A model generated the notes under the pieces. The model saw only the letters and a program-made list of their open reading frames with translations. It did no database searches and had not been told where the DNA came from. 64,000 nt of DNA from a virus. How positions within the stretch are numbered: position 1 is the first letter of the stretch; every line of letters begins with the position of its first letter. The stretch spans positions 8,369 to 72,368 of the IMG/VR virus record IMGVR_UViG_3300025138_009100, one strand, 5' to 3'. Positions 1 to 64,000 of the stretch are shown piece by piece. The position numbers and the translations under genes are program-made.

Positions 1-1
1 T

Positions 2-3000
2 AATTTATCAGAAGTTGTTTCTACTGGTAGTTTAAATTTGTTTAGTTCAAATTACACTGGATTTAATACACCGTTTTATCTTTGGTATAATAATAACTAC
101 GGAACTGGAATAACACTTCAAGACAATCAGATTGCTAGCGTTGATGTAGGCGATGAAATTCGCGGCGTTGACCTGTTTGGTTACGGGTCATGCACTGGTG
201 ACAGTCCTAGAAAAGCAGTAGACTCTGCGTTAATTACAGACGATACTATCTGGAGACCAGAAACATGCAATGAAGGCGGTATATTCAGAGCTACTCAGAC
301 TTATACAAATTTGAGTGCTGGATATAGCGGAAATTATTACGGTATAAGAAAACTACAAGGTCTTATTCCAGACGCTCCATATATTACAACCCTTAAAATA
401 ACAACGGGGTCTACAGAGGCTATTAAAGTACCTAGAGATTGGGAAGAATGGGAGTATGGAACCTGTGGGCCAGATACGATTGGCGGTTGTTGTCCAGATG
501 ACCCTTGCTCCAGAAATATAAACTTTAGTGGAATCAAGTTGATTGGCGACTACCCCTATCTAAGCGGTCAGCCTGCCCTTTATGATTCTAGCTCTAGGCT
601 GGCTGGAGACAATTATGGACGATCCGTAGCAGTCAAGAAAGACCTAATGGTAGTGGGCGCTCCAAAGCATAAAATATATGACGAAAGAGGTGATCTATTA
701 AATGACGCTGGTGCTGTATTCTTGTATAGAAGAGACGAAGATCTTGCAGGACTAAAAGCAGATTGGGCGTTAGAGGAGAAGATAATACTTCCTTCTGGGT
801 ATAGACAAGACTACATCAGTGAAACATATCAAAACCTTCTATGCTATCCTAACAACTTAGCTAAAGAGTTCTGTATTTCTGGTCAACAGTGGAATATAGG
901 TCAACAGGGTAGAGAGTTTGGTCACTCGTTAGACTTGGCAAGCAGTGGAGACAGAGAAACACTTGTAGTTGGTGCGCCGGGAGCTTATTGGAACAGGACA
1001 TTTGAAGACATTGTTGTTTCAGGTGTGCCTGTATTTATGCTTGTGTTTACCGATAAATTTTCATACAACAAAGAGAAAATTGCCGCTATAGGTAACACTG
1101 CTTTAAAATATGATATACTGTACAAATATTTTTCTGCACCTTGGGTTCTTGATGGGTCTCAGTTCCAACCTGAGCTAGATATAAATGTTCTACTATGTCA
1201 AATTTACGATAACGATCAAAAAGACAGCTTACCAAAAGTTAGATCAGATAAACCTTGGTTCCATCACTTATACATAAATAATTTACTTGATGACAATGAA
1301 GATCCTGCGGTATTAAAAAACACCGCTTTGAGTGGAATACAGAAGAAGTTCTTTGAAATGTTCCCTTACGGAGACGCTCTTTATAGCGGTGTTCCTCCTA
1401 TTGTCGGAGTGTTTGGTGACGATACTCCATCAACATTCAATAAAGCTGCATTCCAGCCAGCGCTAGATGAATTTTTGTCTTTCTATCAAGAGTACGCATA
1501 TGAAAGTGGTATTAAAGACTTAACGAATGACACCTCTCAGTCCGGGTATGTTAAGCAGATTTATTCTGATAGTTTTGCTTGGGACAAAGCTTCTGTCAAA
1601 ATACTTAGTGATACTTTGGCTACCGGAAATTTACTCACGCAAAAACAATCTAGATTCCCAGACTACAACTTTACTGGCAATCCAGTTATGAATTATGTAA
1701 CCAGTGGAGTAGGTCAAGAGTGGGCTAGAAGTAATTCTTATGAGTTTCAAATTCCGCCAGAATCTGGTGGTCGTGCTTACATCTTTGAAAAAGAGAATGG
1801 TAGATTTAACCTTGTGCAAGAGATTGTTTCTCCTCAAGAAGATTTACAGCTTTTTAGCAGTGATGATTTCGCAGGGGCGATGGACCAGACAGGACTTCCA
1901 TACGGAACAAAACCAAACGACAGGTTCGGCCATTCTGTTTCAATAAGTAACAATTCTGAAGTTGTTACTATTGGATCTCCTTACTCAACAGAAGCTTGCT
2001 TAATCTATGAGCGAGACGAAAAAGAAAACACAAGAATGTATAAGAAGATTAGAGAGTGGTTAGTCTCTAAGTCTTTGGACGAAGAAGTTACAAAGTATGA
2101 TAATCTCCTAGTTGTGTCTGGAGAGTTACAGGTACAGAAAGCGACATATAACGAGCTTAATCAAACTAATAAGTTTGCACTAAGAACAGACAAGAGTTTT
2201 TGGGGTAAAACTCCTATTAATTTATATAAGAAAATATTCAAGTACGACTACACAGATATTGCGTATACAGGAACTTGGGGTTTCATTCCTCAAGAATTTG
2301 CTGGAACTTCTAGACTTGGTTACAGTACCGCTATTAGTGAAGACGGCGGCGTAGCAGCTTTTGGTGCGCCAACAGACTCCTTTAATGAATTTGATGATTA
2401 TAACGTGTATCACAGGTCAGAGGATACTTGGGCTTCTTATATGCAAGCTGGAGCGGTTAGGGTATTTGAATCTAGAAGGTATCACCCACACAGTGGTGCT
2501 GTTGAGTTCACAAGGTTTGGAAATCTTGACAGAAGCGTTCATGGTTCTGGAGACATGGCTCAGTTCTACGACCAGATGGGTCTTTATCTCAAGCCTAAGA
2601 ATATTTCGTTTGAAAGACTTCCGTTTTCCGAGATAGAAATACCCGAAAGCGCAGGTCTCGCATTTATCATTACTCCTGAATTAGATGCTGCTAGTGACGA
2701 AATTATAGATAATATTAAATCTTGGCTTGCTCTAGGTGACAGAACTTTAGTTCTGGCTGGTAACGACCCAATCTGGGAAGAGAATGGACTATACTTCGAT
2801 TCTAATAAAATAGTAAATAAGATTCTTAAAAAGCTTGGATCAAGAATGAGACTTGTTCCTGCTAGAAATGAATATGAATCATTAGTAGGTGGTGTTTCTG
2901 AGTTAGATTATAATAATGATAAATACAATGTAACCAAAGCATTTATTCCTGAGTACATACATGATACACATCTAACAAATAATAATATGTTTGCTAGTGG

Positions 3001-6000
3001 TGTTGCAGATATTAGAATAGATATTTCCGATTTGGAGTTACAAGATTTACTACTACATTCTCCTTGTGATACAATTAACACAAAGTGTGAGCATACTATT
3101 CAGCATCTAGGAGATTTGAGAACACAGTGGAACTCTGAGTGTATTGTTGCCGGTACTCCTCCCGGTAAAATAGAATACAAGACAAACTGGCCTTTCCATT
3201 TTAATAATCCAAATCCAGCAAGAGGTTGCAGTTTCTGGCCTCAAAATCCAAAACCTTATGTAGATCGACCGGGAGAGGCAATTAGACCTGTCCTCACGGC
3301 TGCTGAACACATAACACCACCACCAGTTATTATACCTGCTTCCAGCGGCGAAGATAAAAAATGCACTACCAGTCTTTCTGGGATTATAACGACTACTTAT
3401 GAAACAAGTACTAAACTCTATGAATTTGCCGACACGCAACTTGACGAGTTGGCGTTTTCCATAAGTCAACCCTCTGGATCGTTTCTGTCTGGAATATTTG
3501 AAGATTTTACTAGAGGTGAGTTCTTTGACCCAGAGCCTTTTGAGACTAGAAACTCATTCATGCAAGCCGCAGGTACTTCTTACGAAGTAGATGTTCCTCC
3601 TAGTGATTTTGTTGTTTCGCCAGAGAGTGTTTGGGCCACGGAAGAGTCTTACTACAACAACTCCGTTAACACTAACTCTAAAGTAATACTGTTTGCTTCT
3701 ATGCAGGCTGAAACAGATTTTGCTGTAGGTAAGTCAAATAACGCAGGAGAAGATCCTAATAATAAAGATCAAAATATATACTTCTACAACAACCTTGTTT
3801 CTCAGGATTGCAATAGCGCTGGAAACATTATTCAGCTTGGTGGCTGGACGGGAAGAGACTCTTTCAGTTCTGCATTTGCTAATTCGGCAGTAGCCAAGGT
3901 CTTAAAACAGGGACAGCATGAAGTTTCTTCTGGAGTGATATTTACTGAAACTGATTCAATTTCTGTTATACATAATGTCGTCTGGATTGCAGATCCTATC
4001 GCCAAACCTTCTGATTCAGATATAAATAGAATCAAGAACTGGTTAGATACAGGAGATAAAAAACTCGTAATAACATATTCTAACAGTCAAGAAAAAGCAA
4101 ACCACGTAGAGTATATTTGTGATAAGTTGGGATTGAACACTAAGCCTTACTACTCTAAGGCGAACGGCGCGTATTTTGTTCAGGATACAGATCTGATAGC
4201 TCAAGGTAACACTCAAGCTATACCTTATGATAATACGGGAGGTTTTGAACCAGCCCAATTGATTGATGAGACCGCATCTGTGTTTATAGGATGTCCTGAC
4301 GGATATGCTTTCAACGCAATTACAGCAGAGACAAAAGTTGAAAAACTTGCAATTATTCCAGAAAACGCCAACCCTATTGATTACTCTTCGGAGATAGACT
4401 TTACTACGGGTTACACTGAGTATGCGTTTATTCCGCTCAAGGTTGGCGACAATACTAAGAAGTTGGTTCGCTATCAAGCGCCATTAATCGAGAAAAGATA
4501 CAATAATCCTTATGTTTACTGGAAGATAGACGCTAATGCTAGCTCTGACTTTAAAGTAGTTCCAAACTCTGGATATAAAATGTTTATAGATTATATATCA
4601 GAAAGCCCCGACGAGAAGTACGATATAACCCTAGATATTGACGGCGTTTCTTTCTCTCCTTATCCAGATGACAGAGAAGAGTCTGGAGATGGAAACGTAG
4701 ATGATAGCAGTAGAAAACTACAAAGAACAGAGACTTATAAAAAACAAACGAAGATATTTGACTTTAGGGTTAAGAAAGAGATTAGCGAGATATCGTTAAG
4801 ACTTGACACTAAAGAATGGAGACAGATTAAGAGCGAAGACTTTGATGGAAATAGACCTTTGACACCAAGAGTTATTTCTGTTTCAGGTTGCCCTCTTCCG
4901 ATCAATGTCGAAACAATAACATCAACAAGAACAAAAGAAAGAAAGATTTATATCACTAAATGCTCTGGTGTACCTTGGTATAACCCAGAGCAGGCTATTA
5001 CTTTTGATCCAGAGTTTAGACCTATTAAAACTCTTAATGATAAATATTGCTCGTCCTCTCCTGCTTGCGATGGATATGGAAATCAATTTATTGAAGATGG
5101 CCCTGTCATCGCGGCAGATGAGCTAGAACATTTTACTACGTTTAATGTGGGTAGGAATAGATCTAGAATCGTTCTTCTTTCCGACTCTACTATAATACAA
5201 GGGCAATCCCCTTACTTCATGAATGATGCTATAGAAGAAAACCAAAAGTTTATTCGTAGCCTGTATCCGACAAGTCCAGAAAAATACGGAAACATGGAGT
5301 ATAGTGAGGATACAAACTTTGTTGACGGAGTCAGGAAATTCTCATTTACTCAAAAAGTCTTGTCTCCACAAAGAGGAAGTGCTGCTAAATATTACGCTGC
5401 TAGTGGCTTGGATAATTTAGTAGAAAGATACACAATAGGAGGTGTTGCCGGGTCTCTGCAAAACTATACAGATTCTGAGAACAACAAAAATCCCGGAGAT
5501 GTCTTTAGAGAGTTTTCACCAGAAACACCCGAAAGAGTAGAACAAGAACTAGAAAGGTTTGGCGAAGATATTATCCCTATCTACGGAGTCTATCCAAGAT
5601 ATAGCGGGATTATAGACGGCAAGCTTTACATAGATGCTGGAATAGAGGGTGGCATTCCAGATTTCATGGTAGATAAAGATAAAGATTATATTGATTTTGA
5701 TATGCTCGCTTCTGGATATGCTGGCGATCTGTTTGGCATATCTATTGATATTCATGAAGACAAGTTAATTGTTGGCGCGCCATTTAATGGATTCTTAAAT
5801 GAAGATATTGAATCATGGTCTGGTATATATAATTTACATGAATCTGGCGCTATAGGGTCTGGCCTCAAATTGAGTGGTAACGGTGGTGCTGGCGCTGCAT
5901 TTTACTACGAAAGAACTGGACGTGGAAAAAATGCTGTTTCAGAATTTCTACCTTGGGAATTCCAACAAAAAATTAGACCTAGTAGTATCAATGTTGGCAT

Positions 6001-7156
6001 AGAAAATTCAACACTAGGAAAACTTAAAGAAGAAAAAGCCCACAAGCCAATTAACATTACTAGTGATTTTGTTATGAAGAATGCAATCATGACAGATAGA
6101 TTTGGATATTCGGTTTCAATAGATTCTGACTTTGCTGCCATAGGCGCGCCTGCACACGATTTTGAGACAATCCATGATCACATATATAGTGGTAACGCTG
6201 CGTTTATAAGAAAAGAATTTGGTGGACAATTTGATATTCCTCAACATTCATTCTTTGACCTCGGAAGCTCTGGTGTAAGGATAGACGATTTCAGTAGAAC
6301 TAGTGGAGATATGGTGTTGAATAATGGCGCAGTCTTTACTTATCGTCACAAAATTACAAGTTGGACAGCAAGATCTAAGAAGTGGGTTTATGCGCAAAAA
6401 ATGAATCCAGAAGGATACAAAGATAGAAATAATGTAGATCCTACTGGTTGTGAAAATGATTTCTTTGGTTTTTCTGTTGGTATAGATAGAGCTAGACGTG
6501 GAGATAGTGATTATGTTCTGGTTGCGGGTTCTCCTAATCACAACTTCTCAACCAGCGGAGATCATCCAACGCAAACACTTGAAGACGCTGGAGCTTCATA
6601 CACCTTTGACGCCATGCTCAGAGAACAAATTGCCTCCGTACCTAATTCTGGGAGCTATATTGACGCTCAGGTATTTGGACACAAGCCGGAAAGCCAAGCG
6701 GACAGGTTGAGAAATATTGTATACCAAAACACTACAGGTCAGCAAGAAGGCTATGAAGTAAGCGGAATAATAATTGCAAATGAAAATGGAGATGTGTTCA
6801 TAGAAGTTTCAGGCCAAGACCCCGCAGAGAAGGGGTTCGTTGCTCATCGTCCATATGTAGAATATGTTAGAGGTGAGTTAATTTCTGGAACAGGTGTCAA
6901 TCAAGAGTTTAATTTGATAGCGTCTGGAAGCCCAGTTTCTGTTAGTGGACAAATAATAAACTTATCTATTCCCGGTCCATCGTCTGATATAGTGTATAAT
7001 AATGTGAATCTATATAGTTTCGGATCTTACGTAGGAAGCGGAGACATGCCTTTGTACATGCAGGTTTATAGCGGTATTTATAATAATTCTTTGAATTTGA
7101 ATTTAACTAGTACTCAAACCATAGCGAATCTAAATTTAAGGATGAGGGGTAAATAA
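2..7156 (+). CDS. Giant putative virion/tail protein with seven FG-GAP (integrin-alpha-like beta-propeller) repeats; 5'-truncated by window edge
   Basis: The frame is open from position 2 (NLSEVVSTGSLNLFSS...), so the TTG at 38 is probably not the true start. FG-GAP-type blades: DNYGRSVAV..VVGAP, EFGHSLDL..VVGAP, DRFGHSVSI..IGSP, RLGYSTAI..FGAP, DLFGISIDI..IVGAP, DRFGYSVSI..IGAP, DFFGFSVGI..AGSP. Lies in a block of large + strand genes. Confidence 0.75.
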   Translation, partial: NLSEVVSTGSLNLFSSNYTGFNTPFYLWYNNNYGTGITLQDNQIASVDVGDEIRGVDLFGYGSCTGDSPRKAVDSALITDDTIWRPETCNEGGIFRATQTYTNLSAGYSGNYYGIRKLQGLIPDAPYITTLKITTGSTEAIKVPRDWEEWEYGTCGPDTIGGCCPDDPCSRNINFSGIKLIGDYPYLSGQPALYDSSSRLAGDNYGRSVAVKKDLMVVGAPKHKIYDERGDLLNDAGAVFLYRRDEDLAGLKADWALEEKIILPSGYRQDYISETYQNLLCYPNNLAKEFCISGQQWNIGQQGREFGHSLDLASSGDRETLVVGAPGAYWNRTFEDIVVSGVPVFMLVFTDKFSYNKEKIAAIGNTALKYDILYKYFSAPWVLDGSQFQPELDINVLLCQIYDNDQKDSLPKVRSDKPWFHHLYINNLLDDNEDPAVLKNTALSGIQKKFFEMFPYGDALYSGVPPIVGVFGDDTPSTFNKAAFQPALDEFLSFYQEYAYESGIKDLTNDTSQSGYVKQIYSDSFAWDKASVKILSDTLATGNLLTQKQSRFPDYNFTGNPVMNYVTSGVGQEWARSNSYEFQIPPESGGRAYIFEKENGRFNLVQEIVSPQEDLQLFSSDDFAGAMDQTGLPYGTKPNDRFGHSVSISNNSEVVTIGSPYSTEACLIYERDEKENTRMYKKIREWLVSKSLDEEVTKYDNLLVVSGELQVQKATYNELNQTNKFALRTDKSFWGKTPINLYKKIFKYDYTDIAYTGTWGFIPQEFAGTSRLGYSTAISEDGGVAAFGAPTDSFNEFDDYNVYHRSEDTWASYMQAGAVRVFESRRYHPHSGAVEFTRFGNLDRSVHGSGDMAQFYDQMGLYLKPKNISFERLPFSEIEIPESAGLAFIITPELDAASDEIIDNIKSWLALGDRTLVLAGNDPIWEENGLYFDSNKIVNKILKKLGSRMRLVPARNEYESLVGGVSELDYNNDKYNVTKAFIPEYIHDTHLTNNNMFASGVADIRIDISDLELQDLLLHSPCDTINTKCEHTIQHLGDLRTQWNSECIVAGTPPGKIEYKTNWPFHFNNPNPARGCSFWPQNPKPYVDRPGEAIRPVLTAAEHITPPPVIIPASSGEDKKCTTSLSGIITTTYETSTKLYEFADTQLDELAFSISQPSGSFLSGIFEDFTRGEFFDPEPFETRNSFMQAAGTSYEVDVPPSDFVVSPESVWATEESYYNNSVNTNSKVILFASMQAETDFAVGKSNNAGEDPNNKDQNIYFYNNLVSQDCNSAGNIIQLGGWTGRDSFSSAFANSAVAKVLKQGQHEVSSGVIFTETDSISVIHNVVWIADPIAKPSDSDINRIKNWLDTGDKKLVITYSNSQEKANHVEYICDKLGLNTKPYYSKANGAYFVQDTDLIAQGNTQAIPYDNTGGFEPAQLIDETASVFIGCPDGYAFNAITAETKVEKLAIIPENANPIDYSSEIDFTTGYTEYAFIPLKVGDNTKKLVRYQAPLIEKRYNNPYVYWKIDANASSDFKVVPNSGYKMFIDYISESPDEKYDITLDIDGVSFSPYPDDREESGDGNVDDSSRKLQRTETYKKQTKIFDFRVKKEISEISLRLDTKEWRQIKSEDFDGNRPLTPRVISVSGCPLPINVETITSTRTKERKIYITKCSGVPWYNPEQAITFDPEFRPIKTLNDKYCSSSPACDGYGNQFIEDGPVIAADELEHFTTFNVGRNRSRIVLLSDSTIIQGQSPYFMNDAIEENQKFIRSLYPTSPEKYGNMEYSEDTNFVDGVRKFSFTQKVLSPQRGSAAKYYAASGLDNLVERYTIGGVAGSLQNYTDSENNKNPGDVFREFSPETPERVEQELERFGEDIIPIYGVYPRYSGIIDGKLYIDAGIEGGIPDFMVDKDKDYIDFDMLASGYAGDLFGISIDIHEDKLIVGAPFNGFLNEDIESWSGIYNLHESGAIGSGLKLSGNGGAGAAFYYERTGRGKNAVSEFLPWEFQQKIRPSSINVGIENSTLGKLKEEKAHKPINITSDFVMKNAIMTDRFGYSVSIDSDFAAIGAPAHDFETIHDHIYSGNAAFIRKEFGGQFDIPQHSFFDLGSSGVRIDDFSRTSGDMVLNNGAVFTYRHKITSWTARSKKWVYAQKMNPEGYKDRNNVDPTGCENDFFGFSVGIDRARRGDSDYVLVAGSPNHNFSTSGDHPTQTLEDAGASYTFDAMLREQIASVPNSGSYIDAQVFGHKPESQADRLRNIVYQNTTGQQEGYEVSGIIIANENGDVFIEVSGQDPAEKGFVAHRPYVEYVRGELISGTGVNQEFNLIASGSPVSVSGQIINLSIPGPSSDIVYNNVNLYSFGSYVGSGDMPLYMQVYSGIYNNSLNLNLTSTQTIANLNLRMRGK
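6992..7000 (+). promoter_or_regulatory. Candidate phage late-promoter motif GTGTATAAT
   Basis: Same 9-mer as at 19686; lies ~160 nt upstream of the 7156 start; no sigma70 -35 box evident. Confidence 0.35.
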
Positions 7157-8958
7157 TGCCGATCAGAATAAGATACAATAACGATCCTAATCAACCCTGT
7201 ACGCTAAGACCTACGCCTTTTATGTCTATAGGCACGTCTATTTTAAAAAACGGAGCGGGAGAAGCGTTCGGTAGCGTGTATACAATTACTTTAAACGGAA
7301 CATTGTTAGCGGACCAAGGCACTCCCTACGCAACAAAACCTGTAGCGGTTGGACAATCCCACGAAAGGTTTGACTTTCATACTTACCCAGCAGACTACCC
7401 GGTCGTGGAAAACAGCAAGGTTGGTCCTTATCTTGGGTTTGACGCTGTATTAGGGGCAGATAAATACCCTCCTAAGCAACAAATCTCTGCAAACGCTTCT
7501 TCTCATTCTTTATTTGTGAAACAGAAAGCTTTAAGAGCGCTTTTCGCTAGAGATGGACAAAGGTTTGAATTGTCAGACTGGGATGACGACGAAGAGTCTA
7601 TTATTTGTTATCCTAGAGTTATAGATATTAGCTTTGAGGAAGGGATATACGTAGATAAGTGTTCTTACACAATAACTTTAGAAGCAGACACTCTTTTAAA
7701 CAGTAAGTTGCATGTAGACGCAGAAGGTGCGCTTATACTCGGAGATGGAATAGCTAGAAGCGGACTTCTAGAGCAAGACCTACTGAGAGATGGAGTCAAG
7801 CAGCATCACCCAGATCTACACCCCACCTTAGCTAGTCTTAGTGGCGCATTTATAAATGATTTTTCTGAAGACTGGTCTTTAGAGGTGGACGAGTCTCTTT
7901 CAGAGCAGCCTAATATAAATAAATCATATAGAATCACTCATAGTATTAATGCTACTGGCAAGACGCACTATGGCCCTAAAGATAACACAGAGAATGAAAT
8001 AGTAAAAAGAGAAGCGTGGGAGCAAGCGAGATTGTTTGTTCAAGATAAACTTTGTAGTAACATAAAAGATGTGTATCCAAATAGCGCTGGTATTATTGGT
8101 AAAGGTATAATAAATTTACACAGCTCTTACCAAGGCTATAACCACACAAGAACAGAGCAAATAAATCAAAGTGCTGGAAGTTATTCTGTTACAGAGACAT
8201 TTTTATTAGCTAGCGGAAATGCTTACGAAACGTACAACATGAGCATCTCTAGTGACACAAGTAATCCGTTTGTATCTGTTTCTGTTGACGGTAATGTAAA
8301 AGGTTTAACACCTATAGACCCTAGTGGCGCTGCGTTTGGAGGAGTACATTTAGAAAACGCTACATCTGGAGCTTACGATGTAGCTATAAGTAAGTATATG
8401 TCGATATCAAATAGTGGACAGTTTGGACTTGGTTGCGATTTATATAAAAGAGCAAACGCTTCCGTTGCTGTTCAGCTTAATTCTCAACCAAACTCTATCT
8501 CTTTAGGTATGAATGAAAACACGGGAGAGATAACCTATAATCTTTCTTTTGACAACAGACCTACAAACATTATATCTGGAGTGCTATCGGAAAACATAAC
8601 CGTGAATGATACTTACCCCGGAGACATATTCGCGGTCATCCCTGTTCTTGGTCGTCCAACCGGGCCTGTTCTTCAGTACATTGGCGGTAGAACTGAATAT
8701 AGAAGAGAAGTACAACTTAGTCTACAAATGGATTACACTAAAATACCTTACGGTTCCACTAGAAAGTCTTTACTCCTAAAGAAACCTAGCGTTGTAGAAC
8801 CAACCGCTAGTCAAATTGGCAGTTTAATAAAAGAATTAAGTCCAGAAGGAGAACAAGGCGTTAGAAAGTATTTTTTATCTGCGCCGCAGGAGACTTGGAG
8901 TCCAAAAGAAGGTTCTTACAACATTAGTTTGTCTTGGGTTTATGAGTTGGATAAATGA
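7156..8958 (+). CDS. Putative virion structural (tail/baseplate) protein, 600 aa
   Basis: Long ORF coupled to the upstream stop (TAATG); beta-rich pattern (YTITLNGTL, YRITHSINATG, GSYSVTETF); structural-arm context. No family recognised. Confidence 0.5.
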   Translation: MPIRIRYNNDPNQPCTLRPTPFMSIGTSILKNGAGEAFGSVYTITLNGTLLADQGTPYATKPVAVGQSHERFDFHTYPADYPVVENSKVGPYLGFDAVLGADKYPPKQQISANASSHSLFVKQKALRALFARDGQRFELSDWDDDEESIICYPRVIDISFEEGIYVDKCSYTITLEADTLLNSKLHVDAEGALILGDGIARSGLLEQDLLRDGVKQHHPDLHPTLASLSGAFINDFSEDWSLEVDESLSEQPNINKSYRITHSINATGKTHYGPKDNTENEIVKREAWEQARLFVQDKLCSNIKDVYPNSAGIIGKGIINLHSSYQGYNHTRTEQINQSAGSYSVTETFLLASGNAYETYNMSISSDTSNPFVSVSVDGNVKGLTPIDPSGAAFGGVHLENATSGAYDVAISKYMSISNSGQFGLGCDLYKRANASVAVQLNSQPNSISLGMNENTGEITYNLSFDNRPTNIISGVLSENITVNDTYPGDIFAVIPVLGRPTGPVLQYIGGRTEYRREVQLSLQMDYTKIPYGSTRKSLLLKKPSVVEPTASQIGSLIKELSPEGEQGVRKYFLSAPQETWSPKEGSYNISLSWVYELDK

Positions 8959-9785
8959 GCCATAGTGGAATAACACCTTTAACAGAGCAGCAAAAATTAG
9001 TTTCCGGCAAGCAGTTAGTTGCTTCTGGTGAAGCTAATTTTGTTGATTTTAGGCAGCATACATCTTCTGATTGGGATTCTACAATCCCTACCGGAAATGT
9101 TTATGTTATATCAACTCCTCAAGTTAGACATAAAGAGTTTGATGTAAACAAACCTGAAAAATATATTATTGCCTCTGGAATTAATTTTCCTTTTCCTAAT
9201 CCTTATAATATTTCTTATCCAGCGAATGTTACAGGAGAAATGTTTTCTTTGGCTTGGTGGGAAGTTAGTGGTGTATTTAAAACCTACCCCGCATCAACAC
9301 TTTTACTTATAGACCAAGAAAGACAAAGTGGCATTCTTCATTGGGAGGGTTTTAAACAAGTAGAAGATTTTTCAAACTCTCCTAACGTTGCACCTCTTGT
9401 TCCAGAAGTAAAGTTTAATAATTATATTCATTACTTTCCAGAATATCCTAACCATATGCATAATCCTCCTTCTAAATTGGAGGCTCCAGACTACTCAGAC
9501 CCTAGCACTACGCTTGCAAAACTAAGAAGTAAACAAAGTAGAAAATATATAGAAATAGAATATCTGTCAGATGTTACCAAAAGAACTAAGCCTTCAAGTA
9601 ATAATAATCAAAACTACGAATATGATGACGACGGACTATTTCCTTCTGTGAAATCAGAAGTGCCTTTCGTAGAAGGTAGGTGTGAATACACAGACGGAAC
9701 TTGTAGAAATAACATTTCGGAAGAAGCTTGTACGGCTTACCCCGGAGCTATTTGGACTTCAGGAGAATCTTGCCCAGAGGAATAA
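8955..9785 (+). CDS. Putative virion protein, S/T-G-rich N-terminus and C-terminal four-Cys module
   Basis: Start overlaps the upstream stop; C-terminus GRCEYTDGTCRNNISEEACTAYPGAIWTSGESC. Confidence 0.5.
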   Translation: MSHSGITPLTEQQKLVSGKQLVASGEANFVDFRQHTSSDWDSTIPTGNVYVISTPQVRHKEFDVNKPEKYIIASGINFPFPNPYNISYPANVTGEMFSLAWWEVSGVFKTYPASTLLLIDQERQSGILHWEGFKQVEDFSNSPNVAPLVPEVKFNNYIHYFPEYPNHMHNPPSKLEAPDYSDPSTTLAKLRSKQSRKYIEIEYLSDVTKRTKPSSNNNQNYEYDDDGLFPSVKSEVPFVEGRCEYTDGTCRNNISEEACTAYPGAIWTSGESCPEE

Positions 9786-9786
9786 G

Positions 9787-12700
9787 ATGTCAGAAAAACA
9801 TAAACCAGACTATTCAGTAGTGCCTCCTACGGGAGCTTTTGATCAAGACCAAGCAGCCGGATCAGGTTCTGAGTGGCCTAGTAAATTTGTATTACCTCAA
9901 GGTCCGTCAGGAACTTTTTCTAACGGAGGGTGGACTGAAGGAAACGAGGGGTTTGTTCAACAAACATTCTTAGGCGCTAGTATAAGAAATTTTAATATAG
10001 CTGGCGGATTTGGAGATAGTAGCTCTAACCTGTCTGTAGAATTAATAGAAGATGAATATAATAAATCGGACTCTACATTTTTAGGTTTAGGAGACGACGT
10101 TTATCATTCTGGAAATGGAGACAAGTTTGTTGCTCCTCCGGTTGGATCTCCTGTATTTTTTAAGTTTGGTAAAAACTGGGCGACCGTAGAGCAGGCTTAC
10201 AGAAGAATAATTGATGAAACATACGGAATATCTTCTATTGACTTAGAAAAGTGGAACTTTGAAGACGAATTAATCCAGACTAGTGGAGCTTTTTCTAGGA
10301 CTCCTTATGAAGCTTCTGGAGAATGGCCCAACGAAAGGGAAAAATACTATCTTAGAAACCAAGAAAAAACAAAGCTTTTTTCAGACATAGAAGATCCAAG
10401 AGACGACTTGAGGACTTGGGTAGATAAAAGCTTTCTGTATACCCACGACGACAAGGACAGAGGCTACCAACACTTTACGTTTGGTGGTATATTGCAAAGC
10501 ACAAGTGAAACGAGGGGGGCAAACGGAAACCCTTCTCATAGCGCGAAAGTGACAGACCCTAGAGAAATATTGTCAAATTGCGCTATTATTTTAAATGATT
10601 ACGCAGGAACTACCTTTAATAATAAAAATCTTTTTAACGTATATGGATTTTTAGAATACGACCCAAGCGATGAATTACAAAAAAGATTAGACGAGAAAGC
10701 TCAGTATAAATGGACTATAAAAAAACAGGTAAGTAGTACAGGCCAAGTAAAACATGTTGGGTTTGACGCAAAACTTGGTACATCAGCATTAAATCCATCT
10801 GATACAAATTGGGATCTATACAAATTTCCTCAAACGGTTCAGAGTGCTGGTTCTGCTGGTAAAATTTTCACAGCCGAAGCTATAGACACAGACGTAGGGG
10901 CAGCTAGCGAGCTATATCCTAAATTTTTCCCAATAACTGGAGAGGGTTTTTCCAGAAGGTCAGAACAAGGTATTCCTTGGTATAGGGTTAGTCATGCTTT
11001 AGCAGCCCTTTTTGAACAATACGGAAAGCTTCCTGAAGAGTACTTAGAAGCTGGTTTTGGTGGAACCATAGATTTTAGGGGTTTCAATTATATCGTAGAT
11101 TTTGGTGGAATACCCACTGAGAAAATTCCCAATATCTATATGATGAACTATAATCAAACAGATTTATTATCAATAGCTCAAGAGCTTTGTGATATAATTA
11201 GCCATGATTTATTTGTCAGTTTATTCCCTGTTATAGATCCTTTAACGAGCTTAAAAGAAGACACAGACGAAAAAGCTGCGATTATGAATTCTGCTTTTGC
11301 AAAAAATAATTATTGGACAAAGAAAGCTTCTGGGTATGATCCTAGTAGCGACAAGTATAAACAATACATGTCTAATATTATTCATGGTATAATTCGAGTC
11401 GATGCTATTGATAGATCAAAACAACCTACCTACGGTTCTATACAGTCGTATATAAATAGGCTTGAGAATCAAGGGATATATGTCGAGAATAGAAATCTTG
11501 GATTTGAGCTTGCTAATATAACTACTGATAAATTTGTGGCTGGCGCGCAAGAAGTCGAGATGCATTATTTTTCCACCTACAAAGATAGAGACAGCTTAGA
11601 AGCTAGAAAACAAGCTGCGGGAATACCAAACAAATTACAATATATTAACGAAAAACAATGGAGCCTAGAAGCTTCCTTGAAGCAACAAGTGCTTCCTTTT
11701 TATGGTTTTTTAGGTAAGGGCGCTTTATCTATACCTAGAGGGTTTGGTTCTTATCAGCAAATAATGTTAGACACCAGCGCTTTAGATGCCCACGGTGTTG
11801 GTAATTATTATGTAGCCACAGAAATAGAGCTTAGGGCAGCTTTGGTATCTTACGATAACTGGGCGGATCTTTTAGCTAGACAATATAACGAAACTTATAT
11901 TCAAGAAGTAGGAAACTTGAAGGGATTTTACAATGAGCTATTCAGAACTAAATCCGAAGATATAGAGGGTCTTGGAAACATACCAGAGGGAGACCCTTTT
12001 AATATTAGGGATTTAGAAAATAGAGAATTTGGCGTCTCTGTTCCCAGATGTGTCTTTAACTCAGAAAAGAATTTCATGGGTCCAGACGGATATCCTGCTA
12101 GTCCATGCTCGCCTCCTTATGGATATCCACTTTATTATAAACGCGCAGAAAAACTAGGGATAAATAGAGCTAGCCTTGCTAATCTCTCTAGTAAAATAGA
12201 TGAAGTAATCACACAGGTAAACAAGATAGAGGATTTCGCTAACTCTGACGAAGACACAAACTCTTTAAAGATAGAAAAAAGATCATTAGAACAGATACTC
12301 ACCACTAGTTATAATCTAATTGTTGCTACTTCTTCGCAAGCTGCATTCGACGGCAGTTCCAGATATTATACTAATGAAGCTTTTAACGAAGCAAATACCT
12401 GTGTTTTCTCGCAAATAGAAGCAATTGAAGAGGAAATTGAGAAATTCACAGAGGCTGGGAATCATCCTGCAATACTAAGCCATATCAAAGAGTCAGCAGT
12501 CGCGTTAAGCGCAGAGGTCGGAAGGATGTCCAGAAGGGGTTACAAGAATTCTAAAAAGGTTTACGATTTTATAAGAAAAATAGCAGAAGAAAACCTAGGC
12601 AAGAAATTTCTTGTTAAAATTCCTCGGTATTGCAACGTAAACTATAGCGAAGATATTAAATTAAAAAAACAAATTGGAATCCAAGGCGTTGATGAAGATG

Positions 12701-15117
12701 AAAATCCAATATATGGAGACTTTACGGACTCTGTAAGAGAGGTTTATAGGGGGCCATTTGGATTTAAACCTTTACCTGTTAACGCAAGTGGTCAAGATTT
12801 GATTGAATCTCAGTCTTATATATTTAAGATGGAGCAAATTAGATCTGATCAATTAAAGGTAAAGAGTTGGAATTACGAAAGATTTTTATATAAAGATAAC
12901 TACGAGGATAGTATTGACCCTTTGACGGCTGATAAAACATATGGATACGGCGCACTTAAAGGAAATTATAATCCTATTTCTGAAAAATGGGCGTTTAATT
13001 ATAAACCAGAACCGCAGGGTGGATTTTTTAATTTTGCTCTTTATCCTAGAAACCTTTCTCTTTCTGAGATAGAGTCTAGGTCTATGCCGGATAGTAAACT
13101 GTCTCCTGCTACTCGTTATAAGTTTATTCCAAAAGATCTAACTAATTTTGTGTCAGAAAACGGAAGAATACATTGCTATGTCAGGTACGATAATAGTCAG
13201 TATTTAGATTTTAGAGGAATATCTGCTGATTCTATTACACAGGAAGTTGTTGCAGGAAACACTCTTATTCCCGACATGCTCTCTGAGTTAGATAATGTTT
13301 CAGTGAACATACCTCTTCCAGAAGGTAGCAAAAGCAGAAGAGAATCAAGCGATGAAAAAAGAAAACCTGCTGTAGCTTTTGTCAAATGTGATGTTGACGA
13401 AAAATTGTATATGCCACCGAAAAGCGAAAATACCCCCGCAATGGTTTACGGGAGAGATATAAAATACATTCCAAATTATTCTGCGCCAGAGGTTATAGAA
13501 GGAGAAGATGAGGATGGCTGCCGAACTTTTACTTGCGTCCAAGCTTATTCTCAGCCCATATTTGCTCCGAACGACAGGACGGTTAAGATAACAGCATCTG
13601 ATGTCGGATACGAAAGAATATTACCACCTCAAACTATAGCATATAATGATACAGAGTTCATTGTTCGTCCTACATTTGGAAATCCTAATAGAATACTTGT
13701 AGGTGGAGGTCTAGATAGAACCGTTATAACACACGAAGAATACGCAAGGAGGTATGACAAAGAGCAAGATGCTTTTATTATAGACACAGAAAAAGAGAAT
13801 TTAGACAGCGATCATGTATATGCTCTTATAACCGTTCCGGGTAGAGTCACGACTACTATTAATCAAAGATATATGGATTCTGATTTCTTTAGCTTGGAAA
13901 CAGTCAGTATTAAGAATGCTTTGACTCAAGATGTTGTTAGGGGTCCAAAAGGATTTGAAAAGCCAGCGGAAATTGTTAACGAAAAAGTTCCCATAGATTG
14001 TTCACAGTTTACCTTTGAAGAATTAGAATCCGCAGCGAACACTCAAAGAGAGGCTATGAAATCCTCTGCAAATTCGAGGATGGATCGGCAGTATGCTACA
14101 ACGCAACCTTCACCAATTTATCCAAACATTGTTGCTTTACCTCTCATGTCAACGGAAAGGTGCTATGGACCTTGGAGGTCTGCTGCAAATATAGCTGGTG
14201 GTAAAGATAGATATACAGACATTGGAGGTAAAATAGAATTTGTTAAAGATGAAAATCTAGCGCCTTGGAATTACGCTGGATATCAATTAATGGACGAGGG
14301 TGGAAAACTTCAAGCGGAATTTTCTAATAGTTTGATGTTGTTTTCCGAAAGAGGTGGATTTGTTTTTCCTTCTACTCCATCTGGGATATCAATAGGAAAA
14401 TCACTACAGGAAGGTGGACCGCTAGTAACATCTCTGTCAATCAATGTTTCTGAGGCGGGTGTAAAAAGTACTATTAAAATGGATCTTTATACTTCTAGGT
14501 TTGGTAAGCTTCAAAAACAAAAAGAAGAGGCTATAGCACAAATCGTTAGAGAAAGACAAAAAATTATTGATACTAATAATGAAATGATCAGGAAGGGTAT
14601 GATCAAAAGCGCTTCTAGTTCAAATATGAGTGCAGCGATTGCTAGTCAGGTGAATCAATTTTTCGCCACTACTGATGATTTCACTGGCATAGAAAGAAAT
14701 AAAGAAGCTTCCCAGAATCTTACTTACGAAGTTAGAAAAAGCTCAAGGGTCGTTAAAAATCTTGAAACTGGTGAATCTTTCACTAAAGAGGAGCAGGCAC
14801 AAATGGTGGCAGACTTTGATGCATATGGAAAAGAACTTGGGGATTATTGGAGTCCCATTGACTGGGAGCTTATGTTCACCCCCCAGCCCGGTCATAATAC
14901 TTCAATATATGACACGGAGACTATTCTTCCTGATGGTCTCGCGGGAAGTCGATCAAAATTCGCCACGACATCAAACCGTAACTTGGGTCAGATGGTATTT
15001 GGACCGAGACCTATGCCTACGGAGGAATCGCCAGACACGCAAGCTATCATAGAGAGGACGTATGGAGAAGGGTTCAAGCTCAATGAGAGATTTAATAGCA
15101 CTCTAGAAGGCTTTTAA
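9787..15117 (+). CDS. Very large putative tail/baseplate-hub-like protein (~1776 aa)
   Basis: ORF track gives 9682, but the ATG at 9787 (MSEKHKPD) directly follows the upstream stop and is more plausible. Size and context suggest a tail tip/baseplate protein; coiled-coil segments in the middle and near the C-terminus. Confidence 0.5.
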   Translation: MSEKHKPDYSVVPPTGAFDQDQAAGSGSEWPSKFVLPQGPSGTFSNGGWTEGNEGFVQQTFLGASIRNFNIAGGFGDSSSNLSVELIEDEYNKSDSTFLGLGDDVYHSGNGDKFVAPPVGSPVFFKFGKNWATVEQAYRRIIDETYGISSIDLEKWNFEDELIQTSGAFSRTPYEASGEWPNEREKYYLRNQEKTKLFSDIEDPRDDLRTWVDKSFLYTHDDKDRGYQHFTFGGILQSTSETRGANGNPSHSAKVTDPREILSNCAIILNDYAGTTFNNKNLFNVYGFLEYDPSDELQKRLDEKAQYKWTIKKQVSSTGQVKHVGFDAKLGTSALNPSDTNWDLYKFPQTVQSAGSAGKIFTAEAIDTDVGAASELYPKFFPITGEGFSRRSEQGIPWYRVSHALAALFEQYGKLPEEYLEAGFGGTIDFRGFNYIVDFGGIPTEKIPNIYMMNYNQTDLLSIAQELCDIISHDLFVSLFPVIDPLTSLKEDTDEKAAIMNSAFAKNNYWTKKASGYDPSSDKYKQYMSNIIHGIIRVDAIDRSKQPTYGSIQSYINRLENQGIYVENRNLGFELANITTDKFVAGAQEVEMHYFSTYKDRDSLEARKQAAGIPNKLQYINEKQWSLEASLKQQVLPFYGFLGKGALSIPRGFGSYQQIMLDTSALDAHGVGNYYVATEIELRAALVSYDNWADLLARQYNETYIQEVGNLKGFYNELFRTKSEDIEGLGNIPEGDPFNIRDLENREFGVSVPRCVFNSEKNFMGPDGYPASPCSPPYGYPLYYKRAEKLGINRASLANLSSKIDEVITQVNKIEDFANSDEDTNSLKIEKRSLEQILTTSYNLIVATSSQAAFDGSSRYYTNEAFNEANTCVFSQIEAIEEEIEKFTEAGNHPAILSHIKESAVALSAEVGRMSRRGYKNSKKVYDFIRKIAEENLGKKFLVKIPRYCNVNYSEDIKLKKQIGIQGVDEDENPIYGDFTDSVREVYRGPFGFKPLPVNASGQDLIESQSYIFKMEQIRSDQLKVKSWNYERFLYKDNYEDSIDPLTADKTYGYGALKGNYNPISEKWAFNYKPEPQGGFFNFALYPRNLSLSEIESRSMPDSKLSPATRYKFIPKDLTNFVSENGRIHCYVRYDNSQYLDFRGISADSITQEVVAGNTLIPDMLSELDNVSVNIPLPEGSKSRRESSDEKRKPAVAFVKCDVDEKLYMPPKSENTPAMVYGRDIKYIPNYSAPEVIEGEDEDGCRTFTCVQAYSQPIFAPNDRTVKITASDVGYERILPPQTIAYNDTEFIVRPTFGNPNRILVGGGLDRTVITHEEYARRYDKEQDAFIIDTEKENLDSDHVYALITVPGRVTTTINQRYMDSDFFSLETVSIKNALTQDVVRGPKGFEKPAEIVNEKVPIDCSQFTFEELESAANTQREAMKSSANSRMDRQYATTQPSPIYPNIVALPLMSTERCYGPWRSAANIAGGKDRYTDIGGKIEFVKDENLAPWNYAGYQLMDEGGKLQAEFSNSLMLFSERGGFVFPSTPSGISIGKSLQEGGPLVTSLSINVSEAGVKSTIKMDLYTSRFGKLQKQKEEAIAQIVRERQKIIDTNNEMIRKGMIKSASSSNMSAAIASQVNQFFATTDDFTGIERNKEASQNLTYEVRKSSRVVKNLETGESFTKEEQAQMVADFDAYGKELGDYWSPIDWELMFTPQPGHNTSIYDTETILPDGLAGSRSKFATTSNRNLGQMVFGPRPMPTEESPDTQAIIERTYGEGFKLNERFNSTLEGF

Positions 15118-15166
15118 TGCAGATAATCTTACGGAATAAGAATAACTAAGGACAAGAGAGAAAAAA

Positions 15167-18100
15167 ATGAAACCAAATTTATATTCTAATCAAGAAAAAA
15201 GCAAAAGCGAAAGCTTTCACTCTATAACTACAGATAATCTCAGATTTCAAGATTTGGGACTAGGAGTATTTACAACCGGAACGCTCTACGACTGGATTTG
15301 CACTTTACCGCAGGGGCCAAAAAGAGTAGATTTTGAATATATTGGTGCAGTTTACGACAGGATAAGAGGTGAGCCTGATACTCCAAGCGAAGAAGATTAT
15401 TACAAACAGCAGGTAGGACAATATAAAAACCTTAGATTCTGGTTGAATAAATTTTCAGGAACTGTTTCTTCTACTAGCAACTCATTATACTCTCAACTTC
15501 CGCTACAGAATATTTTCGAGCCAATCGCAGCATCCATCGACGAATCCTGTTCGCGTTACGAATTTCCGTACACCGTATCTTTTTACGCTTGGAGAAACAG
15601 CGGAAGAAATGGAGAATATATTCTTGTGAAGGGAGGGGGAGACACAGAGCAAGACGTGATGAACTGGGAGTTTTCTGAAGGTAGTGAAAACTACAGATGG
15701 AGTGATCTTAGGATAGAAGATCTTGTTGGCAGAACATATAATAGAAACTCTAAATATCTTTATAATATAGAAAAGTTTCCTCTTGGTTCCAGAGGTGATT
15801 CTCTCCTAATAAGAAATATTATAGAGATGAATAATTATGTCAACACCCTGAGAAGTGTAAACTATAATGATTGGACGAGTACAGATAGGGCTAGATATAG
15901 ATTTATACAAGACATCAAGTCTAGCAAATATGGATGTCTTGAATGGAAAGCCAATATTACTTTTCTTTTGGATATACCTAACGTTTTAGTTGAAGAAGGT
16001 ATAAGTCTTGACGGATGTAATGATTGCGCAAAAGAAGTTACTACTACATTTAAACTGCGTCTGTTCGGTATAGATACTAAAAAAAGAACGGGAAGATCTG
16101 TTGCTTCTACAGACACGACGATAATTCAAACAAAAACCACTCCTGTTGGCACACCTTATATCTATAGAGACGAAACTGGTGCTGATCCACCAAGTATAAA
16201 TCCAAGCCCTAGAAACGGAACCGCTGGCGAGCTTTCTAATCACTACGTACCGCTTGAAGGTAAATTCGAGTCTGGAACTACTCAGGTTTTTGCCATAATG
16301 ACGGAAGACCTCCCCGGCGCAGAGCAGCCTACAGTGCAAGAGACGCTAGAGGAAGATTCTCCCTTTTTGACAAATAAAAGTACTGGATTCGGTGTACAGA
16401 CTGGGAAGGCGGTTGTCGTAAGTATGCAAAATGCAAACCCTAAACAATGGATGCCAGACTTTGCAAGCCCTAGAAAATGTAGAAACAAAGATAACACAAA
16501 GGTTGTTTTAACTGTTCATAATCCTACAAGTAGATCGTTTACTAAGGGTGAGAATGTAATATTACAAAAATTAGACGGTGTCTGGGTTCCACTTAGCGTT
16601 GGAGAGGGTTCTGCCTCCATAGCTCCCGCCGACCCCAACTGGGATTTTATGTACTTAATGACTAATAGTATGTTTTTCTTTAGAAATCATGATTGGGTAA
16701 GAAAGCAAGCAAAACGCGGTAATACAAAACTAACAGATTGGGATGATATTGGCGGAGAAGATCAAACCATATCCAAACCAAATAATTACGAACAGTCTTT
16801 TTATTATAACTACTATCGAAGACAAGAAGAACAAGAGAGACAACAAGTCTCATTCACTAATCCTTCCATAATTGATATCACAGACAATCAACAGAGATAT
16901 CCAACGTCTGTTTTTCATTATGCTGGTGTTATTAATGGGTATATGCAGGTTACCTCTTGGGATTTTATGGGTATTGGAATTGGTGGCACAAGAAGAAATA
17001 TGTCTGCCAACAGCAATCCTGTACTATCAGAAGCAGCGGCTACCGGCGAGGCATACGCTGGTGACGACGGTATAAATGGTAACGCGCTTTCTACAACCCA
17101 GTTTAGCATAGACACAAATGGTAACCCATTTGATAATGGTGGTATTGATGGCAAATTTAATTCCTACCCTTTCTTTGGGTGTGTTTTTCCAGAGGGGTAT
17201 CAGGCTCAGTCTCAGTACGCCGAATTAATGGCGGACGACACTGATTTCTTTTTAGCGCCCAAAAACTTTCAATCAACCAATGACAAATATGAAGCTAATG
17301 GTAAATTCTTCTATGCTTCTAACGGTAAGCCATTTGAAAATTTAAATAATGTTGCAAATGCTATTACTACTACTAAACATCAGGAGGCGGGAATGTTCCC
17401 TCAGTCAGAGGTCGGTACTTTAAAACATCTACCTGCTGATATAGGAACGAACTGTGAGCCAAGCGGAACTTACGGAAGACCTATTTCAAATATTGGAATG
17501 ATTGGATCTTTAAATCATCATATTGGAGATTTAACTTTTAGAAACACAGTAGCTGACTATTTTCAAGACGATAACCAAGGTCAGCCTAAAAGATATTCTT
17601 GGATGCATAAAAAAGACAGGACACAGGCTGATGTAAATAAAACACATGAAAATGCACAAGACTTTATTTATGATTATAGTGATAGTGTGTTTGATCTTCA
17701 GCCAATGAACTCTTCTAAAATAGAATTTAGACCTTTATCTCAAGAGGTTTATGCTTGTTTTGAATCTATAAACTTCGCCCCAAATACTAATCGAGTTTCT
17801 TTTGACGGTCTTTACGATCACCTTGGAGTAGGTACAGATAAAAGAGGTAAATTTTCTGTTAATGGTTATCAATTCGTACAAGCTTGGTTCAATGCCGACA
17901 TCTCACCTTACGTTCCTGTTATATCTCCATTTGCTCTTTATAGAAATCCTCAAATTGTGCAAGTACCTGTGATCGCAGATCTTACGGACGTTAACGACGG
18001 AAGTAGCAATATAACAAAAGATTTGACGCTGTATCATACATATAGAACTACTAATACGCCTGATAATACTAATGGTCTTAAATATAATATAGACTTAGCT

Positions 18101-19639
18101 GAATCAACTTTGGGTAGTCCCGTTGGACACTTACCGGAAGGTCCAAACCACTCTTCTCAACGTTGGTTTGATGAGAACTGGATGACTCAGGATTTGAGTC
18201 CAGCGGGTGCTGTCGGAGTTATAGGCGCTGTTGCTACTTTTGCTACAAGAGATGCTTTACAGTTTGTTACAGAAAATGCCGTTGGCTTGGATGACTATAT
18301 AGTTGGAATTGGCGCTGGTAGCGATTATTTTCCTTCTTATAGGGGCGGGGACTATGCTACTCTTGACACTACTCAGTTATACGCTAGAGTTTATCAGCAG
18401 TGGCCCAGAGATCAAATGATTTATGATCCTAGATTTTTTGTTGTACATCACTTTAATGATGGTATTAAAATTTCAAGAGATACTGTAAATAAGGAATATT
18501 ACGTAAACGGATCTCCCATAGATCGTGAACCAACAGAAGAAGAACTCTCAGAGGGGTATCCGCTAGGAGCCTACGAAGTCGATAAAAAAGAAGCTGATGT
18601 TGACTTCAGGATTCCTACATCTTGGAATAACTCGCTCTTTGAAGTCGGAGGTTATGTTTATTCTGATTCTAAAAATGCCATTTTAAACGAACCCCATGCG
18701 GAGGCAGTATCTAAAATTAGAGAAAAATCTCACTGGAGAATACAGCCACAGAGGAGGGGTAAGTTATTGCCCTATACTTATTCTAACGTAACAATTGGTA
18801 TATCTAAAGAGCCAAAACAAGGAACGTTATTGGAAGGTCAATTTGCCTCTGCTAAACTTCACGACATTGTAATCATAAATCCCGGCTCTAAGTATGGAAA
18901 AGGCGATACATTCAAGCTTTCTGGAGCTAGCGGAGGTGGAGTTGTATTAAAAGCAAAGACATTAAATGATGAAGGGGGAGTTAGGACGTTTGAGGTTCTT
19001 GAGGTAGGTCTGGTTTTTGATACTAATGATTTTTTAAGTTCTGACCAAGAGATGAGATGGGAGACGGGAGGATCGTCTCCAACAGCACCGACTTCTATAA
19101 TCGCAAGAGAAGTTGATAAGGGAACCGGACTTGAAGCTTATGTTATAAGGGGTCGAATGACAACAACGAAGATGACTGACACGAAACCCGCAGAAGCACT
19201 AGAAACAACGGGTCCAATAAAATTAGGGCCAGATCCGTCTCTAGCTAACTCAGCAGTGCTGCAATTACAGCAAACAGACCCTAAAAATCAAATACTAAAG
19301 ATAAATCCCAACGCAAGATCTAAGAATAATCAATATGACGTGTTTTTTCACTACCATAATGACATTTCTCACAATAGAGTAAGTGAAACGGGTCCACCAA
19401 ACGGTGTAGAACAAATGATTAGATTGAATGTGATAACAGACGGCGGAGGGGGTAGCGCTGGCTCATTAACCTCTAACGCTCAGGGTGTTGGCTCAGATAT
19501 TGACTTCCCTCCCGGTGGTGGTCCAGATCAATTTGCCGGGTCGGACTGGGCTTTTCAGTCTAATGGTTTTGGAGGAGGGTTTTTAAATGGCGCTGGCGAT
19601 TTCTTTGGCGCTGGTGGTATTGGTGGTGGCGGTTTTTAA
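15167..19639 (+). CDS. Large putative tail-associated protein (1490 aa) with Gly/Phe-rich C-terminal tail
   Basis: Purine-rich leader before the ATG; IVIINPGSKY-type beta motif seen in phage tail proteins; C-terminus GFGGGFLNGAGDFFGAGGIGGGGF. Confidence 0.5.
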   Translation: MKPNLYSNQEKSKSESFHSITTDNLRFQDLGLGVFTTGTLYDWICTLPQGPKRVDFEYIGAVYDRIRGEPDTPSEEDYYKQQVGQYKNLRFWLNKFSGTVSSTSNSLYSQLPLQNIFEPIAASIDESCSRYEFPYTVSFYAWRNSGRNGEYILVKGGGDTEQDVMNWEFSEGSENYRWSDLRIEDLVGRTYNRNSKYLYNIEKFPLGSRGDSLLIRNIIEMNNYVNTLRSVNYNDWTSTDRARYRFIQDIKSSKYGCLEWKANITFLLDIPNVLVEEGISLDGCNDCAKEVTTTFKLRLFGIDTKKRTGRSVASTDTTIIQTKTTPVGTPYIYRDETGADPPSINPSPRNGTAGELSNHYVPLEGKFESGTTQVFAIMTEDLPGAEQPTVQETLEEDSPFLTNKSTGFGVQTGKAVVVSMQNANPKQWMPDFASPRKCRNKDNTKVVLTVHNPTSRSFTKGENVILQKLDGVWVPLSVGEGSASIAPADPNWDFMYLMTNSMFFFRNHDWVRKQAKRGNTKLTDWDDIGGEDQTISKPNNYEQSFYYNYYRRQEEQERQQVSFTNPSIIDITDNQQRYPTSVFHYAGVINGYMQVTSWDFMGIGIGGTRRNMSANSNPVLSEAAATGEAYAGDDGINGNALSTTQFSIDTNGNPFDNGGIDGKFNSYPFFGCVFPEGYQAQSQYAELMADDTDFFLAPKNFQSTNDKYEANGKFFYASNGKPFENLNNVANAITTTKHQEAGMFPQSEVGTLKHLPADIGTNCEPSGTYGRPISNIGMIGSLNHHIGDLTFRNTVADYFQDDNQGQPKRYSWMHKKDRTQADVNKTHENAQDFIYDYSDSVFDLQPMNSSKIEFRPLSQEVYACFESINFAPNTNRVSFDGLYDHLGVGTDKRGKFSVNGYQFVQAWFNADISPYVPVISPFALYRNPQIVQVPVIADLTDVNDGSSNITKDLTLYHTYRTTNTPDNTNGLKYNIDLAESTLGSPVGHLPEGPNHSSQRWFDENWMTQDLSPAGAVGVIGAVATFATRDALQFVTENAVGLDDYIVGIGAGSDYFPSYRGGDYATLDTTQLYARVYQQWPRDQMIYDPRFFVVHHFNDGIKISRDTVNKEYYVNGSPIDREPTEEELSEGYPLGAYEVDKKEADVDFRIPTSWNNSLFEVGGYVYSDSKNAILNEPHAEAVSKIREKSHWRIQPQRRGKLLPYTYSNVTIGISKEPKQGTLLEGQFASAKLHDIVIINPGSKYGKGDTFKLSGASGGGVVLKAKTLNDEGGVRTFEVLEVGLVFDTNDFLSSDQEMRWETGGSSPTAPTSIIAREVDKGTGLEAYVIRGRMTTTKMTDTKPAEALETTGPIKLGPDPSLANSAVLQLQQTDPKNQILKINPNARSKNNQYDVFFHYHNDISHNRVSETGPPNGVEQMIRLNVITDGGGGSAGSLTSNAQGVGSDIDFPPGGGPDQFAGSDWAFQSNGFGGGFLNGAGDFFGAGGIGGGGF

Positions 19640-19685
19640 ATAACACTGGCTTTTGTATGAGTTAAATAAACAAATAATTTTTTTC

Positions 19686-19694
19686 GTGTATAAT
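19686..19694 (+). promoter_or_regulatory. Candidate phage late-promoter motif GTGTATAAT
   Basis: In the AT-rich intergenic gap upstream of the AGGAGA RBS and ATG 19728; identical 9-mer at 6992. Confidence 0.45.
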
Positions 19695-19727
19695 ATAACA
19701 GAATATTTCTTAATAGGAGATTAAATA

Positions 19728-20450
19728 ATGGCAGCTATAACATTTCATGTAAACCAAACTGGTTTTACAGCTACAGATAGAGACGCTACGCTCATTGGTC
19801 ACGCACAGGGGTCTGGACTTGGCTTCTTTGGTAACAGTTTTGGCCTATCTGTTCCGGTTGGTCAATATCAAGAAAGTACGTTTGTTAGTAATTCAAACGG
19901 AACTGCATCTGGAGTTAAAGCCTCTAACACTAAATATATGAGTGCTAGCGGAGTATCTCACAACGGAGAAGGTGAGCTTGATAATGAAAAGATGCCAAAT
20001 TACTACGCCCCATTGAATATTAGGTTTACTCATGACGAGGCGGTTAGAGTTCAAAATTGTAAACTACGTATTTTTGACAGAGCAGACATTGCAAATCAAG
20101 CTAGCGGAGTGACAACCAAAGTTTATGAGGTTCGACATCCAAACCCACTTGCTACAGACACAACAAAGCTAGCCCATAGAGGTATATCTACTCATGACTG
20201 GTACGAATTCGATCCAGAAGAAAACATGACAGACATGGCTCTAACCTCATCTCCGGGGATCAGCGGTCTAAATACAACTGCTGGAGACACCGTTAGTGCG
20301 GACGATGGAACTTATATAAATCAGACTTCAAAAGAAGGTGCTGCCCACGAATCTCTTCGTCACGATTGGTTTACTGCTCTTAGCGCTTCTCCCGATAGTA
20401 TTGGTAGTAAAACGCAATATGGATTATATTTTACTTTAGAATATCTATAA
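19728..20450 (+). CDS. Putative virion structural protein, 240 aa
   Basis: Strong RBS (TAGGAGA); S/T/G-rich; ASGV occurs three times; last gene of the + arm. Confidence 0.55.
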   Translation: MAAITFHVNQTGFTATDRDATLIGHAQGSGLGFFGNSFGLSVPVGQYQESTFVSNSNGTASGVKASNTKYMSASGVSHNGEGELDNEKMPNYYAPLNIRFTHDEAVRVQNCKLRIFDRADIANQASGVTTKVYEVRHPNPLATDTTKLAHRGISTHDWYEFDPEENMTDMALTSSPGISGLNTTAGDTVSADDGTYINQTSKEGAAHESLRHDWFTALSASPDSIGSKTQYGLYFTLEYL

Positions 20451-20476
20451 AAAAAGAGCCGCCTTTCGACGACTCT
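20449..20476 (-). terminator. Rho-independent terminator of the minus-strand arm
   Basis: On the - strand: GAGTCGTC-GAAA-GGCGGCTC followed by T7. The stem closes with two G-U pairs and a GNRA loop only in the minus orientation. Confidence 0.8.
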
Positions 20477-20482
20477 CTAACT

Positions 20483-20512
20483 AGGCCAGTAGTGGTGTGC
20501 TACTGGCCTTTT
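20483..20512 (+). terminator. Rho-independent terminator of the plus-strand structural arm
   Basis: Perfect 10-bp inverted repeat AGGCCAGTAG-tggtgtg-CTACTGGCCT followed by TTT, downstream of the 20450 stop. Confidence 0.7.
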
Positions 20513-20848
20513 CTATTCATTCTGGCCTGTTTTGGCATTCCATTTTACCCAACCTCGATCTGGCAGCCAATTGCCGTCCCCATCCTTACGTTTAGGGAAT
20601 AGGGTTCCACCCTTCTTGTTAACTCCAAACGCCAGACGCGCCCCGCAGTCTGCACATCTTAGTTCGTAATAGTCGTTCTCTTCTACGCTTCTTACTACAA
20701 ATTTGACGTTGTCACTTCCGCACTTAGCACAAGTAGTCTCTTCAAAGACCTCTTGAAACCTAGCGATTTCTGCAAAGATTGACTTCTGGTCATCTCCAGA
20801 AAGTTCTACATTGAGGCGACCGTTTCTTGTTTGATATACTACTTTCAT
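20513..20848 (-). CDS. Small zinc-ribbon protein
   Basis: CAKC...CADC; probable start MKVVYQ at 20848 (ATGA overlap). Confidence 0.6.
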   Translation of the reverse strand: MKVVYQTRNGRLNVELSGDDQKSIFAEIARFQEVFEETTCAKCGSDNVKFVVRSVEENDYYELRCADCGARLAFGVNKKGGTLFPKRKDGDGNWLPDRGWVKWNAKTGQNE

Positions 20849-21600
20849 ACATTTCTCCAATCTTGTTGATAACCAGTAATTGAACTAGGGATTGTCCCTT
20901 TGTCTTGTTGATATTCGTTTAGCTTTTCAATAGCGTCACTTGCTTGTTTCTTGTCTATCTTCTTTGAGACAGACAAATTAAATACTTCCTTAAACAATTT
21001 TGCTGGATGGATATCCAGTTGTTTAGACTTTCCGTCTACGAACCGCTCTTGGTTCTCTGTCATTCTACCTGCTGATTGATATTCTCCTTGCGTAGTGTGT
21101 ACCGCATTAGTTTGACTAATACTCTTAGCGATCTCTGCGGTATTCTTTTTAGTGACTTCTTCTGCGGCTACAACACGTATTCTAAGCGCTTTCCTCAGAG
21201 CGCGACCTTCTGCTCGCGTTGCTGCTGTAGCAGTGTTATAGACACAAAATGTGTCGTCTGTGTTGCCCTCCCAAGAGTCAGCAACATCAGAGAAAGCAGA
21301 CCCGTCTTCAAACTCTACCCGCCAAACGACAGTGGACCTGCCTATCTCGTTTCCTCCCTGCGGAGGAAAGACCTGAGTGGGACCACTAAATACGATTCTA
21401 CCCATCAACAACTCTGCAACTCTCCTGAGTCCATTACAGAGAGGCATCTTTTCAAACATCTCATTCTTCTCAAAGTGTCCTAGCACATAGTCATTCCACT
21501 CTGGATCTGTAGGACAAACTGCGCTCTCTACAACATCCTTAGTTCCAGCCTTGGCGTTAGACGGGGTGCTAAGTTCAACATCTTCAAACAAATCGCTCAT
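20845..21600 (-). CDS. Putative single-strand annealing protein (Rad52/Sak-like superfamily)
   Basis: TAATRAEGRALRKALRI..AAEE resembles the AxTRAxxRAL motif of phage Rad52-like annealases; C-terminal helical module (T..Q..F....A...IE.L). Confidence 0.45.
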   Translation of the reverse strand: MSDLFEDVELSTPSNAKAGTKDVVESAVCPTDPEWNDYVLGHFEKNEMFEKMPLCNGLRRVAELLMGRIVFSGPTQVFPPQGGNEIGRSTVVWRVEFEDGSAFSDVADSWEGNTDDTFCVYNTATAATRAEGRALRKALRIRVVAAEEVTKKNTAEIAKSISQTNAVHTTQGEYQSAGRMTENQERFVDGKSKQLDIHPAKLFKEVFNLSVSKKIDKKQASDAIEKLNEYQQDKGTIPSSITGYQQDWRNV

Positions 21601-22367
21601 AATTCAACCTCTATAAATCTTTTAGTCTTTGGTGGAAACTTTTCTTCAATGCTTTTTAATGTACTTACAATATTAGATATTAGGTTCTCCTTCTTTTTCA
21701 AACTGGCATTTGCTATTGCCTTGACTCTTATTATAGCGAATCCACGGCTTAAAATTCTACCGCTTTTCTGTAAATCCGCTTTTATTTGTTTCTGTAGCTT
21801 CTCCTCTCCCCAGATAGGAAGGAAGTGTGAAGGTCCATCCACTTCTATTATAGTCTTGAGAGAAGGAATGTAAAGGTCTATTTCTAGTTTTTCATTAGGA
21901 ATTAAATTCTTATTATGAAAATCTACTGTATATCCGTTTGTGCTTAACTTGTCTGCTACAAACTTCTCTAGCTTAGACCCTTCCCTTCCAGCTTTTCTGA
22001 TGGCATCAGTTGCTAATTTACACATTTTATCTCTTTGTGCAGCATCCATGTTTTTCCATCTTTCTTTAGCTTGGTCTACACGACCCTGCCGTTCTTCCTT
22101 TGTCATTGACTCCCAATGATTTTCCATTCCTTCACTAATTTTCAGCTTTTCATCCTCTGTTCTTTTTTTTCCCGCAGTAGGATGTTCACATCTTCCGCTC
22201 TGTAAAGCATTCTTCTGCGCCTCGCTCTTATTCTTTAGCTTGTATCCATTCTTAATCAAAGTCCTTCTTACTTTATTTGGATATGTATCCAGAGACTTAG
22301 CTATTTCATAAGTGCTTTTACTTTCTTCATTGTACATCTCTATAATTTGTTTGTCAAGATTGCTCAT
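21597..22367 (-). CDS. Vsr/DUF559-like (EDxHD-type) endonuclease with HTH and NUMOD3-like DNA-binding region
   Basis: N-terminal HTH (STYEIAKSLDTYPNKVRRTL), KRTEDEKLKISEG, C-terminal IDLYIP..IIEVDGPSHF. Confidence 0.65.
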   Translation of the reverse strand: MSNLDKQIIEMYNEESKSTYEIAKSLDTYPNKVRRTLIKNGYKLKNKSEAQKNALQSGRCEHPTAGKKRTEDEKLKISEGMENHWESMTKEERQGRVDQAKERWKNMDAAQRDKMCKLATDAIRKAGREGSKLEKFVADKLSTNGYTVDFHNKNLIPNEKLEIDLYIPSLKTIIEVDGPSHFLPIWGEEKLQKQIKADLQKSGRILSRGFAIIRVKAIANASLKKKENLISNIVSTLKSIEEKFPPKTKRFIEVEL

Positions 22368-22797
22368 CGAAAACCTCTCTTATTTTTTCTAGGTCCATAG
22401 ATTCTACCAGTTTTGGCTCTTTACCAGTTATTCTTTTAATGTAGTCATAGTCTTCCTTATTTTTTACAATAAAAGGAAGTGTATTATAGATCTGGATAAT
22501 TTGCATAATGTTTTTTTCTTGCTGTTTTGTGTACAAGAAAACCGCTTTGAATTTATTAATTACATTATGGATTGAAGACGCTGCATTATAGCTTGTTATA
22601 ATTAAATTACCTGTAAACTGCCATATGTCGGTAGAATTGAACAGTCCGAATTTAGGGGTTATAGAGTTAAATCCTATATCCTCATAAAATAAGCTTCCAT
22701 TATCAATATCTTTGCTGTCAATCCATTTATTCAAGCACTCGTATATTTCCTGAGCGCTAGGGTCGGCTGATGAATTTACATAAAATCCTAAGTTCAT
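22354..22797 (-). CDS. Hypothetical protein, possibly a degenerate GT-B N-terminal-like domain
   Basis: Intact ORF at the end of the glycan cluster; Rossmann-like start MNLGFYV; no catalytic motif seen. Confidence 0.35.
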   Translation of the reverse strand: MNLGFYVNSSADPSAQEIYECLNKWIDSKDIDNGSLFYEDIGFNSITPKFGLFNSTDIWQFTGNLIITSYNAASSIHNVINKFKAVFLYTKQQEKNIMQIIQIYNTLPFIVKNKEDYDYIKRITGKEPKLVESMDLEKIREVFDEQS

Positions 22798-23735
22798 TAT
22801 TGTATCTCCCAGTTATTATCGTTCATAAACCAGTCAATGGTTTGTTTTAGTCCTGTTTTTAAATCTGTTTTCGCTTCAAAGTCTAGCAGTTGTTTAGCCT
22901 TTGTCGTGTCTAAACAACGTCGGGGTTGACCGTCTGGTTTACTGTCATCATACTTGATAAATCCAGTATAACCCATTTGATCGGATATCTCAGTTACTAA
23001 CTCCTTGATTGTTATTTCTTTTCCTGTACCTATGTTTATTGGTTGGAGTCCCGGTTCTGTCTCTATCGCTCTGGCAATCGCCTCTACGCAGTCTGGCGCA
23101 TATAAAAATTCCCTAGAAGCTTTTCCTGATCCCCACGCCGTTACCATTTTCTCCCCATTTTTAATAGCATTATAGAATTTAAGAATCAAAGCAGGAATAA
23201 CATGACTACTAGTTGTGTTAAAGTGATCGTGTGGTCCGTACATGTTGACCGGAATCAAGTTAGCACCCCTCATGCCATACTGCTCTCCATACGCTTGCAG
23301 AAGCCGCACAAGGGTCTTCTTGGCGATCCCGTATGGAGCATTGGTTTCTTCTGGGTATCCATCCCACAAGCTTTCCTCTAAGAAAGGGACAGGAGTGTGT
23401 TTAGGGTAGGCGCATACCGTTCCAAGTAGAATGAATTTAGGGGTCTTCTCTATCCTAGCTCTTTCTATAAGGTTTACTCCCATAATAAGATTTTCATACA
23501 TAAACTTGCCGGGATTTTCTTTGTTAGCACCAATCCCACCCACAGATCCAGCCGCATGTACTATTACATCTGGATTGTGATATTGCATCATCTTTCGGCA
23601 GGCATGTTGACACCGAAGATCATAGACGCTAGAACCCATCACGCTTAATGAGTAGTCTTGATTCATAAATTGACCAAGGTTTTCTTGAATGTTTTTCCCA
23701 AGAAACCCCGTACCGCCAGTTATTAATATTCTCAT
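22797..23735 (-). CDS. fcl: GDP-L-fucose synthase (GDP-4-keto-6-deoxymannose epimerase/reductase)
   Basis: ILITGGTGFLG, HAAGSVGGIGAN, LGTVCAYPK, EETNAPYGIAKK, PVNMYGPHD, SHVIPALI, SREFLY, KPDGQPRR. Confidence 0.92.
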   Translation of the reverse strand: MRILITGGTGFLGKNIQENLGQFMNQDYSLSVMGSSVYDLRCQHACRKMMQYHNPDVIVHAAGSVGGIGANKENPGKFMYENLIMGVNLIERARIEKTPKFILLGTVCAYPKHTPVPFLEESLWDGYPEETNAPYGIAKKTLVRLLQAYGEQYGMRGANLIPVNMYGPHDHFNTTSSHVIPALILKFYNAIKNGEKMVTAWGSGKASREFLYAPDCVEAIARAIETEPGLQPINIGTGKEITIKELVTEISDQMGYTGFIKYDDSKPDGQPRRCLDTTKAKQLLDFEAKTDLKTGLKQTIDWFMNDNNWEIQ

Positions 23736-23755
23736 GTATAGTTCTCCTTACTCCT

Positions 23756-23785
23756 ATTATAGTTTAGGAAATACATTTTTGTCAA
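23756..23785 (-). promoter_or_regulatory. Sigma70-type promoter TTGACA-N18-TATAAT upstream of fcl
   Basis: Perfect consensus hexamers on the - strand followed by an AGGAG RBS and ATG 23735. Confidence 0.8.
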
Positions 23786-23800
23786 GTAAAATAAATAAAT

Positions 23801-24592
23801 TTACCAATAACATCCACCCTCTACATAATTCTTCATGGGTGGAATTTCATGAGGTAATGGCCTAATCCAGTCGCCTGTGCCATACCAATCATGGTGTTTA
23901 AATCCTTCGTCCCATCTTCTTCCTCTTATTCCGTAAAGTATTTGGTTGCCACCCCCAAGATGAACACATGGTTTACCTAGTTTTTTTATGTAATCACAAA
24001 CAATTAAAGAAAATCCACCACAACCCACGGTGGCGAAATCAAAATCAGTTTTTTCTATCTGCTCAAGCATTTGGTTGAGTTTATCTTCCCAAGGTTTTGG
24101 CGGTTTGCCAGTAAGCGCTTCTGAGTAAGGAGACTCAACAGTAATCACTTCGCCTATCTCTGCTCCATCCCATATTTTACTGAATTTTTTTGCTTGAGTT
24201 TGAACTGTATCTGGAAAAGGAGAGACGCACAAAACCTTTTTATTTTTTAGATGGTAGTGCCATCCCTCGCGCCCAAAGACAAAAGGTTCTATTCCTTCAA
24301 AAGAATGAAATATCTCTCCAGTGTATCCTATATTAGATAGTACAGCTTCGTCTTCTTTACACCACTGTAGCACGCAGTCTAGATTTTTTACTGCTTCTAA
24401 GTATTCAAAACACCACTTATTAAATGTCTCTAGTGAATCAACATAGATTCCAGCATTAATAAACAACTGCTGTCCAATTAATGAAGGTTGATTGTTTAAG
24501 TGTGTCAGTAAATGTGAAGCTTCTATATTTCCCATTTTACCAAAAGATTTACTAGTTTTATTTTTTAGGCATTCTATAATTAAGTTATTCAT
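23801..24592 (-). CDS. Putative glycosyltransferase (GT-D/DUF1792-like fold)
   Basis: KKVLCVSPF, DFDFATVGCGGFS, KPCVHLGGGNQILYGIRGRRWD, a pattern typical of polysaccharide-locus proteins. Confidence 0.5.
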   Translation of the reverse strand: MNNLIIECLKNKTSKSFGKMGNIEASHLLTHLNNQPSLIGQQLFINAGIYVDSLETFNKWCFEYLEAVKNLDCVLQWCKEDEAVLSNIGYTGEIFHSFEGIEPFVFGREGWHYHLKNKKVLCVSPFPDTVQTQAKKFSKIWDGAEIGEVITVESPYSEALTGKPPKPWEDKLNQMLEQIEKTDFDFATVGCGGFSLIVCDYIKKLGKPCVHLGGGNQILYGIRGRRWDEGFKHHDWYGTGDWIRPLPHEIPPMKNYVEGGCYW

Positions 24593-24965
24593 TTATAATC
24601 CTTAAAAATTGTTGGTAATCTTTTATATAGTCTTTTTCGTCATATTCCATAGAACATAAAACCAATAAAATATCTTTACCTGTTAAATAAGTTTGTTCTC
24701 CCCATACCATGTTTTTCATAAGTAAAGACTGTCCGGGCTGCATTATTTCTTTTTTTGTTTCTTTCCCGTCGTCTAATGAAACTAAAATTTTTCCACTTAC
24801 ACAAATTAAAAGCTGCTTATCTTTTAAGTGTGCGTGATTACCTCTAGTTTCTCCTTTTGGAACGTCTGACACAAAGAACATTCTTTGTGCAACTAAATCA
24901 ATATTTTTATTGATCGCAAAAAGAGTTCCTCCAGAGCTTTGAAATTTATCTAAATCTTTTAACAC
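24585..24965 (-). CDS. dTDP-4-keto-6-deoxyglucose 3,4-ketoisomerase (FdtA/QdtA/WxcM-like cupin)
   Basis: RGNHAH, QLLICVSG, LLVLCSMEYDEKDYIKDY. Confidence 0.85.
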   Translation of the reverse strand: MLKDLDKFQSSGGTLFAINKNIDLVAQRMFFVSDVPKGETRGNHAHLKDKQLLICVSGKILVSLDDGKETKKEIMQPGQSLLMKNMVWGEQTYLTGKDILLVLCSMEYDEKDYIKDYQQFLRIINE

Positions 24966-25863
24966 AGGATATTACCCTTTCTACATCTTCTTGAGTAAGT
25001 TGTTCGTGGAATGGCAAGCTTACTGTTTGCCTAGATTCTTTTTCTGAATTTGGTAAAGTTTCTAATATTATCTGTCTATGTGCGTATGCAACTTTTCCAT
25101 GACAGTGTTCATAATGAATTCCGCATTGAATATCATCTTCTTTCATTCTATATAAAAATCTAGTGTTAGATTTAACACGTATTCTATATAGATGCCTACT
25201 TGTATTATTATAGCCAAACGCATCATTATATGCAAGTTTTATTTCATCTAATTTGTTATTTTTTTTATCTAAATTTTTAAGATTTTCATTTGCTACATAC
25301 GCTTGCACTGATGTCCAGTGCATTTTGTAACCTGCGAGCCATTGCTTTCTTTTCCAGCTATTTTTATCAAAAGTTGTACCGTTCATGGTCATCATTCTAA
25401 AGTCTTCTATTTTCTTCTCATTGTTTGATACTATGATGCCTCCGTCACAACCGCTGACAGGTTTTGTTGGATAAAAGCTAAATATCATGAGCGCATCATC
25501 ATCTTTTAGCTCTGCATACTGATTTTTACTAACTTGCTGCGCTGAATCATAAATGTCATCGTGCAAGTGATAGTAGCTCCCAACCCATTCCACGTCGTCG
25601 TAAAATTCTATTTTATGACCTGCGTTAACAATAGCGTTAGGAACAACGATTGGCATTGTGCTTGGAATTTTTACTATTTGATTTTGATATCTTTTTAGCG
25701 CTAATAATATTAAGCTAGAAGCGCTATTTGCTGTGCAGGCGTATCTTGCGCCAACGTAATTGGCAAAGTTTTGCTCAAATTCTTGTACAATATCACCGTG
25801 AAGAAGGTTGCCAAGCTTAGATGTATCTATATTGTGATTCGGTATATTAAAAAGTTGAATCAT
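24946..25863 (-). CDS. DegT/DnrJ/EryC1/StrS PLP-dependent sugar aminotransferase
   Basis: EFEQNFANYVG, YDSAQ, FSFYPTKPVSGCDGG (PLP lysine), VSLPFH. Confidence 0.85.
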   Translation of the reverse strand: MIQLFNIPNHNIDTSKLGNLLHGDIVQEFEQNFANYVGARYACTANSASSLILLALKRYQNQIVKIPSTMPIVVPNAIVNAGHKIEFYDDVEWVGSYYHLHDDIYDSAQQVSKNQYAELKDDDALMIFSFYPTKPVSGCDGGIIVSNNEKKIEDFRMMTMNGTTFDKNSWKRKQWLAGYKMHWTSVQAYVANENLKNLDKKNNKLDEIKLAYNDAFGYNNTSRHLYRIRVKSNTRFLYRMKEDDIQCGIHYEHCHGKVAYAHRQIILETLPNSEKESRQTVSLPFHEQLTQEDVERVISCVKRFR

Positions 25864-26461
25864 TTTTTCTTTCTAATAAGAATGTTTTTTTACTGTCTAA
25901 TCCTTCAAAAGAATTACAAATATGAATCATATCAAATCCGCTTTTTTCTATTGCCTTGTGCAGATCTTGTTCTAAGATTACACAATTTGTTGCTATCAGA
26001 GATGACTCATATGGAGTATATTTCTCAAGGCGACTTTCTTCTCCAACGTCTTGTCTATGTATTATTACATATTTTTTTGAATGATATAATATTTTACTTA
26101 ATATATCAATCGGATTTTTCATTTCGCTAATAAAAGCATTAATTAAAATTACATCATAATCACCTAAAAATTTTAAATCGTCTTTAAACATATCAAATTT
26201 TACATAATTAAAGTTTGGTCTTTGCGCTAAAGCAACTTTTTCTATTATGTGAGGAAGGTCTGCGCCAGTATAATCTATATGTTTATAGATGTCACCGAAC
26301 TCAGCGTTGCCGCATCCCATATCAATTAATTTTTTTGAGTCTTGTATTTTTTCTACACAGCTATGCAAACTATTAAAATGATCGCTATGCATTATGTGTG
26401 GAAAGTTTCTATTGAGTATTAAGTCGCAAATTTTTTCGTCTTGCCACGCTGTCTTTTCCAT
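25847..26461 (-). CDS. Class I SAM-dependent methyltransferase
   Basis: LIDMGCGNA, YTGADL. Confidence 0.7.
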   Translation of the reverse strand: MEKTAWQDEKICDLILNRNFPHIMHSDHFNSLHSCVEKIQDSKKLIDMGCGNAEFGDIYKHIDYTGADLPHIIEKVALAQRPNFNYVKFDMFKDDLKFLGDYDVILINAFISEMKNPIDILSKILYHSKKYVIIHRQDVGEESRLEKYTPYESSLIATNCVILEQDLHKAIEKSGFDMIHICNSFEGLDSKKTFLLERKNDSTF

Positions 26462-26465
26462 GATT

Positions 26466-27107
26466 TTAGTTCCCGTTTGTTTTTATAAAATGTTCTGGTA
26501 CAGGTTTTTTAAAGGGTGTAAGCGCTTTTCGTTTAGCAAAGCAACATATGAGAGAGTCATTAGGTATACTGCTAATAAAGTCTCCAGAGTCTTGTTGAAA
26601 GTCTAAATTTGCGCTCCTAAGATATGTATTATTTGCGTCAAACTGCCTCCATCCTCCCCCTCTTGGTTTAGTTGCTGTAAATTCTATATTAAATCCATTA
26701 ACATTGTAAAAATCCTTAAATAGCGATGGACTTAAAGAGTAAAATCCACGACCAAAAAAACCACAAAGGTTGCTGGTGTGCATCACGCAGCCACTTTCTT
26801 TTAGCATAAAAAGTATATTTCTAAAAACAGTACACGGATCAAAACAACAGTATAGCGTTCCAGAGTCTATCACCCAGTCATATTTTTTTTCAAGCTGCTT
26901 GCTTACAGGTTCGTTTAGATCAATTTTGTAAGTAGGACTTCCGTTTATATCGAATGTGTCCAAGGTGGCAAACCCCATACTATCTTTAAAAGAGTCTAAG
27001 GAATGACCATAAATATGACAATCCCCTAATATTGCACAGCTTTCCCCTTCTGGGTTTTGTTGTCTTATTGTCTTCAAAAGATGAAAATCTTCTGGTTCAA
27101 TAGCCAT
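26466..27107 (-). CDS. Putative SAM-dependent methyltransferase
   Basis: TFDING..IDLNEP...YDWVIDSGTLYCCFD..FRNI..MLKESG pattern of sugar/capsule-locus MTases. Confidence 0.55.
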   Translation of the reverse strand: MAIEPEDFHLLKTIRQQNPEGESCAILGDCHIYGHSLDSFKDSMGFATLDTFDINGSPTYKIDLNEPVSKQLEKKYDWVIDSGTLYCCFDPCTVFRNILFMLKESGCVMHTSNLCGFFGRGFYSLSPSLFKDFYNVNGFNIEFTATKPRGGGWRQFDANNTYLRSANLDFQQDSGDFISSIPNDSLICCFAKRKALTPFKKPVPEHFIKTNGN

Positions 27108-27915
27108 TATAGTGCCTCTCTATTATTTTTTTAAGTAATTGTATATCCGTTTCTACAACCTTCATCCCTTGTGGCACTTCTTCTGTGATTTTCTCGACAG
27201 AAAAAGAATCGTAATCATCCACCTTATCGTAATTGTGATATTCCATAAAAGCTTTTGATAACTCATGTAAACTTACTTTATAGCATTTTTCTAACCTTAT
27301 ATATTCGCCTTTAGTCTCTAGGTTGTCTAGAATTTTATTGGCTATTTCACAGGTTTCTACAAAGTATCTAGTAGTATCTCTAGCATTAAGTAAAATGGGT
27401 TTATTTTCTGACACCGCCTTATTCCACAAATAAAGAACGCTACCGCTAGAAAAAAGAAAATTTACACCCTGAACCACGGAGTATCCATTTTCAAGCATCA
27501 AGCTCTCCATCAGTAGCTTAGTGCAACCGTAAACACACGAAGGATTTATAGCCTTATCTGTACTTACGGCTATCATATTTTTTACACCAAGCTTTTTGCA
27601 GATGGTAATCAGATTTCTGCTTCCGATAATATTAATATCTATCGCCCTTCCGGGGTTATTTTCGCATATTCCTACATGTTTCATTGCCGCTGTATGAATC
27701 ACATAGTCTATATCATGTTTTTTAAATATGTTTTCTATTTGATCTGAATTTAAAATATCTTGACAGTACATAGGAACGTTTTGAAATTTATTTTTTAGCG
27801 ACTGCGATCTTTCTTCTGAGTGTCCAAGGGCTATTGGTGAATACCCTCTTCTCAAGCATATCTTGACAAGTTCTGCGCCTAATGTGCCGGTAGCTCCTGT
27901 TATAAGTATATTCAT
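27097..27915 (-). CDS. UDP-GlcNAc 4,6-dehydratase family (PseB/CapD-like SDR)
   Basis: ILITGATGTLG, VIHTAAMKHV, VSTDKAINP, YGCTK; start probably MNILITG at 27915. Confidence 0.8.
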   Translation of the reverse strand: MNILITGATGTLGAELVKICLRRGYSPIALGHSEERSQSLKNKFQNVPMYCQDILNSDQIENIFKKHDIDYVIHTAAMKHVGICENNPGRAIDINIIGSRNLITICKKLGVKNMIAVSTDKAINPSCVYGCTKLLMESLMLENGYSVVQGVNFLFSSGSVLYLWNKAVSENKPILLNARDTTRYFVETCEIANKILDNLETKGEYIRLEKCYKVSLHELSKAFMEYHNYDKVDDYDSFSVEKITEEVPQGMKVVETDIQLLKKIIERHYNGY

Positions 27916-28640
27916 CTGTACCACCCCTTACCCGCTGGGGAGTCTAAATTATTATGTATATTTTCAAATATTTCAAATCCTTTATCATCCAAAAAATAAA
28001 GACTTTCTACACAACTATCCCAAGAGGCGTATCCTTCATAATGTTCCTCTAGGTTTATAGATTGATAACATTCTAGCATTTCATTTTTTACATCACAGTC
28101 AACCCTAAATTGAATAAAATGTTTTATTGCCTCATGCTCACAGTCTCCATAGCTGATAACGTGAGTCTTTTCGGATCTTCTCATGTCTATTTGTTTTCCA
28201 ATCATTTTTATTGAAGGAATAGAAAAGGTTGAGAAGAAAGCAAACGGAATGTTTTTAACATTACAAAAACTTCCTACATACTGAAATAACTGTGAATGTT
28301 GCGCATGTTGGTGTTCATCTCCATAGTAGGAATGAGTAACTACTAAATCTAAATCCTCTAGCCCCATTTCAGAAATACCTTCTTCAATAGACTCTGCTAG
28401 ATTTGTTAGTGCGATGCCTCCGCGATCAGGTATGTTTTCCGCCGCTATAAATCTATTTTTAATTCCTGCTATATCTAGCGCATTTTGAAACTCATTGTTT
28501 CTTTGTGGATGATGTCTACCAGTAACACATATTACATATGGGTCAACTTCATTTCTTTCGCTCAAAAACTTTAACGTACCCCCTATCCAAAGACTTTCAT
28601 CGTCAGGATGAGCAACTACAAATAGTACTTTACTTTTCAT
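27912..28640 (-). CDS. PIG-L/LmbE family N-deacetylase
   Basis: VVAHPDDE and THS..G...HAQH zinc motifs. Confidence 0.85.
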   Translation of the reverse strand: MKSKVLFVVAHPDDESLWIGGTLKFLSERNEVDPYVICVTGRHHPQRNNEFQNALDIAGIKNRFIAAENIPDRGGIALTNLAESIEEGISEMGLEDLDLVVTHSYYGDEHQHAQHSQLFQYVGSFCNVKNIPFAFFSTFSIPSIKMIGKQIDMRRSEKTHVISYGDCEHEAIKHFIQFRVDCDVKNEMLECYQSINLEEHYEGYASWDSCVESLYFLDDKGFEIFENIHNNLDSPAGKGWYR

Positions 28641-28650
28641 TATCTTTTCC

Positions 28651-29706
28651 TTAAATTAATTGTGATTCAAATATTTCAAACTGATCTCTATCTACCATGT
28701 GTCCATTATAAAATCTATTTTTAGCCCAAGGCAATTCAGTATAATGAGATGGAAGCCTGCTAACCAAGTCGTCTGTATTAATTAATTCGCCATCAAAGAC
28801 TTGTCCGTGATTATCGTACAGTCTAGTAAAATATTCTTTAACTTTCTTTAGACCATAGTCTTCTCTGTAGTTATCGTATATTGTATCTATATCAAATTCA
28901 AACTTGTCATAGTTTTCAACAGCTTTTATTAGAGCTTCATGAGCTAAGTTGTCGTCGTGCCAATAAACAGAATTTTTTGTATTTAAAAAATCTCTTCCGC
29001 TGCCAGATTGATTTCCGTGTATCACCACCGGCACTTCAGACAACAAAGATTCTGCTACTACACCCGGACTGCCTTCACACATAGAAAACAGAGTAGAAAC
29101 TTTAGACGCTTGGTAAAAAAAGGATAACTGTGTTTTACTGAGACCTTTAAATTCTAAATTCTCATCTAATCGCATTAAAGTAAATAATTGGCGTTCTTCG
29201 TTTGTAAACATTTCATAGTAAACATCTTCTATGTCCATAAAATGGTCTTGAGGCCAAAGTTTCTCTTCATTTCTTTTTGCGCACACAAGGAGTATTTTGT
29301 ACTTCTTTCCGCTTTCGTATATCTTTTTTATTTCCCTAAAAAACAAATCTAGCCTTTTTACATTTCCTGATCTTGAAACATTAATAATATCCCAATACTT
29401 TTTAACATCTGGATCTTTTTTGAAAACAGTTGACGTAAAATTAGAGCTAACAACCGGAATCTCAAAAGAATGAGGACATCTTACTGCTATATCAGTTACG
29501 GAGGGTCTACCCATAAAGAAGTCGGCAAAGCTTGGGTACAAAGCGCCCAATGAAAGGCCGCCATAATGTATCCCTATAAAATATCCTTTATCTTTTATTT
29601 TTTGTATAATGTCTCCATGACTCTCAAAAGCGCGGTATGCCTCTTGGTGAGAGATAACTATTATGCCTTTTTGCTCAGGCGTTGTTTTTTTAAATATATG
29701 AGCCAT
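28651..29706 (-). CDS. GT-B (GT4-like) glycosyltransferase
   Basis: KRLDLF, FSMCEGSPGVVAESLLSEVPVV (EX7E). Confidence 0.75.
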   Translation of the reverse strand: MAHIFKKTTPEQKGIIVISHQEAYRAFESHGDIIQKIKDKGYFIGIHYGGLSLGALYPSFADFFMGRPSVTDIAVRCPHSFEIPVVSSNFTSTVFKKDPDVKKYWDIINVSRSGNVKRLDLFFREIKKIYESGKKYKILLVCAKRNEEKLWPQDHFMDIEDVYYEMFTNEERQLFTLMRLDENLEFKGLSKTQLSFFYQASKVSTLFSMCEGSPGVVAESLLSEVPVVIHGNQSGSGRDFLNTKNSVYWHDDNLAHEALIKAVENYDKFEFDIDTIYDNYREDYGLKKVKEYFTRLYDNHGQVFDGELINTDDLVSRLPSHYTELPWAKNRFYNGHMVDRDQFEIFESQLI

Positions 29707-29707
29707 T

Positions 29708-30004
29708 CTATTCCTTAAAAAATTCTTCCGAGTTTATATTTTTGTCATCAATAAATAGGTCGTAGTAGGGCTTTCCCATTCTTAATTCAGAGTATTTGCA
29801 GTCCCATCGTTCTAATTGCTCTTGCGTGACTTTAAACCAGTTCATATTTGTAATAGTTCCTCTGGCCGTCCAATAAATTATAGTATTGCCCTGTTCATAT
29901 AGCTTATTTATTTTTTTAATTCTATCTTCAATTGGTTCTGCTAAAGAATACTTTCCATCCGTAAAAGAGCAAATTGTTTCATCTATATCAACAAATATAA
30001 TCAT
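29708..30004 (-). CDS. Small HAD-superfamily phosphatase (capsule-biosynthesis type)
   Basis: IFVDIDETIC, IYWTARG, MGKPYYDLFIDDK. Confidence 0.85.
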   Translation of the reverse strand: MIIFVDIDETICSFTDGKYSLAEPIEDRIKKINKLYEQGNTIIYWTARGTITNMNWFKVTQEQLERWDCKYSELRMGKPYYDLFIDDKNINSEEFFKE

Positions 30005-30816
30005 TTTCTTAAACTTTCTTTTTTCATCCTTTCGCTTCCTAATATTTTTCTTTCGCTGGGTGGATTTTTTAAACTTAGTTCTATATCCCTTGTACCCTTT
30101 ACTAATTTTATTAACCCTTGAGGTTCTACAGATGCTAGTTGATCGCTACCCCACATAGTCCTATCTATTGTTATGTGTCTTTCTATCCATTCCGCGCCAA
30201 TTGCAACTGCTGCAAAAGTTGTACATAGTCCATATTCATGACCACTATAACCAATCTGTTTTGTTGGATACTTATCTTTTAACCATTTTATGTAATTTAG
30301 ATTTAGTTCATCTATTGGTGATGGGTAAGTTGAGTTTGTGTGGAATATTATATCTGGATTACAGTGAGCTATACACTTTACTATTTCTTGTTCTTCACTC
30401 ATACCCGTAGATACCATTAAAGTTTTAAATTTCTCTCTAGCGTACTTACATAATTCTAAATCTGTAATTAATGCTGATGGTATTTTTGCAACTTCTGTGT
30501 ACTCTGACATGAAATCTACAGAGTCAATATCCCAAACAGAAGCAAAGGTTTTAATCTTATCGTCACAGTATGAAAATATTTCATCATACTCCTTTTTTCC
30601 AAATTCTATCTTGTGCTTATATTCAATATATGTCATATCACCCCAAGGTGTAGACTTGTTTTTTAGTTTTTGCTTTTCTGGAACGCAGATGTCAGGATTT
30701 CTTTTTTGAAATTTTACATATTCACAACCAGCAAGCACAGCAGAATCAATTAATTTTTTTGCGGTTTGTAGGCAACCGTTGTGGTTTATACCTATCTCAG
30801 CAATTATATTAGTCAT
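30001..30816 (-). CDS. neuB: N-acetylneuraminate/nonulosonate synthase family, lacking C-terminal SAF domain
   Basis: IIAEIGINHNG, VKFQKR, KIPSA, VSTGMS, HTNSTYP, GYSGHE, IERHITIDR.MWGSDQ. Confidence 0.92.
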   Translation of the reverse strand: MTNIIAEIGINHNGCLQTAKKLIDSAVLAGCEYVKFQKRNPDICVPEKQKLKNKSTPWGDMTYIEYKHKIEFGKKEYDEIFSYCDDKIKTFASVWDIDSVDFMSEYTEVAKIPSALITDLELCKYAREKFKTLMVSTGMSEEQEIVKCIAHCNPDIIFHTNSTYPSPIDELNLNYIKWLKDKYPTKQIGYSGHEYGLCTTFAAVAIGAEWIERHITIDRTMWGSDQLASVEPQGLIKLVKGTRDIELSLKNPPSERKILGSERMKKESLRK

Positions 30817-31429
30817 TTAATTTTTCCAAATCTGACGGGGTATCTATATCTAATGTTTTTGTTATAGGGAAGTATATGGTATCTTCGTTGTATATATTTG
30901 AGTTAAGATTGTGTATTTCTTCATGATTAAAAATGGCTATTTTATGACAAATTTTAAAACACTTGGGATAGTCTTGCCTTCTACACAAATTGTGTTTTAC
31001 AATCTGCTTACCCCTAAAATTTTTATCTTCGTAAAGACATAGATATGGGTGTACTTCCACTTCTTCTTTACATAGAAGCGATCTAGCCCTGTGTTTATGG
31101 TAAAATACTTGCGCCCTTTCTACTTCTTGCCAAGTTCTCTGAGGATATGTTAAGTATAACATACAAATATCCCCCATCAAGCATAAATCGCTAATTACTT
31201 CTAAGATAAAGTCTTTTGTGGACGCTTGATCGCTAGAGGTAAATTCACTTCTAACATGAACTTTAAATCCATGCTCTTTTGCTAGATCAATTATATGGCT
31301 ATCATTAGTCGATACTATTGTATTTTGGTGTTCGCTTTTAGGAATAGTCTTTGCCGTATAGCCAAATAGCCTCCTGTTTTTAAGAGGAATTCCTTTAGAA
31401 TCTTTTCTCGCCGGTATAATTATTTTCAT
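30809..31429 (-). CDS. neuA: CMP-nonulosonate (acylneuraminate) cytidylyltransferase
   Basis: IIIPARKDSKGIPLKN, IVSTND, RRQDYP, LDIDTPSDL. Confidence 0.85.
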   Translation of the reverse strand: MKIIIPARKDSKGIPLKNRRLFGYTAKTIPKSEHQNTIVSTNDSHIIDLAKEHGFKVHVRSEFTSSDQASTKDFILEVISDLCLMGDICMLYLTYPQRTWQEVERAQVFYHKHRARSLLCKEEVEVHPYLCLYEDKNFRGKQIVKHNLCRRQDYPKCFKICHKIAIFNHEEIHNLNSNIYNEDTIYFPITKTLDIDTPSDLEKLND

Positions 31430-32175
31430 AATGGCCTACTATGTATATAAATTGCCAACCTTTCTTTGCCTTTTTCCTCTATTAGTCCTCCGCCGTGATA
31501 CATATCTGTGTCTACAACGCAAAGGTCTCTCGGAGTACACTCCATATAAACAACCTCGTTTTCGTTTCTTGTCACTAATTCTGCACATTGTTTTTTAAAT
31601 TCTTGCATGGTGTGCGCCACACCCCCATTTAAACCTGCTGGATTTTTAGACATAAACTTTATCCTTATATTTGCGCCTTCTTGCCTTGAGCCGGGAATGA
31701 CCCTCAATGCGCCGTTTGATTTACTTGCCCCACTAGGGAAAAATGCTATTTTTAAAGCTGCATAAGGATCTACATGAAGTCTACTATGTCTACCCAAGTC
31801 TTTGTCTTTAACAACTTTGTTTTCATATGTACAAAAGGTTTGTAAAAATTTTTGACATCTTCCAGAGTAATATGTATCTATCACACTGTTTAGAAACGGG
31901 TCATAAAATATATTTTTAACCAGATAAGGAAAAGCGTTGTAGCTTTGTGGATATAATGCCATAGCCTTACCTTGGTTAAATTCTTCTTGTTCTTTTCTGT
32001 CTCCTAAAAACATAACTCTTTTATTATCTTCTATATCACTATAAAATTCTAATTGCTCATCTTTTAGGTCTTTTGCTTGATTTTCTGTAAACCAGTTCTT
32101 TATTATACATAATCCCTGATCCCTAACGGTTTGTACAACAGTGGTTAAGTCTATGTCTTCTTTTTCAAATATCAT
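31426..32175 (-). CDS. PhyH-like 2OG-Fe(II) dioxygenase
   Basis: LHVD (HxD), NGALRVIPGS, YHGGG, ERLAI. Confidence 0.8.
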   Translation of the reverse strand: MIFEKEDIDLTTVVQTVRDQGLCIIKNWFTENQAKDLKDEQLEFYSDIEDNKRVMFLGDRKEQEEFNQGKAMALYPQSYNAFPYLVKNIFYDPFLNSVIDTYYSGRCQKFLQTFCTYENKVVKDKDLGRHSRLHVDPYAALKIAFFPSGASKSNGALRVIPGSRQEGANIRIKFMSKNPAGLNGGVAHTMQEFKKQCAELVTRNENEVVYMECTPRDLCVVDTDMYHGGGLIEEKGKERLAIYIHSRPL

Positions 32176-32852
32176 AAGTACCTCTCTGCTATTTCTAGTG
32201 ATTCTTTTGTTGCTTCAATTGTATTGCCTATTTTTAAAGGCTGTTCATCAAGTATATCGCAGAACGTTGCATCTACTAATCCTAAGTTATGCATTTTAAT
32301 AATTAAATCACACTCTAGATCATCTTTGTGACATTGATTTACTTTCTCAATAGCTTTAGTATTAAACGCATGTTTTCCTAGACTAGATGGGTTTAAAGAA
32401 TAACCAACTAGAAAAGGCTTAATGTTTTCTGAGACAAGCTTGAAAGCAAAAGATAATCCAGTTTTCAGTAACGTCTGCTCTTTCCTAAATGGATGGTCTA
32501 TGTTATGTTTTTGTAAAATTGATTGCATCAATCCTGTATTATTGTCTAAAAAGTGGACAACTTGAGGTTTCTGATTTTTCATATAATCTAAAAATTTTAT
32601 TATATGCGCTTCCGATAAACCGTATTCTTCACAATAAATATCAAACCATTCTTGATTGCTGATTTTTTCGTTATAGAATTTGTTTATGTGAGAGTTTATA
32701 ACCTGAATGCTAGAAGTTTTTTTTCCATAACCTGAATCTGGAATAAGCATATTGTGCCGTATTATAAAATCAAAACTGTCTACAAGTCTATCTAGATTTA
32801 AATTATCATACTTTCTTGATCCACAACAAATAAATGAGTTATTTCTTCCCAT
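32172..32852 (-). CDS. GT29-like (sialyltransferase-like) glycosyltransferase
   Basis: Sialylmotif-L-like ICCGS...VDSFDFIIRHN...GYGKKTS; S-like KTGL...PFLVGYS; III-like KHAF; VS-like HKDDLE (Hx4E)..MHNLGLV; next to neuA/neuB. Confidence 0.65.
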   Translation of the reverse strand: MGRNNSFICCGSRKYDNLNLDRLVDSFDFIIRHNMLIPDSGYGKKTSSIQVINSHINKFYNEKISNQEWFDIYCEEYGLSEAHIIKFLDYMKNQKPQVVHFLDNNTGLMQSILQKHNIDHPFRKEQTLLKTGLSFAFKLVSENIKPFLVGYSLNPSSLGKHAFNTKAIEKVNQCHKDDLECDLIIKMHNLGLVDATFCDILDEQPLKIGNTIEATKESLEIAERYL

Positions 32853-32861
32853 TTCGTTTTC

Positions 32862-33746
32862 CTAGTATTTATTTAATTGATTTGTAAATTTATATTTTAA
32901 TTCGTTAATATTGTCTTGTATGCTTTTAGGATGTTTGCCTTCAAACTTGTCCGTAAAACATTCGCCTCTCACATTTGGCTTGAATTCATGAACTCCCATC
33001 CACCTTTTCTCTATTTCTAATCTTTTATCGTCATCGCCTTTCACCCAAGGTAAATAAATCTGATCATAATAATTATCAATACAAAGTTCTTTAGAGACAC
33101 TATCTTTGTAATATGAAACTTTTTTGTGGACCTGATACGGAAAGACATAAGAGTAATGATACATTTGCGCTCCCGTCATATTATATAAAGTGTTGCTATC
33201 TACGTGCTTTCTTGGTATATCAGGATTATATTTCATTGTTGGCGGGCGATGTGTGAGCCAAGTAGATCCCGGCTGGTACTTAAATATTCTTAAAAAGTTA
33301 TCACGATTTAATTCAAATCCAGTTAAGTAATGATCTAATCCACCGTAAAATGAGCAGCTTCTAACACCTACACTTGTGGGTCCATACTCTTCCAAGAAAG
33401 AAATTATATTTTCTAAATCTTTTGATTTGTAAACTTCGTCAGAATCTAGATTCCACAAATAATCTGTATCGTCATCAATAAATTTCATATACGCTTTACA
33501 TTGGTCGTCTTTTTCCGAATATTGACCGTGTGTAATTTTTATTTTATTTTCTGGGTCTGGAAAACTATCTAGTATTTCATTGGTTTTGTCTGTAGAAGTT
33601 ATTCTACCCTGCCTCTGCCAATAATCAACTGGCCCTTCTGCTATAAGTATCTGATGCGCAAAGGGGTATACTTGCTCTAAACACTCTTTTAAAACATAGT
33701 CGCCTTCAAATACTATCATGCCAAATGTTATTTTTAAATCAGACAA
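32862..33746 (-). CDS. GT-A (GT2-like) glycosyltransferase
   Basis: ITFGMIVF, ILIAEG, STDKT, WNLDSDE (DxD), MYHYSY. Confidence 0.75.
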   Translation of the reverse strand: MSDLKITFGMIVFEGDYVLKECLEQVYPFAHQILIAEGPVDYWQRQGRITSTDKTNEILDSFPDPENKIKITHGQYSEKDDQCKAYMKFIDDDTDYLWNLDSDEVYKSKDLENIISFLEEYGPTSVGVRSCSFYGGLDHYLTGFELNRDNFLRIFKYQPGSTWLTHRPPTMKYNPDIPRKHVDSNTLYNMTGAQMYHYSYVFPYQVHKKVSYYKDSVSKELCIDNYYDQIYLPWVKGDDDKRLEIEKRWMGVHEFKPNVRGECFTDKFEGKHPKSIQDNINELKYKFTNQLNKY

Positions 33747-34638
33747 ATTTATATAGCTCCTTTTTAATAGGCTGCCAGTTTAGATTTTTCCTAAGTTTAG
33801 AAGAATTAATCGAATATCTCCAGTCTTGTCCCATTCTATTTTCTGTAAATTCTATGTGATCGCTTGCATTATCTATACCCTTCCACTCGCAAACGTTTGT
33901 TACTATATCTAAGTTTGTCATATAGTTATATGCTGATACATTCCAAATTTCATTTTCTAGTTCAGTAAAGCAAATCTTATATATCGCATCTACGTTATCT
34001 TTGACGTAAAGCCAGTCTCTTACATAGCTTCCGTCTCCATGCAGTGGTATCTTTTGTCCTGTATCTAAGCTATGGAGTATCTTGGGGATTAGCTTCTCTG
34101 GGTATTGTCTGAGACCGTAATTATTTGTACTTCTAACAATCTGGTAATTCACGCCAAACGTTCTAGCATAAGCAAAAATAAGCATCTCTGCTGCTGCTTT
34201 CGTTGCGGAGTATGGATTACTAGGATCTAGTATACTTTCTTCTGTTTTATCTTCTTCGTTTAGGTTTACGTCGCCGTACACTTCGTCTGTGCTTATATGA
34301 ACAAACTTAGGCTTCTGATACACCTTAGCTCTAAGGAGGCTTAGAATGTTAAATACGCCCTCTACGTTTGATTTTAGAAATACCTTGGGCGCTTCTATTG
34401 AATTATCTACGTGAGACTCTGCTGCGAAGTTTACAAACACATCGCAGACTGGTATATGTGTTAGGTCACATATGTCTTCTTTGATATGTGTATATTTTGG
34501 GTTATCATCCCAAGGTAAAGTTTTATTCGATGCGTAGGTCATCTTGTCTATATCAACGACTTCGTGACCTTCACTTAGTACCTTCTCAACAAAATGGCTG
34601 CCGATAAACCCCCTACCCCCTGTTACCACAAAGATCAT
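33739..34638 (-). CDS. rmlB: dTDP-glucose 4,6-dehydratase
   Basis: VTGGRGFIGS, NFAAESHVDNSI, HISTDEVYG, PSNPYSATKAA, NNYG..QYPEKLIP, VRDWLYVKD. Confidence 0.93.
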   Translation of the reverse strand: MIFVVTGGRGFIGSHFVEKVLSEGHEVVDIDKMTYASNKTLPWDDNPKYTHIKEDICDLTHIPVCDVFVNFAAESHVDNSIEAPKVFLKSNVEGVFNILSLLRAKVYQKPKFVHISTDEVYGDVNLNEEDKTEESILDPSNPYSATKAAAEMLIFAYARTFGVNYQIVRSTNNYGLRQYPEKLIPKILHSLDTGQKIPLHGDGSYVRDWLYVKDNVDAIYKICFTELENEIWNVSAYNYMTNLDIVTNVCEWKGIDNASDHIEFTENRMGQDWRYSINSSKLRKNLNWQPIKKELYKFV

Positions 34639-35519
34639 TTAATACCCTCCAGATTATATTTCTTGTATGTGTTCTTTATTTGATTAAAATAATCATCGTA
34701 TATAAATTTTAAATTCTCGTCTTCTTCGTATAGCTTCATTGGCGTAAAGCAGTGGTGTGTAGTAGACGGCATGTAGTTATTTTCTTCTACCGAATACTCA
34801 AACTGCGAAAAATGACTAAACACTAATTTTTCTACCTTCCCGTTCCAATTAATTGTACCGTTTTTTTGGTAGTTACTAAAATCATAAAGTTGCCATTCCC
34901 AAGGAGATCCATGCCCAACGGTTCCGTCTATGAATAAATTTTTAGGGTCAATTTCTAAAAAGGCATCTAAGTATCTCTGATCTCCGCAGGTCGCTAACTC
35001 AGGATATTTTTGATACAAAACTGCATCCTTCCACCAAAAAAGATATTTCTTTGCTAATTCTGAATTTTTAAAATGAACAACACCGACGTTAAATCTTCCG
35101 TTTGGGTTAGGTATGTTAATCGGATATTGTCTATGCCTAAAAATTCCAATGTCTTTTTTTTCTATTTCGTCTAATAAAATCTTTATACTTTGATGAAAAT
35201 AAATATCACTATCTATATATGTAACAGTGTCTTGTATCTTGTTTACTAGAAAATTTGTAAAGTATGAAGCTAGCGACCAACAAAAATATCTATAGTCTTT
35301 ATTTTTTAAATTTAAGAGCGCGGTATCATTTTCTAGAAATTGACTTATATTGTAGGGAATTATTCTTTTGTTTTCTAGGCTTTTGAGTTTTGTATATGTT
35401 TCATTGTCTGCGCACAAATAGTGCATATTAAAATCATCGTCAAATCTTTCTAGAGAATCATATAATGTTAGCCCTCTAGACAAAAATTTAAAATCAGACC
35501 CACAGCATAAATTAATCAT
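34635..35519 (-). CDS. GT-A fold glycosyltransferase
   Basis: VTYIDSDIYF, GRFNVG, WWKDA, GDQRYLD, FSHFS; start MINLCC at 35519 (ATGA overlap). Confidence 0.75.
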   Translation of the reverse strand: MINLCCGSDFKFLSRGLTLYDSLERFDDDFNMHYLCADNETYTKLKSLENKRIIPYNISQFLENDTALLNLKNKDYRYFCWSLASYFTNFLVNKIQDTVTYIDSDIYFHQSIKILLDEIEKKDIGIFRHRQYPINIPNPNGRFNVGVVHFKNSELAKKYLFWWKDAVLYQKYPELATCGDQRYLDAFLEIDPKNLFIDGTVGHGSPWEWQLYDFSNYQKNGTINWNGKVEKLVFSHFSQFEYSVEENNYMPSTTHHCFTPMKLYEEDENLKFIYDDYFNQIKNTYKKYNLEGIK

Positions 35520-36160
35520 TTTCTTACCTTTAAATAGAGTCCATCGCCCCAAGTCCCACCGTCCTGCTGCCAGTACGTAGCGATTCTTTGAAAGTCTCTT
35601 TCAAATAAGTATTGGTCCATGTCCTCAACTAAAACACAGTTTTCGTACATTTCTTCTTTGTTTATCTCTGTTAATATCAAATCTACATGCTTTAGTGTTT
35701 CTTCTGCGCCTTTAAAAACCTCTAGCTCGTAGCCCTGAACGTCTATATTTATAAAATTATATTTTTCTCTGTCAAATTCTTCGTCGTCTAGTTTTGCTAT
35801 TTTAACGGTTTCTGTTTTGTCGAATTTGATCTGTGGGTACTGCTCAAGATGATATTTTGGTTTTAGCACAGAAGATGACAATCCTCTATCCTCCAAGTGC
35901 ATTTCGACGGTTCCATTTTTATTACCAAGCGCTATATTCCTAGCGTCTACAAGAAAGTCTGTTCCTATGGTTTTTTTTAGTTTTTCAAAATTGTCGGGCA
36001 ACGCCTCGTAAAAAAGAAGGTTATCTATGCCGAAGTGCTTGTAAAGCGGGTATTCTTGACCTTCATGCGCTCCAATATGTATACAGCCTTCTATTATTAA
36101 ATCTATACCTTGGTTTTTCATGTGACCCATCAAGCTGGGTAGCTGTTGTAATATTTCCAC
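35516..36160 (-). CDS. FkbM-family methyltransferase
   Basis: IHIGAHEGQE, YEAL, INIDVQGYELEVFKG, WGDGLY. Confidence 0.88.
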   Translation of the reverse strand: MEILQQLPSLMGHMKNQGIDLIIEGCIHIGAHEGQEYPLYKHFGIDNLLFYEALPDNFEKLKKTIGTDFLVDARNIALGNKNGTVEMHLEDRGLSSSVLKPKYHLEQYPQIKFDKTETVKIAKLDDEEFDREKYNFINIDVQGYELEVFKGAEETLKHVDLILTEINKEEMYENCVLVEDMDQYLFERDFQRIATYWQQDGGTWGDGLYLKVRK

Positions 36161-36168
36161 GTTTTCTC

Positions 36169-36870
36169 CTAATCGCTTGTTATTCTTTGTTTTGGGAATC
36201 CTAATTCTTTTCTTTTATTGAAAACCATCTGATCTCTACCGGAATAATATAAAGTTTTTTGAGTAGCATTGTCGTGCTGAAGGCTTTCCATAAGGCTATA
36301 ATGCTCATGCGTAATAATCACCTTATCAATATACTTCTCTTTACTCAACCTCTTTACCTCTTGTGTAAATTCATCATCACAATATAAACTCTTGTAGTCG
36401 GGGTGATACACGTAACCAAAATGCTCATATAATTTTCGACCCAGAATAGAAAAAGTAATAAGCTTCCCCTCAGTGTTCCCATCGTTGAAATGAACACACC
36501 CGTCTAGGTCTGGGAAATGTTCCTTCATGGCGATAGCGATTTCGTTGTCCCAACTGTGAGCCTTTGGTATCATGTCGTCAGAGGCGCAAATCACGATATC
36601 AAAGTCTCTACCTTCAATGTGGTCGTTGATAGCACTGATCTTATCTGTGTCTTTATCAAAGTTTACAATACCTCTTATCCAAGATTTACGCATCAAAAGT
36701 TTAGTTATTTGGTTCTGCACATGAGAGTCTGTCATCGTCAAATCATCCGAGTCACAATTAATATTAAAAAATATCTCATGCTTCTCTCCACAGGTATCAA
36801 TATACTGCTTTAGTACGTCAAGGAACTTTTGTGGTCTACTGTATGTGGGGAATTGTATTAATAACTTCAT
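36169..36870 (-). CDS. GT-A (GT2-like) glycosyltransferase
   Basis: FPTYSRP, KISAIN, ICASDDMIP, YKSLYCDDEFT, ITHEH. Confidence 0.7.
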   Translation of the reverse strand: MKLLIQFPTYSRPQKFLDVLKQYIDTCGEKHEIFFNINCDSDDLTMTDSHVQNQITKLLMRKSWIRGIVNFDKDTDKISAINDHIEGRDFDIVICASDDMIPKAHSWDNEIAIAMKEHFPDLDGCVHFNDGNTEGKLITFSILGRKLYEHFGYVYHPDYKSLYCDDEFTQEVKRLSKEKYIDKVIITHEHYSLMESLQHDNATQKTLYYSGRDQMVFNKRKELGFPKQRITSD

Positions 36871-37742
36871 AATTGTTTTACCGATTCTAGTAGTGTTTTT
36901 GAAACCTCTTCTTCTCCTAGCTCTAGTGCTAGCTTCGCCGCCCTGTTAAAACAACTGTGATGTTTTTTTATCTGCTGTTTTATATTATCTATATTTGGTG
37001 TGTCTTCTTCTTCGTAAAACAGTGTTGCTAAAACTTGATTGAAAAGTTCTTTCTGTTCTTCTGGAACTCTTACTGTCAATTTCTTTGCTTTTACAAACCC
37101 GTCAAAGAATACTTGAGAACATGTAAAGTTTACATCGCCTACAACAACAACTTCTTCGTATTTTTCGTACAGTGAGTCCATATTAAGGACGTTAGCCTGT
37201 AAGTCAAAATTAAGATCTGGGTTATCTGCCATTATGATTTTGTGATATGTTTTATACATAGAACACGCTTCTGTGAATTTATCGCAAACCTTGTTGGAGA
37301 CGACTGCTGCTTCTATATTATAGTCTGGAGTAGGTGTTGCTATAGCAAAAATATCGTAACAAGGCAAAAGATTTACAATCTTTTTATCTGTTTTAAGATT
37401 TGATAAAAATTTATAATCTTGTGATACAAAAAAGGGACAATCTATATCCTGATTCTTAACCATTGCTTCTAGATTATTTAATATATTCTGATCTATACCA
37501 GTAATATCTACGACGAGTTTAACCTGTTTGTTCTGGGAGATATATGCAATTAAATCTTGATGCATAGTTTGAAAGCTTGTCAGTACTAAGTCTGGTTTTT
37601 CTGAGTCTAGCTTGTCGTATACACTGGTGGGTTCATTTAAATTCCAAAGCTTAGAATCTAAACCTACCCTAGAAAGGCATTCGTTTAAATACATAGGCTG
37701 ACTAGAACATGAGTTTGAGTAATTCTGAATTAATAGTTTCAT
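36867..37742 (-). CDS. Degenerate GT-B/CgeB-like protein
   Basis: EKPDLVL at the N-terminus and IKKHHSCFNRAAKL at the C-terminus resemble CgeB/GT-B proteins; no EX7E or FE motif. Confidence 0.4.
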   Translation of the reverse strand: MKLLIQNYSNSCSSQPMYLNECLSRVGLDSKLWNLNEPTSVYDKLDSEKPDLVLTSFQTMHQDLIAYISQNKQVKLVVDITGIDQNILNNLEAMVKNQDIDCPFFVSQDYKFLSNLKTDKKIVNLLPCYDIFAIATPTPDYNIEAAVVSNKVCDKFTEACSMYKTYHKIIMADNPDLNFDLQANVLNMDSLYEKYEEVVVVGDVNFTCSQVFFDGFVKAKKLTVRVPEEQKELFNQVLATLFYEEEDTPNIDNIKQQIKKHHSCFNRAAKLALELGEEEVSKTLLESVKQL

Positions 37743-38482
37743 TTTTTAATTCTCTTTAGGGTTTTTATATCGTTTAGTTTCGTTACTTTTTGTTTTCCAA
37801 CATCTGTTACTGAGACGGTATCGTTTTTCAAAAGTTCGTTAATCGCTTCAAACATAAATTTATTTTTAAAGTCTGGATCAGATACTATCGAGTAAAACCG
37901 ATCAACTACATCTTGTCCGTTTAAGTATAAAGTCTCTGTCCAAAAGTCTGTTTTTTCACCCAAACAAAAAGACTGTAGCTTTTTATTGTTTACAATTGCT
38001 GAGACAAAAAATTCTGATTTAAAATTTTCTTGCTGTACGTTTATGGAGGTTCTTTTATAATTAATAGCAGCGAGGTACGAGGGTGTTAAAAGTATGTTTC
38101 CTGAGCATATTAAAATTTTTGTATTCATCGTATTATTCAGGCATAGTCTCGCGCTTTCACAACAGTTTGAATTGTAATGTAGTTGATTTTCTACAATTCT
38201 TATATTCTCTTTCTTAAAATTAGCTTTTACGTATTCCGTTGTTTTCTGCGCATCAAAACCAGAACATAGTATTATTTCGTACTTTGGAAACACTGCCTTT
38301 ATTGCATCTATTTGCTTGTGTAGCAGTGTCTTGGTGTCTACTTTTATTAAGGGTATAGGTCCGTAGGACTTCATTCTGTGACCATGATTCTCTCCAAGTA
38401 AAATCACTGTTACAGAATCTTTTATATTATTTTCTTTGTATTCAGATTCTTTAGCTGATACAATGTATTTATCATTTCTCAT
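37739..38482 (-). CDS. Nucleotidyltransferase-fold (LicC/MobA-like) protein with degenerate active site
   Basis: VILLGENHGHRMKSYGPIPLIKV, ILCSGF, VENQLHYNSNCCES, ICSGNIL (N where GD is expected). Confidence 0.6.
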   Translation of the reverse strand: MRNDKYIVSAKESEYKENNIKDSVTVILLGENHGHRMKSYGPIPLIKVDTKTLLHKQIDAIKAVFPKYEIILCSGFDAQKTTEYVKANFKKENIRIVENQLHYNSNCCESARLCLNNTMNTKILICSGNILLTPSYLAAINYKRTSINVQQENFKSEFFVSAIVNNKKLQSFCLGEKTDFWTETLYLNGQDVVDRFYSIVSDPDFKNKFMFEAINELLKNDTVSVTDVGKQKVTKLNDIKTLKRIKK

Positions 38483-39080
38483 TTAATCTCAAATAATTAC
38501 TAGAGTCCGATTGATCAATCAAATATTGAGACATTTTATCATAGCTATTAAAGTATAAATAATTTTTTGAAACCATCCTACGGGGAATAGCCGTTACATC
38601 TCCTTGGCTAATAATCAAATCAATATTCTTTGACGCTTCATCAACTTCGTAGGAGCGATTTCCAGTTTTAGATATTCTAGGTTTATGATAACTATCACAC
38701 ACTCTATTAAAAAAATCTGGTTGAATTTTTTCGTCGTGGTTCATTTTTACCAAATAATTTGCATGAGAGCAAATTGAAAAGGCGTTATGATCTACGTCCT
38801 GTTCCTTTTCTAACTGATGATTCATAAGTAATCTAGTGTGTTTAAATTTTTCCAGTAAAACATTAGCATGGTGTACATAATTATTTAAGCTTTTTTCTGC
38901 TGATAGATATGAACATAAGATTATTTTTAATTTATCAGCAGGGTAGTTTATTTTTAATATAGACCCAATTGCTTGCTCTATTTGTGACTTCTCTTTAGAA
39001 TCAAATAAAACCAATCCAAACAATAACTTTTTATTGGACTGCGGCTCGTCTTTCTGCTGTGACTTCATAAACGACTCCAT
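38472..39080 (-). CDS. Degenerate GT2-like protein
   Basis: IEQAIGSILKINYPADKLKIIL is typical of a GT2 N-terminus; DxD position reads KMNHDE. Confidence 0.45.
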   Translation of the reverse strand: MESFMKSQQKDEPQSNKKLLFGLVLFDSKEKSQIEQAIGSILKINYPADKLKIILCSYLSAEKSLNNYVHHANVLLEKFKHTRLLMNHQLEKEQDVDHNAFSICSHANYLVKMNHDEKIQPDFFNRVCDSYHKPRISKTGNRSYEVDEASKNIDLIISQGDVTAIPRRMVSKNYLYFNSYDKMSQYLIDQSDSSNYLRLNEK

Positions 39081-39459
39081 TTATAGTGGAAGATTTGATA
39101 AAAAGATTTAAAGATCTAAGTAAGTCTTTTACTGACCCTATAGTAGATAGTGATAGGTTTTTACCAATTAATAAAGATGCATCTTCTTCTTTAATGATTC
39201 CGTTAATAACATTTTTGAAAAAACATCTTAACTCAACGCCAGATACCACAATAGAACCACCGGATCTTAGCTTACTGCAAATTTTAACCAATGATTCTTG
39301 CGAACTTGAAGTAGAGTCCAAAGTATTCTTGCTTATAATTAATTCGCACGAATTATTTGGTATATGGTCTAAGTTTAAACTTGAGTTTTGCTGGTTAACG
39401 ATAACTGTTTCAAATCCATCAATTTTTTGTGACTCGTCTTCTATTATTTGTAGTTTCAT
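39031..39459 (-). CDS. Degenerate methyltransferase-fold protein
   Basis: IPNNSCELIISKNTLD..LVKICSKLRSGGSIVV and C-terminal YEVTAER resemble Methyltransf_11-type proteins; no GxG SAM motif. Confidence 0.4.
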   Translation of the reverse strand: MKLQIIEDESQKIDGFETVIVNQQNSSLNLDHIPNNSCELIISKNTLDSTSSSQESLVKICSKLRSGGSIVVSGVELRCFFKNVINGIIKEEDASLLIGKNLSLSTIGSVKDLLRSLNLFIKSSTINGVVYEVTAERRAAVQ

Positions 39460-40442
39460 TTTTTCATCCTATATGCGAGGTCAAATGTTTCATTCCAATT
39501 ATTTATAAATGACTGCTCAGAAAATTTTTCTAGTATTGTTTCTCTGGCGCAGCTTCCTAGTTTTTTAGCAAGTTTGGAGTCTTCTAGCAACTGTTGAGTA
39601 TATTCTCTTAGTTCATCTTCATCGTTTGAAATAAAGCCGTTAACACCATTCTCAATGATTTCTGGGATCATACAAGTTGCGGTACTAACAATCGCACAGC
39701 CGCATGACATGGCTTCTAAGAGAGATGTAGGAACAGGACTAATAGTAGACGTATTTAGAAAGACAGACGCTTGCTGATACTCTGAGGCCAGTTCATGTAT
39801 ATCTTTTGCTGGCTCTGACAATCCGGGAGTATTACCCACAAGTCTTACCGGCAACTCGTTTGTAACTCTTTGCCAACCAGAATAGTTACAGCAGTAGTCT
39901 CTGTTTGCAAAATCATTAACAACACTAAGAACTTTTCCGTTTTTCTTTACGTCCGATGAAGTAAAAAGCTCTGTGTCAACTGAGTGGTGAATTACTTTGT
40001 TGTCACAATTTATATTCCACTCATTAACAGAATATTCCGAGATAAAAACATTAATATCTCCTCTCATCTGCCTAAACGCCTCTGTTTGTTGTTCAGGCCA
40101 ACTAGGAATGGGCAGTGTGTGTTCTAGAGAAAGGACTGGTAAACCAAGGGTTTGATTTATTCTTTGAGCCATTTGAAATTGACCAAACTTGCTATGAGAA
40201 AGTATGAAGTCAAAGTCAATACTTGTCATTATGGAATTTTTGGGCATACTATAGTAATTTTCTGGTCTTTCTGAATAGGTTGTATCCCATTCTTTTCCTC
40301 CTTCGTAATTAAACGCAAAGAAGTTATGACCAGTTTTAGCTTGCTGAAACTGGTATCGTTCGTGTGTGTCAAAAGTTAGTATATTGTATTTATCTTTCTT
40401 TTGTGTAGCGGTGCTTATTATAGACGCTGTTTGACTACTCAT
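39456..40442 (-). CDS. GT4-like glycosyltransferase
   Basis: HSVDTELF, VFLNTSTISPVPTSLLEAMSCGCAIVST, IENGVNG. Confidence 0.85.
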   Translation of the reverse strand: MSSQTASIISTATQKKDKYNILTFDTHERYQFQQAKTGHNFFAFNYEGGKEWDTTYSERPENYYSMPKNSIMTSIDFDFILSHSKFGQFQMAQRINQTLGLPVLSLEHTLPIPSWPEQQTEAFRQMRGDINVFISEYSVNEWNINCDNKVIHHSVDTELFTSSDVKKNGKVLSVVNDFANRDYCCNYSGWQRVTNELPVRLVGNTPGLSEPAKDIHELASEYQQASVFLNTSTISPVPTSLLEAMSCGCAIVSTATCMIPEIIENGVNGFISNDEDELREYTQQLLEDSKLAKKLGSCARETILEKFSEQSFINNWNETFDLAYRMKK

Positions 40443-41571
40443 TTATAATCTCCTTCATGCATTTTCCAATGTTCTCGTAAGAGTAGTTCTCTGCTCTTTT
40501 TAGTCCTGCTGCTTGATTTCTACTTTTATACATTATGGGATTATTTTTCCACGACTCAAAATACTTTCTCATTTGCTCTCGTATGTTTCTTTCACAGGGT
40601 TGGAACCAGTACTCTCTACCTGTAAATATATCTGGAAAGGCAGCGTCTGAGCATTTGCATACAGAAAAAACACCCCTAGCTAGGTGTCCTGTTCTCCAGC
40701 TAGACTTGTCGATAAATTCCTTTGGTCCACCAAAGTCGCTACAGATCGGGGTATTCCCAAAGCACATTGCGTCAAACGATGGTATTGACCAAGCTTCTCC
40801 GTGGCTTGGGCAGATAAAACAATCCATATGTTTATGAATTGCGAATATATCTTCGTCAGAAACTTCGTCAGAAATAATTACAAGCTTCTTATACTCAGTA
40901 ATATTGTCGTGCATTCTTAAAGAAGTCTTTACTTTTGAAGCTATAGCATCTACAAGTTTTGATGTCTGTTCTGGAGAATGTCCAAACTTTTTAACTTTTA
41001 AAATTAGATTTGCTTGCTCTGACTTGTCAAACTCACTGTAAAAACAAGTTATTATAGACTCTATGTTTTTTCTATCGTTTACGTCTCCGATATAATAAAA
41101 CTTAAAAGAATTCTCTGTATCTGGAATGCTAATATCTCTATACTGTTTCTTATATTTTTCCATTTTACATGTGTGCGGGACCACTTTTACAGATTCTATC
41201 CCCCCATCAACTAGGGTTTGTCGTGAGTCAATATTAGCAACCCAAACTTGATCAACCTGTTTAAGATGTTCCACCCAAGGTAAATGTTTAATACTTAAAG
41301 TTTCTGTTTCCATGAAGGCGATATTCTTCTTAAAACTATCAGACCCGACCAAGTGATGAGGTAGAACGTGTTGAATACAAATATCGCAATCTTCTGTAGT
41401 CTTTTTTTCTATCTCTAACAACCTTGGATCTATATTTTGCTTATCCTGCGTCAGTGTGACGTTTCTGCAAACAACATCTACACCAACCTTGTCGAGCGCT
41501 AAGATATTGTCCGTGGCAGCTTGCGCCCAGCCACCAAATTCTTTGTAGTGTCCTATGTATAGTACTTTCAT
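40435..41571 (-). CDS. GT4-like glycosyltransferase
   Basis: RKNIE, DCFICPSHGEAWSIPSFDAMCFG; start MKVLYIG at 41571. Confidence 0.85.
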   Translation of the reverse strand: MKVLYIGHYKEFGGWAQAATDNILALDKVGVDVVCRNVTLTQDKQNIDPRLLEIEKKTTEDCDICIQHVLPHHLVGSDSFKKNIAFMETETLSIKHLPWVEHLKQVDQVWVANIDSRQTLVDGGIESVKVVPHTCKMEKYKKQYRDISIPDTENSFKFYYIGDVNDRKNIESIITCFYSEFDKSEQANLILKVKKFGHSPEQTSKLVDAIASKVKTSLRMHDNITEYKKLVIISDEVSDEDIFAIHKHMDCFICPSHGEAWSIPSFDAMCFGNTPICSDFGGPKEFIDKSSWRTGHLARGVFSVCKCSDAAFPDIFTGREYWFQPCERNIREQMRKYFESWKNNPIMYKSRNQAAGLKRAENYSYENIGKCMKEIINE

Positions 41572-42206
41572 ATATTCATTGTCTCCAAGCAATTAGCATA
41601 CTCTTTGTAGATATGCTTATGTTTATCAAATGTTTCCTCATCCACAAACCAATCTTCTACAGGTCCGTATTCATTTAGGCATACATTAGCCCATAATAAT
41701 TTATATCCGTAGTCTGATAAGACCTTTCTGTAGTAAGTGTGTTCTTTTAATATATTCTTCTTATGTTCTTCTGATCCATCCTGAGTGCATTCCGGTAAAG
41801 ACTGGAACAGATTATGCTCTAATGTCAATACTTTGAATTTATATCTGTCAAAATCAAAATCGTTAAACACTTTTAATTGTGCGTCATCTACGTCTATAGA
41901 CAGATAATCAATTTCTTCTGGGCAATTGTAATCATCTAATACTTCATTTATATTTTTTTCTAGAAGGTCTACACACACGCAATCTGCTAATCTTAATTGA
42001 CTAGTTCTTGACCACCAATTAGTATCATAGTCAATAGCTATACCTTTCCAGTTTTTAAATGTCTCAAAATAATAGGTATTGCTATAAAAACCCGGAGTGT
42101 GGGTGGGGAGACCACCCGTTCCTGCGCCTATGTCAACAAAAAACCCTTCTGTTTTATTAACAATTTTGTCCACAAATATATCTTGACAAGCTTGCGCATT
42201 ATACAT
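41568..42206 (-). CDS. FkbM-like methyltransferase
   Basis: AQACQD, GFFVDIGAG, SNTYYFE...WKGIAID, IDYLSIDVD, LTLEHN, EDWFV. Confidence 0.8.
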   Translation of the reverse strand: MYNAQACQDIFVDKIVNKTEGFFVDIGAGTGGLPTHTPGFYSNTYYFETFKNWKGIAIDYDTNWWSRTSQLRLADCVCVDLLEKNINEVLDDYNCPEEIDYLSIDVDDAQLKVFNDFDFDRYKFKVLTLEHNLFQSLPECTQDGSEEHKKNILKEHTYYRKVLSDYGYKLLWANVCLNEYGPVEDWFVDEETFDKHKHIYKEYANCLETMNI

Positions 42207-43893
42207 TAGCCACCTGTTGACTCTGAGATAGCTGTTGTATCTTTTGCACTCTAGCTTGCTCCCAATGATTTCTTAAATCACACTGCATCTTCATTTGATC
42301 GTAAGCAACGTTAAAATTAAAGGGAGTTCTGTGGTTCTGGCCGTCGAAAGCGGCGGAAGACTCATTAAAATACATACCTCCAGTAGAAGAGGTACTTTGA
42401 TTGTAAATTAAGTCTCTTGTCATTCTAGATTCAAAGAAAGTATTTAGCTTACTTTGATCTCCTAATACGTTTGTTATTAGCCATTTTGAGAGATGGGAAT
42501 GATTTTCATTTCCTTTTATCTCAATTTTTTGAGCAGATTGATGTAGCTTTGGTTGAGATGCCCAACCCTTCTCGTAAGAAACTGGCTCTGTTTCATCAAA
42601 ATATTTTTCCCAAACAGAACCGCTCAGATGCCACTGGTAATATTCTTCAAACTGTTCTCTTGTATGTTCACCCTTGATATATCTCCATTCGTCTGATTTG
42701 CTGAAAAAATTCAAGAAATAGTTAGCAGCTTCTTGATTGTCTGGGACTGCGCGTAAACATCCAGTTTCTAACTCTTTATATAAAGCCGCTGGCTTGATGG
42801 GGTATCCGCCTAACTTCCTTAAAACACTTTCCATAGCAGAATAATCTGTTCCGCAGACGGGAACCCCACAAGCCGCAGCTTCTACTTGAGGTAGTCCAAA
42901 ACCCTCAGAGTTTGCATATTGAGTATATAGGTCAAAACAATTCATAACCTTTGCTAATTCTTCATAGCTTAATCCGTTCTTTACATTAGACAGCGTAGAA
43001 CCCCATTTGTCAGTATATGGAGACTGAGCTATAGCACCTTTAAAGGTTGATACGAATGATTTTTTTGTTTCTGGGCAGATATATGTAAACAACACGTTAG
43101 AAGCTAGTTCGTGTTGATGTAATAATTCTGGAATATCCCATCCCAAATCTGGATAAGATGTATGACAGTAGAGATAATATTTTTTATTCTCTGACTTATC
43201 TAAGAATAACTTGAACGCTTCAAACAAGTCCGGGTAAAGCTTACGTCTTTGGTTTCGCATGACCGTTCCGATAACTTTATACTCTGGGTCAATACCCATA
43301 GAAAGTTTATGCGCATCTTTATCTTCTACAGGTTTGTAGGCAGGATGAGCAGAAGGGGGCGAGCTACCTAAATAGTTAATTTTACCTCCAGATTGATCTT
43401 CTAAAACACCTCCAGCCCAATCAGAGTATGTTAAACACGCATCTGCGTTAGCGTAAGTGGCAATCCACTGTCTAGCTTGCGGTCTCGCATCTACTGTTGG
43501 CATTATAACCCATTTAAAGTAAGGTCTAAATGGTGAGCGTTCCGCAAAGTCTAACATCCAGAAGTCACGAATATCACAAACAAAATCTGGTAAGAAATCT
43601 AAACACACATGCTCAAAAGCCCATCCACCAAACTGATTTGTTGGGTTTGAGTTATAGGTATTGATTTCTTCTTCGGAAGATTTTGGTTCGCACTCTGTGT
43701 TAGGAGCTACTCCGTAGTATTTCCAAGGAATATTTGCTGCTCTAGGGTCATTCTTTTGACCGTAGGATGCCATCTCAGCAATTTCATACTTGCCAGTGCT
43801 GTGCAAATAGTTTAGGATTTCTCTAGTATAGGTTGCATACCCCGTGTTTAGAAAGGTAGCTTCGCTGCAAAACAAAATTCTTTTCTTTCTCAT
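42199..43893 (-). CDS. Large GT4-like glycosyltransferase
   Basis: TGYATYTRE, VMRNQRRKLYPDL, GWDI, ANSEGFGLPQVEAAACGVP. Confidence 0.88.
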   Translation of the reverse strand: MRKKRILFCSEATFLNTGYATYTREILNYLHSTGKYEIAEMASYGQKNDPRAANIPWKYYGVAPNTECEPKSSEEEINTYNSNPTNQFGGWAFEHVCLDFLPDFVCDIRDFWMLDFAERSPFRPYFKWVIMPTVDARPQARQWIATYANADACLTYSDWAGGVLEDQSGGKINYLGSSPPSAHPAYKPVEDKDAHKLSMGIDPEYKVIGTVMRNQRRKLYPDLFEAFKLFLDKSENKKYYLYCHTSYPDLGWDIPELLHQHELASNVLFTYICPETKKSFVSTFKGAIAQSPYTDKWGSTLSNVKNGLSYEELAKVMNCFDLYTQYANSEGFGLPQVEAAACGVPVCGTDYSAMESVLRKLGGYPIKPAALYKELETGCLRAVPDNQEAANYFLNFFSKSDEWRYIKGEHTREQFEEYYQWHLSGSVWEKYFDETEPVSYEKGWASQPKLHQSAQKIEIKGNENHSHLSKWLITNVLGDQSKLNTFFESRMTRDLIYNQSTSSTGGMYFNESSAAFDGQNHRTPFNFNVAYDQMKMQCDLRNHWEQARVQKIQQLSQSQQVANV

Positions 43894-43894
43894 C

Positions 43895-44215
43895 TTATTC
43901 CTTATCTAAACACCCAAAGTCAAATTCGTTAATTCTAAATAGAACATCGTCTCTAGCGTCTGTTTTCATGAAGCCGTTTCTAGCCGAAGCGTAGACGGTC
44001 ATTTTAGTTCCCTTCTTTCCTAGTTTAGCGATTGTTTCAGCGCCGCTAGCCCAAGCTTGTAGGGTGATAGTCGTTGGAACCTTTTTCTTTTCTCCACGCT
44101 TGTTCTTTCGGTATTCGTAAGTTACCATTTTTACGGTACAACAAGCTGGCCCATCTTCATCGCTATCTATCTGTGGGTCATGAAGTAGATACCCAGTAAA
44201 AGTGCAATTATTCAT
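43895..44215 (-). CDS. ssb: Short single-stranded DNA-binding protein (OB fold, no acidic tail)
   Basis: MNNCTFTGYL..DP, LQAWASGAETIAKLGKKG matches the SSB N-domain pattern. Confidence 0.65.
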   Translation of the reverse strand: MNNCTFTGYLLHDPQIDSDEDGPACCTVKMVTYEYRKNKRGEKKKVPTTITLQAWASGAETIAKLGKKGTKMTVYASARNGFMKTDARDDVLFRINEFDFGCLDKE

Positions 44216-44246
44216 AAATTTCTCCTGTCAAACTGTCTTACTTAAT

Positions 44247-44275
44247 ATTATAGTATATAAGAGTAAAAAAGTCAA
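44247..44275 (-). promoter_or_regulatory. Sigma70-type promoter TTGACT-N17-TATAAT upstream of ssb and the glycan cluster
   Basis: Near-consensus hexamers with 17-nt spacer; AGGAGA RBS before ATG 44215. Confidence 0.8.
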
Positions 44276-45838
44276 TTATATTTCATGTATTTTATTAATA
44301 ATAAACGAACCGTCTTTTTCTACCTCTCCGCAGAATAATAAATTAAGACCTTCGTCTAATATGTATTTAGTTTTCTCTGTAGTTTCTGGGAAAACTACCA
44401 CGTTATCAATAGAACATGTTTCATCTTCTAGTGTTAAAAAACACATGTCCTTACCCTTACTCTTTCCTTTCTTGCATTGATATTTTTGCAGCCTACTGAC
44501 GTTTGCTACTATGCAGATATCTTTACCGTGTTTTCCATTTAGTATTTCTTTGCAGCTAGTATTAGAGTGAGATGTGTCAGCCGCTTCTACTTTAGAAAGA
44601 GAAATGGGACACCCTAGAAACTTCTTCTCTTGTTCTACAATCCACTCTGGGTCGTCAGACAGCTCATAAGGAGGATTCTTTATAAAGAATGTCTCATTCT
44701 CAATAATCTGTTTTCTGTCTACCTTAGATGTTCCTCCACCCTCTTTCTTTGTCGGCGCTAAAGATTTAAAAGCATCGTGTAAACTTGTCCATTTTCTTAC
44801 GGGATAATTAACCGTTATCCATTTTAACTCTGCTTTTGTAAGATTCCTAAATATAAGGTACTCGTATAGCGCTTTGTTTCTCGTTACACCTGTAGACTTG
44901 GTGGAAAAGAATCCAACGGAACATAGAGCCTTAAAAGCTGTAGCGTTAATCTTAGGAGACAAGTAAATAAGAATGTCCAGCCAAGTTAATTGCTTTGGTT
45001 TCTTCTTTGTTTCTTGGCATCCTTCTGCTATTGCTGTAACAGTTTTCTCTCCGTTAACACCTGTTAAGGATTTAATATCTTTAAGTCCAAAGTAGACATT
45101 CTTCTTGTAAACACCGAACTCCTTGCTAAACAAACTTATGTTGGGTATCTTTACTTCTATATCAAATAACTTTGCTTCTGAGACAAGTTCGTATATTTCT
45201 TGATGTGGGTCTTGCTTCTCATTCGCATAGGTTAGGTATGACAGGAAGAACTCTTTAGTGTGGTTAGCTTTATACCAAGCGCTCTTATAAGAGTTATCTG
45301 CATAGCAGATAGCGTGAGATTTATTGAAAGAATATCTAGAAGACTTTTCAATCCAACCAAAGATTTCCTCGGCAGTCTCTACGTTTACAGTTCCTTGTTT
45401 CACACAACCCTCTAGGAAGTCTTTTCTTACTTTAGCCATAAGGTCTGCTTTTTTCTTTCCAATCGCTTTACGTAGCACGTCTGCTTCTTTTAAGTTAAAA
45501 CCGCCAAGCTCTTGGGCGATTCTCATGGATTGCTCTTGATAGATCAATACACCTTTGGTAGATTTTAATACCTCTGTTAGTGATTCATGTAAATACTTAA
45601 TCACATCTAGTCCGCTTTTTCTATCAACGTAGTGCTGAGTCATAGACTTACCATCTGTTATCGCTTTTAGCGATCCCGGTCTAATCAAAGCAATCAAGGC
45701 TCCAAGTTCTTCAAGGTTAGTAGGTTGTAGTCTTTTGGACCAAGCGCGACCAAGATTGCTTTCTAACTGAAAGACACCTTTAGTTCTACCTTCTTTAAAA
45801 AGATCCCAAGTCTTTTCATCATTATAATCAAAGATCAA
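44276..45838 (-). CDS. dnaE: DNA polymerase III alpha (DnaE), C-terminal part (fingers, HhH, OB)
   Basis: TKGVFQLES, ALIRPG, LIYQEQSM, AD.LRKAIGKKK, YSFNKSHA, EKKFLG, MCFLTLEDET..VVVFP; TTG start with GAGGT RBS. Confidence 0.9.
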   Translation of the reverse strand: MIFDYNDEKTWDLFKEGRTKGVFQLESNLGRAWSKRLQPTNLEELGALIALIRPGSLKAITDGKSMTQHYVDRKSGLDVIKYLHESLTEVLKSTKGVLIYQEQSMRIAQELGGFNLKEADVLRKAIGKKKADLMAKVRKDFLEGCVKQGTVNVETAEEIFGWIEKSSRYSFNKSHAICYADNSYKSAWYKANHTKEFFLSYLTYANEKQDPHQEIYELVSEAKLFDIEVKIPNISLFSKEFGVYKKNVYFGLKDIKSLTGVNGEKTVTAIAEGCQETKKKPKQLTWLDILIYLSPKINATAFKALCSVGFFSTKSTGVTRNKALYEYLIFRNLTKAELKWITVNYPVRKWTSLHDAFKSLAPTKKEGGGTSKVDRKQIIENETFFIKNPPYELSDDPEWIVEQEKKFLGCPISLSKVEAADTSHSNTSCKEILNGKHGKDICIVANVSRLQKYQCKKGKSKGKDMCFLTLEDETCSIDNVVVFPETTEKTKYILDEGLNLLFCGEVEKDGSFIINKIHEI

Positions 45839-46208
45839 TTTGTTTTACCTCATTCTTCAAATTAAATTTCAACTCTTCGTAACTCATTCCATACATAGGT
45901 TTTTTAGGTATGGGTCTTTTATTGTGAGTTTGTTCCATGTGACAATTATGACAGAGTATTCTGCATTTCAATATTTCATCTAGTAGTACGTCGTTAGAAT
46001 ACTTTTTACCATAGAGCATAAACATTCCACCCGCATGGTTCCTTTTAGAGCAACCGTTCTTTGTCATTTCATGTTTATCATTAGTGTTCAAATGATCAAA
46101 ACAAAGCGCTGATGGATGTTTATCATATCCGCAAATAGAACAACCATGAGACATTTTAAAAAGATTAATCCAATATCTTCTATGTTCTATGGTCTCTTTA
46201 TTGTTCAT
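45828..46208 (-). CDS. HNH endonuclease (free-standing, homing-type)
   Basis: CSICG..LCFDH...KCRILCHNCH. Confidence 0.8.
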   Translation of the reverse strand: MNNKETIEHRRYWINLFKMSHGCSICGYDKHPSALCFDHLNTNDKHEMTKNGCSKRNHAGGMFMLYGKKYSNDVLLDEILKCRILCHNCHMEQTHNKRPIPKKPMYGMSYEELKFNLKNEVKQIDL

Positions 46209-46882
46209 AGGTAAGTATTTCCATCTGCAAATGCTTTTTCAAGTTTTAGGTTTCTGTAAACAGCACGATGTGTCTTCATAAACTTAATCATTAGATTAGC
46301 CGTATCCTTAACGTCCTGTAGAGCATCGTGAGCATTCTCTGTTGACATGCCCATTCTGTCTCTAATCGCGTCCATACTCCTAGATTTTACACTAGGATCT
46401 CCCTCTGTCCACATATAATAGTTGTCCATCATGTCGATTTTATGAATTTGATGAAACAACTTCTGTCTTTGTCTCTGGTCGTCCCAAGGTCCATGTTCTT
46501 TACAAAGCCTATCTACAATAATCATATCGTATCCCAGAATATTATATCCCGCAGCAATAGGAGCGAAAAACGAAGTCCCCTTCCAGTTGTACTTGTCCAC
46601 GAAAGCGCAGAACTTTTTCCACACAACTTTTGGCTTGGGTGCTTTTGCTATTTCTTCTCTAGTTTGCCCCGTCACTTTAAGCGCACCTTCTTCTATTGGA
46701 CCCAGTCCTTTTTTAATAGCTTTATCGTCGTCCGTTTCAGCCCAGATTTTACTATTAAACTCACCCTTGAGTCTAAAATTTCTTCCGTCCAAAGCTATCG
46801 CTGCCAACTGAGTTGGTTGACATGTAACTGGATTTCTACCACCTGTCTCAAAGTCAAAAACAATTATATCACGGTTCGACAT
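46205..46882 (-). CDS. DEDDh 3'-5' exonuclease (DnaQ/epsilon-like)
   Basis: ExoI VFDFETGG, ExoII GYNILGYD, ExoIII AHDALQD. Confidence 0.88.
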   Translation of the reverse strand: MSNRDIIVFDFETGGRNPVTCQPTQLAAIALDGRNFRLKGEFNSKIWAETDDDKAIKKGLGPIEEGALKVTGQTREEIAKAPKPKVVWKKFCAFVDKYNWKGTSFFAPIAAGYNILGYDMIIVDRLCKEHGPWDDQRQRQKLFHQIHKIDMMDNYYMWTEGDPSVKSRSMDAIRDRMGMSTENAHDALQDVKDTANLMIKFMKTHRAVYRNLKLEKAFADGNTYL

Positions 46883-48536
46883 TATTTTCCTTCATTTTTA
46901 CGGAATCTGGATTGGCTACAATGTAGTCAATATACATAAGTTTATCTAGCAGATTAATTGCTAAAACGTCAAACTTAACGTGACCAAGTGCCTCTAAGTC
47001 TGCCATCTCTAACCCTGCTATCTTTTCACTACCACTTTTAGGGTTTACCATCGGACAAACTTCTGACAGTCTGTTAGCTGATATAACAACGCCAGCAGCA
47101 TGTTTACCCTGCGTCTTTAGTGTCCCTTCAATCTTAATTGCTTGTTCAAAATATTCTGCATAATCACCTTCAAGATAACCTTTCTCGTTTATGTGACAAT
47201 AATCATATAGGTCTTGCTCGTTGTTTTGTAATGCCCACCTAATAATAGACCTGTCTTCTTCGTCCATTTGAGAAAGTTGATCAGAAATAGCAGCTTCATC
47301 TGGGATGTATCTAGTAATCTCATTCATCACACTGAATCCACAAGCTTCGTTTACACGTAAGATTTCTTTAATTGCACTGCGTCCCTGTAGCTTACCAAAT
47401 GTCACCATCTGACTAACGTTACCGTGACCGTATTTGTCTTTAATATACGATATGATCTCGTCTCTTTTCTTTCCCGGAATATCTATGTCGATATCAGGAA
47501 GAGATATGTTATCCTTGGTGTTTCTACCACTATTATAGAAGCGTTCAAACAATAAGTCAAACTCAATCGGGTCAATTTGTGTAATTCCAATCAGATAAGA
47601 TATCAAACATCCAGCAGCGGAGCCACGACCCGGACCTACCATCCATCCTTGACCTACCGCATAATTGATAATATCACGAACAATAAGAAAGTAACCAAAC
47701 AAATCTGCTTCTTCAATAACTTCAAATTCTTTTCTGAATCTGTCTCCATATTTTTTTCTACCTTCTTCGTCTGTAATCTTGTCCGCCAATATTTCTTTCC
47801 ATCCTTTTCTAGCCAGCGTCCTTAGATAATCTTTTTCTGACTCTCCGCTAGGAGTGTCGAATTTAGGAAGAACTGGTTTGCTCAGGATATTGTAGCTTTC
47901 GCATTGATTGTATATGTCATCAAGACTTTGCAATCCTAAAGGATCTTCTATCATAACTTCTGTTGCTCCAGTTTGATCTGGAACATAAAAGTGAGAAAAG
48001 TCAAAGAACTTCTTATTTGGGAAGTCTTCTCCCTTCTGGTATTTTCTTCGTATCTTAGGAAGAGTAGTCTTCATTTCAGAGCAAAGCAAGATCCTGTGAA
48101 GATTGGAGTCTTCTGAATCTGTGTAATGCAAGTCTTGGAAGCATCTGCTTTTTTTAATCCAACCGTTTCTAATTGGGGAATCAGCGGCAGAGTTCGCTAG
48201 AACAATCAAGTCGCCTTTGTTGCAGATCTTAGACAGGTCGCTACTATTGTAGTCTCCGTCTTCATTTAACAAAGATACAATTTTAATAAGATCGAACCAG
48301 CCGTCTTTGTTCTTTGCAAATAGGGTAAAATTATCAAACGAACAGCCTATAATTGGCTTTATGTCATTTGCTATACAAGCTTGATAGAAAGCTACAGCGC
48401 CAGAGATAGTTTTATAGTCAGCAATACCGCAGGCGCGAAAACCATTTTTTTTACATTTCTTTGCAAGTGGTTTAGGTTTAGAAAAACCTTTAAGCAAAGA
48501 GTAATGCGTGTAATTACAAAGTGGGAACCAAGTCAT
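46869..48536 (-). CDS. dnaE: DNA polymerase III alpha (DnaE), N-terminal part (degenerate PHP + palm/thumb)
   Basis: HYSLLKG, IKPIIG, GYFLIVRD, GPGRGSAAGCL, LLFERF, PDIDID, GKHAAGVVI, VKFDVL. Confidence 0.92.
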   Translation of the reverse strand: MTWFPLCNYTHYSLLKGFSKPKPLAKKCKKNGFRACGIADYKTISGAVAFYQACIANDIKPIIGCSFDNFTLFAKNKDGWFDLIKIVSLLNEDGDYNSSDLSKICNKGDLIVLANSAADSPIRNGWIKKSRCFQDLHYTDSEDSNLHRILLCSEMKTTLPKIRRKYQKGEDFPNKKFFDFSHFYVPDQTGATEVMIEDPLGLQSLDDIYNQCESYNILSKPVLPKFDTPSGESEKDYLRTLARKGWKEILADKITDEEGRKKYGDRFRKEFEVIEEADLFGYFLIVRDIINYAVGQGWMVGPGRGSAAGCLISYLIGITQIDPIEFDLLFERFYNSGRNTKDNISLPDIDIDIPGKKRDEIISYIKDKYGHGNVSQMVTFGKLQGRSAIKEILRVNEACGFSVMNEITRYIPDEAAISDQLSQMDEEDRSIIRWALQNNEQDLYDYCHINEKGYLEGDYAEYFEQAIKIEGTLKTQGKHAAGVVISANRLSEVCPMVNPKSGSEKIAGLEMADLEALGHVKFDVLAINLLDKLMYIDYIVANPDSVKMKENNVEP

Positions 48537-48567
48537 TCAATTTCCTTTCAATTATGGGGTTCTAGTT

Positions 48568-48596
48568 ATTATAGAGGAATAATCAACTTTTGTCAA
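48568..48596 (-). promoter_or_regulatory. Sigma70-type promoter TTGACA-N17-TATAAT upstream of dnaE-N
   Basis: Perfect consensus on the - strand; AAGGA RBS before ATG 48536. Confidence 0.85.
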
Positions 48597-49711
48597 CCAT
48601 CTTCTTTCCTTTCTGTGAAATAACTTAGAATATCTTTCTCAATTCCGGGTTTTGTTCCTGATAGTTCTAATATCCCGTCTTTATTTACAAATGTATCTGT
48701 GTCTGGATGAAAGTTATATTTACCTAATACTTGATGTCTCGTTGTATACTGTCTATTCTTAGGGTCTCCATGCCATAAGTGGTAGCATTTCCCACTCGTA
48801 AAGCCAATGTTTAACTTCATGTTGGATATTTTATCTAGGTAACACATTAAAGAATCTTGAACATCTAAAGAGTAAACATCTAATTGATCTTGCATGGGTT
48901 TTGATATATTTTTTGTTCCATAAAAACCATACGCCAGCCACTCATCCCCACTGCCTATAACAATACTTGGGACTGGAAATATGTTCTTTAAAGTTTCTAC
49001 GCGACCCATCCAGCCACCTCCGGGGCAGCCATGAGCATTTCTAGACTGAAATTTAACGTTTAAGTTTTTCATCTTTTTAGATCTACCTACAGATCTATGA
49101 GAAACAATAGCCTTTTGATCCAAGTAAACAACTTCTTCAAAAAGTTGTACTAAATCATTTCCCGATTCTAACTTTTGTACAGATTCTATTAGCCAGTTCT
49201 GGTTGCTAAACGGTAAGTCATGGTCTATCCAAGCAAAATATTTTTTATTGGTACTTATATTATAAAAAGCTAGATTTAAAAGCGATTCTTTTTGCCACAA
49301 GCAATGCTTTTCTAGAGACCCTCTGATTAGTATAGAGTTTTTTATCTCTCTATCTCTATCGTCAAATACAATTTCGTAACATTTTACATATTTACCTAGA
49401 TTACCTAAAGACTCTATCCACTCTGCGTAGGTTTCTTGTAGTCTTTTTGAGCCAGAAGTATTAAAGTGAAAAGTTACAATTTCTACTTCTTCAATGTTCT
49501 TTGGTATCCTGTATATAGCAGGAAGATGATAAGATTTTTTTACAAGATCAATATACCTTGTCTGTAAATCATTACCATTGTTACTAGCTTCGTATCTTTG
49601 TCTTTTCTGAGTATTAGTTTTTTTACACCACTCATGATTTTTAGCATCCATACTACGACAAAAAACGGGACAAAATCCCGCTTTTTCGCATTGACATTTT
49701 GATAAATCCAA
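48593..49711 (-). CDS. GT-A-like glycosyltransferase with N-terminal Cys-rich module
   Basis: WQKESLLN, FAWIDHD (DxD), PGGGW, GSGD, HLWHG; N-terminus CQC..GFCP..C...C. Confidence 0.6.
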   Translation of the reverse strand: MDLSKCQCEKAGFCPVFCRSMDAKNHEWCKKTNTQKRQRYEASNNGNDLQTRYIDLVKKSYHLPAIYRIPKNIEEVEIVTFHFNTSGSKRLQETYAEWIESLGNLGKYVKCYEIVFDDRDREIKNSILIRGSLEKHCLWQKESLLNLAFYNISTNKKYFAWIDHDLPFSNQNWLIESVQKLESGNDLVQLFEEVVYLDQKAIVSHRSVGRSKKMKNLNVKFQSRNAHGCPGGGWMGRVETLKNIFPVPSIVIGSGDEWLAYGFYGTKNISKPMQDQLDVYSLDVQDSLMCYLDKISNMKLNIGFTSGKCYHLWHGDPKNRQYTTRHQVLGKYNFHPDTDTFVNKDGILELSGTKPGIEKDILSYFTERKEDG

Positions 49712-49712
49712 T

Positions 49713-50003
49713 TCACTTCCCTAGAAAAAATCCTACAAACGCTCCAAACCCCAAAGAAACAAAACAAGATAATATATACCCTGAAGTTCCGCAGCATAAT
49801 CTTAATGTATACTTAGGTATATCTTCTTTATTTTGTTTTGCTCTTTCTGCACATCTTAACAAATCTGTATCGGAAAGTAATAGATTTGTTAAGATGTCGT
49901 CAGCGTCTTCTATAACTATCATGTTATAGCTTCTGTTTGCTGCCTTGTGCCTATCCTTGTTTATAACGGGATAGATTTTAGTGGGTGTTACTCCGTGAAT
50001 CAT
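49713..50003 (-). CDS. Small protein with C-terminal transmembrane segment
   Basis: C-terminus YILSCFVSLGFGAFVGFFLGK; AGGAG RBS. Confidence 0.5.
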   Translation of the reverse strand: MIHGVTPTKIYPVINKDRHKAANRSYNMIVIEDADDILTNLLLSDTDLLRCAERAKQNKEDIPKYTLRLCCGTSGYILSCFVSLGFGAFVGFFLGK

Positions 50004-50012
50004 AATAATCTC

Positions 50013-50675
50013 CTACCATGCTCTACAGGACCAGTAACGTGCTTTCCAGCGAGGACCGGGACTAGAACACTTGTGTCTTGCCCTAAACGACTTGCGGTTC
50101 TTGGGTTGGTCTTTTTTAATGCTCATGTTTGGATCACCAAACCTGACTATAACTACTTTGCCAGATCCGTTTTTCACATAGACGGCACTTTTCTTCGGTC
50201 CTTTTGGGGTTCTAAAAGGTTTACCAAGCTGAACCTTGCGACCTTGATATTCTGCTGACTCTGTATAATCAAGTTCTGCCTTAACAGGAACGAGCGCTCT
50301 GCCGTCTTTTGTATAAATACCTTTACGGTCATACTCATATACTTGACCTGTTTTGGGATCTTTGTACTTATATTTAGACTGAGCCTTCTTCCAAGACTCT
50401 GGATCTGGACGATCCTTATCTCCTTTTTTGGCGGGTTTATATTTCTTACCTTCACGATCTTTCTTTTTGCGTATGTTGTCCCAGAGACCCGGACGATCTG
50501 CTGCCCAGTTCCATTCTTCCTCCGGTTCTCCTAAGTCTTCATACTCTGCTTCGGAGGGGACGTAAAAATTCTCTTCTGTAATCTCTTCCGTCCAGCCGTG
50601 TTCATCCATATCAAAACCTAAGTTTTTATTATAGTGAATATTTTGATCCATATCGTTAATGTAATCTTTAGACAT
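50013..50675 (-). CDS. Modular phage protein: acidic N-terminus plus basic conserved viral domains
   Basis: PGLWDNIRKK..KPAKKGDKDRP and VRFGDPNMSIKKDQPKNRKSFRARHKC..ARYWSC..W, short basic domains I recall from diverse large viruses; function unknown. Confidence 0.55.
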   Translation of the reverse strand: MSKDYINDMDQNIHYNKNLGFDMDEHGWTEEITEENFYVPSEAEYEDLGEPEEEWNWAADRPGLWDNIRKKKDREGKKYKPAKKGDKDRPDPESWKKAQSKYKYKDPKTGQVYEYDRKGIYTKDGRALVPVKAELDYTESAEYQGRKVQLGKPFRTPKGPKKSAVYVKNGSGKVVIVRFGDPNMSIKKDQPKNRKSFRARHKCSSPGPRWKARYWSCRAW

Positions 50676-50676
50676 T

Positions 50677-51348
50677 CTAGCTCCTAAAAGGTTTTAAATT
50701 GGGGAATAATTTGTATCTTACATCCTGCCAGATAGCACCGGATATAACCATAGACGCTTCGTTGTCAGATGGATAATGTACACCTTGTAAACATCTCGCA
50801 AGCCCTGAAAGATTTATTGTCTTAAAAAATTCAGATGAGTGATGTGGATACATATCCGAAAAAAGATACGCACCCATAGCGGTATATACAGTATGTCCCG
50901 AAGGATATGCTGGCGTTTGATGTGTGTCTGTCTCTGTCACATTTACCTTAATATTTAATAAGTCACCTAGCTGCTTTGGTCTAGGTCTGTTAAACTTATG
51001 TTTAAGGTTCATCACCAAAGGTTCTGCGATTTTCCATATTTTCTGAAAATCTTCTTTGGGTATAGGCTGCCCTATTTTTTTAAAGATAGGAACAAAAAGC
51101 TCTAGCGGTTCTTTGTCAACTAGCGTCACTAAGTTCTTTTCTTCATAGTTTAAGTTTTTAGTTAAACTTTCTAAGTATTTTAATTCGTACTTAGTTTCTT
51201 CTGAGGTATTTTTATGTGGTGCTGGCAGAACCCCCTCCCAGTCTATTGTGATATGTTTGGACACCTTCCAAGTTTTTGGGTTAGATGTGTACACAACAGA
51301 GTCTAGCCTTGTTGACAACGATTTATTAAATTCAGATATGATATCCAT
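50677..51348 (-). CDS. PAP2-superfamily phosphatase
   Basis: K.KFNRPRP, YPSGH, ARCLQGVHYPSD (three PAP2 motifs). Confidence 0.85.
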   Translation of the reverse strand: MDIISEFNKSLSTRLDSVVYTSNPKTWKVSKHITIDWEGVLPAPHKNTSEETKYELKYLESLTKNLNYEEKNLVTLVDKEPLELFVPIFKKIGQPIPKEDFQKIWKIAEPLVMNLKHKFNRPRPKQLGDLLNIKVNVTETDTHQTPAYPSGHTVYTAMGAYLFSDMYPHHSSEFFKTINLSGLARCLQGVHYPSDNEASMVISGAIWQDVRYKLFPNLKPFRS

Positions 51349-51653
51349 TATCTTCTATAGTTAAAGTAGTGATTAGTTGGCGCTTGATAACCGTTATAGA
51401 AATTAAATGTATTAACCCGTGGGATGTGATAGAATTGAGCATTCACCCCAACGGTTACAGTCCTTCTGTATGGATCAACATACGCACCGTTTATATTTAA
51501 AGTAGTTCCTTGTGGGAGCCATACAACATGAGGTTGATACCCAACGACCCTTTGGCGATAGCTATAACCCCAAGGCCACTGAGCCGAAACTGTATCACTC
51601 ATGCTACAAAAACAGAAAGTTAAAACCAATGCTGCTGCTAATTTTTTAATCAT
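51348..51653 (-). CDS. Secreted miniprotein resembling a secretin beta-hairpin segment
   Basis: Signal peptide (MIKK-hydrophobic-VSA|Q), then VGYQPHVVWLPQGTTLNINGAYVDPYRRTVTVGVNAQFYHIPRVNTFNF. Confidence 0.55.
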   Translation of the reverse strand: MIKKLAAALVLTFCFCSMSDTVSAQWPWGYSYRQRVVGYQPHVVWLPQGTTLNINGAYVDPYRRTVTVGVNAQFYHIPRVNTFNFYNGYQAPTNHYFNYRR

Positions 51654-52879
51654 ACTACATCCTTTAAAATGTTCTTAGAATCTTCTTTTACAATACTGTG
51701 AGGTCTGCCATCCGTAGCAGTATACCGTGTCAATTTAACCATGTCAAGATGATTATAGATAGTCCACGCTAAATCTTCTGGTCCACATCTTCCGCTTTCA
51801 AAATCGTCTGCGTTAGGAGTTGATGCCCCAATCGTTCTCCCCATTTCATAACTCCCGCAACTAATCATAAGGGGAGCGAGTTTCCCAAAATGGTCGCGTC
51901 CTTGATTTTGATTCACCTTTGGGGTACGACCAAACTCAGAGGTTACAACAAGCATAACCCGTTCGTACATCCCTCTTGCTTCTAGCGTATCCATAACTTT
52001 AGCGAGATAGTGGTCTAGTTCTACCTGTTTTGTTGCAAGAGATTGGCCTATGTTTGTGTGCATATCCCAGCCACCATAACTTAACGATACAAACTTAGAG
52101 CCAGCTTCTAACAATCTAATCGCAGTAAGGGCATCCTGCCCCAATGTTGCTTCCTTGAACTTATCATAATCTTTGTCGTTTTCTACTCTAAATGCCTTAG
52201 AACCATCACCAAGAATAATATCTACCGACTGATTTCGCAGATCTCGCCAATCTTTAGACATTTGTTGGTCTTTTGCTAAGAAATTATTATCAATTACATT
52301 TAAAGCCTGTAATCTACGGTGAAAATCTTCGCTTTGCCCCAGCAGTCTAAGGTCTTTTCTACCTTCTTTTGTTGCATCAAAACCTGTATACTTTCCACCA
52401 AGCCATGCAGCACCGTTATGGTCGTACTGTCCTAGCTTGACATATGTGGGCAACCCGTCATCAGTGTTTACTCCGTGATGCTTACTCATCATAGACCCGT
52501 AACTAGGCCATTTAGAGCTTGTTCCCGCTCCGAAATTAGCCTCGCCTGTAACCATCCAATGAACAGCGGAAGCATGGTTCTGATCTCTGTGACCAAATGC
52601 TCTTGGGATTGCAATTTTATCTGTACGTTTAGATAGTTCTGTAAACAAACCTCCTAGCTCCACCCCTGCTACGTTGGTTTTTATAGCTCCGGTTACAGAT
52701 CGTCGGTCAGCAGGAGCAAATGGTACAGGATTAAAAGTCTCAATATGAGAAGCCCCACCGCCAAGAAAAAGGAATAATACTGCTGTATCGTCCTTCTTCT
52801 CATCTTCTGCATAAGTCGCCGTGACATTTCCATAAGCAAATGTTGTCGCTCCTAATTTAACAAAATCTCTTCTTTTCAT
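51650..52879 (-). CDS. DUF1501 family protein with twin-arginine signal peptide
   Basis: MKRRDFVK; LFLGGGASHIETF; GWDMHTN; VTSEFGRTPKVN...GRDHF. Confidence 0.88.
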   Translation of the reverse strand: MKRRDFVKLGATTFAYGNVTATYAEDEKKDDTAVLFLFLGGGASHIETFNPVPFAPADRRSVTGAIKTNVAGVELGGLFTELSKRTDKIAIPRAFGHRDQNHASAVHWMVTGEANFGAGTSSKWPSYGSMMSKHHGVNTDDGLPTYVKLGQYDHNGAAWLGGKYTGFDATKEGRKDLRLLGQSEDFHRRLQALNVIDNNFLAKDQQMSKDWRDLRNQSVDIILGDGSKAFRVENDKDYDKFKEATLGQDALTAIRLLEAGSKFVSLSYGGWDMHTNIGQSLATKQVELDHYLAKVMDTLEARGMYERVMLVVTSEFGRTPKVNQNQGRDHFGKLAPLMISCGSYEMGRTIGASTPNADDFESGRCGPEDLAWTIYNHLDMVKLTRYTATDGRPHSIVKEDSKNILKDVV

Positions 52880-52883
52880 AATA

Positions 52884-53921
52884 TCATCCCGGTGCTTCGT
52901 AATAACCTATTGAAAATCCTTCTTTTGTACATTCTTTAACGGTCTTTTTCATTCCGTCTTTTTTTATCTTCTCTCCTATATGTATACACATTGGAGTGTC
53001 TGTTTCCGGCCAATTATTCTTATAAAAGTGGCATAGCTTAGTGCATTTCCAATGACTCCTGTCCTCCTTTAATGGCTTGGGAGATACATTATCTCTTATT
53101 CCCTCGAATTGTTTTCTGAGCATTCCTAAGAATCTTTTCTCATCTTCTGGCCCAAGACAAATACTGAATGGCATTGGGTCAACTTTTCCGTCCTTATCCT
53201 TATAAAAGAAAATACTCATAATTCTATGCGGAAAATCTTTATATATTTTAGATATAGCGTAAAAGTATAATAACAATTGAGGATCTTGTTCTAGTTTTTT
53301 ATAATCCTTTACTTGTCCTGTTATCCAGTCCATTCTGCGACCGCTCTTCCAGTCGATAACTTCAATTGTATCATCTGAAATCAGCGTTGTTAAGTCGATA
53401 GTACCTTTAATTGCTAGTTGACCTTTTACAGTTTCTCCATCAATTTCATATTCAAATGTAGCCCAATCTTCTTCAATTGGTATATCAAATTGCGCCTCTG
53501 GGTGATAAATGTGCCTTTGCCTTGGGTCAAAAAGGCTGTCTGAATGAGTAAGAAAAGTAAAAACGGTATCTCTAACAACCTTCCTGTCTCCTTTTGTAAA
53601 GTTATGAATTGATCCTTCTGCATAGTCTGTTACGGCTAATTCACACATTCTTTCTACGAATTCGTCTGTGTACAACTCATCCTTGGTGATTCTAATTTTA
53701 CCGCACTTGTCGTCTTCAATGACTAAGTACTTTCTCTTAGGGTTTTCTTGCTGAAACTTTTTTAGACCAGCCAGAATTTCCATTACCTTGTGAGCCATAG
53801 TTCCTAGATCTGCTTTTTTGTTGCTGTCAGATCTGTAGCCAAGCACATAGGTTAAAAAGTATTGCATTTGACAGAAATCGTAGTTGTTATAACTTGACGA
53901 CCTAATATATGTTACTATCAT
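52884..53921 (-). CDS. PD-(D/E)XK nuclease, Cas4/AddB-like with probable Fe-S cysteines
   Basis: SSSYNNYDFC, GTMAHKVME, KGTIDL, VIDWKSG, QLLLY, CTKLC...C. Confidence 0.8.
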   Translation of the reverse strand: MIVTYIRSSSYNNYDFCQMQYFLTYVLGYRSDSNKKADLGTMAHKVMEILAGLKKFQQENPKRKYLVIEDDKCGKIRITKDELYTDEFVERMCELAVTDYAEGSIHNFTKGDRKVVRDTVFTFLTHSDSLFDPRQRHIYHPEAQFDIPIEEDWATFEYEIDGETVKGQLAIKGTIDLTTLISDDTIEVIDWKSGRRMDWITGQVKDYKKLEQDPQLLLYFYAISKIYKDFPHRIMSIFFYKDKDGKVDPMPFSICLGPEDEKRFLGMLRKQFEGIRDNVSPKPLKEDRSHWKCTKLCHFYKNNWPETDTPMCIHIGEKIKKDGMKKTVKECTKEGFSIGYYEAPG

Positions 53922-54709
53922 TAAATTTTCTCCAGTATAGATCTAACTTCAATTATGGTTTGTCCAATGTCAATATCTCTATTATCTAATACTCTCCAGA
54001 AATTAGAGTGATTATAATTATCTACGTCTAGCGCAGTTTCACTATCATGCTTGTCTTGATGTACGTCTCTTTCTAATCTTAATACTTTGCCTCCAGCTTT
54101 ATTAATTGCTTCTACTTCGTTGGGGAATCTAACGTCTGCAACGATAGAAAATTCACTACCCTCTTTTGTTATTTTACTGAGGCAAGCGTTGGTCCACACA
54201 TTTGGGTGTATCTTTCGCATAATATCTGTCCCAAGAAATTGCATGAACTCTCTTGCGGTCATTTCCCCTTCTCTCCACCCCCAGCTTTTTCTTGCGTCAA
54301 TTGGCATCTTTACCATGAGATTCATGTTTTGATGACGTGGCATGTCTTCCCACCTTATGTCAGCAAGGGTTTCATTCTTTTGTTCGTCTGTCCCGTATGC
54401 CTGCTCATATGTAAATCCAAATAGATTTATACACATATCTTTTACGGGGTCGGCATAATTATAGAGTTTAACATAAGGCCACATGTTGTAGTGAGCATAC
54501 TCCATAAATTCTTCATCTTTACGTTCTATGTCAAATTCACCCCAACCCTCTTTACCTTGAGCGTTAGTCGTTTTTATAACTAGTTTTCCTTGATCGCTTA
54601 TATTATAATCAGTTATCAGTTTGTTTTTTAGTAAAACTTCTCCGTGGATAATATTCGCTACAGTTGTCTTGCCTGCCTGCTTTCTTCCAGATATGCCTAG
54701 AATCATCAA
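53921..54709 (-). CDS. Deoxynucleoside monophosphate kinase
   Basis: GISGRKQAGKTT, REFMQFLGTDIMR, DVRFPNE, HDSETALD. Confidence 0.85.
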   Translation of the reverse strand: MMILGISGRKQAGKTTVANIIHGEVLLKNKLITDYNISDQGKLVIKTTNAQGKEGWGEFDIERKDEEFMEYAHYNMWPYVKLYNYADPVKDMCINLFGFTYEQAYGTDEQKNETLADIRWEDMPRHQNMNLMVKMPIDARKSWGWREGEMTAREFMQFLGTDIMRKIHPNVWTNACLSKITKEGSEFSIVADVRFPNEVEAINKAGGKVLRLERDVHQDKHDSETALDVDNYNHSNFWRVLDNRDIDIGQTIIEVRSILEKI

Positions 54710-55719
54710 TAAAGTCCTTCTGCTTGAGATAAAATATGTTTCTGTATCTTTTTAACGGATGTATCTCCCACATCTTTCTTGGGCATGGGGGGATAAATTA
54801 AATTAAACATTCTGTTCAATTCTCTTTGTATCTTCATTCTTCCTTCTCTACCTGCCTGATCATTATCTGTTAGTACGACTAAGTCTGTCACTCCTGACTT
54901 TATTAGTAGTGACTTTTGAGTTTCAGAAATATCTTTACCAAAAAGACCTACACAGTTCGTAACTCCCGCTTCGTACATTCTCCAAACATCACCTTGTCCT
55001 TCCACTAAAAATAAAGCATGTTTTTCCTTCGCCGTTTCTATTGCGTTGTCGTAATTATAAAGATACTCTGTTTTCTTAAATCCGGTAGAGAATAAATACT
55101 TTGGTTGTATAAAATTCTTTACTGCTCTAGCGATATATGCTATCTCTTTTTTTTCAAAGGTAACTGGGATTATCGCGCGATTCCACATCTTGGAGTTTTT
55201 ATCTATACAATCTTGTACTTCAAAATGAGCTAATGTGTCAGGTAAAAATCCTCTTTTTTCAAAATAAAAAGAATTGTTTAGAGTTTCTACATCTCTTACG
55301 TATTCTGACTGCACGGTCTTTCTCTTTTTACTGAAGATGTTAACTATCTCGTCAAACTCGCTTTTTTTATTCTTTGGCTTTGTAGAAGTAGACTGGTATT
55401 CGTTGCCGATGTTATAAAGTTGACATACGTATCTTAATGTGTCTGAAAAAGTTGAGTCTTCCCTAACACCTCTTATAAATCCGAAAATATCTGTACCGAA
55501 ATCTTCGTGACAACTACGAGTCCAGCACCTCCAGTTCTTTTGTTTTAAAGATATTGACAATCCTTTATCATTATCACCTCCATGTATAGGACACCTCATG
55601 AAAACATTGTCAGACATAGATTCATAGTCTATATCTAAATCTTCTAACAAAACTTCAATGTTGTCTACAATTAGATCTTTTACTTTGTTTAGGTCAAGAT
55701 TTTGCTTTGTCTTGGTCAT
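54706..55719 (-). CDS. dnaG: DNA primase (CHC2 zinc finger + TOPRIM)
   Basis: CPIHGGDN..WRCWTRSC; LVEGQGD; LTDNDQAG; KDVGD. Confidence 0.88.
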   Translation of the reverse strand: MTKTKQNLDLNKVKDLIVDNIEVLLEDLDIDYESMSDNVFMRCPIHGGDNDKGLSISLKQKNWRCWTRSCHEDFGTDIFGFIRGVREDSTFSDTLRYVCQLYNIGNEYQSTSTKPKNKKSEFDEIVNIFSKKRKTVQSEYVRDVETLNNSFYFEKRGFLPDTLAHFEVQDCIDKNSKMWNRAIIPVTFEKKEIAYIARAVKNFIQPKYLFSTGFKKTEYLYNYDNAIETAKEKHALFLVEGQGDVWRMYEAGVTNCVGLFGKDISETQKSLLIKSGVTDLVVLTDNDQAGREGRMKIQRELNRMFNLIYPPMPKKDVGDTSVKKIQKHILSQAEGLY

Positions 55720-55940
55720 CTAGGGTCTCTTTCAAGGTGTGGTGTATACTTAATGAATCTTTCTTCTTGTAGGTCGTAAAATAACCTTTGACCCTCTGCT
55801 TTAACTAGCCAGTATGCGGACTCTGTCATTAGTCCACTATCATAAACCTTCGTGACTTTGTATATAGTTTCCATCTTTGGTAAAGGAATTACATCTCCAT
55901 GAGAAGGTCCACCGTTGAATTCTGCTTCGTATTTACTCAT
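55716..55940 (-). CDS. Small hypothetical protein
   Basis: Probable start MSKYEAEFNGGPSHG at 55940; GGP..G motif. Confidence 0.5.
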   Translation of the reverse strand: MSKYEAEFNGGPSHGDVIPLPKMETIYKVTKVYDSGLMTESAYWLVKAEGQRLFYDLQEERFIKYTPHLERDPR

Positions 55941-57378
55941 TTTTATCCTCTTCAAATGGAAGTTCTGCGCCTTCAATCGCATCGTCAGTACCAGATTTTA
56001 TAAACTCATCTCTTGTTCTTAACTCAGAAAGTTTAGCATAGTCTCCATCCATTTTTAAATTAATATAGTTTCCATCGTGCATTCCGGGTCCATGTCTAGA
56101 GACGATAGGCACAAGTTTTCTGTTGCCTGCCTTTGGGCCGTCCTCTGCAAGTTCCTCTGCTGACTTTTCTTTGAATATAGAGAATGATGTACACAGCCAA
56201 ATAAGCCTGTCAGAACCGCTTACAGCGTCCGTAGATTCTTTTGTTATACCATCTCTGTTCAATTGAACAAAGGCAAGACATGCGAAATCATATTTAACAG
56301 CAAGGTTGTGCAGGTTTGTGATTTGAAATCCAAGTGCTTGATACTCCTGAATGTTTCCAGATATACCAGCAGACGACATCAGTTTTAGATAATCGTAAAC
56401 AACTACGCATTCATTTGTTCTTCCGTTTTCATCTGTACCGACTTCTTGAATTACCCATCGTTTGATGTGATTTAAGATATTCTCAAACGGCGCTCCTGCT
56501 ACACTTACATATGTGTATGGTATATCTTTGATTTCATTCATCGCTGCCTTCACAGCAATAAACTTTTCTTCATCTTGAGCAAACTTACCTGTTGATATTT
56601 CGCTAATAGGAACACCGCTAATATTGGAAAGTATCCTATTTAGGTGATCCTCTTTACTCATCTCTGTATCAAGCATCAATACGGGTACACCCTTTCTTGC
56701 TACAGATACAGCAACGTTATCGCCAAATACAGACTTACCCACCTTGGGGCGAGCAGAAACTAAGTCTACGCATTTACGTCTAAGACCACCTCCGATAGCA
56801 GCATCGTATCTATCGAACCCGCTAGGTACTCCTATCTGGTCACACTTATTCTCAATGAGGAAGTCAACATATTCTTCTAACCCCTCGCCTATCTTTTCTG
56901 GCTTATCTCTAGTATCATCTTCTTGTAAAAACTCCGTGATTGGGTTCTCTACAATTCCGATAATATCATCAATATCTTCATCGCCTTTAATATCTTCTAT
57001 GTCTCTACCAATTTTACTAGCAAGACTTCTAATCTTTCTGGCGAACTCAAACTTTTTAATCTGTGCAGCAAAGTGTATTACATTATCTTTCTTTACTGGG
57101 AACTCCATTAAAGAATTTATGTATTCAAGCTCTTGCTTTGTTTGTATTGTTTCGGAAAAACCCAACTGATCCGCAGCAGAAAGTAGTGCCGGTAGGTCAA
57201 CCTGAGCTTCTTTTATTAATATCTTCTCAATACATTTGTATATTAACTGGTTGTTCTGATGGCAAAAACTATTGTGATCAATTATATCGCTTATTTCAAC
57301 GTATGACTCTAGACCATAAGAGAACAAACCAGCAAGAACTGCTCTCTCTGCGCCTAAGTCTAATAACTTAGATTCCAT
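55933..57378 (-). CDS. dnaB: Replicative DNA helicase
   Basis: AERAVLAG N-domain; GVPSGF; Walker A ARPKVGKS; LDTEM; VYDYLKL; VQLNR; SRHGP; probable start MESKLL at 57378. Confidence 0.92.
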   Translation of the reverse strand: MESKLLDLGAERAVLAGLFSYGLESYVEISDIIDHNSFCHQNNQLIYKCIEKILIKEAQVDLPALLSAADQLGFSETIQTKQELEYINSLMEFPVKKDNVIHFAAQIKKFEFARKIRSLASKIGRDIEDIKGDEDIDDIIGIVENPITEFLQEDDTRDKPEKIGEGLEEYVDFLIENKCDQIGVPSGFDRYDAAIGGGLRRKCVDLVSARPKVGKSVFGDNVAVSVARKGVPVLMLDTEMSKEDHLNRILSNISGVPISEISTGKFAQDEEKFIAVKAAMNEIKDIPYTYVSVAGAPFENILNHIKRWVIQEVGTDENGRTNECVVVYDYLKLMSSAGISGNIQEYQALGFQITNLHNLAVKYDFACLAFVQLNRDGITKESTDAVSGSDRLIWLCTSFSIFKEKSAEELAEDGPKAGNRKLVPIVSRHGPGMHDGNYINLKMDGDYAKLSELRTRDEFIKSGTDDAIEGAELPFEEDKNE

Positions 57379-57380
57379 CT

Positions 57381-57785
57381 CTATCGACCCCCACACCGAT
57401 TACATCGGTGGTATTCTCCATATACCAAATTAGGATGCTCCATGAAGGTTTTTCCGCAAGTAGAACATTCCAGTTCGACCTTTACTGTCTTACCTCTAGT
57501 TCTAGATGTTCTTTTTCTTTCCGCAGAGTATTCGTCTGCTTCCATTTGTTCACCTGTATCAACCCATTTATTTTTCTTGGCTCTCACCGGAATATTCCTT
57601 TTTGCTTCGTTTATATCTCTAGTAACCGTGAAATCTTCATTTACTCCACCCTTAACAGTAACGTCCTGCTTTAATTTTTTGGGTTTTTCTTCAACACTCG
57701 CTTCAGATAAAGAAGACATCAACTGTTCAAGTAATGCCTGTTTCTGTTCTGTGTTTAGATTTTTAAGTAAATCTTTATCTATCAT
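57381..57785 (-). CDS. Protein with C-terminal zinc ribbon
   Basis: CSTCGK...CNRCGG. Confidence 0.55.
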   Translation of the reverse strand: MIDKDLLKNLNTEQKQALLEQLMSSLSEASVEEKPKKLKQDVTVKGGVNEDFTVTRDINEAKRNIPVRAKKNKWVDTGEQMEADEYSAERKRTSRTRGKTVKVELECSTCGKTFMEHPNLVYGEYHRCNRCGGR

Positions 57786-58246
57786 TTTCTTTTACCTTTT
57801 TCAAATAGTATATCAGCCTTCCTTCTTATATTATACTCTCTAGATTTAATATTTTCAAGTCTACCTTGAGCAGTTAATTTCCAGTCATTGATTTTTCTTG
57901 CTAAGTCATCGTTTCTCAAAATGGTTGCGACCTTAGTTTCATGTTTAGCATACGTATCCCAAACACCGCTGCTTATTAATTCAGATATAATACTCTGAAG
58001 AGAGTTCTCACACCATCGTATCACATTTTCGCAACTAGCGCGCTCTGAACCCACATGGTCAACGTACTGCATTAGTTGATAAGCATGACCAAAACATTCT
58101 TCTTGAGTTAACTTTTGCATATCATCTAAAGAAAGAGTTTCTGCTATAGCAAACTCTGGATTAAACTTGGTTGGGGTTATATTCTTGGCGGTTATGTAAT
58201 TATTAATACCATCTAAAAACTCTTTTAATCTTTCAGCGGCAGTCAA
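57782..58246 (-). CDS. Helical/coiled-coil protein, possibly a UvsY-like recombination mediator
   Basis: Mostly helical; near recA; probable TTG start at 58246 with GGAGA RBS. The function is a guess. Confidence 0.35.
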   Translation of the reverse strand: MTAAERLKEFLDGINNYITAKNITPTKFNPEFAIAETLSLDDMQKLTQEECFGHAYQLMQYVDHVGSERASCENVIRWCENSLQSIISELISSGVWDTYAKHETKVATILRNDDLARKINDWKLTAQGRLENIKSREYNIRRKADILFEKGKRK

Positions 58247-58655
58247 TTTGTTTTCTCCAATCTTCAATTTTGTCTGAATATTTTAGTACAATTAAATCAA
58301 TACCGTTTAATGTACACCAGTCTTCTTTTATAAAGTCTCTTTTGACAGAAGTCAAGAACCCAGCTTTTGTTTTATGGAAGAATTTACAAAAATCATAATG
58401 CTGTTGTCCATGAACTTCTACTCCTAGTGATAGATTTGGTATATAAAAATCTAGGAACAGAACAGATTTTTTACTAGGACACCTAGACCCCGGAAGCTTT
58501 ACTTCTTCCAGTATATTATAACCAGAAAACATTTCGTGTAGTAGATCTCTCGCTGTTATATGATAGCGAGATTTTTTAGTTTTGTCATCTTTTTTTACTA
58601 TATATTTTTTAAGATCTAGATTATATTCTCTTCCGTTTAAACCCGTAACTTTCAT
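58233..58655 (-). CDS. Vsr/DUF559-like endonuclease
   Basis: LFLDFYIP..GVEVHGQQHY, RD..K..WC..NGI.L. Confidence 0.7.
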   Translation of the reverse strand: MKVTGLNGREYNLDLKKYIVKKDDKTKKSRYHITARDLLHEMFSGYNILEEVKLPGSRCPSKKSVLFLDFYIPNLSLGVEVHGQQHYDFCKFFHKTKAGFLTSVKRDFIKEDWCTLNGIDLIVLKYSDKIEDWRKQIDCR

Positions 58656-59758
58656 AGAACACTCTTAATCTCGTCGTAAAGAAAGGCTTGTATTTCTTCA
58701 TTCTCTTGAATAAACTTACTAAGGTTTGACATCCCTTGGAACTTAAAGAATTTTTCTACTGCCTCTTGATTAGTAGGATCTACTTTGCTCTTTTTTAATA
58801 GTGATAATATTCTTTTATCCTCAGACCCTATTGCAGACAAGACGGTATACCAAGCGCCCGCTTGTTTGATGAACGTCAATTCGTTTGCTATCTCGCAAAG
58901 CTCTCTGATCTCATCAATACCAGTGCCGTATTTAATATAAGAAACGGCGTTTGAGTTGGGTTTACCTCCAGATGCAGATGTTTTCACTAGCCAGTTGGCA
59001 ACTTGACCCACGTCTCGACCGTTTTCGTCTGTCTCTTCCCACTTGCCTCTATGGGTGATAACCATATTAGTTCCAGCTTGATACTGAATCATATTTCCGC
59101 CGTCTGCCATTTTTGCTGGCGACCACCTAGAACCTCCGGTGTTTGCGATGTTATGCAAGATACAAACTAACATGGCTTTTGTTCTTGATACGTCGTTAGA
59201 AATTCTCTTAAAGAACATAGAGTTTAATCTGGGGAGTTGGTTCCTTACTCCTGTGCGAATGTCTCCATCTAGCTCGTCTTGTGGAACCATGCTAGAAGAT
59301 GAGTCTACAATACCAAAAAAATCTGGAGTATTTTTTACATATGTTTCTATTACGTTTAGAAACGTTTCAGCGGACACCACAGGTTGGGCATCGGTAGCTT
59401 GTACGATCTTGATGTTTTCTACATCTAAACCTTTGATACCTTTAAAGTTCTCTTTTGTTAATCTACCCTCTGTGTTAAAATACACAACCGTCTTGCCTGC
59501 CGCCTGTGCTTTTGCGGCAGCGTATAGCGCTGTGGTTGTCTTCCCCGTTTTGGGGTCTCCAGCCATGATCGTAACACTTCCTTCTCTAAGTCCACCTCCA
59601 AGAGCTAAGTCTAAGGCGGGAGATATAGAAAGGTTCTTGAAGCTTTCTAAGTCTTTAAGTACCTTAGTGCCTTCTTCTACAATGTCTCCATATTTTTTAA
59701 CAATAGCGTTGCTTACAACGTCGTCTTCAAACTTATTCTTCGCTTTCTTTTTTGCCAC
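58652..59758 (-). CDS. recA: RecA/UvsX-like recombinase
   Basis: LDLALGGGLREG, Walker A GDPKTGKTT, NTEG, IVDS, YGTGID, QAGAWY. Confidence 0.9.
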   Translation of the reverse strand: MAKKKAKNKFEDDVVSNAIVKKYGDIVEEGTKVLKDLESFKNLSISPALDLALGGGLREGSVTIMAGDPKTGKTTTALYAAAKAQAAGKTVVYFNTEGRLTKENFKGIKGLDVENIKIVQATDAQPVVSAETFLNVIETYVKNTPDFFGIVDSSSSMVPQDELDGDIRTGVRNQLPRLNSMFFKRISNDVSRTKAMLVCILHNIANTGGSRWSPAKMADGGNMIQYQAGTNMVITHRGKWEETDENGRDVGQVANWLVKTSASGGKPNSNAVSYIKYGTGIDEIRELCEIANELTFIKQAGAWYTVLSAIGSEDKRILSLLKKSKVDPTNQEAVEKFFKFQGMSNLSKFIQENEEIQAFLYDEIKSVL

Positions 59759-60188
59759 TATCTAATCCTCTAAGTTTGTTTAGTCCAGATTTCTTTCCGT
59801 ATGATTTTTTCCTAGTCTTTGCTTCTTTCTTTACATCTAACTCCTGACTGGGTTTGTTTTCTTCTTGTTCTATTAATTTTACTTGCTTTTTTATTTCTGG
59901 TATCAACCGTTTGTTTTTTAAAGAGAATATAGACTTCTGACTAACCAGTGCTTTTACAACTGCTTTTTCTCCGTATTCTTTGATTAACTTATTTGCAGCA
60001 AACATCTGCTGCTTAAAAGTCCAATCCCAAGGTTTCTTATTCCAGAACTTATACGTGAGATTACCTTCATTCTTATACTCTGCTAAACGAAGACACATCA
60101 TTTCTGCTAAATAAGAAGCGCAGGTACAGTGATCTCCAGTGGTTTGATGTTTATACTTACTTTTATCTGTTCTCTTGCGTTTTGTCAT
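59733..60188 (-). CDS. Basic hypothetical phage protein
   Basis: Probable start MTKRKRTD at 60188; Lys-rich. Confidence 0.55.
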   Translation of the reverse strand: MTKRKRTDKSKYKHQTTGDHCTCASYLAEMMCLRLAEYKNEGNLTYKFWNKKPWDWTFKQQMFAANKLIKEYGEKAVVKALVSQKSIFSLKNKRLIPEIKKQVKLIEQEENKPSQELDVKKEAKTRKKSYGKKSGLNKLRGLDSGKKESEE

Positions 60189-60582
60189 ATATAATTGCTT
60201 CTTCAAAACAGTTTTCAATTTCGTCTTCATATTCTTTATCTAATATTAGTTCTGGTGTAATCCACATCTTTTTAGAAACCTTAGATCCTTTAATTATACC
60301 TACTGTATAGTACTCTTTAGAGTCTGACCCTATAGCACCAAGTAAAGATCTAATTAAATAGATGCCGTCTAACCCACTGTCTATATCTATAGTAGCCTTA
60401 TGAGATCTATATTGCAAGTATAATTCTGAAAGAAAGAGATTTTCTTTTTCACACTTGTCTTTTATCTGTATCCATCCTTCAAATTTATCAAAGTTAAACT
60501 CTTCTCCACTCGTTAGTTTACACCTTATCCAGACTGCCTGCTTGTTAGTCCTGTATCTTTCTATCCATTTATCTCTATCCAT
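60163..60582 (-). CDS. Hypothetical protein
   Basis: Intact ORF in a tightly packed operon. Confidence 0.55.
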   Translation of the reverse strand: MDRDKWIERYRTNKQAVWIRCKLTSGEEFNFDKFEGWIQIKDKCEKENLFLSELYLQYRSHKATIDIDSGLDGIYLIRSLLGAIGSDSKEYYTVGIIKGSKVSKKMWITPELILDKEYEDEIENCFEEAIIYDKTQENR

Positions 60583-60583
60583 T

Positions 60584-60883
60584 TTAAACTCTTGTAGAAG
60601 TTGTGCATTCTGACCTTTTTCCTAACTGTTTAGACTTTGTCCTAAAGTCATCTCCAAGAGAAGATCCATTCTCCGTCATTACTGTAGAACCTCTGCTAGA
60701 TGGAATCTGCGAAGCGGCGTGGGTGGGTTCTTTTTTTGTTGGTTTTTTTTGATTCTTGTCTGCATATGCTTTCACCACACTTTTGGCTCTATCTAAGTCT
60801 AATGCGATGTCGTCTACATTTTTTTCCGTATTATTCTCTATGTAAAATTTCTCAATCTTGCTTAATGGTCCTCGTTTACTCAT
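60584..60883 (-). CDS. Small protein with HTH-like N-terminus
   Basis: LSKIEKFYIENN..VDDIALDLDRAKSVVKAY. Confidence 0.45.
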   Translation of the reverse strand: MSKRGPLSKIEKFYIENNTEKNVDDIALDLDRAKSVVKAYADKNQKKPTKKEPTHAASQIPSSRGSTVMTENGSSLGDDFRTKSKQLGKRSECTTSTRV

Positions 60884-61205
60884 TTATGAATCTCCTGTTA
60901 GTTCTAGTTAAATAAATTGAATTTTTTGTCTGTAGATATATTAAGTAAAAATCAAACGTGTCTTTAGAAACTCTTTTAAGTTTGGTTTCTAGATAGTTTT
61001 GTCTACTTACACTTGAACCCATAGGGTCAAATGGCTGATTCTGATATGTGTTAATAAAGTAATGTATCTTATCTTTTGGTCCCAGAACTAATTTTGCACA
61101 CACTTTCTCTTTAATTGATGCTACGGTTCCGTTCTTATTAAAATCAGTTTCTTTTTTTACTGATAGTTCTTCAAAAGGTTCTTTTTCTTCATTGATATAC
61201 TTCAT
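60876..61205 (-). CDS. Hypothetical protein
   Basis: Intact ORF with overlaps at both ends. Confidence 0.55.
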   Translation of the reverse strand: MKYINEEKEPFEELSVKKETDFNKNGTVASIKEKVCAKLVLGPKDKIHYFINTYQNQPFDPMGSSVSRQNYLETKLKRVSKDTFDFYLIYLQTKNSIYLTRTNRRFINE

Positions 61206-61555
61206 TTTCCCTCCATTATATATTTTGTTTTTTGATTTGTTGACATTTTATTTATATCTTTAAGAGATTTATCTCCTTGTTTGTGATGCCAAGGTTTTTC
61301 AGGAGTTGGATTCTTTTCTTTCTTCATCGCCTCCATCTCGTTGATTTTATTTTTGTTTAAGCGAGTATTCCTGTCAGCAACACCTCCTATCGTATTGCTA
61401 CCCGCCATAAAACTGTGAAGTCCACCAGTAACCACTCTAAACAGACCCTCTTTCTCACACTTGGGACAAGTTTTTAGTTCTGGATCTGTAACCTTTTGAA
61501 AAACATCGCTGACTTCTACTCCACAGTCTCTACATTCATAATCGTATATCGGCAT
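61202..61555 (-). CDS. FmdB-family zinc-ribbon protein
   Basis: MPIYDYECRDCG...CPKC..L.RV. Confidence 0.85.
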   Translation of the reverse strand: MPIYDYECRDCGVEVSDVFQKVTDPELKTCPKCEKEGLFRVVTGGLHSFMAGSNTIGGVADRNTRLNKNKINEMEAMKKEKNPTPEKPWHHKQGDKSLKDINKMSTNQKTKYIMEGK

Positions 61556-62220
61556 TAATTCTCCAGTCTGTTTAATATATTTCCCAGTATTCCGTTCCTT
61601 TGGATGTCGCTATACCCAAGCCTGCATATACCTACACCCTCTAGTCCGTCTAGCTTATCTATTATTTCCTCTAAGCCACTTCTTTTGCTAAGGTCTGTTT
61701 GCTTAATGTCTCCATTGATAATAACTTTGCTGCCTTGACCCATTCGGGTTATAAACATTTTGATTTGTTCCCAAGTGCAGTTTTGTGCTTCGTCTAATAT
61801 CATATAAGAATTATGGAATGTTGATCCGCGCATAATCTCTAGAGGGGCGTACTTGATCTTACCCTCATTATTATAGTGTCCATAGTATGCTCTTCCAAGG
61901 AAAAACTTGAAATTTTCTTGCATTGGCAGGAGGTAGGGCGCTATCTTATCGAGAAGTTCTCCCGGTAGCGACCCTATCTCCTTGCCCGTACATACCAGCG
62001 GACGAGTTACAACGACTTGATCTATGTCCTCTCTGTGTAAATGTTCTGCTGCTATACCAGACGCGATAAAAGATTTACCACAACCTGACGGCCCAGTGCA
62101 GAATATAACATCATTCTCTATTATTGCTCTTATATAATCTTTTTGTCTAGGTGTTTTAGCCTCTACGATTTTTACTTTTTGTGGTGATAAGTTTTCTTTT
62201 CTGGTTTTTCTCTTTGTCAT
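61555..62220 (-). CDS. phoH: PhoH-family ATPase
   Basis: GPSGCGKS, TRP, LPG, MRGSTF, ILDEAQN, TRMG, GD..QTD. Confidence 0.93.
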   Translation of the reverse strand: MTKRKTRKENLSPQKVKIVEAKTPRQKDYIRAIIENDVIFCTGPSGCGKSFIASGIAAEHLHREDIDQVVVTRPLVCTGKEIGSLPGELLDKIAPYLLPMQENFKFFLGRAYYGHYNNEGKIKYAPLEIMRGSTFHNSYMILDEAQNCTWEQIKMFITRMGQGSKVIINGDIKQTDLSKRSGLEEIIDKLDGLEGVGICRLGYSDIQRNGILGNILNRLEN

Positions 62221-62241
62221 CTGTTAGCCTTGTTATTAGTG

Positions 62242-62754
62242 TTACGAGCCAGAACTTCCAAACCCTCCCGATCCTCTATTTGTATCGCTTAAATCATCTA
62301 CTAAATGTAAATCAAAATCATGAACTCTTTGAAATACTATTTGAGCTATCCTGTCGCCTTCTTTTATTCTGTAGTTGTTGTATTGAGAGTTGTACAGTAT
62401 TACTCCTACGTCACCTCTATAGGATGAGTCTATTACTCCTGCAAATACATCTATTCCATATTTATATGCCATTCCAGATCTAGGCCAGATTAAACCAGCA
62501 TAACCTTCTGGAATAGCAAAAGAAATTCCAGTTTTAATCAACTGGTGGGTATGCTTTTCTAGGATTGCTCCTTCTAGTGCGTATAGATCATACCCCGCAT
62601 CCGTAGCGTTTACTTTTGTAGGTATGGTCGCACGATCATCTAATTTTTTAACTTCAAGAACTGGACCGTTCCAAGTTGGGAATGGCGCTCGATGTTTAGT
62701 TTGTGATTGTTTTAACATTGCTTCTCTAGCTAATTCGTCTGGGTGAATACTCAT
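62242..62754 (-). CDS. dut: Trimeric dUTPase
   Basis: AGYDL, PRSG, GVIDSSYRG, RIAQ, RGSGGFGSSG; probable start MSIHPD at 62754. Confidence 0.95.
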   Translation of the reverse strand: MSIHPDELAREAMLKQSQTKHRAPFPTWNGPVLEVKKLDDRATIPTKVNATDAGYDLYALEGAILEKHTHQLIKTGISFAIPEGYAGLIWPRSGMAYKYGIDVFAGVIDSSYRGDVGVILYNSQYNNYRIKEGDRIAQIVFQRVHDFDLHLVDDLSDTNRGSGGFGSSGS

Positions 62755-64000
62755 ATTTCGCATTTTCCTCCTGCGCAGGCAAGTTCTTGCTCTGGTACTA
62801 CGTTGTTAGTTTCCTCGATAACATTTGTAAAATCAACATCTTTGTATTCGCGGTTGATATCAACCCACTCTTTCCAGTTGTAAACATCTTTCATGCAATA
62901 TGTCAACTGTCTTAGGTCTCCCTTAAAGTATTTCTCAGCAAACTTCTTGCATCTGTCTCCCCATTCTTTCTTACCGTTACCTTTAAGCTTTTCTCCTACC
63001 CCAAGAAGACTGTCGCAGGCTGTCCACAGGTTGTCTTCCCAGAGGGTTAGCGCAACTTCGATAAGACCGCTTACAAACAGCGAGGCATCGCCGTAGTGAG
63101 CAACCTGTTCGCTTGGCAAGTACACTGTGGTGAATGGCGCTTGGGGATAGTCCTTGTCTCCAGAAATAGGAAGCAAGGAAATACCACAAAAGTATTTTCT
63201 ATTCTTAAATATATATCTTTCTACTTCGTCCCACTCTTCTGGTTTAACATTAATAGTATTACTAACATTATGATTTAACCAAGGTTGAGTGCAAAGTTCT
63301 GGATTGGTTCCATTGAGAACCCAACTTTTCTGTGTAGACTTTACATAATCTAATAGCTGGATAGCATCTACTGCATTCTTTGTTTTACTTCCATCTGGAA
63401 CTTCTACGCAAAACCCAACAACATCATCACTATCGTTATTACTCCAAACACTTTCTTCACATGCTCTAGGATTAATTTCTTTAAAGTAATTATAGATAGG
63501 CTCCATCTTATTAGCTTGGACGCGACGAATATATCTCTTCGCGTGGTGCGGGTGAATACCGCTAGATGTTCCAAGGATACAGCTTGACGTACCTTCTGGT
63601 TTAATACAAGTAGTTCTAGCCGCTTGGTTTACACCAATGAGTTCTGCAATCTTCTTGTTTGTCTTTTTTACTATGGAAGCACCTCTCTTTTGCGATGTTT
63701 CGTCAAGACAAATGTTGTGTTGCTCCATCATTCCAGTCATACTAACGCCCAGCAAGGCTTCTCTTGCAATAATTCTTTCAGACGCGCCACCAAGGTATCC
63801 AAATTCTGAGAACCCCGCTTGCAACGTACCAATAATTGTAGCAGCGCGGCAAGCGTCAAAGAAGTCTTGTTCTGTTTTGATTTTCGCACAGTTGATTGTA
63901 CTAAGATTACATGCCTGCCATCCTGACTCTTTTGTTTTTTCACAAACAGGCCACATTCCAATTTCCACACAGGGGTTTACTAACAATTCTGTGCTGTCAG
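62751..64000 (-). CDS. nrdJ: Class II (adenosylcobalamin-dependent) ribonucleotide reductase, C-terminal part; 5' end lies beyond the window
   Basis: NPCVEI, CNL, LLGVSMTG, TTCIKPEGTSS, SSGIHP, HNVSNT, YPQAP, C-terminal CAGGKCEI; frame open to the window end. Confidence 0.85.
   Translation of the reverse strand, partial: DSTELLVNPCVEIGMWPVCEKTKESGWQACNLSTINCAKIKTEQDFFDACRAATIIGTLQAGFSEFGYLGGASERIIAREALLGVSMTGMMEQHNICLDETSQKRGASIVKKTNKKIAELIGVNQAARTTCIKPEGTSSCILGTSSGIHPHHAKRYIRRVQANKMEPIYNYFKEINPRACEESVWSNNDSDDVVGFCVEVPDGSKTKNAVDAIQLLDYVKSTQKSWVLNGTNPELCTQPWLNHNVSNTINVKPEEWDEVERYIFKNRKYFCGISLLPISGDKDYPQAPFTTVYLPSEQVAHYGDASLFVSGLIEVALTLWEDNLWTACDSLLGVGEKLKGNGKKEWGDRCKKFAEKYFKGDLRQLTYCMKDVYNWKEWVDINREYKDVDFTNVIEETNNVVPEQELACAGGKCEI

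Follow-up and report, generated by a model that had tools for sequence, protein, structure and literature searches.

Why does a tailed phage carry 21.5 kb of glycan genes, and to what would their product be attached? The window analysed here is a stretch of 64,000 nucleotides from IMG/VR record IMGVR_UViG_3300025138_009100, in which 28 co-oriented minus-strand ORFs with overlapping or nearly abutting ends occupy positions 22354–43893 (ORF listing; a preliminary description had counted about 27 contiguous genes). The source is an uncultured large siphovirus-like tailed phage of ~160 kb, and the record, 43% complete, is a fragment of that genome; the phage lineage is marine, very widespread and very abundant. 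The closest relative, G001, is 98% complete; the contig (G000) is collinear with G001 57761–128625, and by this collinearity it is not chimeric relative to G001. Among the products of G001 are TerL, a protease, tail fibres and a tape measure of 2464 aa, the gene of which sits immediately before giant plus-strand ORF(s); a 335-aa ORF in G001 gives a match to a solved major capsid protein (E 5e-6). The block had been placed between replication and virion genes; family searches bear out the replication side, with SSB, split DnaE, primase, DnaB and UvsX in the window, but gave zero family matches in the virion flank within the window itself, where the assignment comes via the collinear G001. Genes for dNMP kinase, dUTPase and RNR lie near the block, which comes right after SSB and belongs to the transcription unit on the replication side, outside the virion operon. 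The promoter match before SSB is, judging from its consensus, the likely start of an SSB–glycan operon (Table 1). The G+C content of the block is 0.32–0.36, versus 0.37–0.42 around it.

The glycosyltransferases number about nine, as described previously: five pass Pfam cut-offs (genes starting at 28651, borderline; 32862, GT2; 39456; 40435; and 42199), one is assigned by PHROG, one by fold, and two, the CgeB-like and GT-D-like proteins, are leads. Four to five methyltransferases are present, and Pfam and NCBIfam searches recovered the RmlB, PseB-like, FdtA, DegT, Fcl, NeuA/NeuB, HAD, PIG-L and two FkbM proteins of the preliminary description, together with its 2OG-Fe dioxygenase as a weak match of the PhyH type. 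Three sugar-nucleotide branches are encoded, namely dTDP-3-amino-6-deoxyhexose, GDP-fucose and CMP-nonulosonic acid; the sugar identities are tentative, because most equivalog-level NCBIfam cut-offs are unreached (e.g., the product of 30001..30816 scores 191 bits with NeuB and 138 bits with PseI, both below the cut-offs). GMD, the partner of Fcl in the GDP-fucose branch, is encoded near the terminase in G001. The product of 32172–32852 has no Pfam match and is assigned to GT29 by fold; all Foldseek PDB matches at E <= 1e-3 (10/10) are ST8SiaIII or ST6GalNAc2 chains, so the modelled fold confirms the earlier call, and this predicted sialyltransferase travels with the CMP-sugar module.

Table 1. 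Features of the glycan block and its borders, listed in the direction of minus-strand transcription.
Position	Strand	Feature	Evidence
44247..44275	-	sigma-70-like promoter match, 11/12, gap before SSB	consensus match only
43895..44215	-	SSB, directly upstream of first glycosyltransferase	Pfam SSB E 4e-8; gene order kept in relatives
42199..43893	-	GT564, GT4/GT-B glycosyltransferase, lineage-universal	Pfam above cut-off
41568..42206	-	FkbM-type methyltransferase	Pfam PF05050 E 1.6e-7
40435..41592	-	GT4 glycosyltransferase, core (GT385)	Pfam above cut-off; 33/33 loci
39456..40442	-	GT4 glycosyltransferase, core (GT328)	Pfam E 1e-16; 32/33 loci
39031..39459	-	small conserved protein, weak methyltransferase-like match	Pfam E 0.0018, below cut-off; orthologues G001, G004, G005
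38472..39080	-	conserved protein, no family match (Pfam, NCBIfam, PHROG)	orthologues G001 and G004
37739..38482	-	nucleotidyltransferase-like, weak GlmU N-terminal domain match; candidate sugar-1-P nucleotidyltransferase	NCBIfam E 1e-5, far below cut-off; 21/28 loci
36867..37742	-	core protein, CgeB/Glyco_trans_1_2-like, lead only	Atlas features 0.95, 184 shared; orthologues G001, G004, G005
36169..36870	-	GT-A-like glycosyltransferase, core	phrog_14945 E 3e-15; Atlas 0.99 to viral GT clusters
35516..36160	-	FkbM-type methyltransferase	Pfam E 3e-20; TIGR01444 above cut-off
34635..35552	-	protein without family match (Pfam, NCBIfam, PHROG)	G001 orthologue 74% identical
33739..34638	-	RmlB-like dTDP-glucose 4,6-dehydratase	TIGR01181 E 7e-95, 318 bits vs cut-off 365
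32862..33746	-	GT2 glycosyltransferase	Pfam PF00535, 30.0 bits vs cut-off 23.3
32172..32852	-	GT29-like sialyltransferase-fold protein, first gene of nonulosonic-acid cassette	model pLDDT 88; Foldseek
31426..32175	-	PhyH-type Fe/2OG dioxygenase, weak	Pfam E 3e-4, 21.6 bits vs cut-off 22
30809..31429	-	CMP-sugar cytidylyltransferase, NeuA/PseF-like	Pfam CTP_transf_3 E 1e-14; PseF E 2e-15
30001..30816	-	NeuB-family nonulosonic acid synthase, without C-terminal SAF domain	Pfam NeuB E 1e-59
29708..30004	-	small HAD phosphatase	TIGR01689 E 8e-9; phrog_1238 E 5e-31
28651..29706	-	GT-B protein, borderline GT1	Pfam 27.2 bits vs cut-off 27; phrog_2170 E 8e-10
27912..28640	-	PIG-L family de-N-acetylase	Pfam E 1e-10
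27097..27924	-	PseB/CapD-like UDP-HexNAc 4,6-dehydratase	Pfam Polysacc_synt_2 E 2e-46; PseB E 1e-31, below cut-off
26466..27107	-	protein with faint methyltransferase-like match	Pfam E 0.011
25847..26461	-	SAM-dependent methyltransferase	Pfam Methyltransf_23 E 1e-9
24946..25863	-	DegT/PseC-type sugar aminotransferase, short, 305 aa	Pfam E 2e-35; G001 306-aa orthologue, 81% identical
24585..24965	-	FdtA-type 3,4-ketoisomerase	Pfam FdtA E 3e-33
23801..24592	-	GT-D-like protein, lead only	Pfam E 0.01, G001 orthologue E 0.0013; both below cut-off
23756..23785	-	sigma-70-like promoter match, perfect 12/12, gap before Fcl gene	consensus match only
22797..23735	-	Fcl-like GDP-fucose synthase, conserved left flank	NF047922 E 6e-82, 275 bits vs cut-off 500; orthologues G001, G004, G005
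22354..22797	-	conserved 147-aa protein, last gene of block, no family match	orthologues G001, G004, G005
20453..20509	.	convergent terminator-like hairpin pair at junction of minus-strand unit and plus-strand virion unit	11- and 12-pair stems, then T runs

Conservation divides the block into a core and a variable centre. Counting only related loci with enough flank to show the gene, the first three glycosyltransferases after SSB are present in 39/39 (GT564), 33/33 (GT385) and 32/33 (GT328) cases; some GT564 orthologues contain inteins, inserted after an invariant motif, and intein domains occur in 26 of the 41 long homologues. Universality together with inteins fits a gene that is conserved and important to the phage, not an accessory one. 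GT564 contains an additional C-terminal helical domain (approximately residues 435–564; model pLDDT 86); its best Foldseek match is the chlorovirus NY-2A glycosyltransferase 3oy2 (E 1.6e-15, TM 0.75 on target, 15% identity), and generic GT4 enzymes, including small-molecule- and lipid-acting ones, match with similar scores. A tblastn search with GT564 against 50,697 phage records gave zero matches. The central 14–16 kb, in turn, is exchanged between relatives, with flanks conserved in G001, G004 and G005.

The statement that the cluster lacks membrane proteins and initiating, flipping and polymerising enzymes is upheld. A crude Kyte–Doolittle scan (19-residue window, threshold 1.6) found two marginal hydrophobic segments (1.71 and 1.61), both within globular enzyme folds, among the 28 cluster proteins, and no membrane segment is credited to any of them; in G001, any hydrophobic segment is found in 22 of 170 ORFs, with a maximum of two per ORF, the tape measure aside. 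Phosphoglycosyltransferases (PF02397, PF00953), Wzx (PF01943) and Wzy/ligase (PF04932) are found in 0/4 records, three of which have a completeness of 93% or more. These results support the earlier proposal that soluble enzymes assemble the glycan stepwise, with no phage-encoded lipid-carrier machinery; the proposed virion-protein acceptor has circumstantial backing from the universal core glycosyltransferases, some with inteins, and from a further GT2 gene with a shared position amid the head and fibre genes of all three near-complete genomes (3/3). Points against this acceptor are that the structural proteins of G001 showed no Ser/Thr-rich tails and that the cluster belongs to the replication-side unit and not to the virion operon.

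The cluster can be read as a virus-autonomous cytoplasmic glycosylation system, and glycosylation of the virion is the best reading, to which about an even chance is given. What follows on the sugars, on the order in which the enzymes act and on their acceptor is inferred. Soluble enzymes would make at least three activated sugars. RmlB, FdtA, DegT and the adjacent methyltransferase would make dTDP-3-amino-3,6-dideoxyhexose, possibly N-methylated, and Fcl with GMD would supply GDP-L-fucose; the PseB-like dehydratase, PIG-L, NeuB, the HAD phosphatase and the cytidylyltransferase would produce a sialic-acid-like CMP-nonulosonic acid, perhaps hydroxylated by the PhyH-type dioxygenase. The soluble glycosyltransferases and the methyltransferases could then assemble, directly on a soluble acceptor, a hetero-oligosaccharide with methyl groups. 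GT564, two GT4 enzymes and four smaller proteins, the core shared across the lineage, may form its common inner part, and the exchangeable cassette may add strain-specific outer sugars; in this phage, the GT29-like transferase would cap the chain with nonulosonic acid. The most likely acceptor is one virion protein or several. The universal glycosyltransferases after SSB, with inteins in some orthologues, are new, as are the exchange of the central cassette, the combination of the GT29-like enzyme with the CMP-sugar module and the syntenic GT2 among virion genes.

Host lipid carriers and exporters could also serve the phage enzymes, which would feed host lipid-linked LPS, capsule or S-layer-glycan pathways by means of the host priming enzyme, flippase and ligase and change the surface of the infected cell, e.g., in order to block superinfection or to keep progeny from sticking to debris. 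Many GT4 structural neighbours use lipid-linked or LPS acceptors (e.g., WaaG and PimB'), the PHROGs class of the matching glycosyltransferase families is 'moron, auxiliary metabolic gene and host takeover', and the phage encodes Tat-signal DUF1501 proteins and so sends some enzymes to the host envelope; in G001, these genes adjoin that of an RXYLT1-like glycosyltransferase. Clusters of the neuA/B/C type from uncultured lake viral genomes are already in print and are interpreted there in this way (bioRxiv 10.1101/655167), and the 'unusual complexity' of the preliminary description needs qualifying, the cluster being the norm for its lineage. Nevertheless, remodelling of the host envelope seems rather unlikely, given that the core glycosyltransferases are universal and targeted by inteins, unlike accessory host-modifying genes, that the carrier machinery is missing from the four records, that a GT2 gene is embedded in the virion module, and that a non-exhaustive scan of parts of G001 revealed no integrase or lysogeny module.

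Two further readings have less in their favour. Bases of phage DNA are glycosylated in T-even phages and by C5-MT/5mYOX/GT clusters, and the enzymes discussed here might likewise protect the genome from host nucleases: the core glycosyltransferases directly follow SSB and DNA polymerase in every related locus, the genes of nucleotide metabolism are close by, and the viral fold neighbours of GT564 include the Bacillus phage SP-15 GT4. The phage clusters described in a preprint (bioRxiv 10.1101/2023.12.21.572611) resemble the present one in combining glycosyltransferases with a cytidylyltransferase and HAD enzymes, which install Kdo- and heptose-containing DNA glycans, but, by that account, need a C5-methyltransferase with a TET-type dioxygenase, or a thymidylate-synthase-like enzyme. 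Here, no known hydroxymethyl-base route was found (ThyA-like PF00303, Tet_JBP and TGT/DpdA, each 0/4 records), a C5 DNA methyltransferase is found in G004 and G005 but not in G001, and ThyX and dCMP deaminase in G001 indicate an ordinary dTMP supply; no DNA glycosyltransferase is among the listed Foldseek PDB matches of GT564, and nine glycosyltransferases with several methyltransferases exceed mono- and disaccharide examples from that preprint, which makes DNA hypermodification very unlikely. Soluble GT4 enzymes and several methyltransferases with no carrier or export genes would also suit a free soluble product, either a methylated oligo- or polysaccharide or a small molecule bearing sugars, that alters host physiology by a logic akin to that of mycobacterial polymethylated polysaccharides; the closest solved folds for GT564 include methylmannose-polysaccharide mannosyltransferase 7qsg and the small-molecule GT4 enzymes MshA, BshA and sucrose-phosphate synthase. 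Strain-level cassette swapping, however, better suits a surface under selection than an internal metabolite, and the virion-module GT2 and a capping enzyme of the sialyltransferase type are typical of glycoconjugates, so a free product appears highly improbable.

The cluster can be compared with several known systems. RmlB, FdtA, DegT, Fcl, NeuB, a CMP-transferase and many glycosyltransferases are shared with O-antigen and capsule loci, as are conserved flanks around a hypervariable centre and a G+C content below that of the surroundings; the difference from Wzx/Wzy- or ABC-dependent loci is that searches here found neither a priming phosphoglycosyltransferase nor a flippase, polymerase, ligase or ABC transporter. 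In chloroviruses, the capsid protein receives its glycans from cytoplasmic enzymes that the virus encodes. The putative NY-2A glycosyltransferase is the top solved-structure match of GT564, but cellular GT4 enzymes are near-equal, and GT564 has the extra C-terminal domain. In mycobacteriophages, capsid and tail-tube subunits are O-glycosylated by phage glycosyltransferases (Freeman et al. 2023, as summarised in PMC12619734). For the proposed virion acceptor, this system with its soluble phage enzymes is the one precedent found in phages that has experimental support. Such systems reportedly comprise a few glycosyltransferase and methyltransferase genes beside structural genes, with no sugar-nucleotide pathways; the present cluster, in contrast, covers 21.5 kb after SSB in a replication-side unit and has full donor pathways. 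Megavirinae glycosylation clusters contain 6 to 33 genes of clade-specific content, according to PMC10117803. Their glycans are chemically shown on the fibrils of viruses with amoeba hosts, whereas here the genes alone of a tailed phage with a presumably bacterial host are read, and homology is found only at the level of generic glycosyltransferase and SDR families. Both virus groups, however, encode nucleotide-sugar pathways for rare bacterial-type sugars together with glycosyltransferases, and the likeness to giant viruses drawn previously is apt because both show clade-specific variable clusters; in this phage, the core of the 28-gene cluster is conserved, whereas its central cassette differs from one relative to the next.

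The cluster of sugar-related genes at positions 22354-43893 lies in a phage genome. The window occupies bases 8369-72368 of a 72,368-base virus record (G000, CheckV completeness 43%), and past the cluster the minus strand encodes SSB and a split DnaE, then primase, DnaB, UvsX, PhoH, dUTPase and RNR. A search with the N-terminal DnaE ORF revealed 75 related IMG/VR loci. Over its whole length, G000 is collinear with the relative G001 (162,690 bases, 98% complete), where it corresponds to positions 57761-128625, at 65-82% nucleotide identity. The plus-strand block of G001 has genes for TerL, a head protease and proteins of the head and tail fibres, and its 2464-aa tape measure stops right where a giant ORF starts; a 335-aa ORF matches a major capsid protein of solved structure (6wkk, E 5e-6). 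The plus-strand giant ORFs of G000 (window 1-19639) include one of 4956 aa (654-15524 of the whole record), with FG-GAP repeats as the only Pfam finding, followed by ORFs of 600, 276, 1811 and 1490 aa; they have no PHROG match, the 1490- and 1811-aa proteins have no tblastn match in the phage collection, and their virion role is assigned by synteny with G001. Since the tape measure leading into the giant ORFs forms a siphovirus-type tail module, and G000 is collinear with a genome carrying phage head and tail genes, the contig is that of a phage and not chimeric, which removes the reservation of the preliminary description that it might be bacterial or a chimera.

Behind a tape measure, the giant ORFs would encode tail-tip or fibre proteins of extraordinary size. 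Even the nearest isolates are distant, with 27% identity to Bacillus siphoviruses for TerL and about 30% to Cellulophaga phages for the DnaE ORF; no isolate of the lineage was found among 50,697 phage records, and there are no tRNA genes in the window. The last 100 bases of G001 recur at position 364 and the last 200 do not, indicating a short repeat near the ends and not a clean terminal overlap.

The cluster consists of 28 minus-strand ORFs, with ends overlapping or almost abutting in the ORF listing, and has a G+C content of 0.32-0.36 versus 0.37-0.42 in the flanks. Five of the 28 ORFs (22354, 26466, 34635, 38472 and 39031) have no family assignment. Virus-encoded nucleotide-sugar synthesis is represented by RmlB, FdtA, DegT, Fcl, a PseB-like dehydratase, NeuB and a cytidylyltransferase, mostly under the NCBIfam equivalog cut-offs, so the sugar identities are only tentative. 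RmlB, FdtA and an aminotransferase lead to dTDP-3-amino-3,6-dideoxyhexose, GMD and Fcl to GDP-L-fucose, and NeuB with a cytidylyltransferase to CMP-nonulosonate. The minimum for a nonulosonic acid, a NeuB-family condensing enzyme and a CMP-activating enzyme, is present; the upstream route is represented in the cluster by the PseB-like dehydratase and one DegT, and NCBIfam revealed no N-acetyltransferase, PseG or NeuC equivalogs there. For NeuB, the Neu5Ac model scores above the Pse model, each below its cut-off.

Features of the cluster and its surroundings (window positions)
Feature	Position	Strand	Basis or location
Convergent hairpin terminators, pair	20453-20509		meeting of the minus-strand unit and the virion unit
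Fcl-like GDP-fucose synthase	22797-23735	-	Pfam/NCBIfam
Sigma-70-like match before Fcl	23785-23756	-	consensus match only
GT-D-like candidate	23801-24592	-	sub-threshold matches, own protein and G001 orthologue
FdtA ketoisomerase	24585-24965	-	Pfam/NCBIfam
DegT aminotransferase	24946-25863	-	Pfam/NCBIfam
SAM methyltransferase	25847-26461	-	Pfam/NCBIfam
PseB/CapD-like dehydratase	27097-27924	-	Pfam/NCBIfam
PIG-L deacetylase	27912-28640	-	Pfam/NCBIfam
Glycosyltransferases, five ORFs	28651 (borderline), 32862 (GT2), 39456, 40435, 42199 (GT4)	-	Pfam
HAD phosphatase, 98 aa	29708-30004	-	Pfam/NCBIfam
NeuB	30001-30816	-	Pfam NeuB, E 1e-59
CMP-sugar cytidylyltransferase	30809-31429	-	Pfam CTP_transf_3, E 1e-14
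PhyH-type dioxygenase (weak)	31426-32175	-	Pfam/NCBIfam
GT29-like protein	32172-32852	-	predicted fold (pLDDT 88), Foldseek
RmlB-like dehydratase	33739-34638	-	Pfam/NCBIfam
FkbM methyltransferases, two	35516-36160 and 41568-42206	-	Pfam/NCBIfam
Glycosyltransferase	36169-36870	-	PHROG phrog_14945, E 3e-15; viral GT clusters in Atlas
CgeB-like candidate glycosyltransferase	36867-37742	-	Atlas features only
GlmU-like nucleotidyltransferase (weak)	37739-38482	-	Pfam/NCBIfam
Sigma-70-like match before SSB	44275-44247	-	consensus match only
Split DnaE-type polymerase	44276-48536	-	
DnaE C-terminal finger/OB ORF	44276-45838	-	
HNH endonuclease	45828-46208		between the DnaE halves
DnaQ-like exonuclease	46205-46882		between the DnaE halves
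DnaE N-terminal PHP/NTPase ORF	46869-48536	-	
Sigma-70-like match before DnaE N-terminal ORF	48596-48568	-	consensus match only
PAP2-family protein	50677-51348	-	
DUF1501 (sulfatase-like) protein	51650-52879	-	

The cluster had been described as free of membrane proteins, and this holds: a Kyte-Doolittle scan, a crude method, found just two marginal hydrophobic segments in the 28 proteins, each within a globular enzyme fold. The same applies to the flippase and polymerase, whose absence from the cluster can now be extended to four records, namely G000 and three relatives with a completeness of 93% or more. Pfam searches found the priming phosphoglycosyltransferases (PF02397 or PF00953), Wzx (PF01943) and Wzy_C/ligase (PF04932) in none of them, while the controls gave matches in 10-13 of 14 genomes (10 and 12 for the phosphoglycosyltransferases). 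In G001, any hydrophobic segment occurs in 22 of 170 ORFs, and more than two only in the tape measure. The cluster encodes a soluble enzyme set sufficient to make and transfer several activated sugars without a phage-encoded carrier or export step.

The initial estimate of roughly nine glycosyltransferase-like proteins is borne out, with five recognised by Pfam, one by PHROG, one by fold, one by Atlas features only and one by sub-threshold matches. A Foldseek search clearly indicated a sialyltransferase (GT-A variant) fold for the GT29-like protein; every one of the 10 PDB matches with E <= 1e-3 is a chain of ST8SiaIII or ST6GalNAc2, with a TM of about 0.5 against GT29 chains, and CstII (GT42) comes next at E of about 0.01. 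The protein has no PF00777 match above the gathering score, and a profile search against PDB sequences returned nothing meaningful; its 28%-identical counterpart in G001 approaches the PF00777 threshold (E 0.0012, 18.8 bits vs 23). A 234-aa protein of G004, another near-complete relative, passes PF00777 with 30.9 bits and is unrelated by BLAST to the window's protein (BLASTP E 0.033, not significant). Since the NeuB and cytidylyltransferase genes adjoin, the donor of the GT29-like protein is probably a CMP-nonulosonate.

The most informative result is the pattern of the cluster across the lineage, counted, out of 75, at loci with enough sequence beyond the DnaE match. The three core glycosyltransferases, named by their length in amino acids, are almost invariably present: a GT564 homologue was found at 39 of 39 loci with at least 5.5 kb beyond the match. 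Where at least 8 kb is available, GT385 is encoded at 33 of 33 loci and GT328 at 32 of 33; where at least 9.9 kb is, 21 of 28 loci have the nucleotidyltransferase-like gene. Without the room filter, GT564, GT385 and GT328 occur in 46, 37 and 35 of the 75 loci, respectively. GT564 homologues form at least 3728 clusters at 90% identity in metagenomes, and a search of 50,697 deposited phage records gave no match for GT564. The near-complete genomes G001, G004 and G005 have in common with the window a left flank (three small ORFs at 20513-22367, a 147-aa protein and Fcl) and a right core (233-, 291-, 247- and 142-aa proteins, GT328, GT385 and GT564); for the 202-aa protein, only G001 and G004 gave a counterpart.

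Between these common flanks, the central 14-16 kb differs among all four genomes, so that the cluster content is clade- or strain-specific. The centre of G004 contains two NeuB paralogues, a cytidylyltransferase, the Pfam-positive GT29, a UDP-sugar dehydrogenase, two DegT proteins, a class-III aminotransferase and an NAD-synthase-like protein; that of G005 has three GT47/RXYLT1-like proteins and a FUT8/NodZ-like protein; and that of G001 has an HMGL-type aldolase, a cytidylyltransferase and the counterpart of the GT29-like protein. The 6.4-kb insertion in the window relative to G001 (about 26486-32850) is exactly the nonulosonic-acid module. The module begins with the GT29-like gene in both genomes, and the insertion points in the common dTDP-sugar block differ; therefore, the donor pathway and its cognate transferase move as one cassette. 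Elsewhere, G001 carries a GMD gene near TerL, another GT4, an epimerase and a cytidylyltransferase-like gene; its GMD, together with Fcl, would complete the GDP-fucose route.

In G001, shortly after the capsid gene, a 362-aa GT2 is encoded between genes for fibre-like proteins, and it occupies the equivalent position in all three near-complete genomes, with 46-49% identity. In G001 this conserved GT2 stands in the middle of a block of large proteins between head and neck genes (22547-36836). They measure 1320 aa, 898 aa (RCC1 repeats plus a dockerin domain) and 1411 aa (similar to tail fibres), are joined by three paralogues of some 230 aa, and may be head fibres or decorations.

The GT564 family is also a target of inteins. 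The G005 orthologue (922 aa; L097:1368-4136) contains Hint and LAGLIDADG domains directly after the motif DIRDFWM, which is largely invariant across an alignment of 30 sequences. Among 41 long GT564 homologues, 26 have intein-type domains and 15 a fused second transferase domain (heptosyltransferase by its JGI name), one protein having both, and a single one has the GT domain alone; PF14890 and PF01075 are the Pfam families behind these domain names. A Rosetta-stone search of the same 41 proteins for fusion to an acceptor-like domain thus yielded no candidate. Two inteins are apparently present in some homologues of about 1300 aa (among P0132-P0172); glycosyltransferases seldom contain such elements. 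A BFVD fold search of GT564 gave generic viral GT4 proteins only, and a Zn-ribbon-like Cys pattern of the family consensus is not kept in the window protein, where only C273 is invariant. Two host leads were rejected, a DUF1501 match (88% identity) on a single 7.4-kb contig of an archaeal (Promethearchaeota) MAG in a genome-contig scan, probably mis-binned, and a GT564 homologue on a contig labelled Verrucomicrobiales (MAG), probably mis-binned phage DNA; as probable binning artefacts, they offer a weak host hint at best.

Sigma-70-like matches (11-12 of 12 consensus positions) are found in the few intergenic gaps. The exonuclease between the DnaE halves is present in 64 of the 75 related loci, and the HNH gene in only one other. 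Amid the replication genes lies a pair encoding a PAP2-family protein, without hydrophobic segment or signal peptide, and the adjoining DUF1501 protein with a twin-arginine signal (MKRRDFVKLGAT); at this site G001 has two DUF1501 genes and an RXYLT1-like glycosyltransferase.

The core transferases would make a common inner glycan, to which cassette enzymes would add variable outer sugars; in the window strain, an outer nonulosonic acid would be placed by the GT29-like enzyme, and the FkbM-type enzymes would O-methylate the chain. As to the acceptor of this glycan, virion proteins, already favoured in the preliminary description, rank first among the readings with an about even chance, because the core occurs throughout the lineage and attracts inteins, the GT2 belongs invariably to the virion module and the centre of the cluster varies like a surface antigen. 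Against them stand the location of the cluster behind SSB and not among late genes, a search of G001 structural proteins for Ser/Thr-rich acceptor tails, which revealed none and nothing distinctive, and the generic fold neighbours of GT564. The universality of the core and the inteins also fit poorly with a remodelling of the host envelope by phage enzymes, an unlikely reading, although similar clusters in lake viral genomes have been so interpreted in the available part of bioRxiv 10.1101/655167 and the exported Tat-signal DUF1501 proteins agree with it. The lack of the initiating, flippase and polymerase/ligase families in the four records argues against an O-antigen or CPS locus dependent on a lipid carrier.

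The proximity of SSB and DnaE brings to mind the glycosylation of DNA, and Kdo- and heptose-bearing phage DNA is reported in the available part of bioRxiv 10.1101/2023.12.21.572611; this target is nevertheless very improbable. The ThyA-like PF00303, TET/JBP PF12851 and TGT families are each absent from the four records, the C5 methyltransferase PF00145 was found only in G004 and G005 and not in the closest relative G001, and G001 has ThyX and dCMP deaminase. No DNA glycosyltransferase is among the Foldseek PDB matches listed for GT564. There is similarly little chance that the methylated glycan is itself the product, in free form. With virion proteins as the acceptor, a stronger claim can be put forward tentatively, that no member of this globally abundant marine lineage can do without a complex methylated glycan on its own particle, with a lineage-wide inner part and a strain 'serotype' outer part, here a sialic-acid-like cap added by the GT29-type sialyltransferase; head fibres, the capsid or the giant tail proteins would be the sites.

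If the glycan is on the virion, an abundant ocean phage group carries a variable sugar coat that could influence how its particles adsorb, avoid decoys and stay stable, and how grazers or host defences recognise them. If DNA were the target, its glycosylation would proceed without a known hydroxymethylation route, and if the host envelope were, a lytic phage would rebuild the host surface with about 13% of its genome. The conserved core and cassette are a natural system for studying the evolution of glycan diversity in viruses, and among its soluble enzymes the GT29-like transferase, of only 226 residues, and the unusually short NeuB and PseB variants are potential tools of glyco-engineering.

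A literature search, with most subscription journals outside its scope, found nothing on nonulosonic acids on phage particles or on the cluster of this lineage. So far, virus-autonomous glycosylation has been shown chemically for giant viruses and a small number of actinophages; a glycan on the virion would add the large tailed phages of the sea. With the coat proposed here, a bacteriophage particle would for the first time be sialylated, and the fibril glycosylation of giant viruses would have its counterpart in a tailed phage. The near systems are mycobacteriophage virion glycosylation, as summarised in the available part of PMC12619734, and the fibril glycosylation clusters of Megavirinae, which according to the available text of PMC10117803 have 6-33 genes and clade-specific content. 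Chlorovirus glycosyltransferases, the best structural match of GT564, are a further near system.
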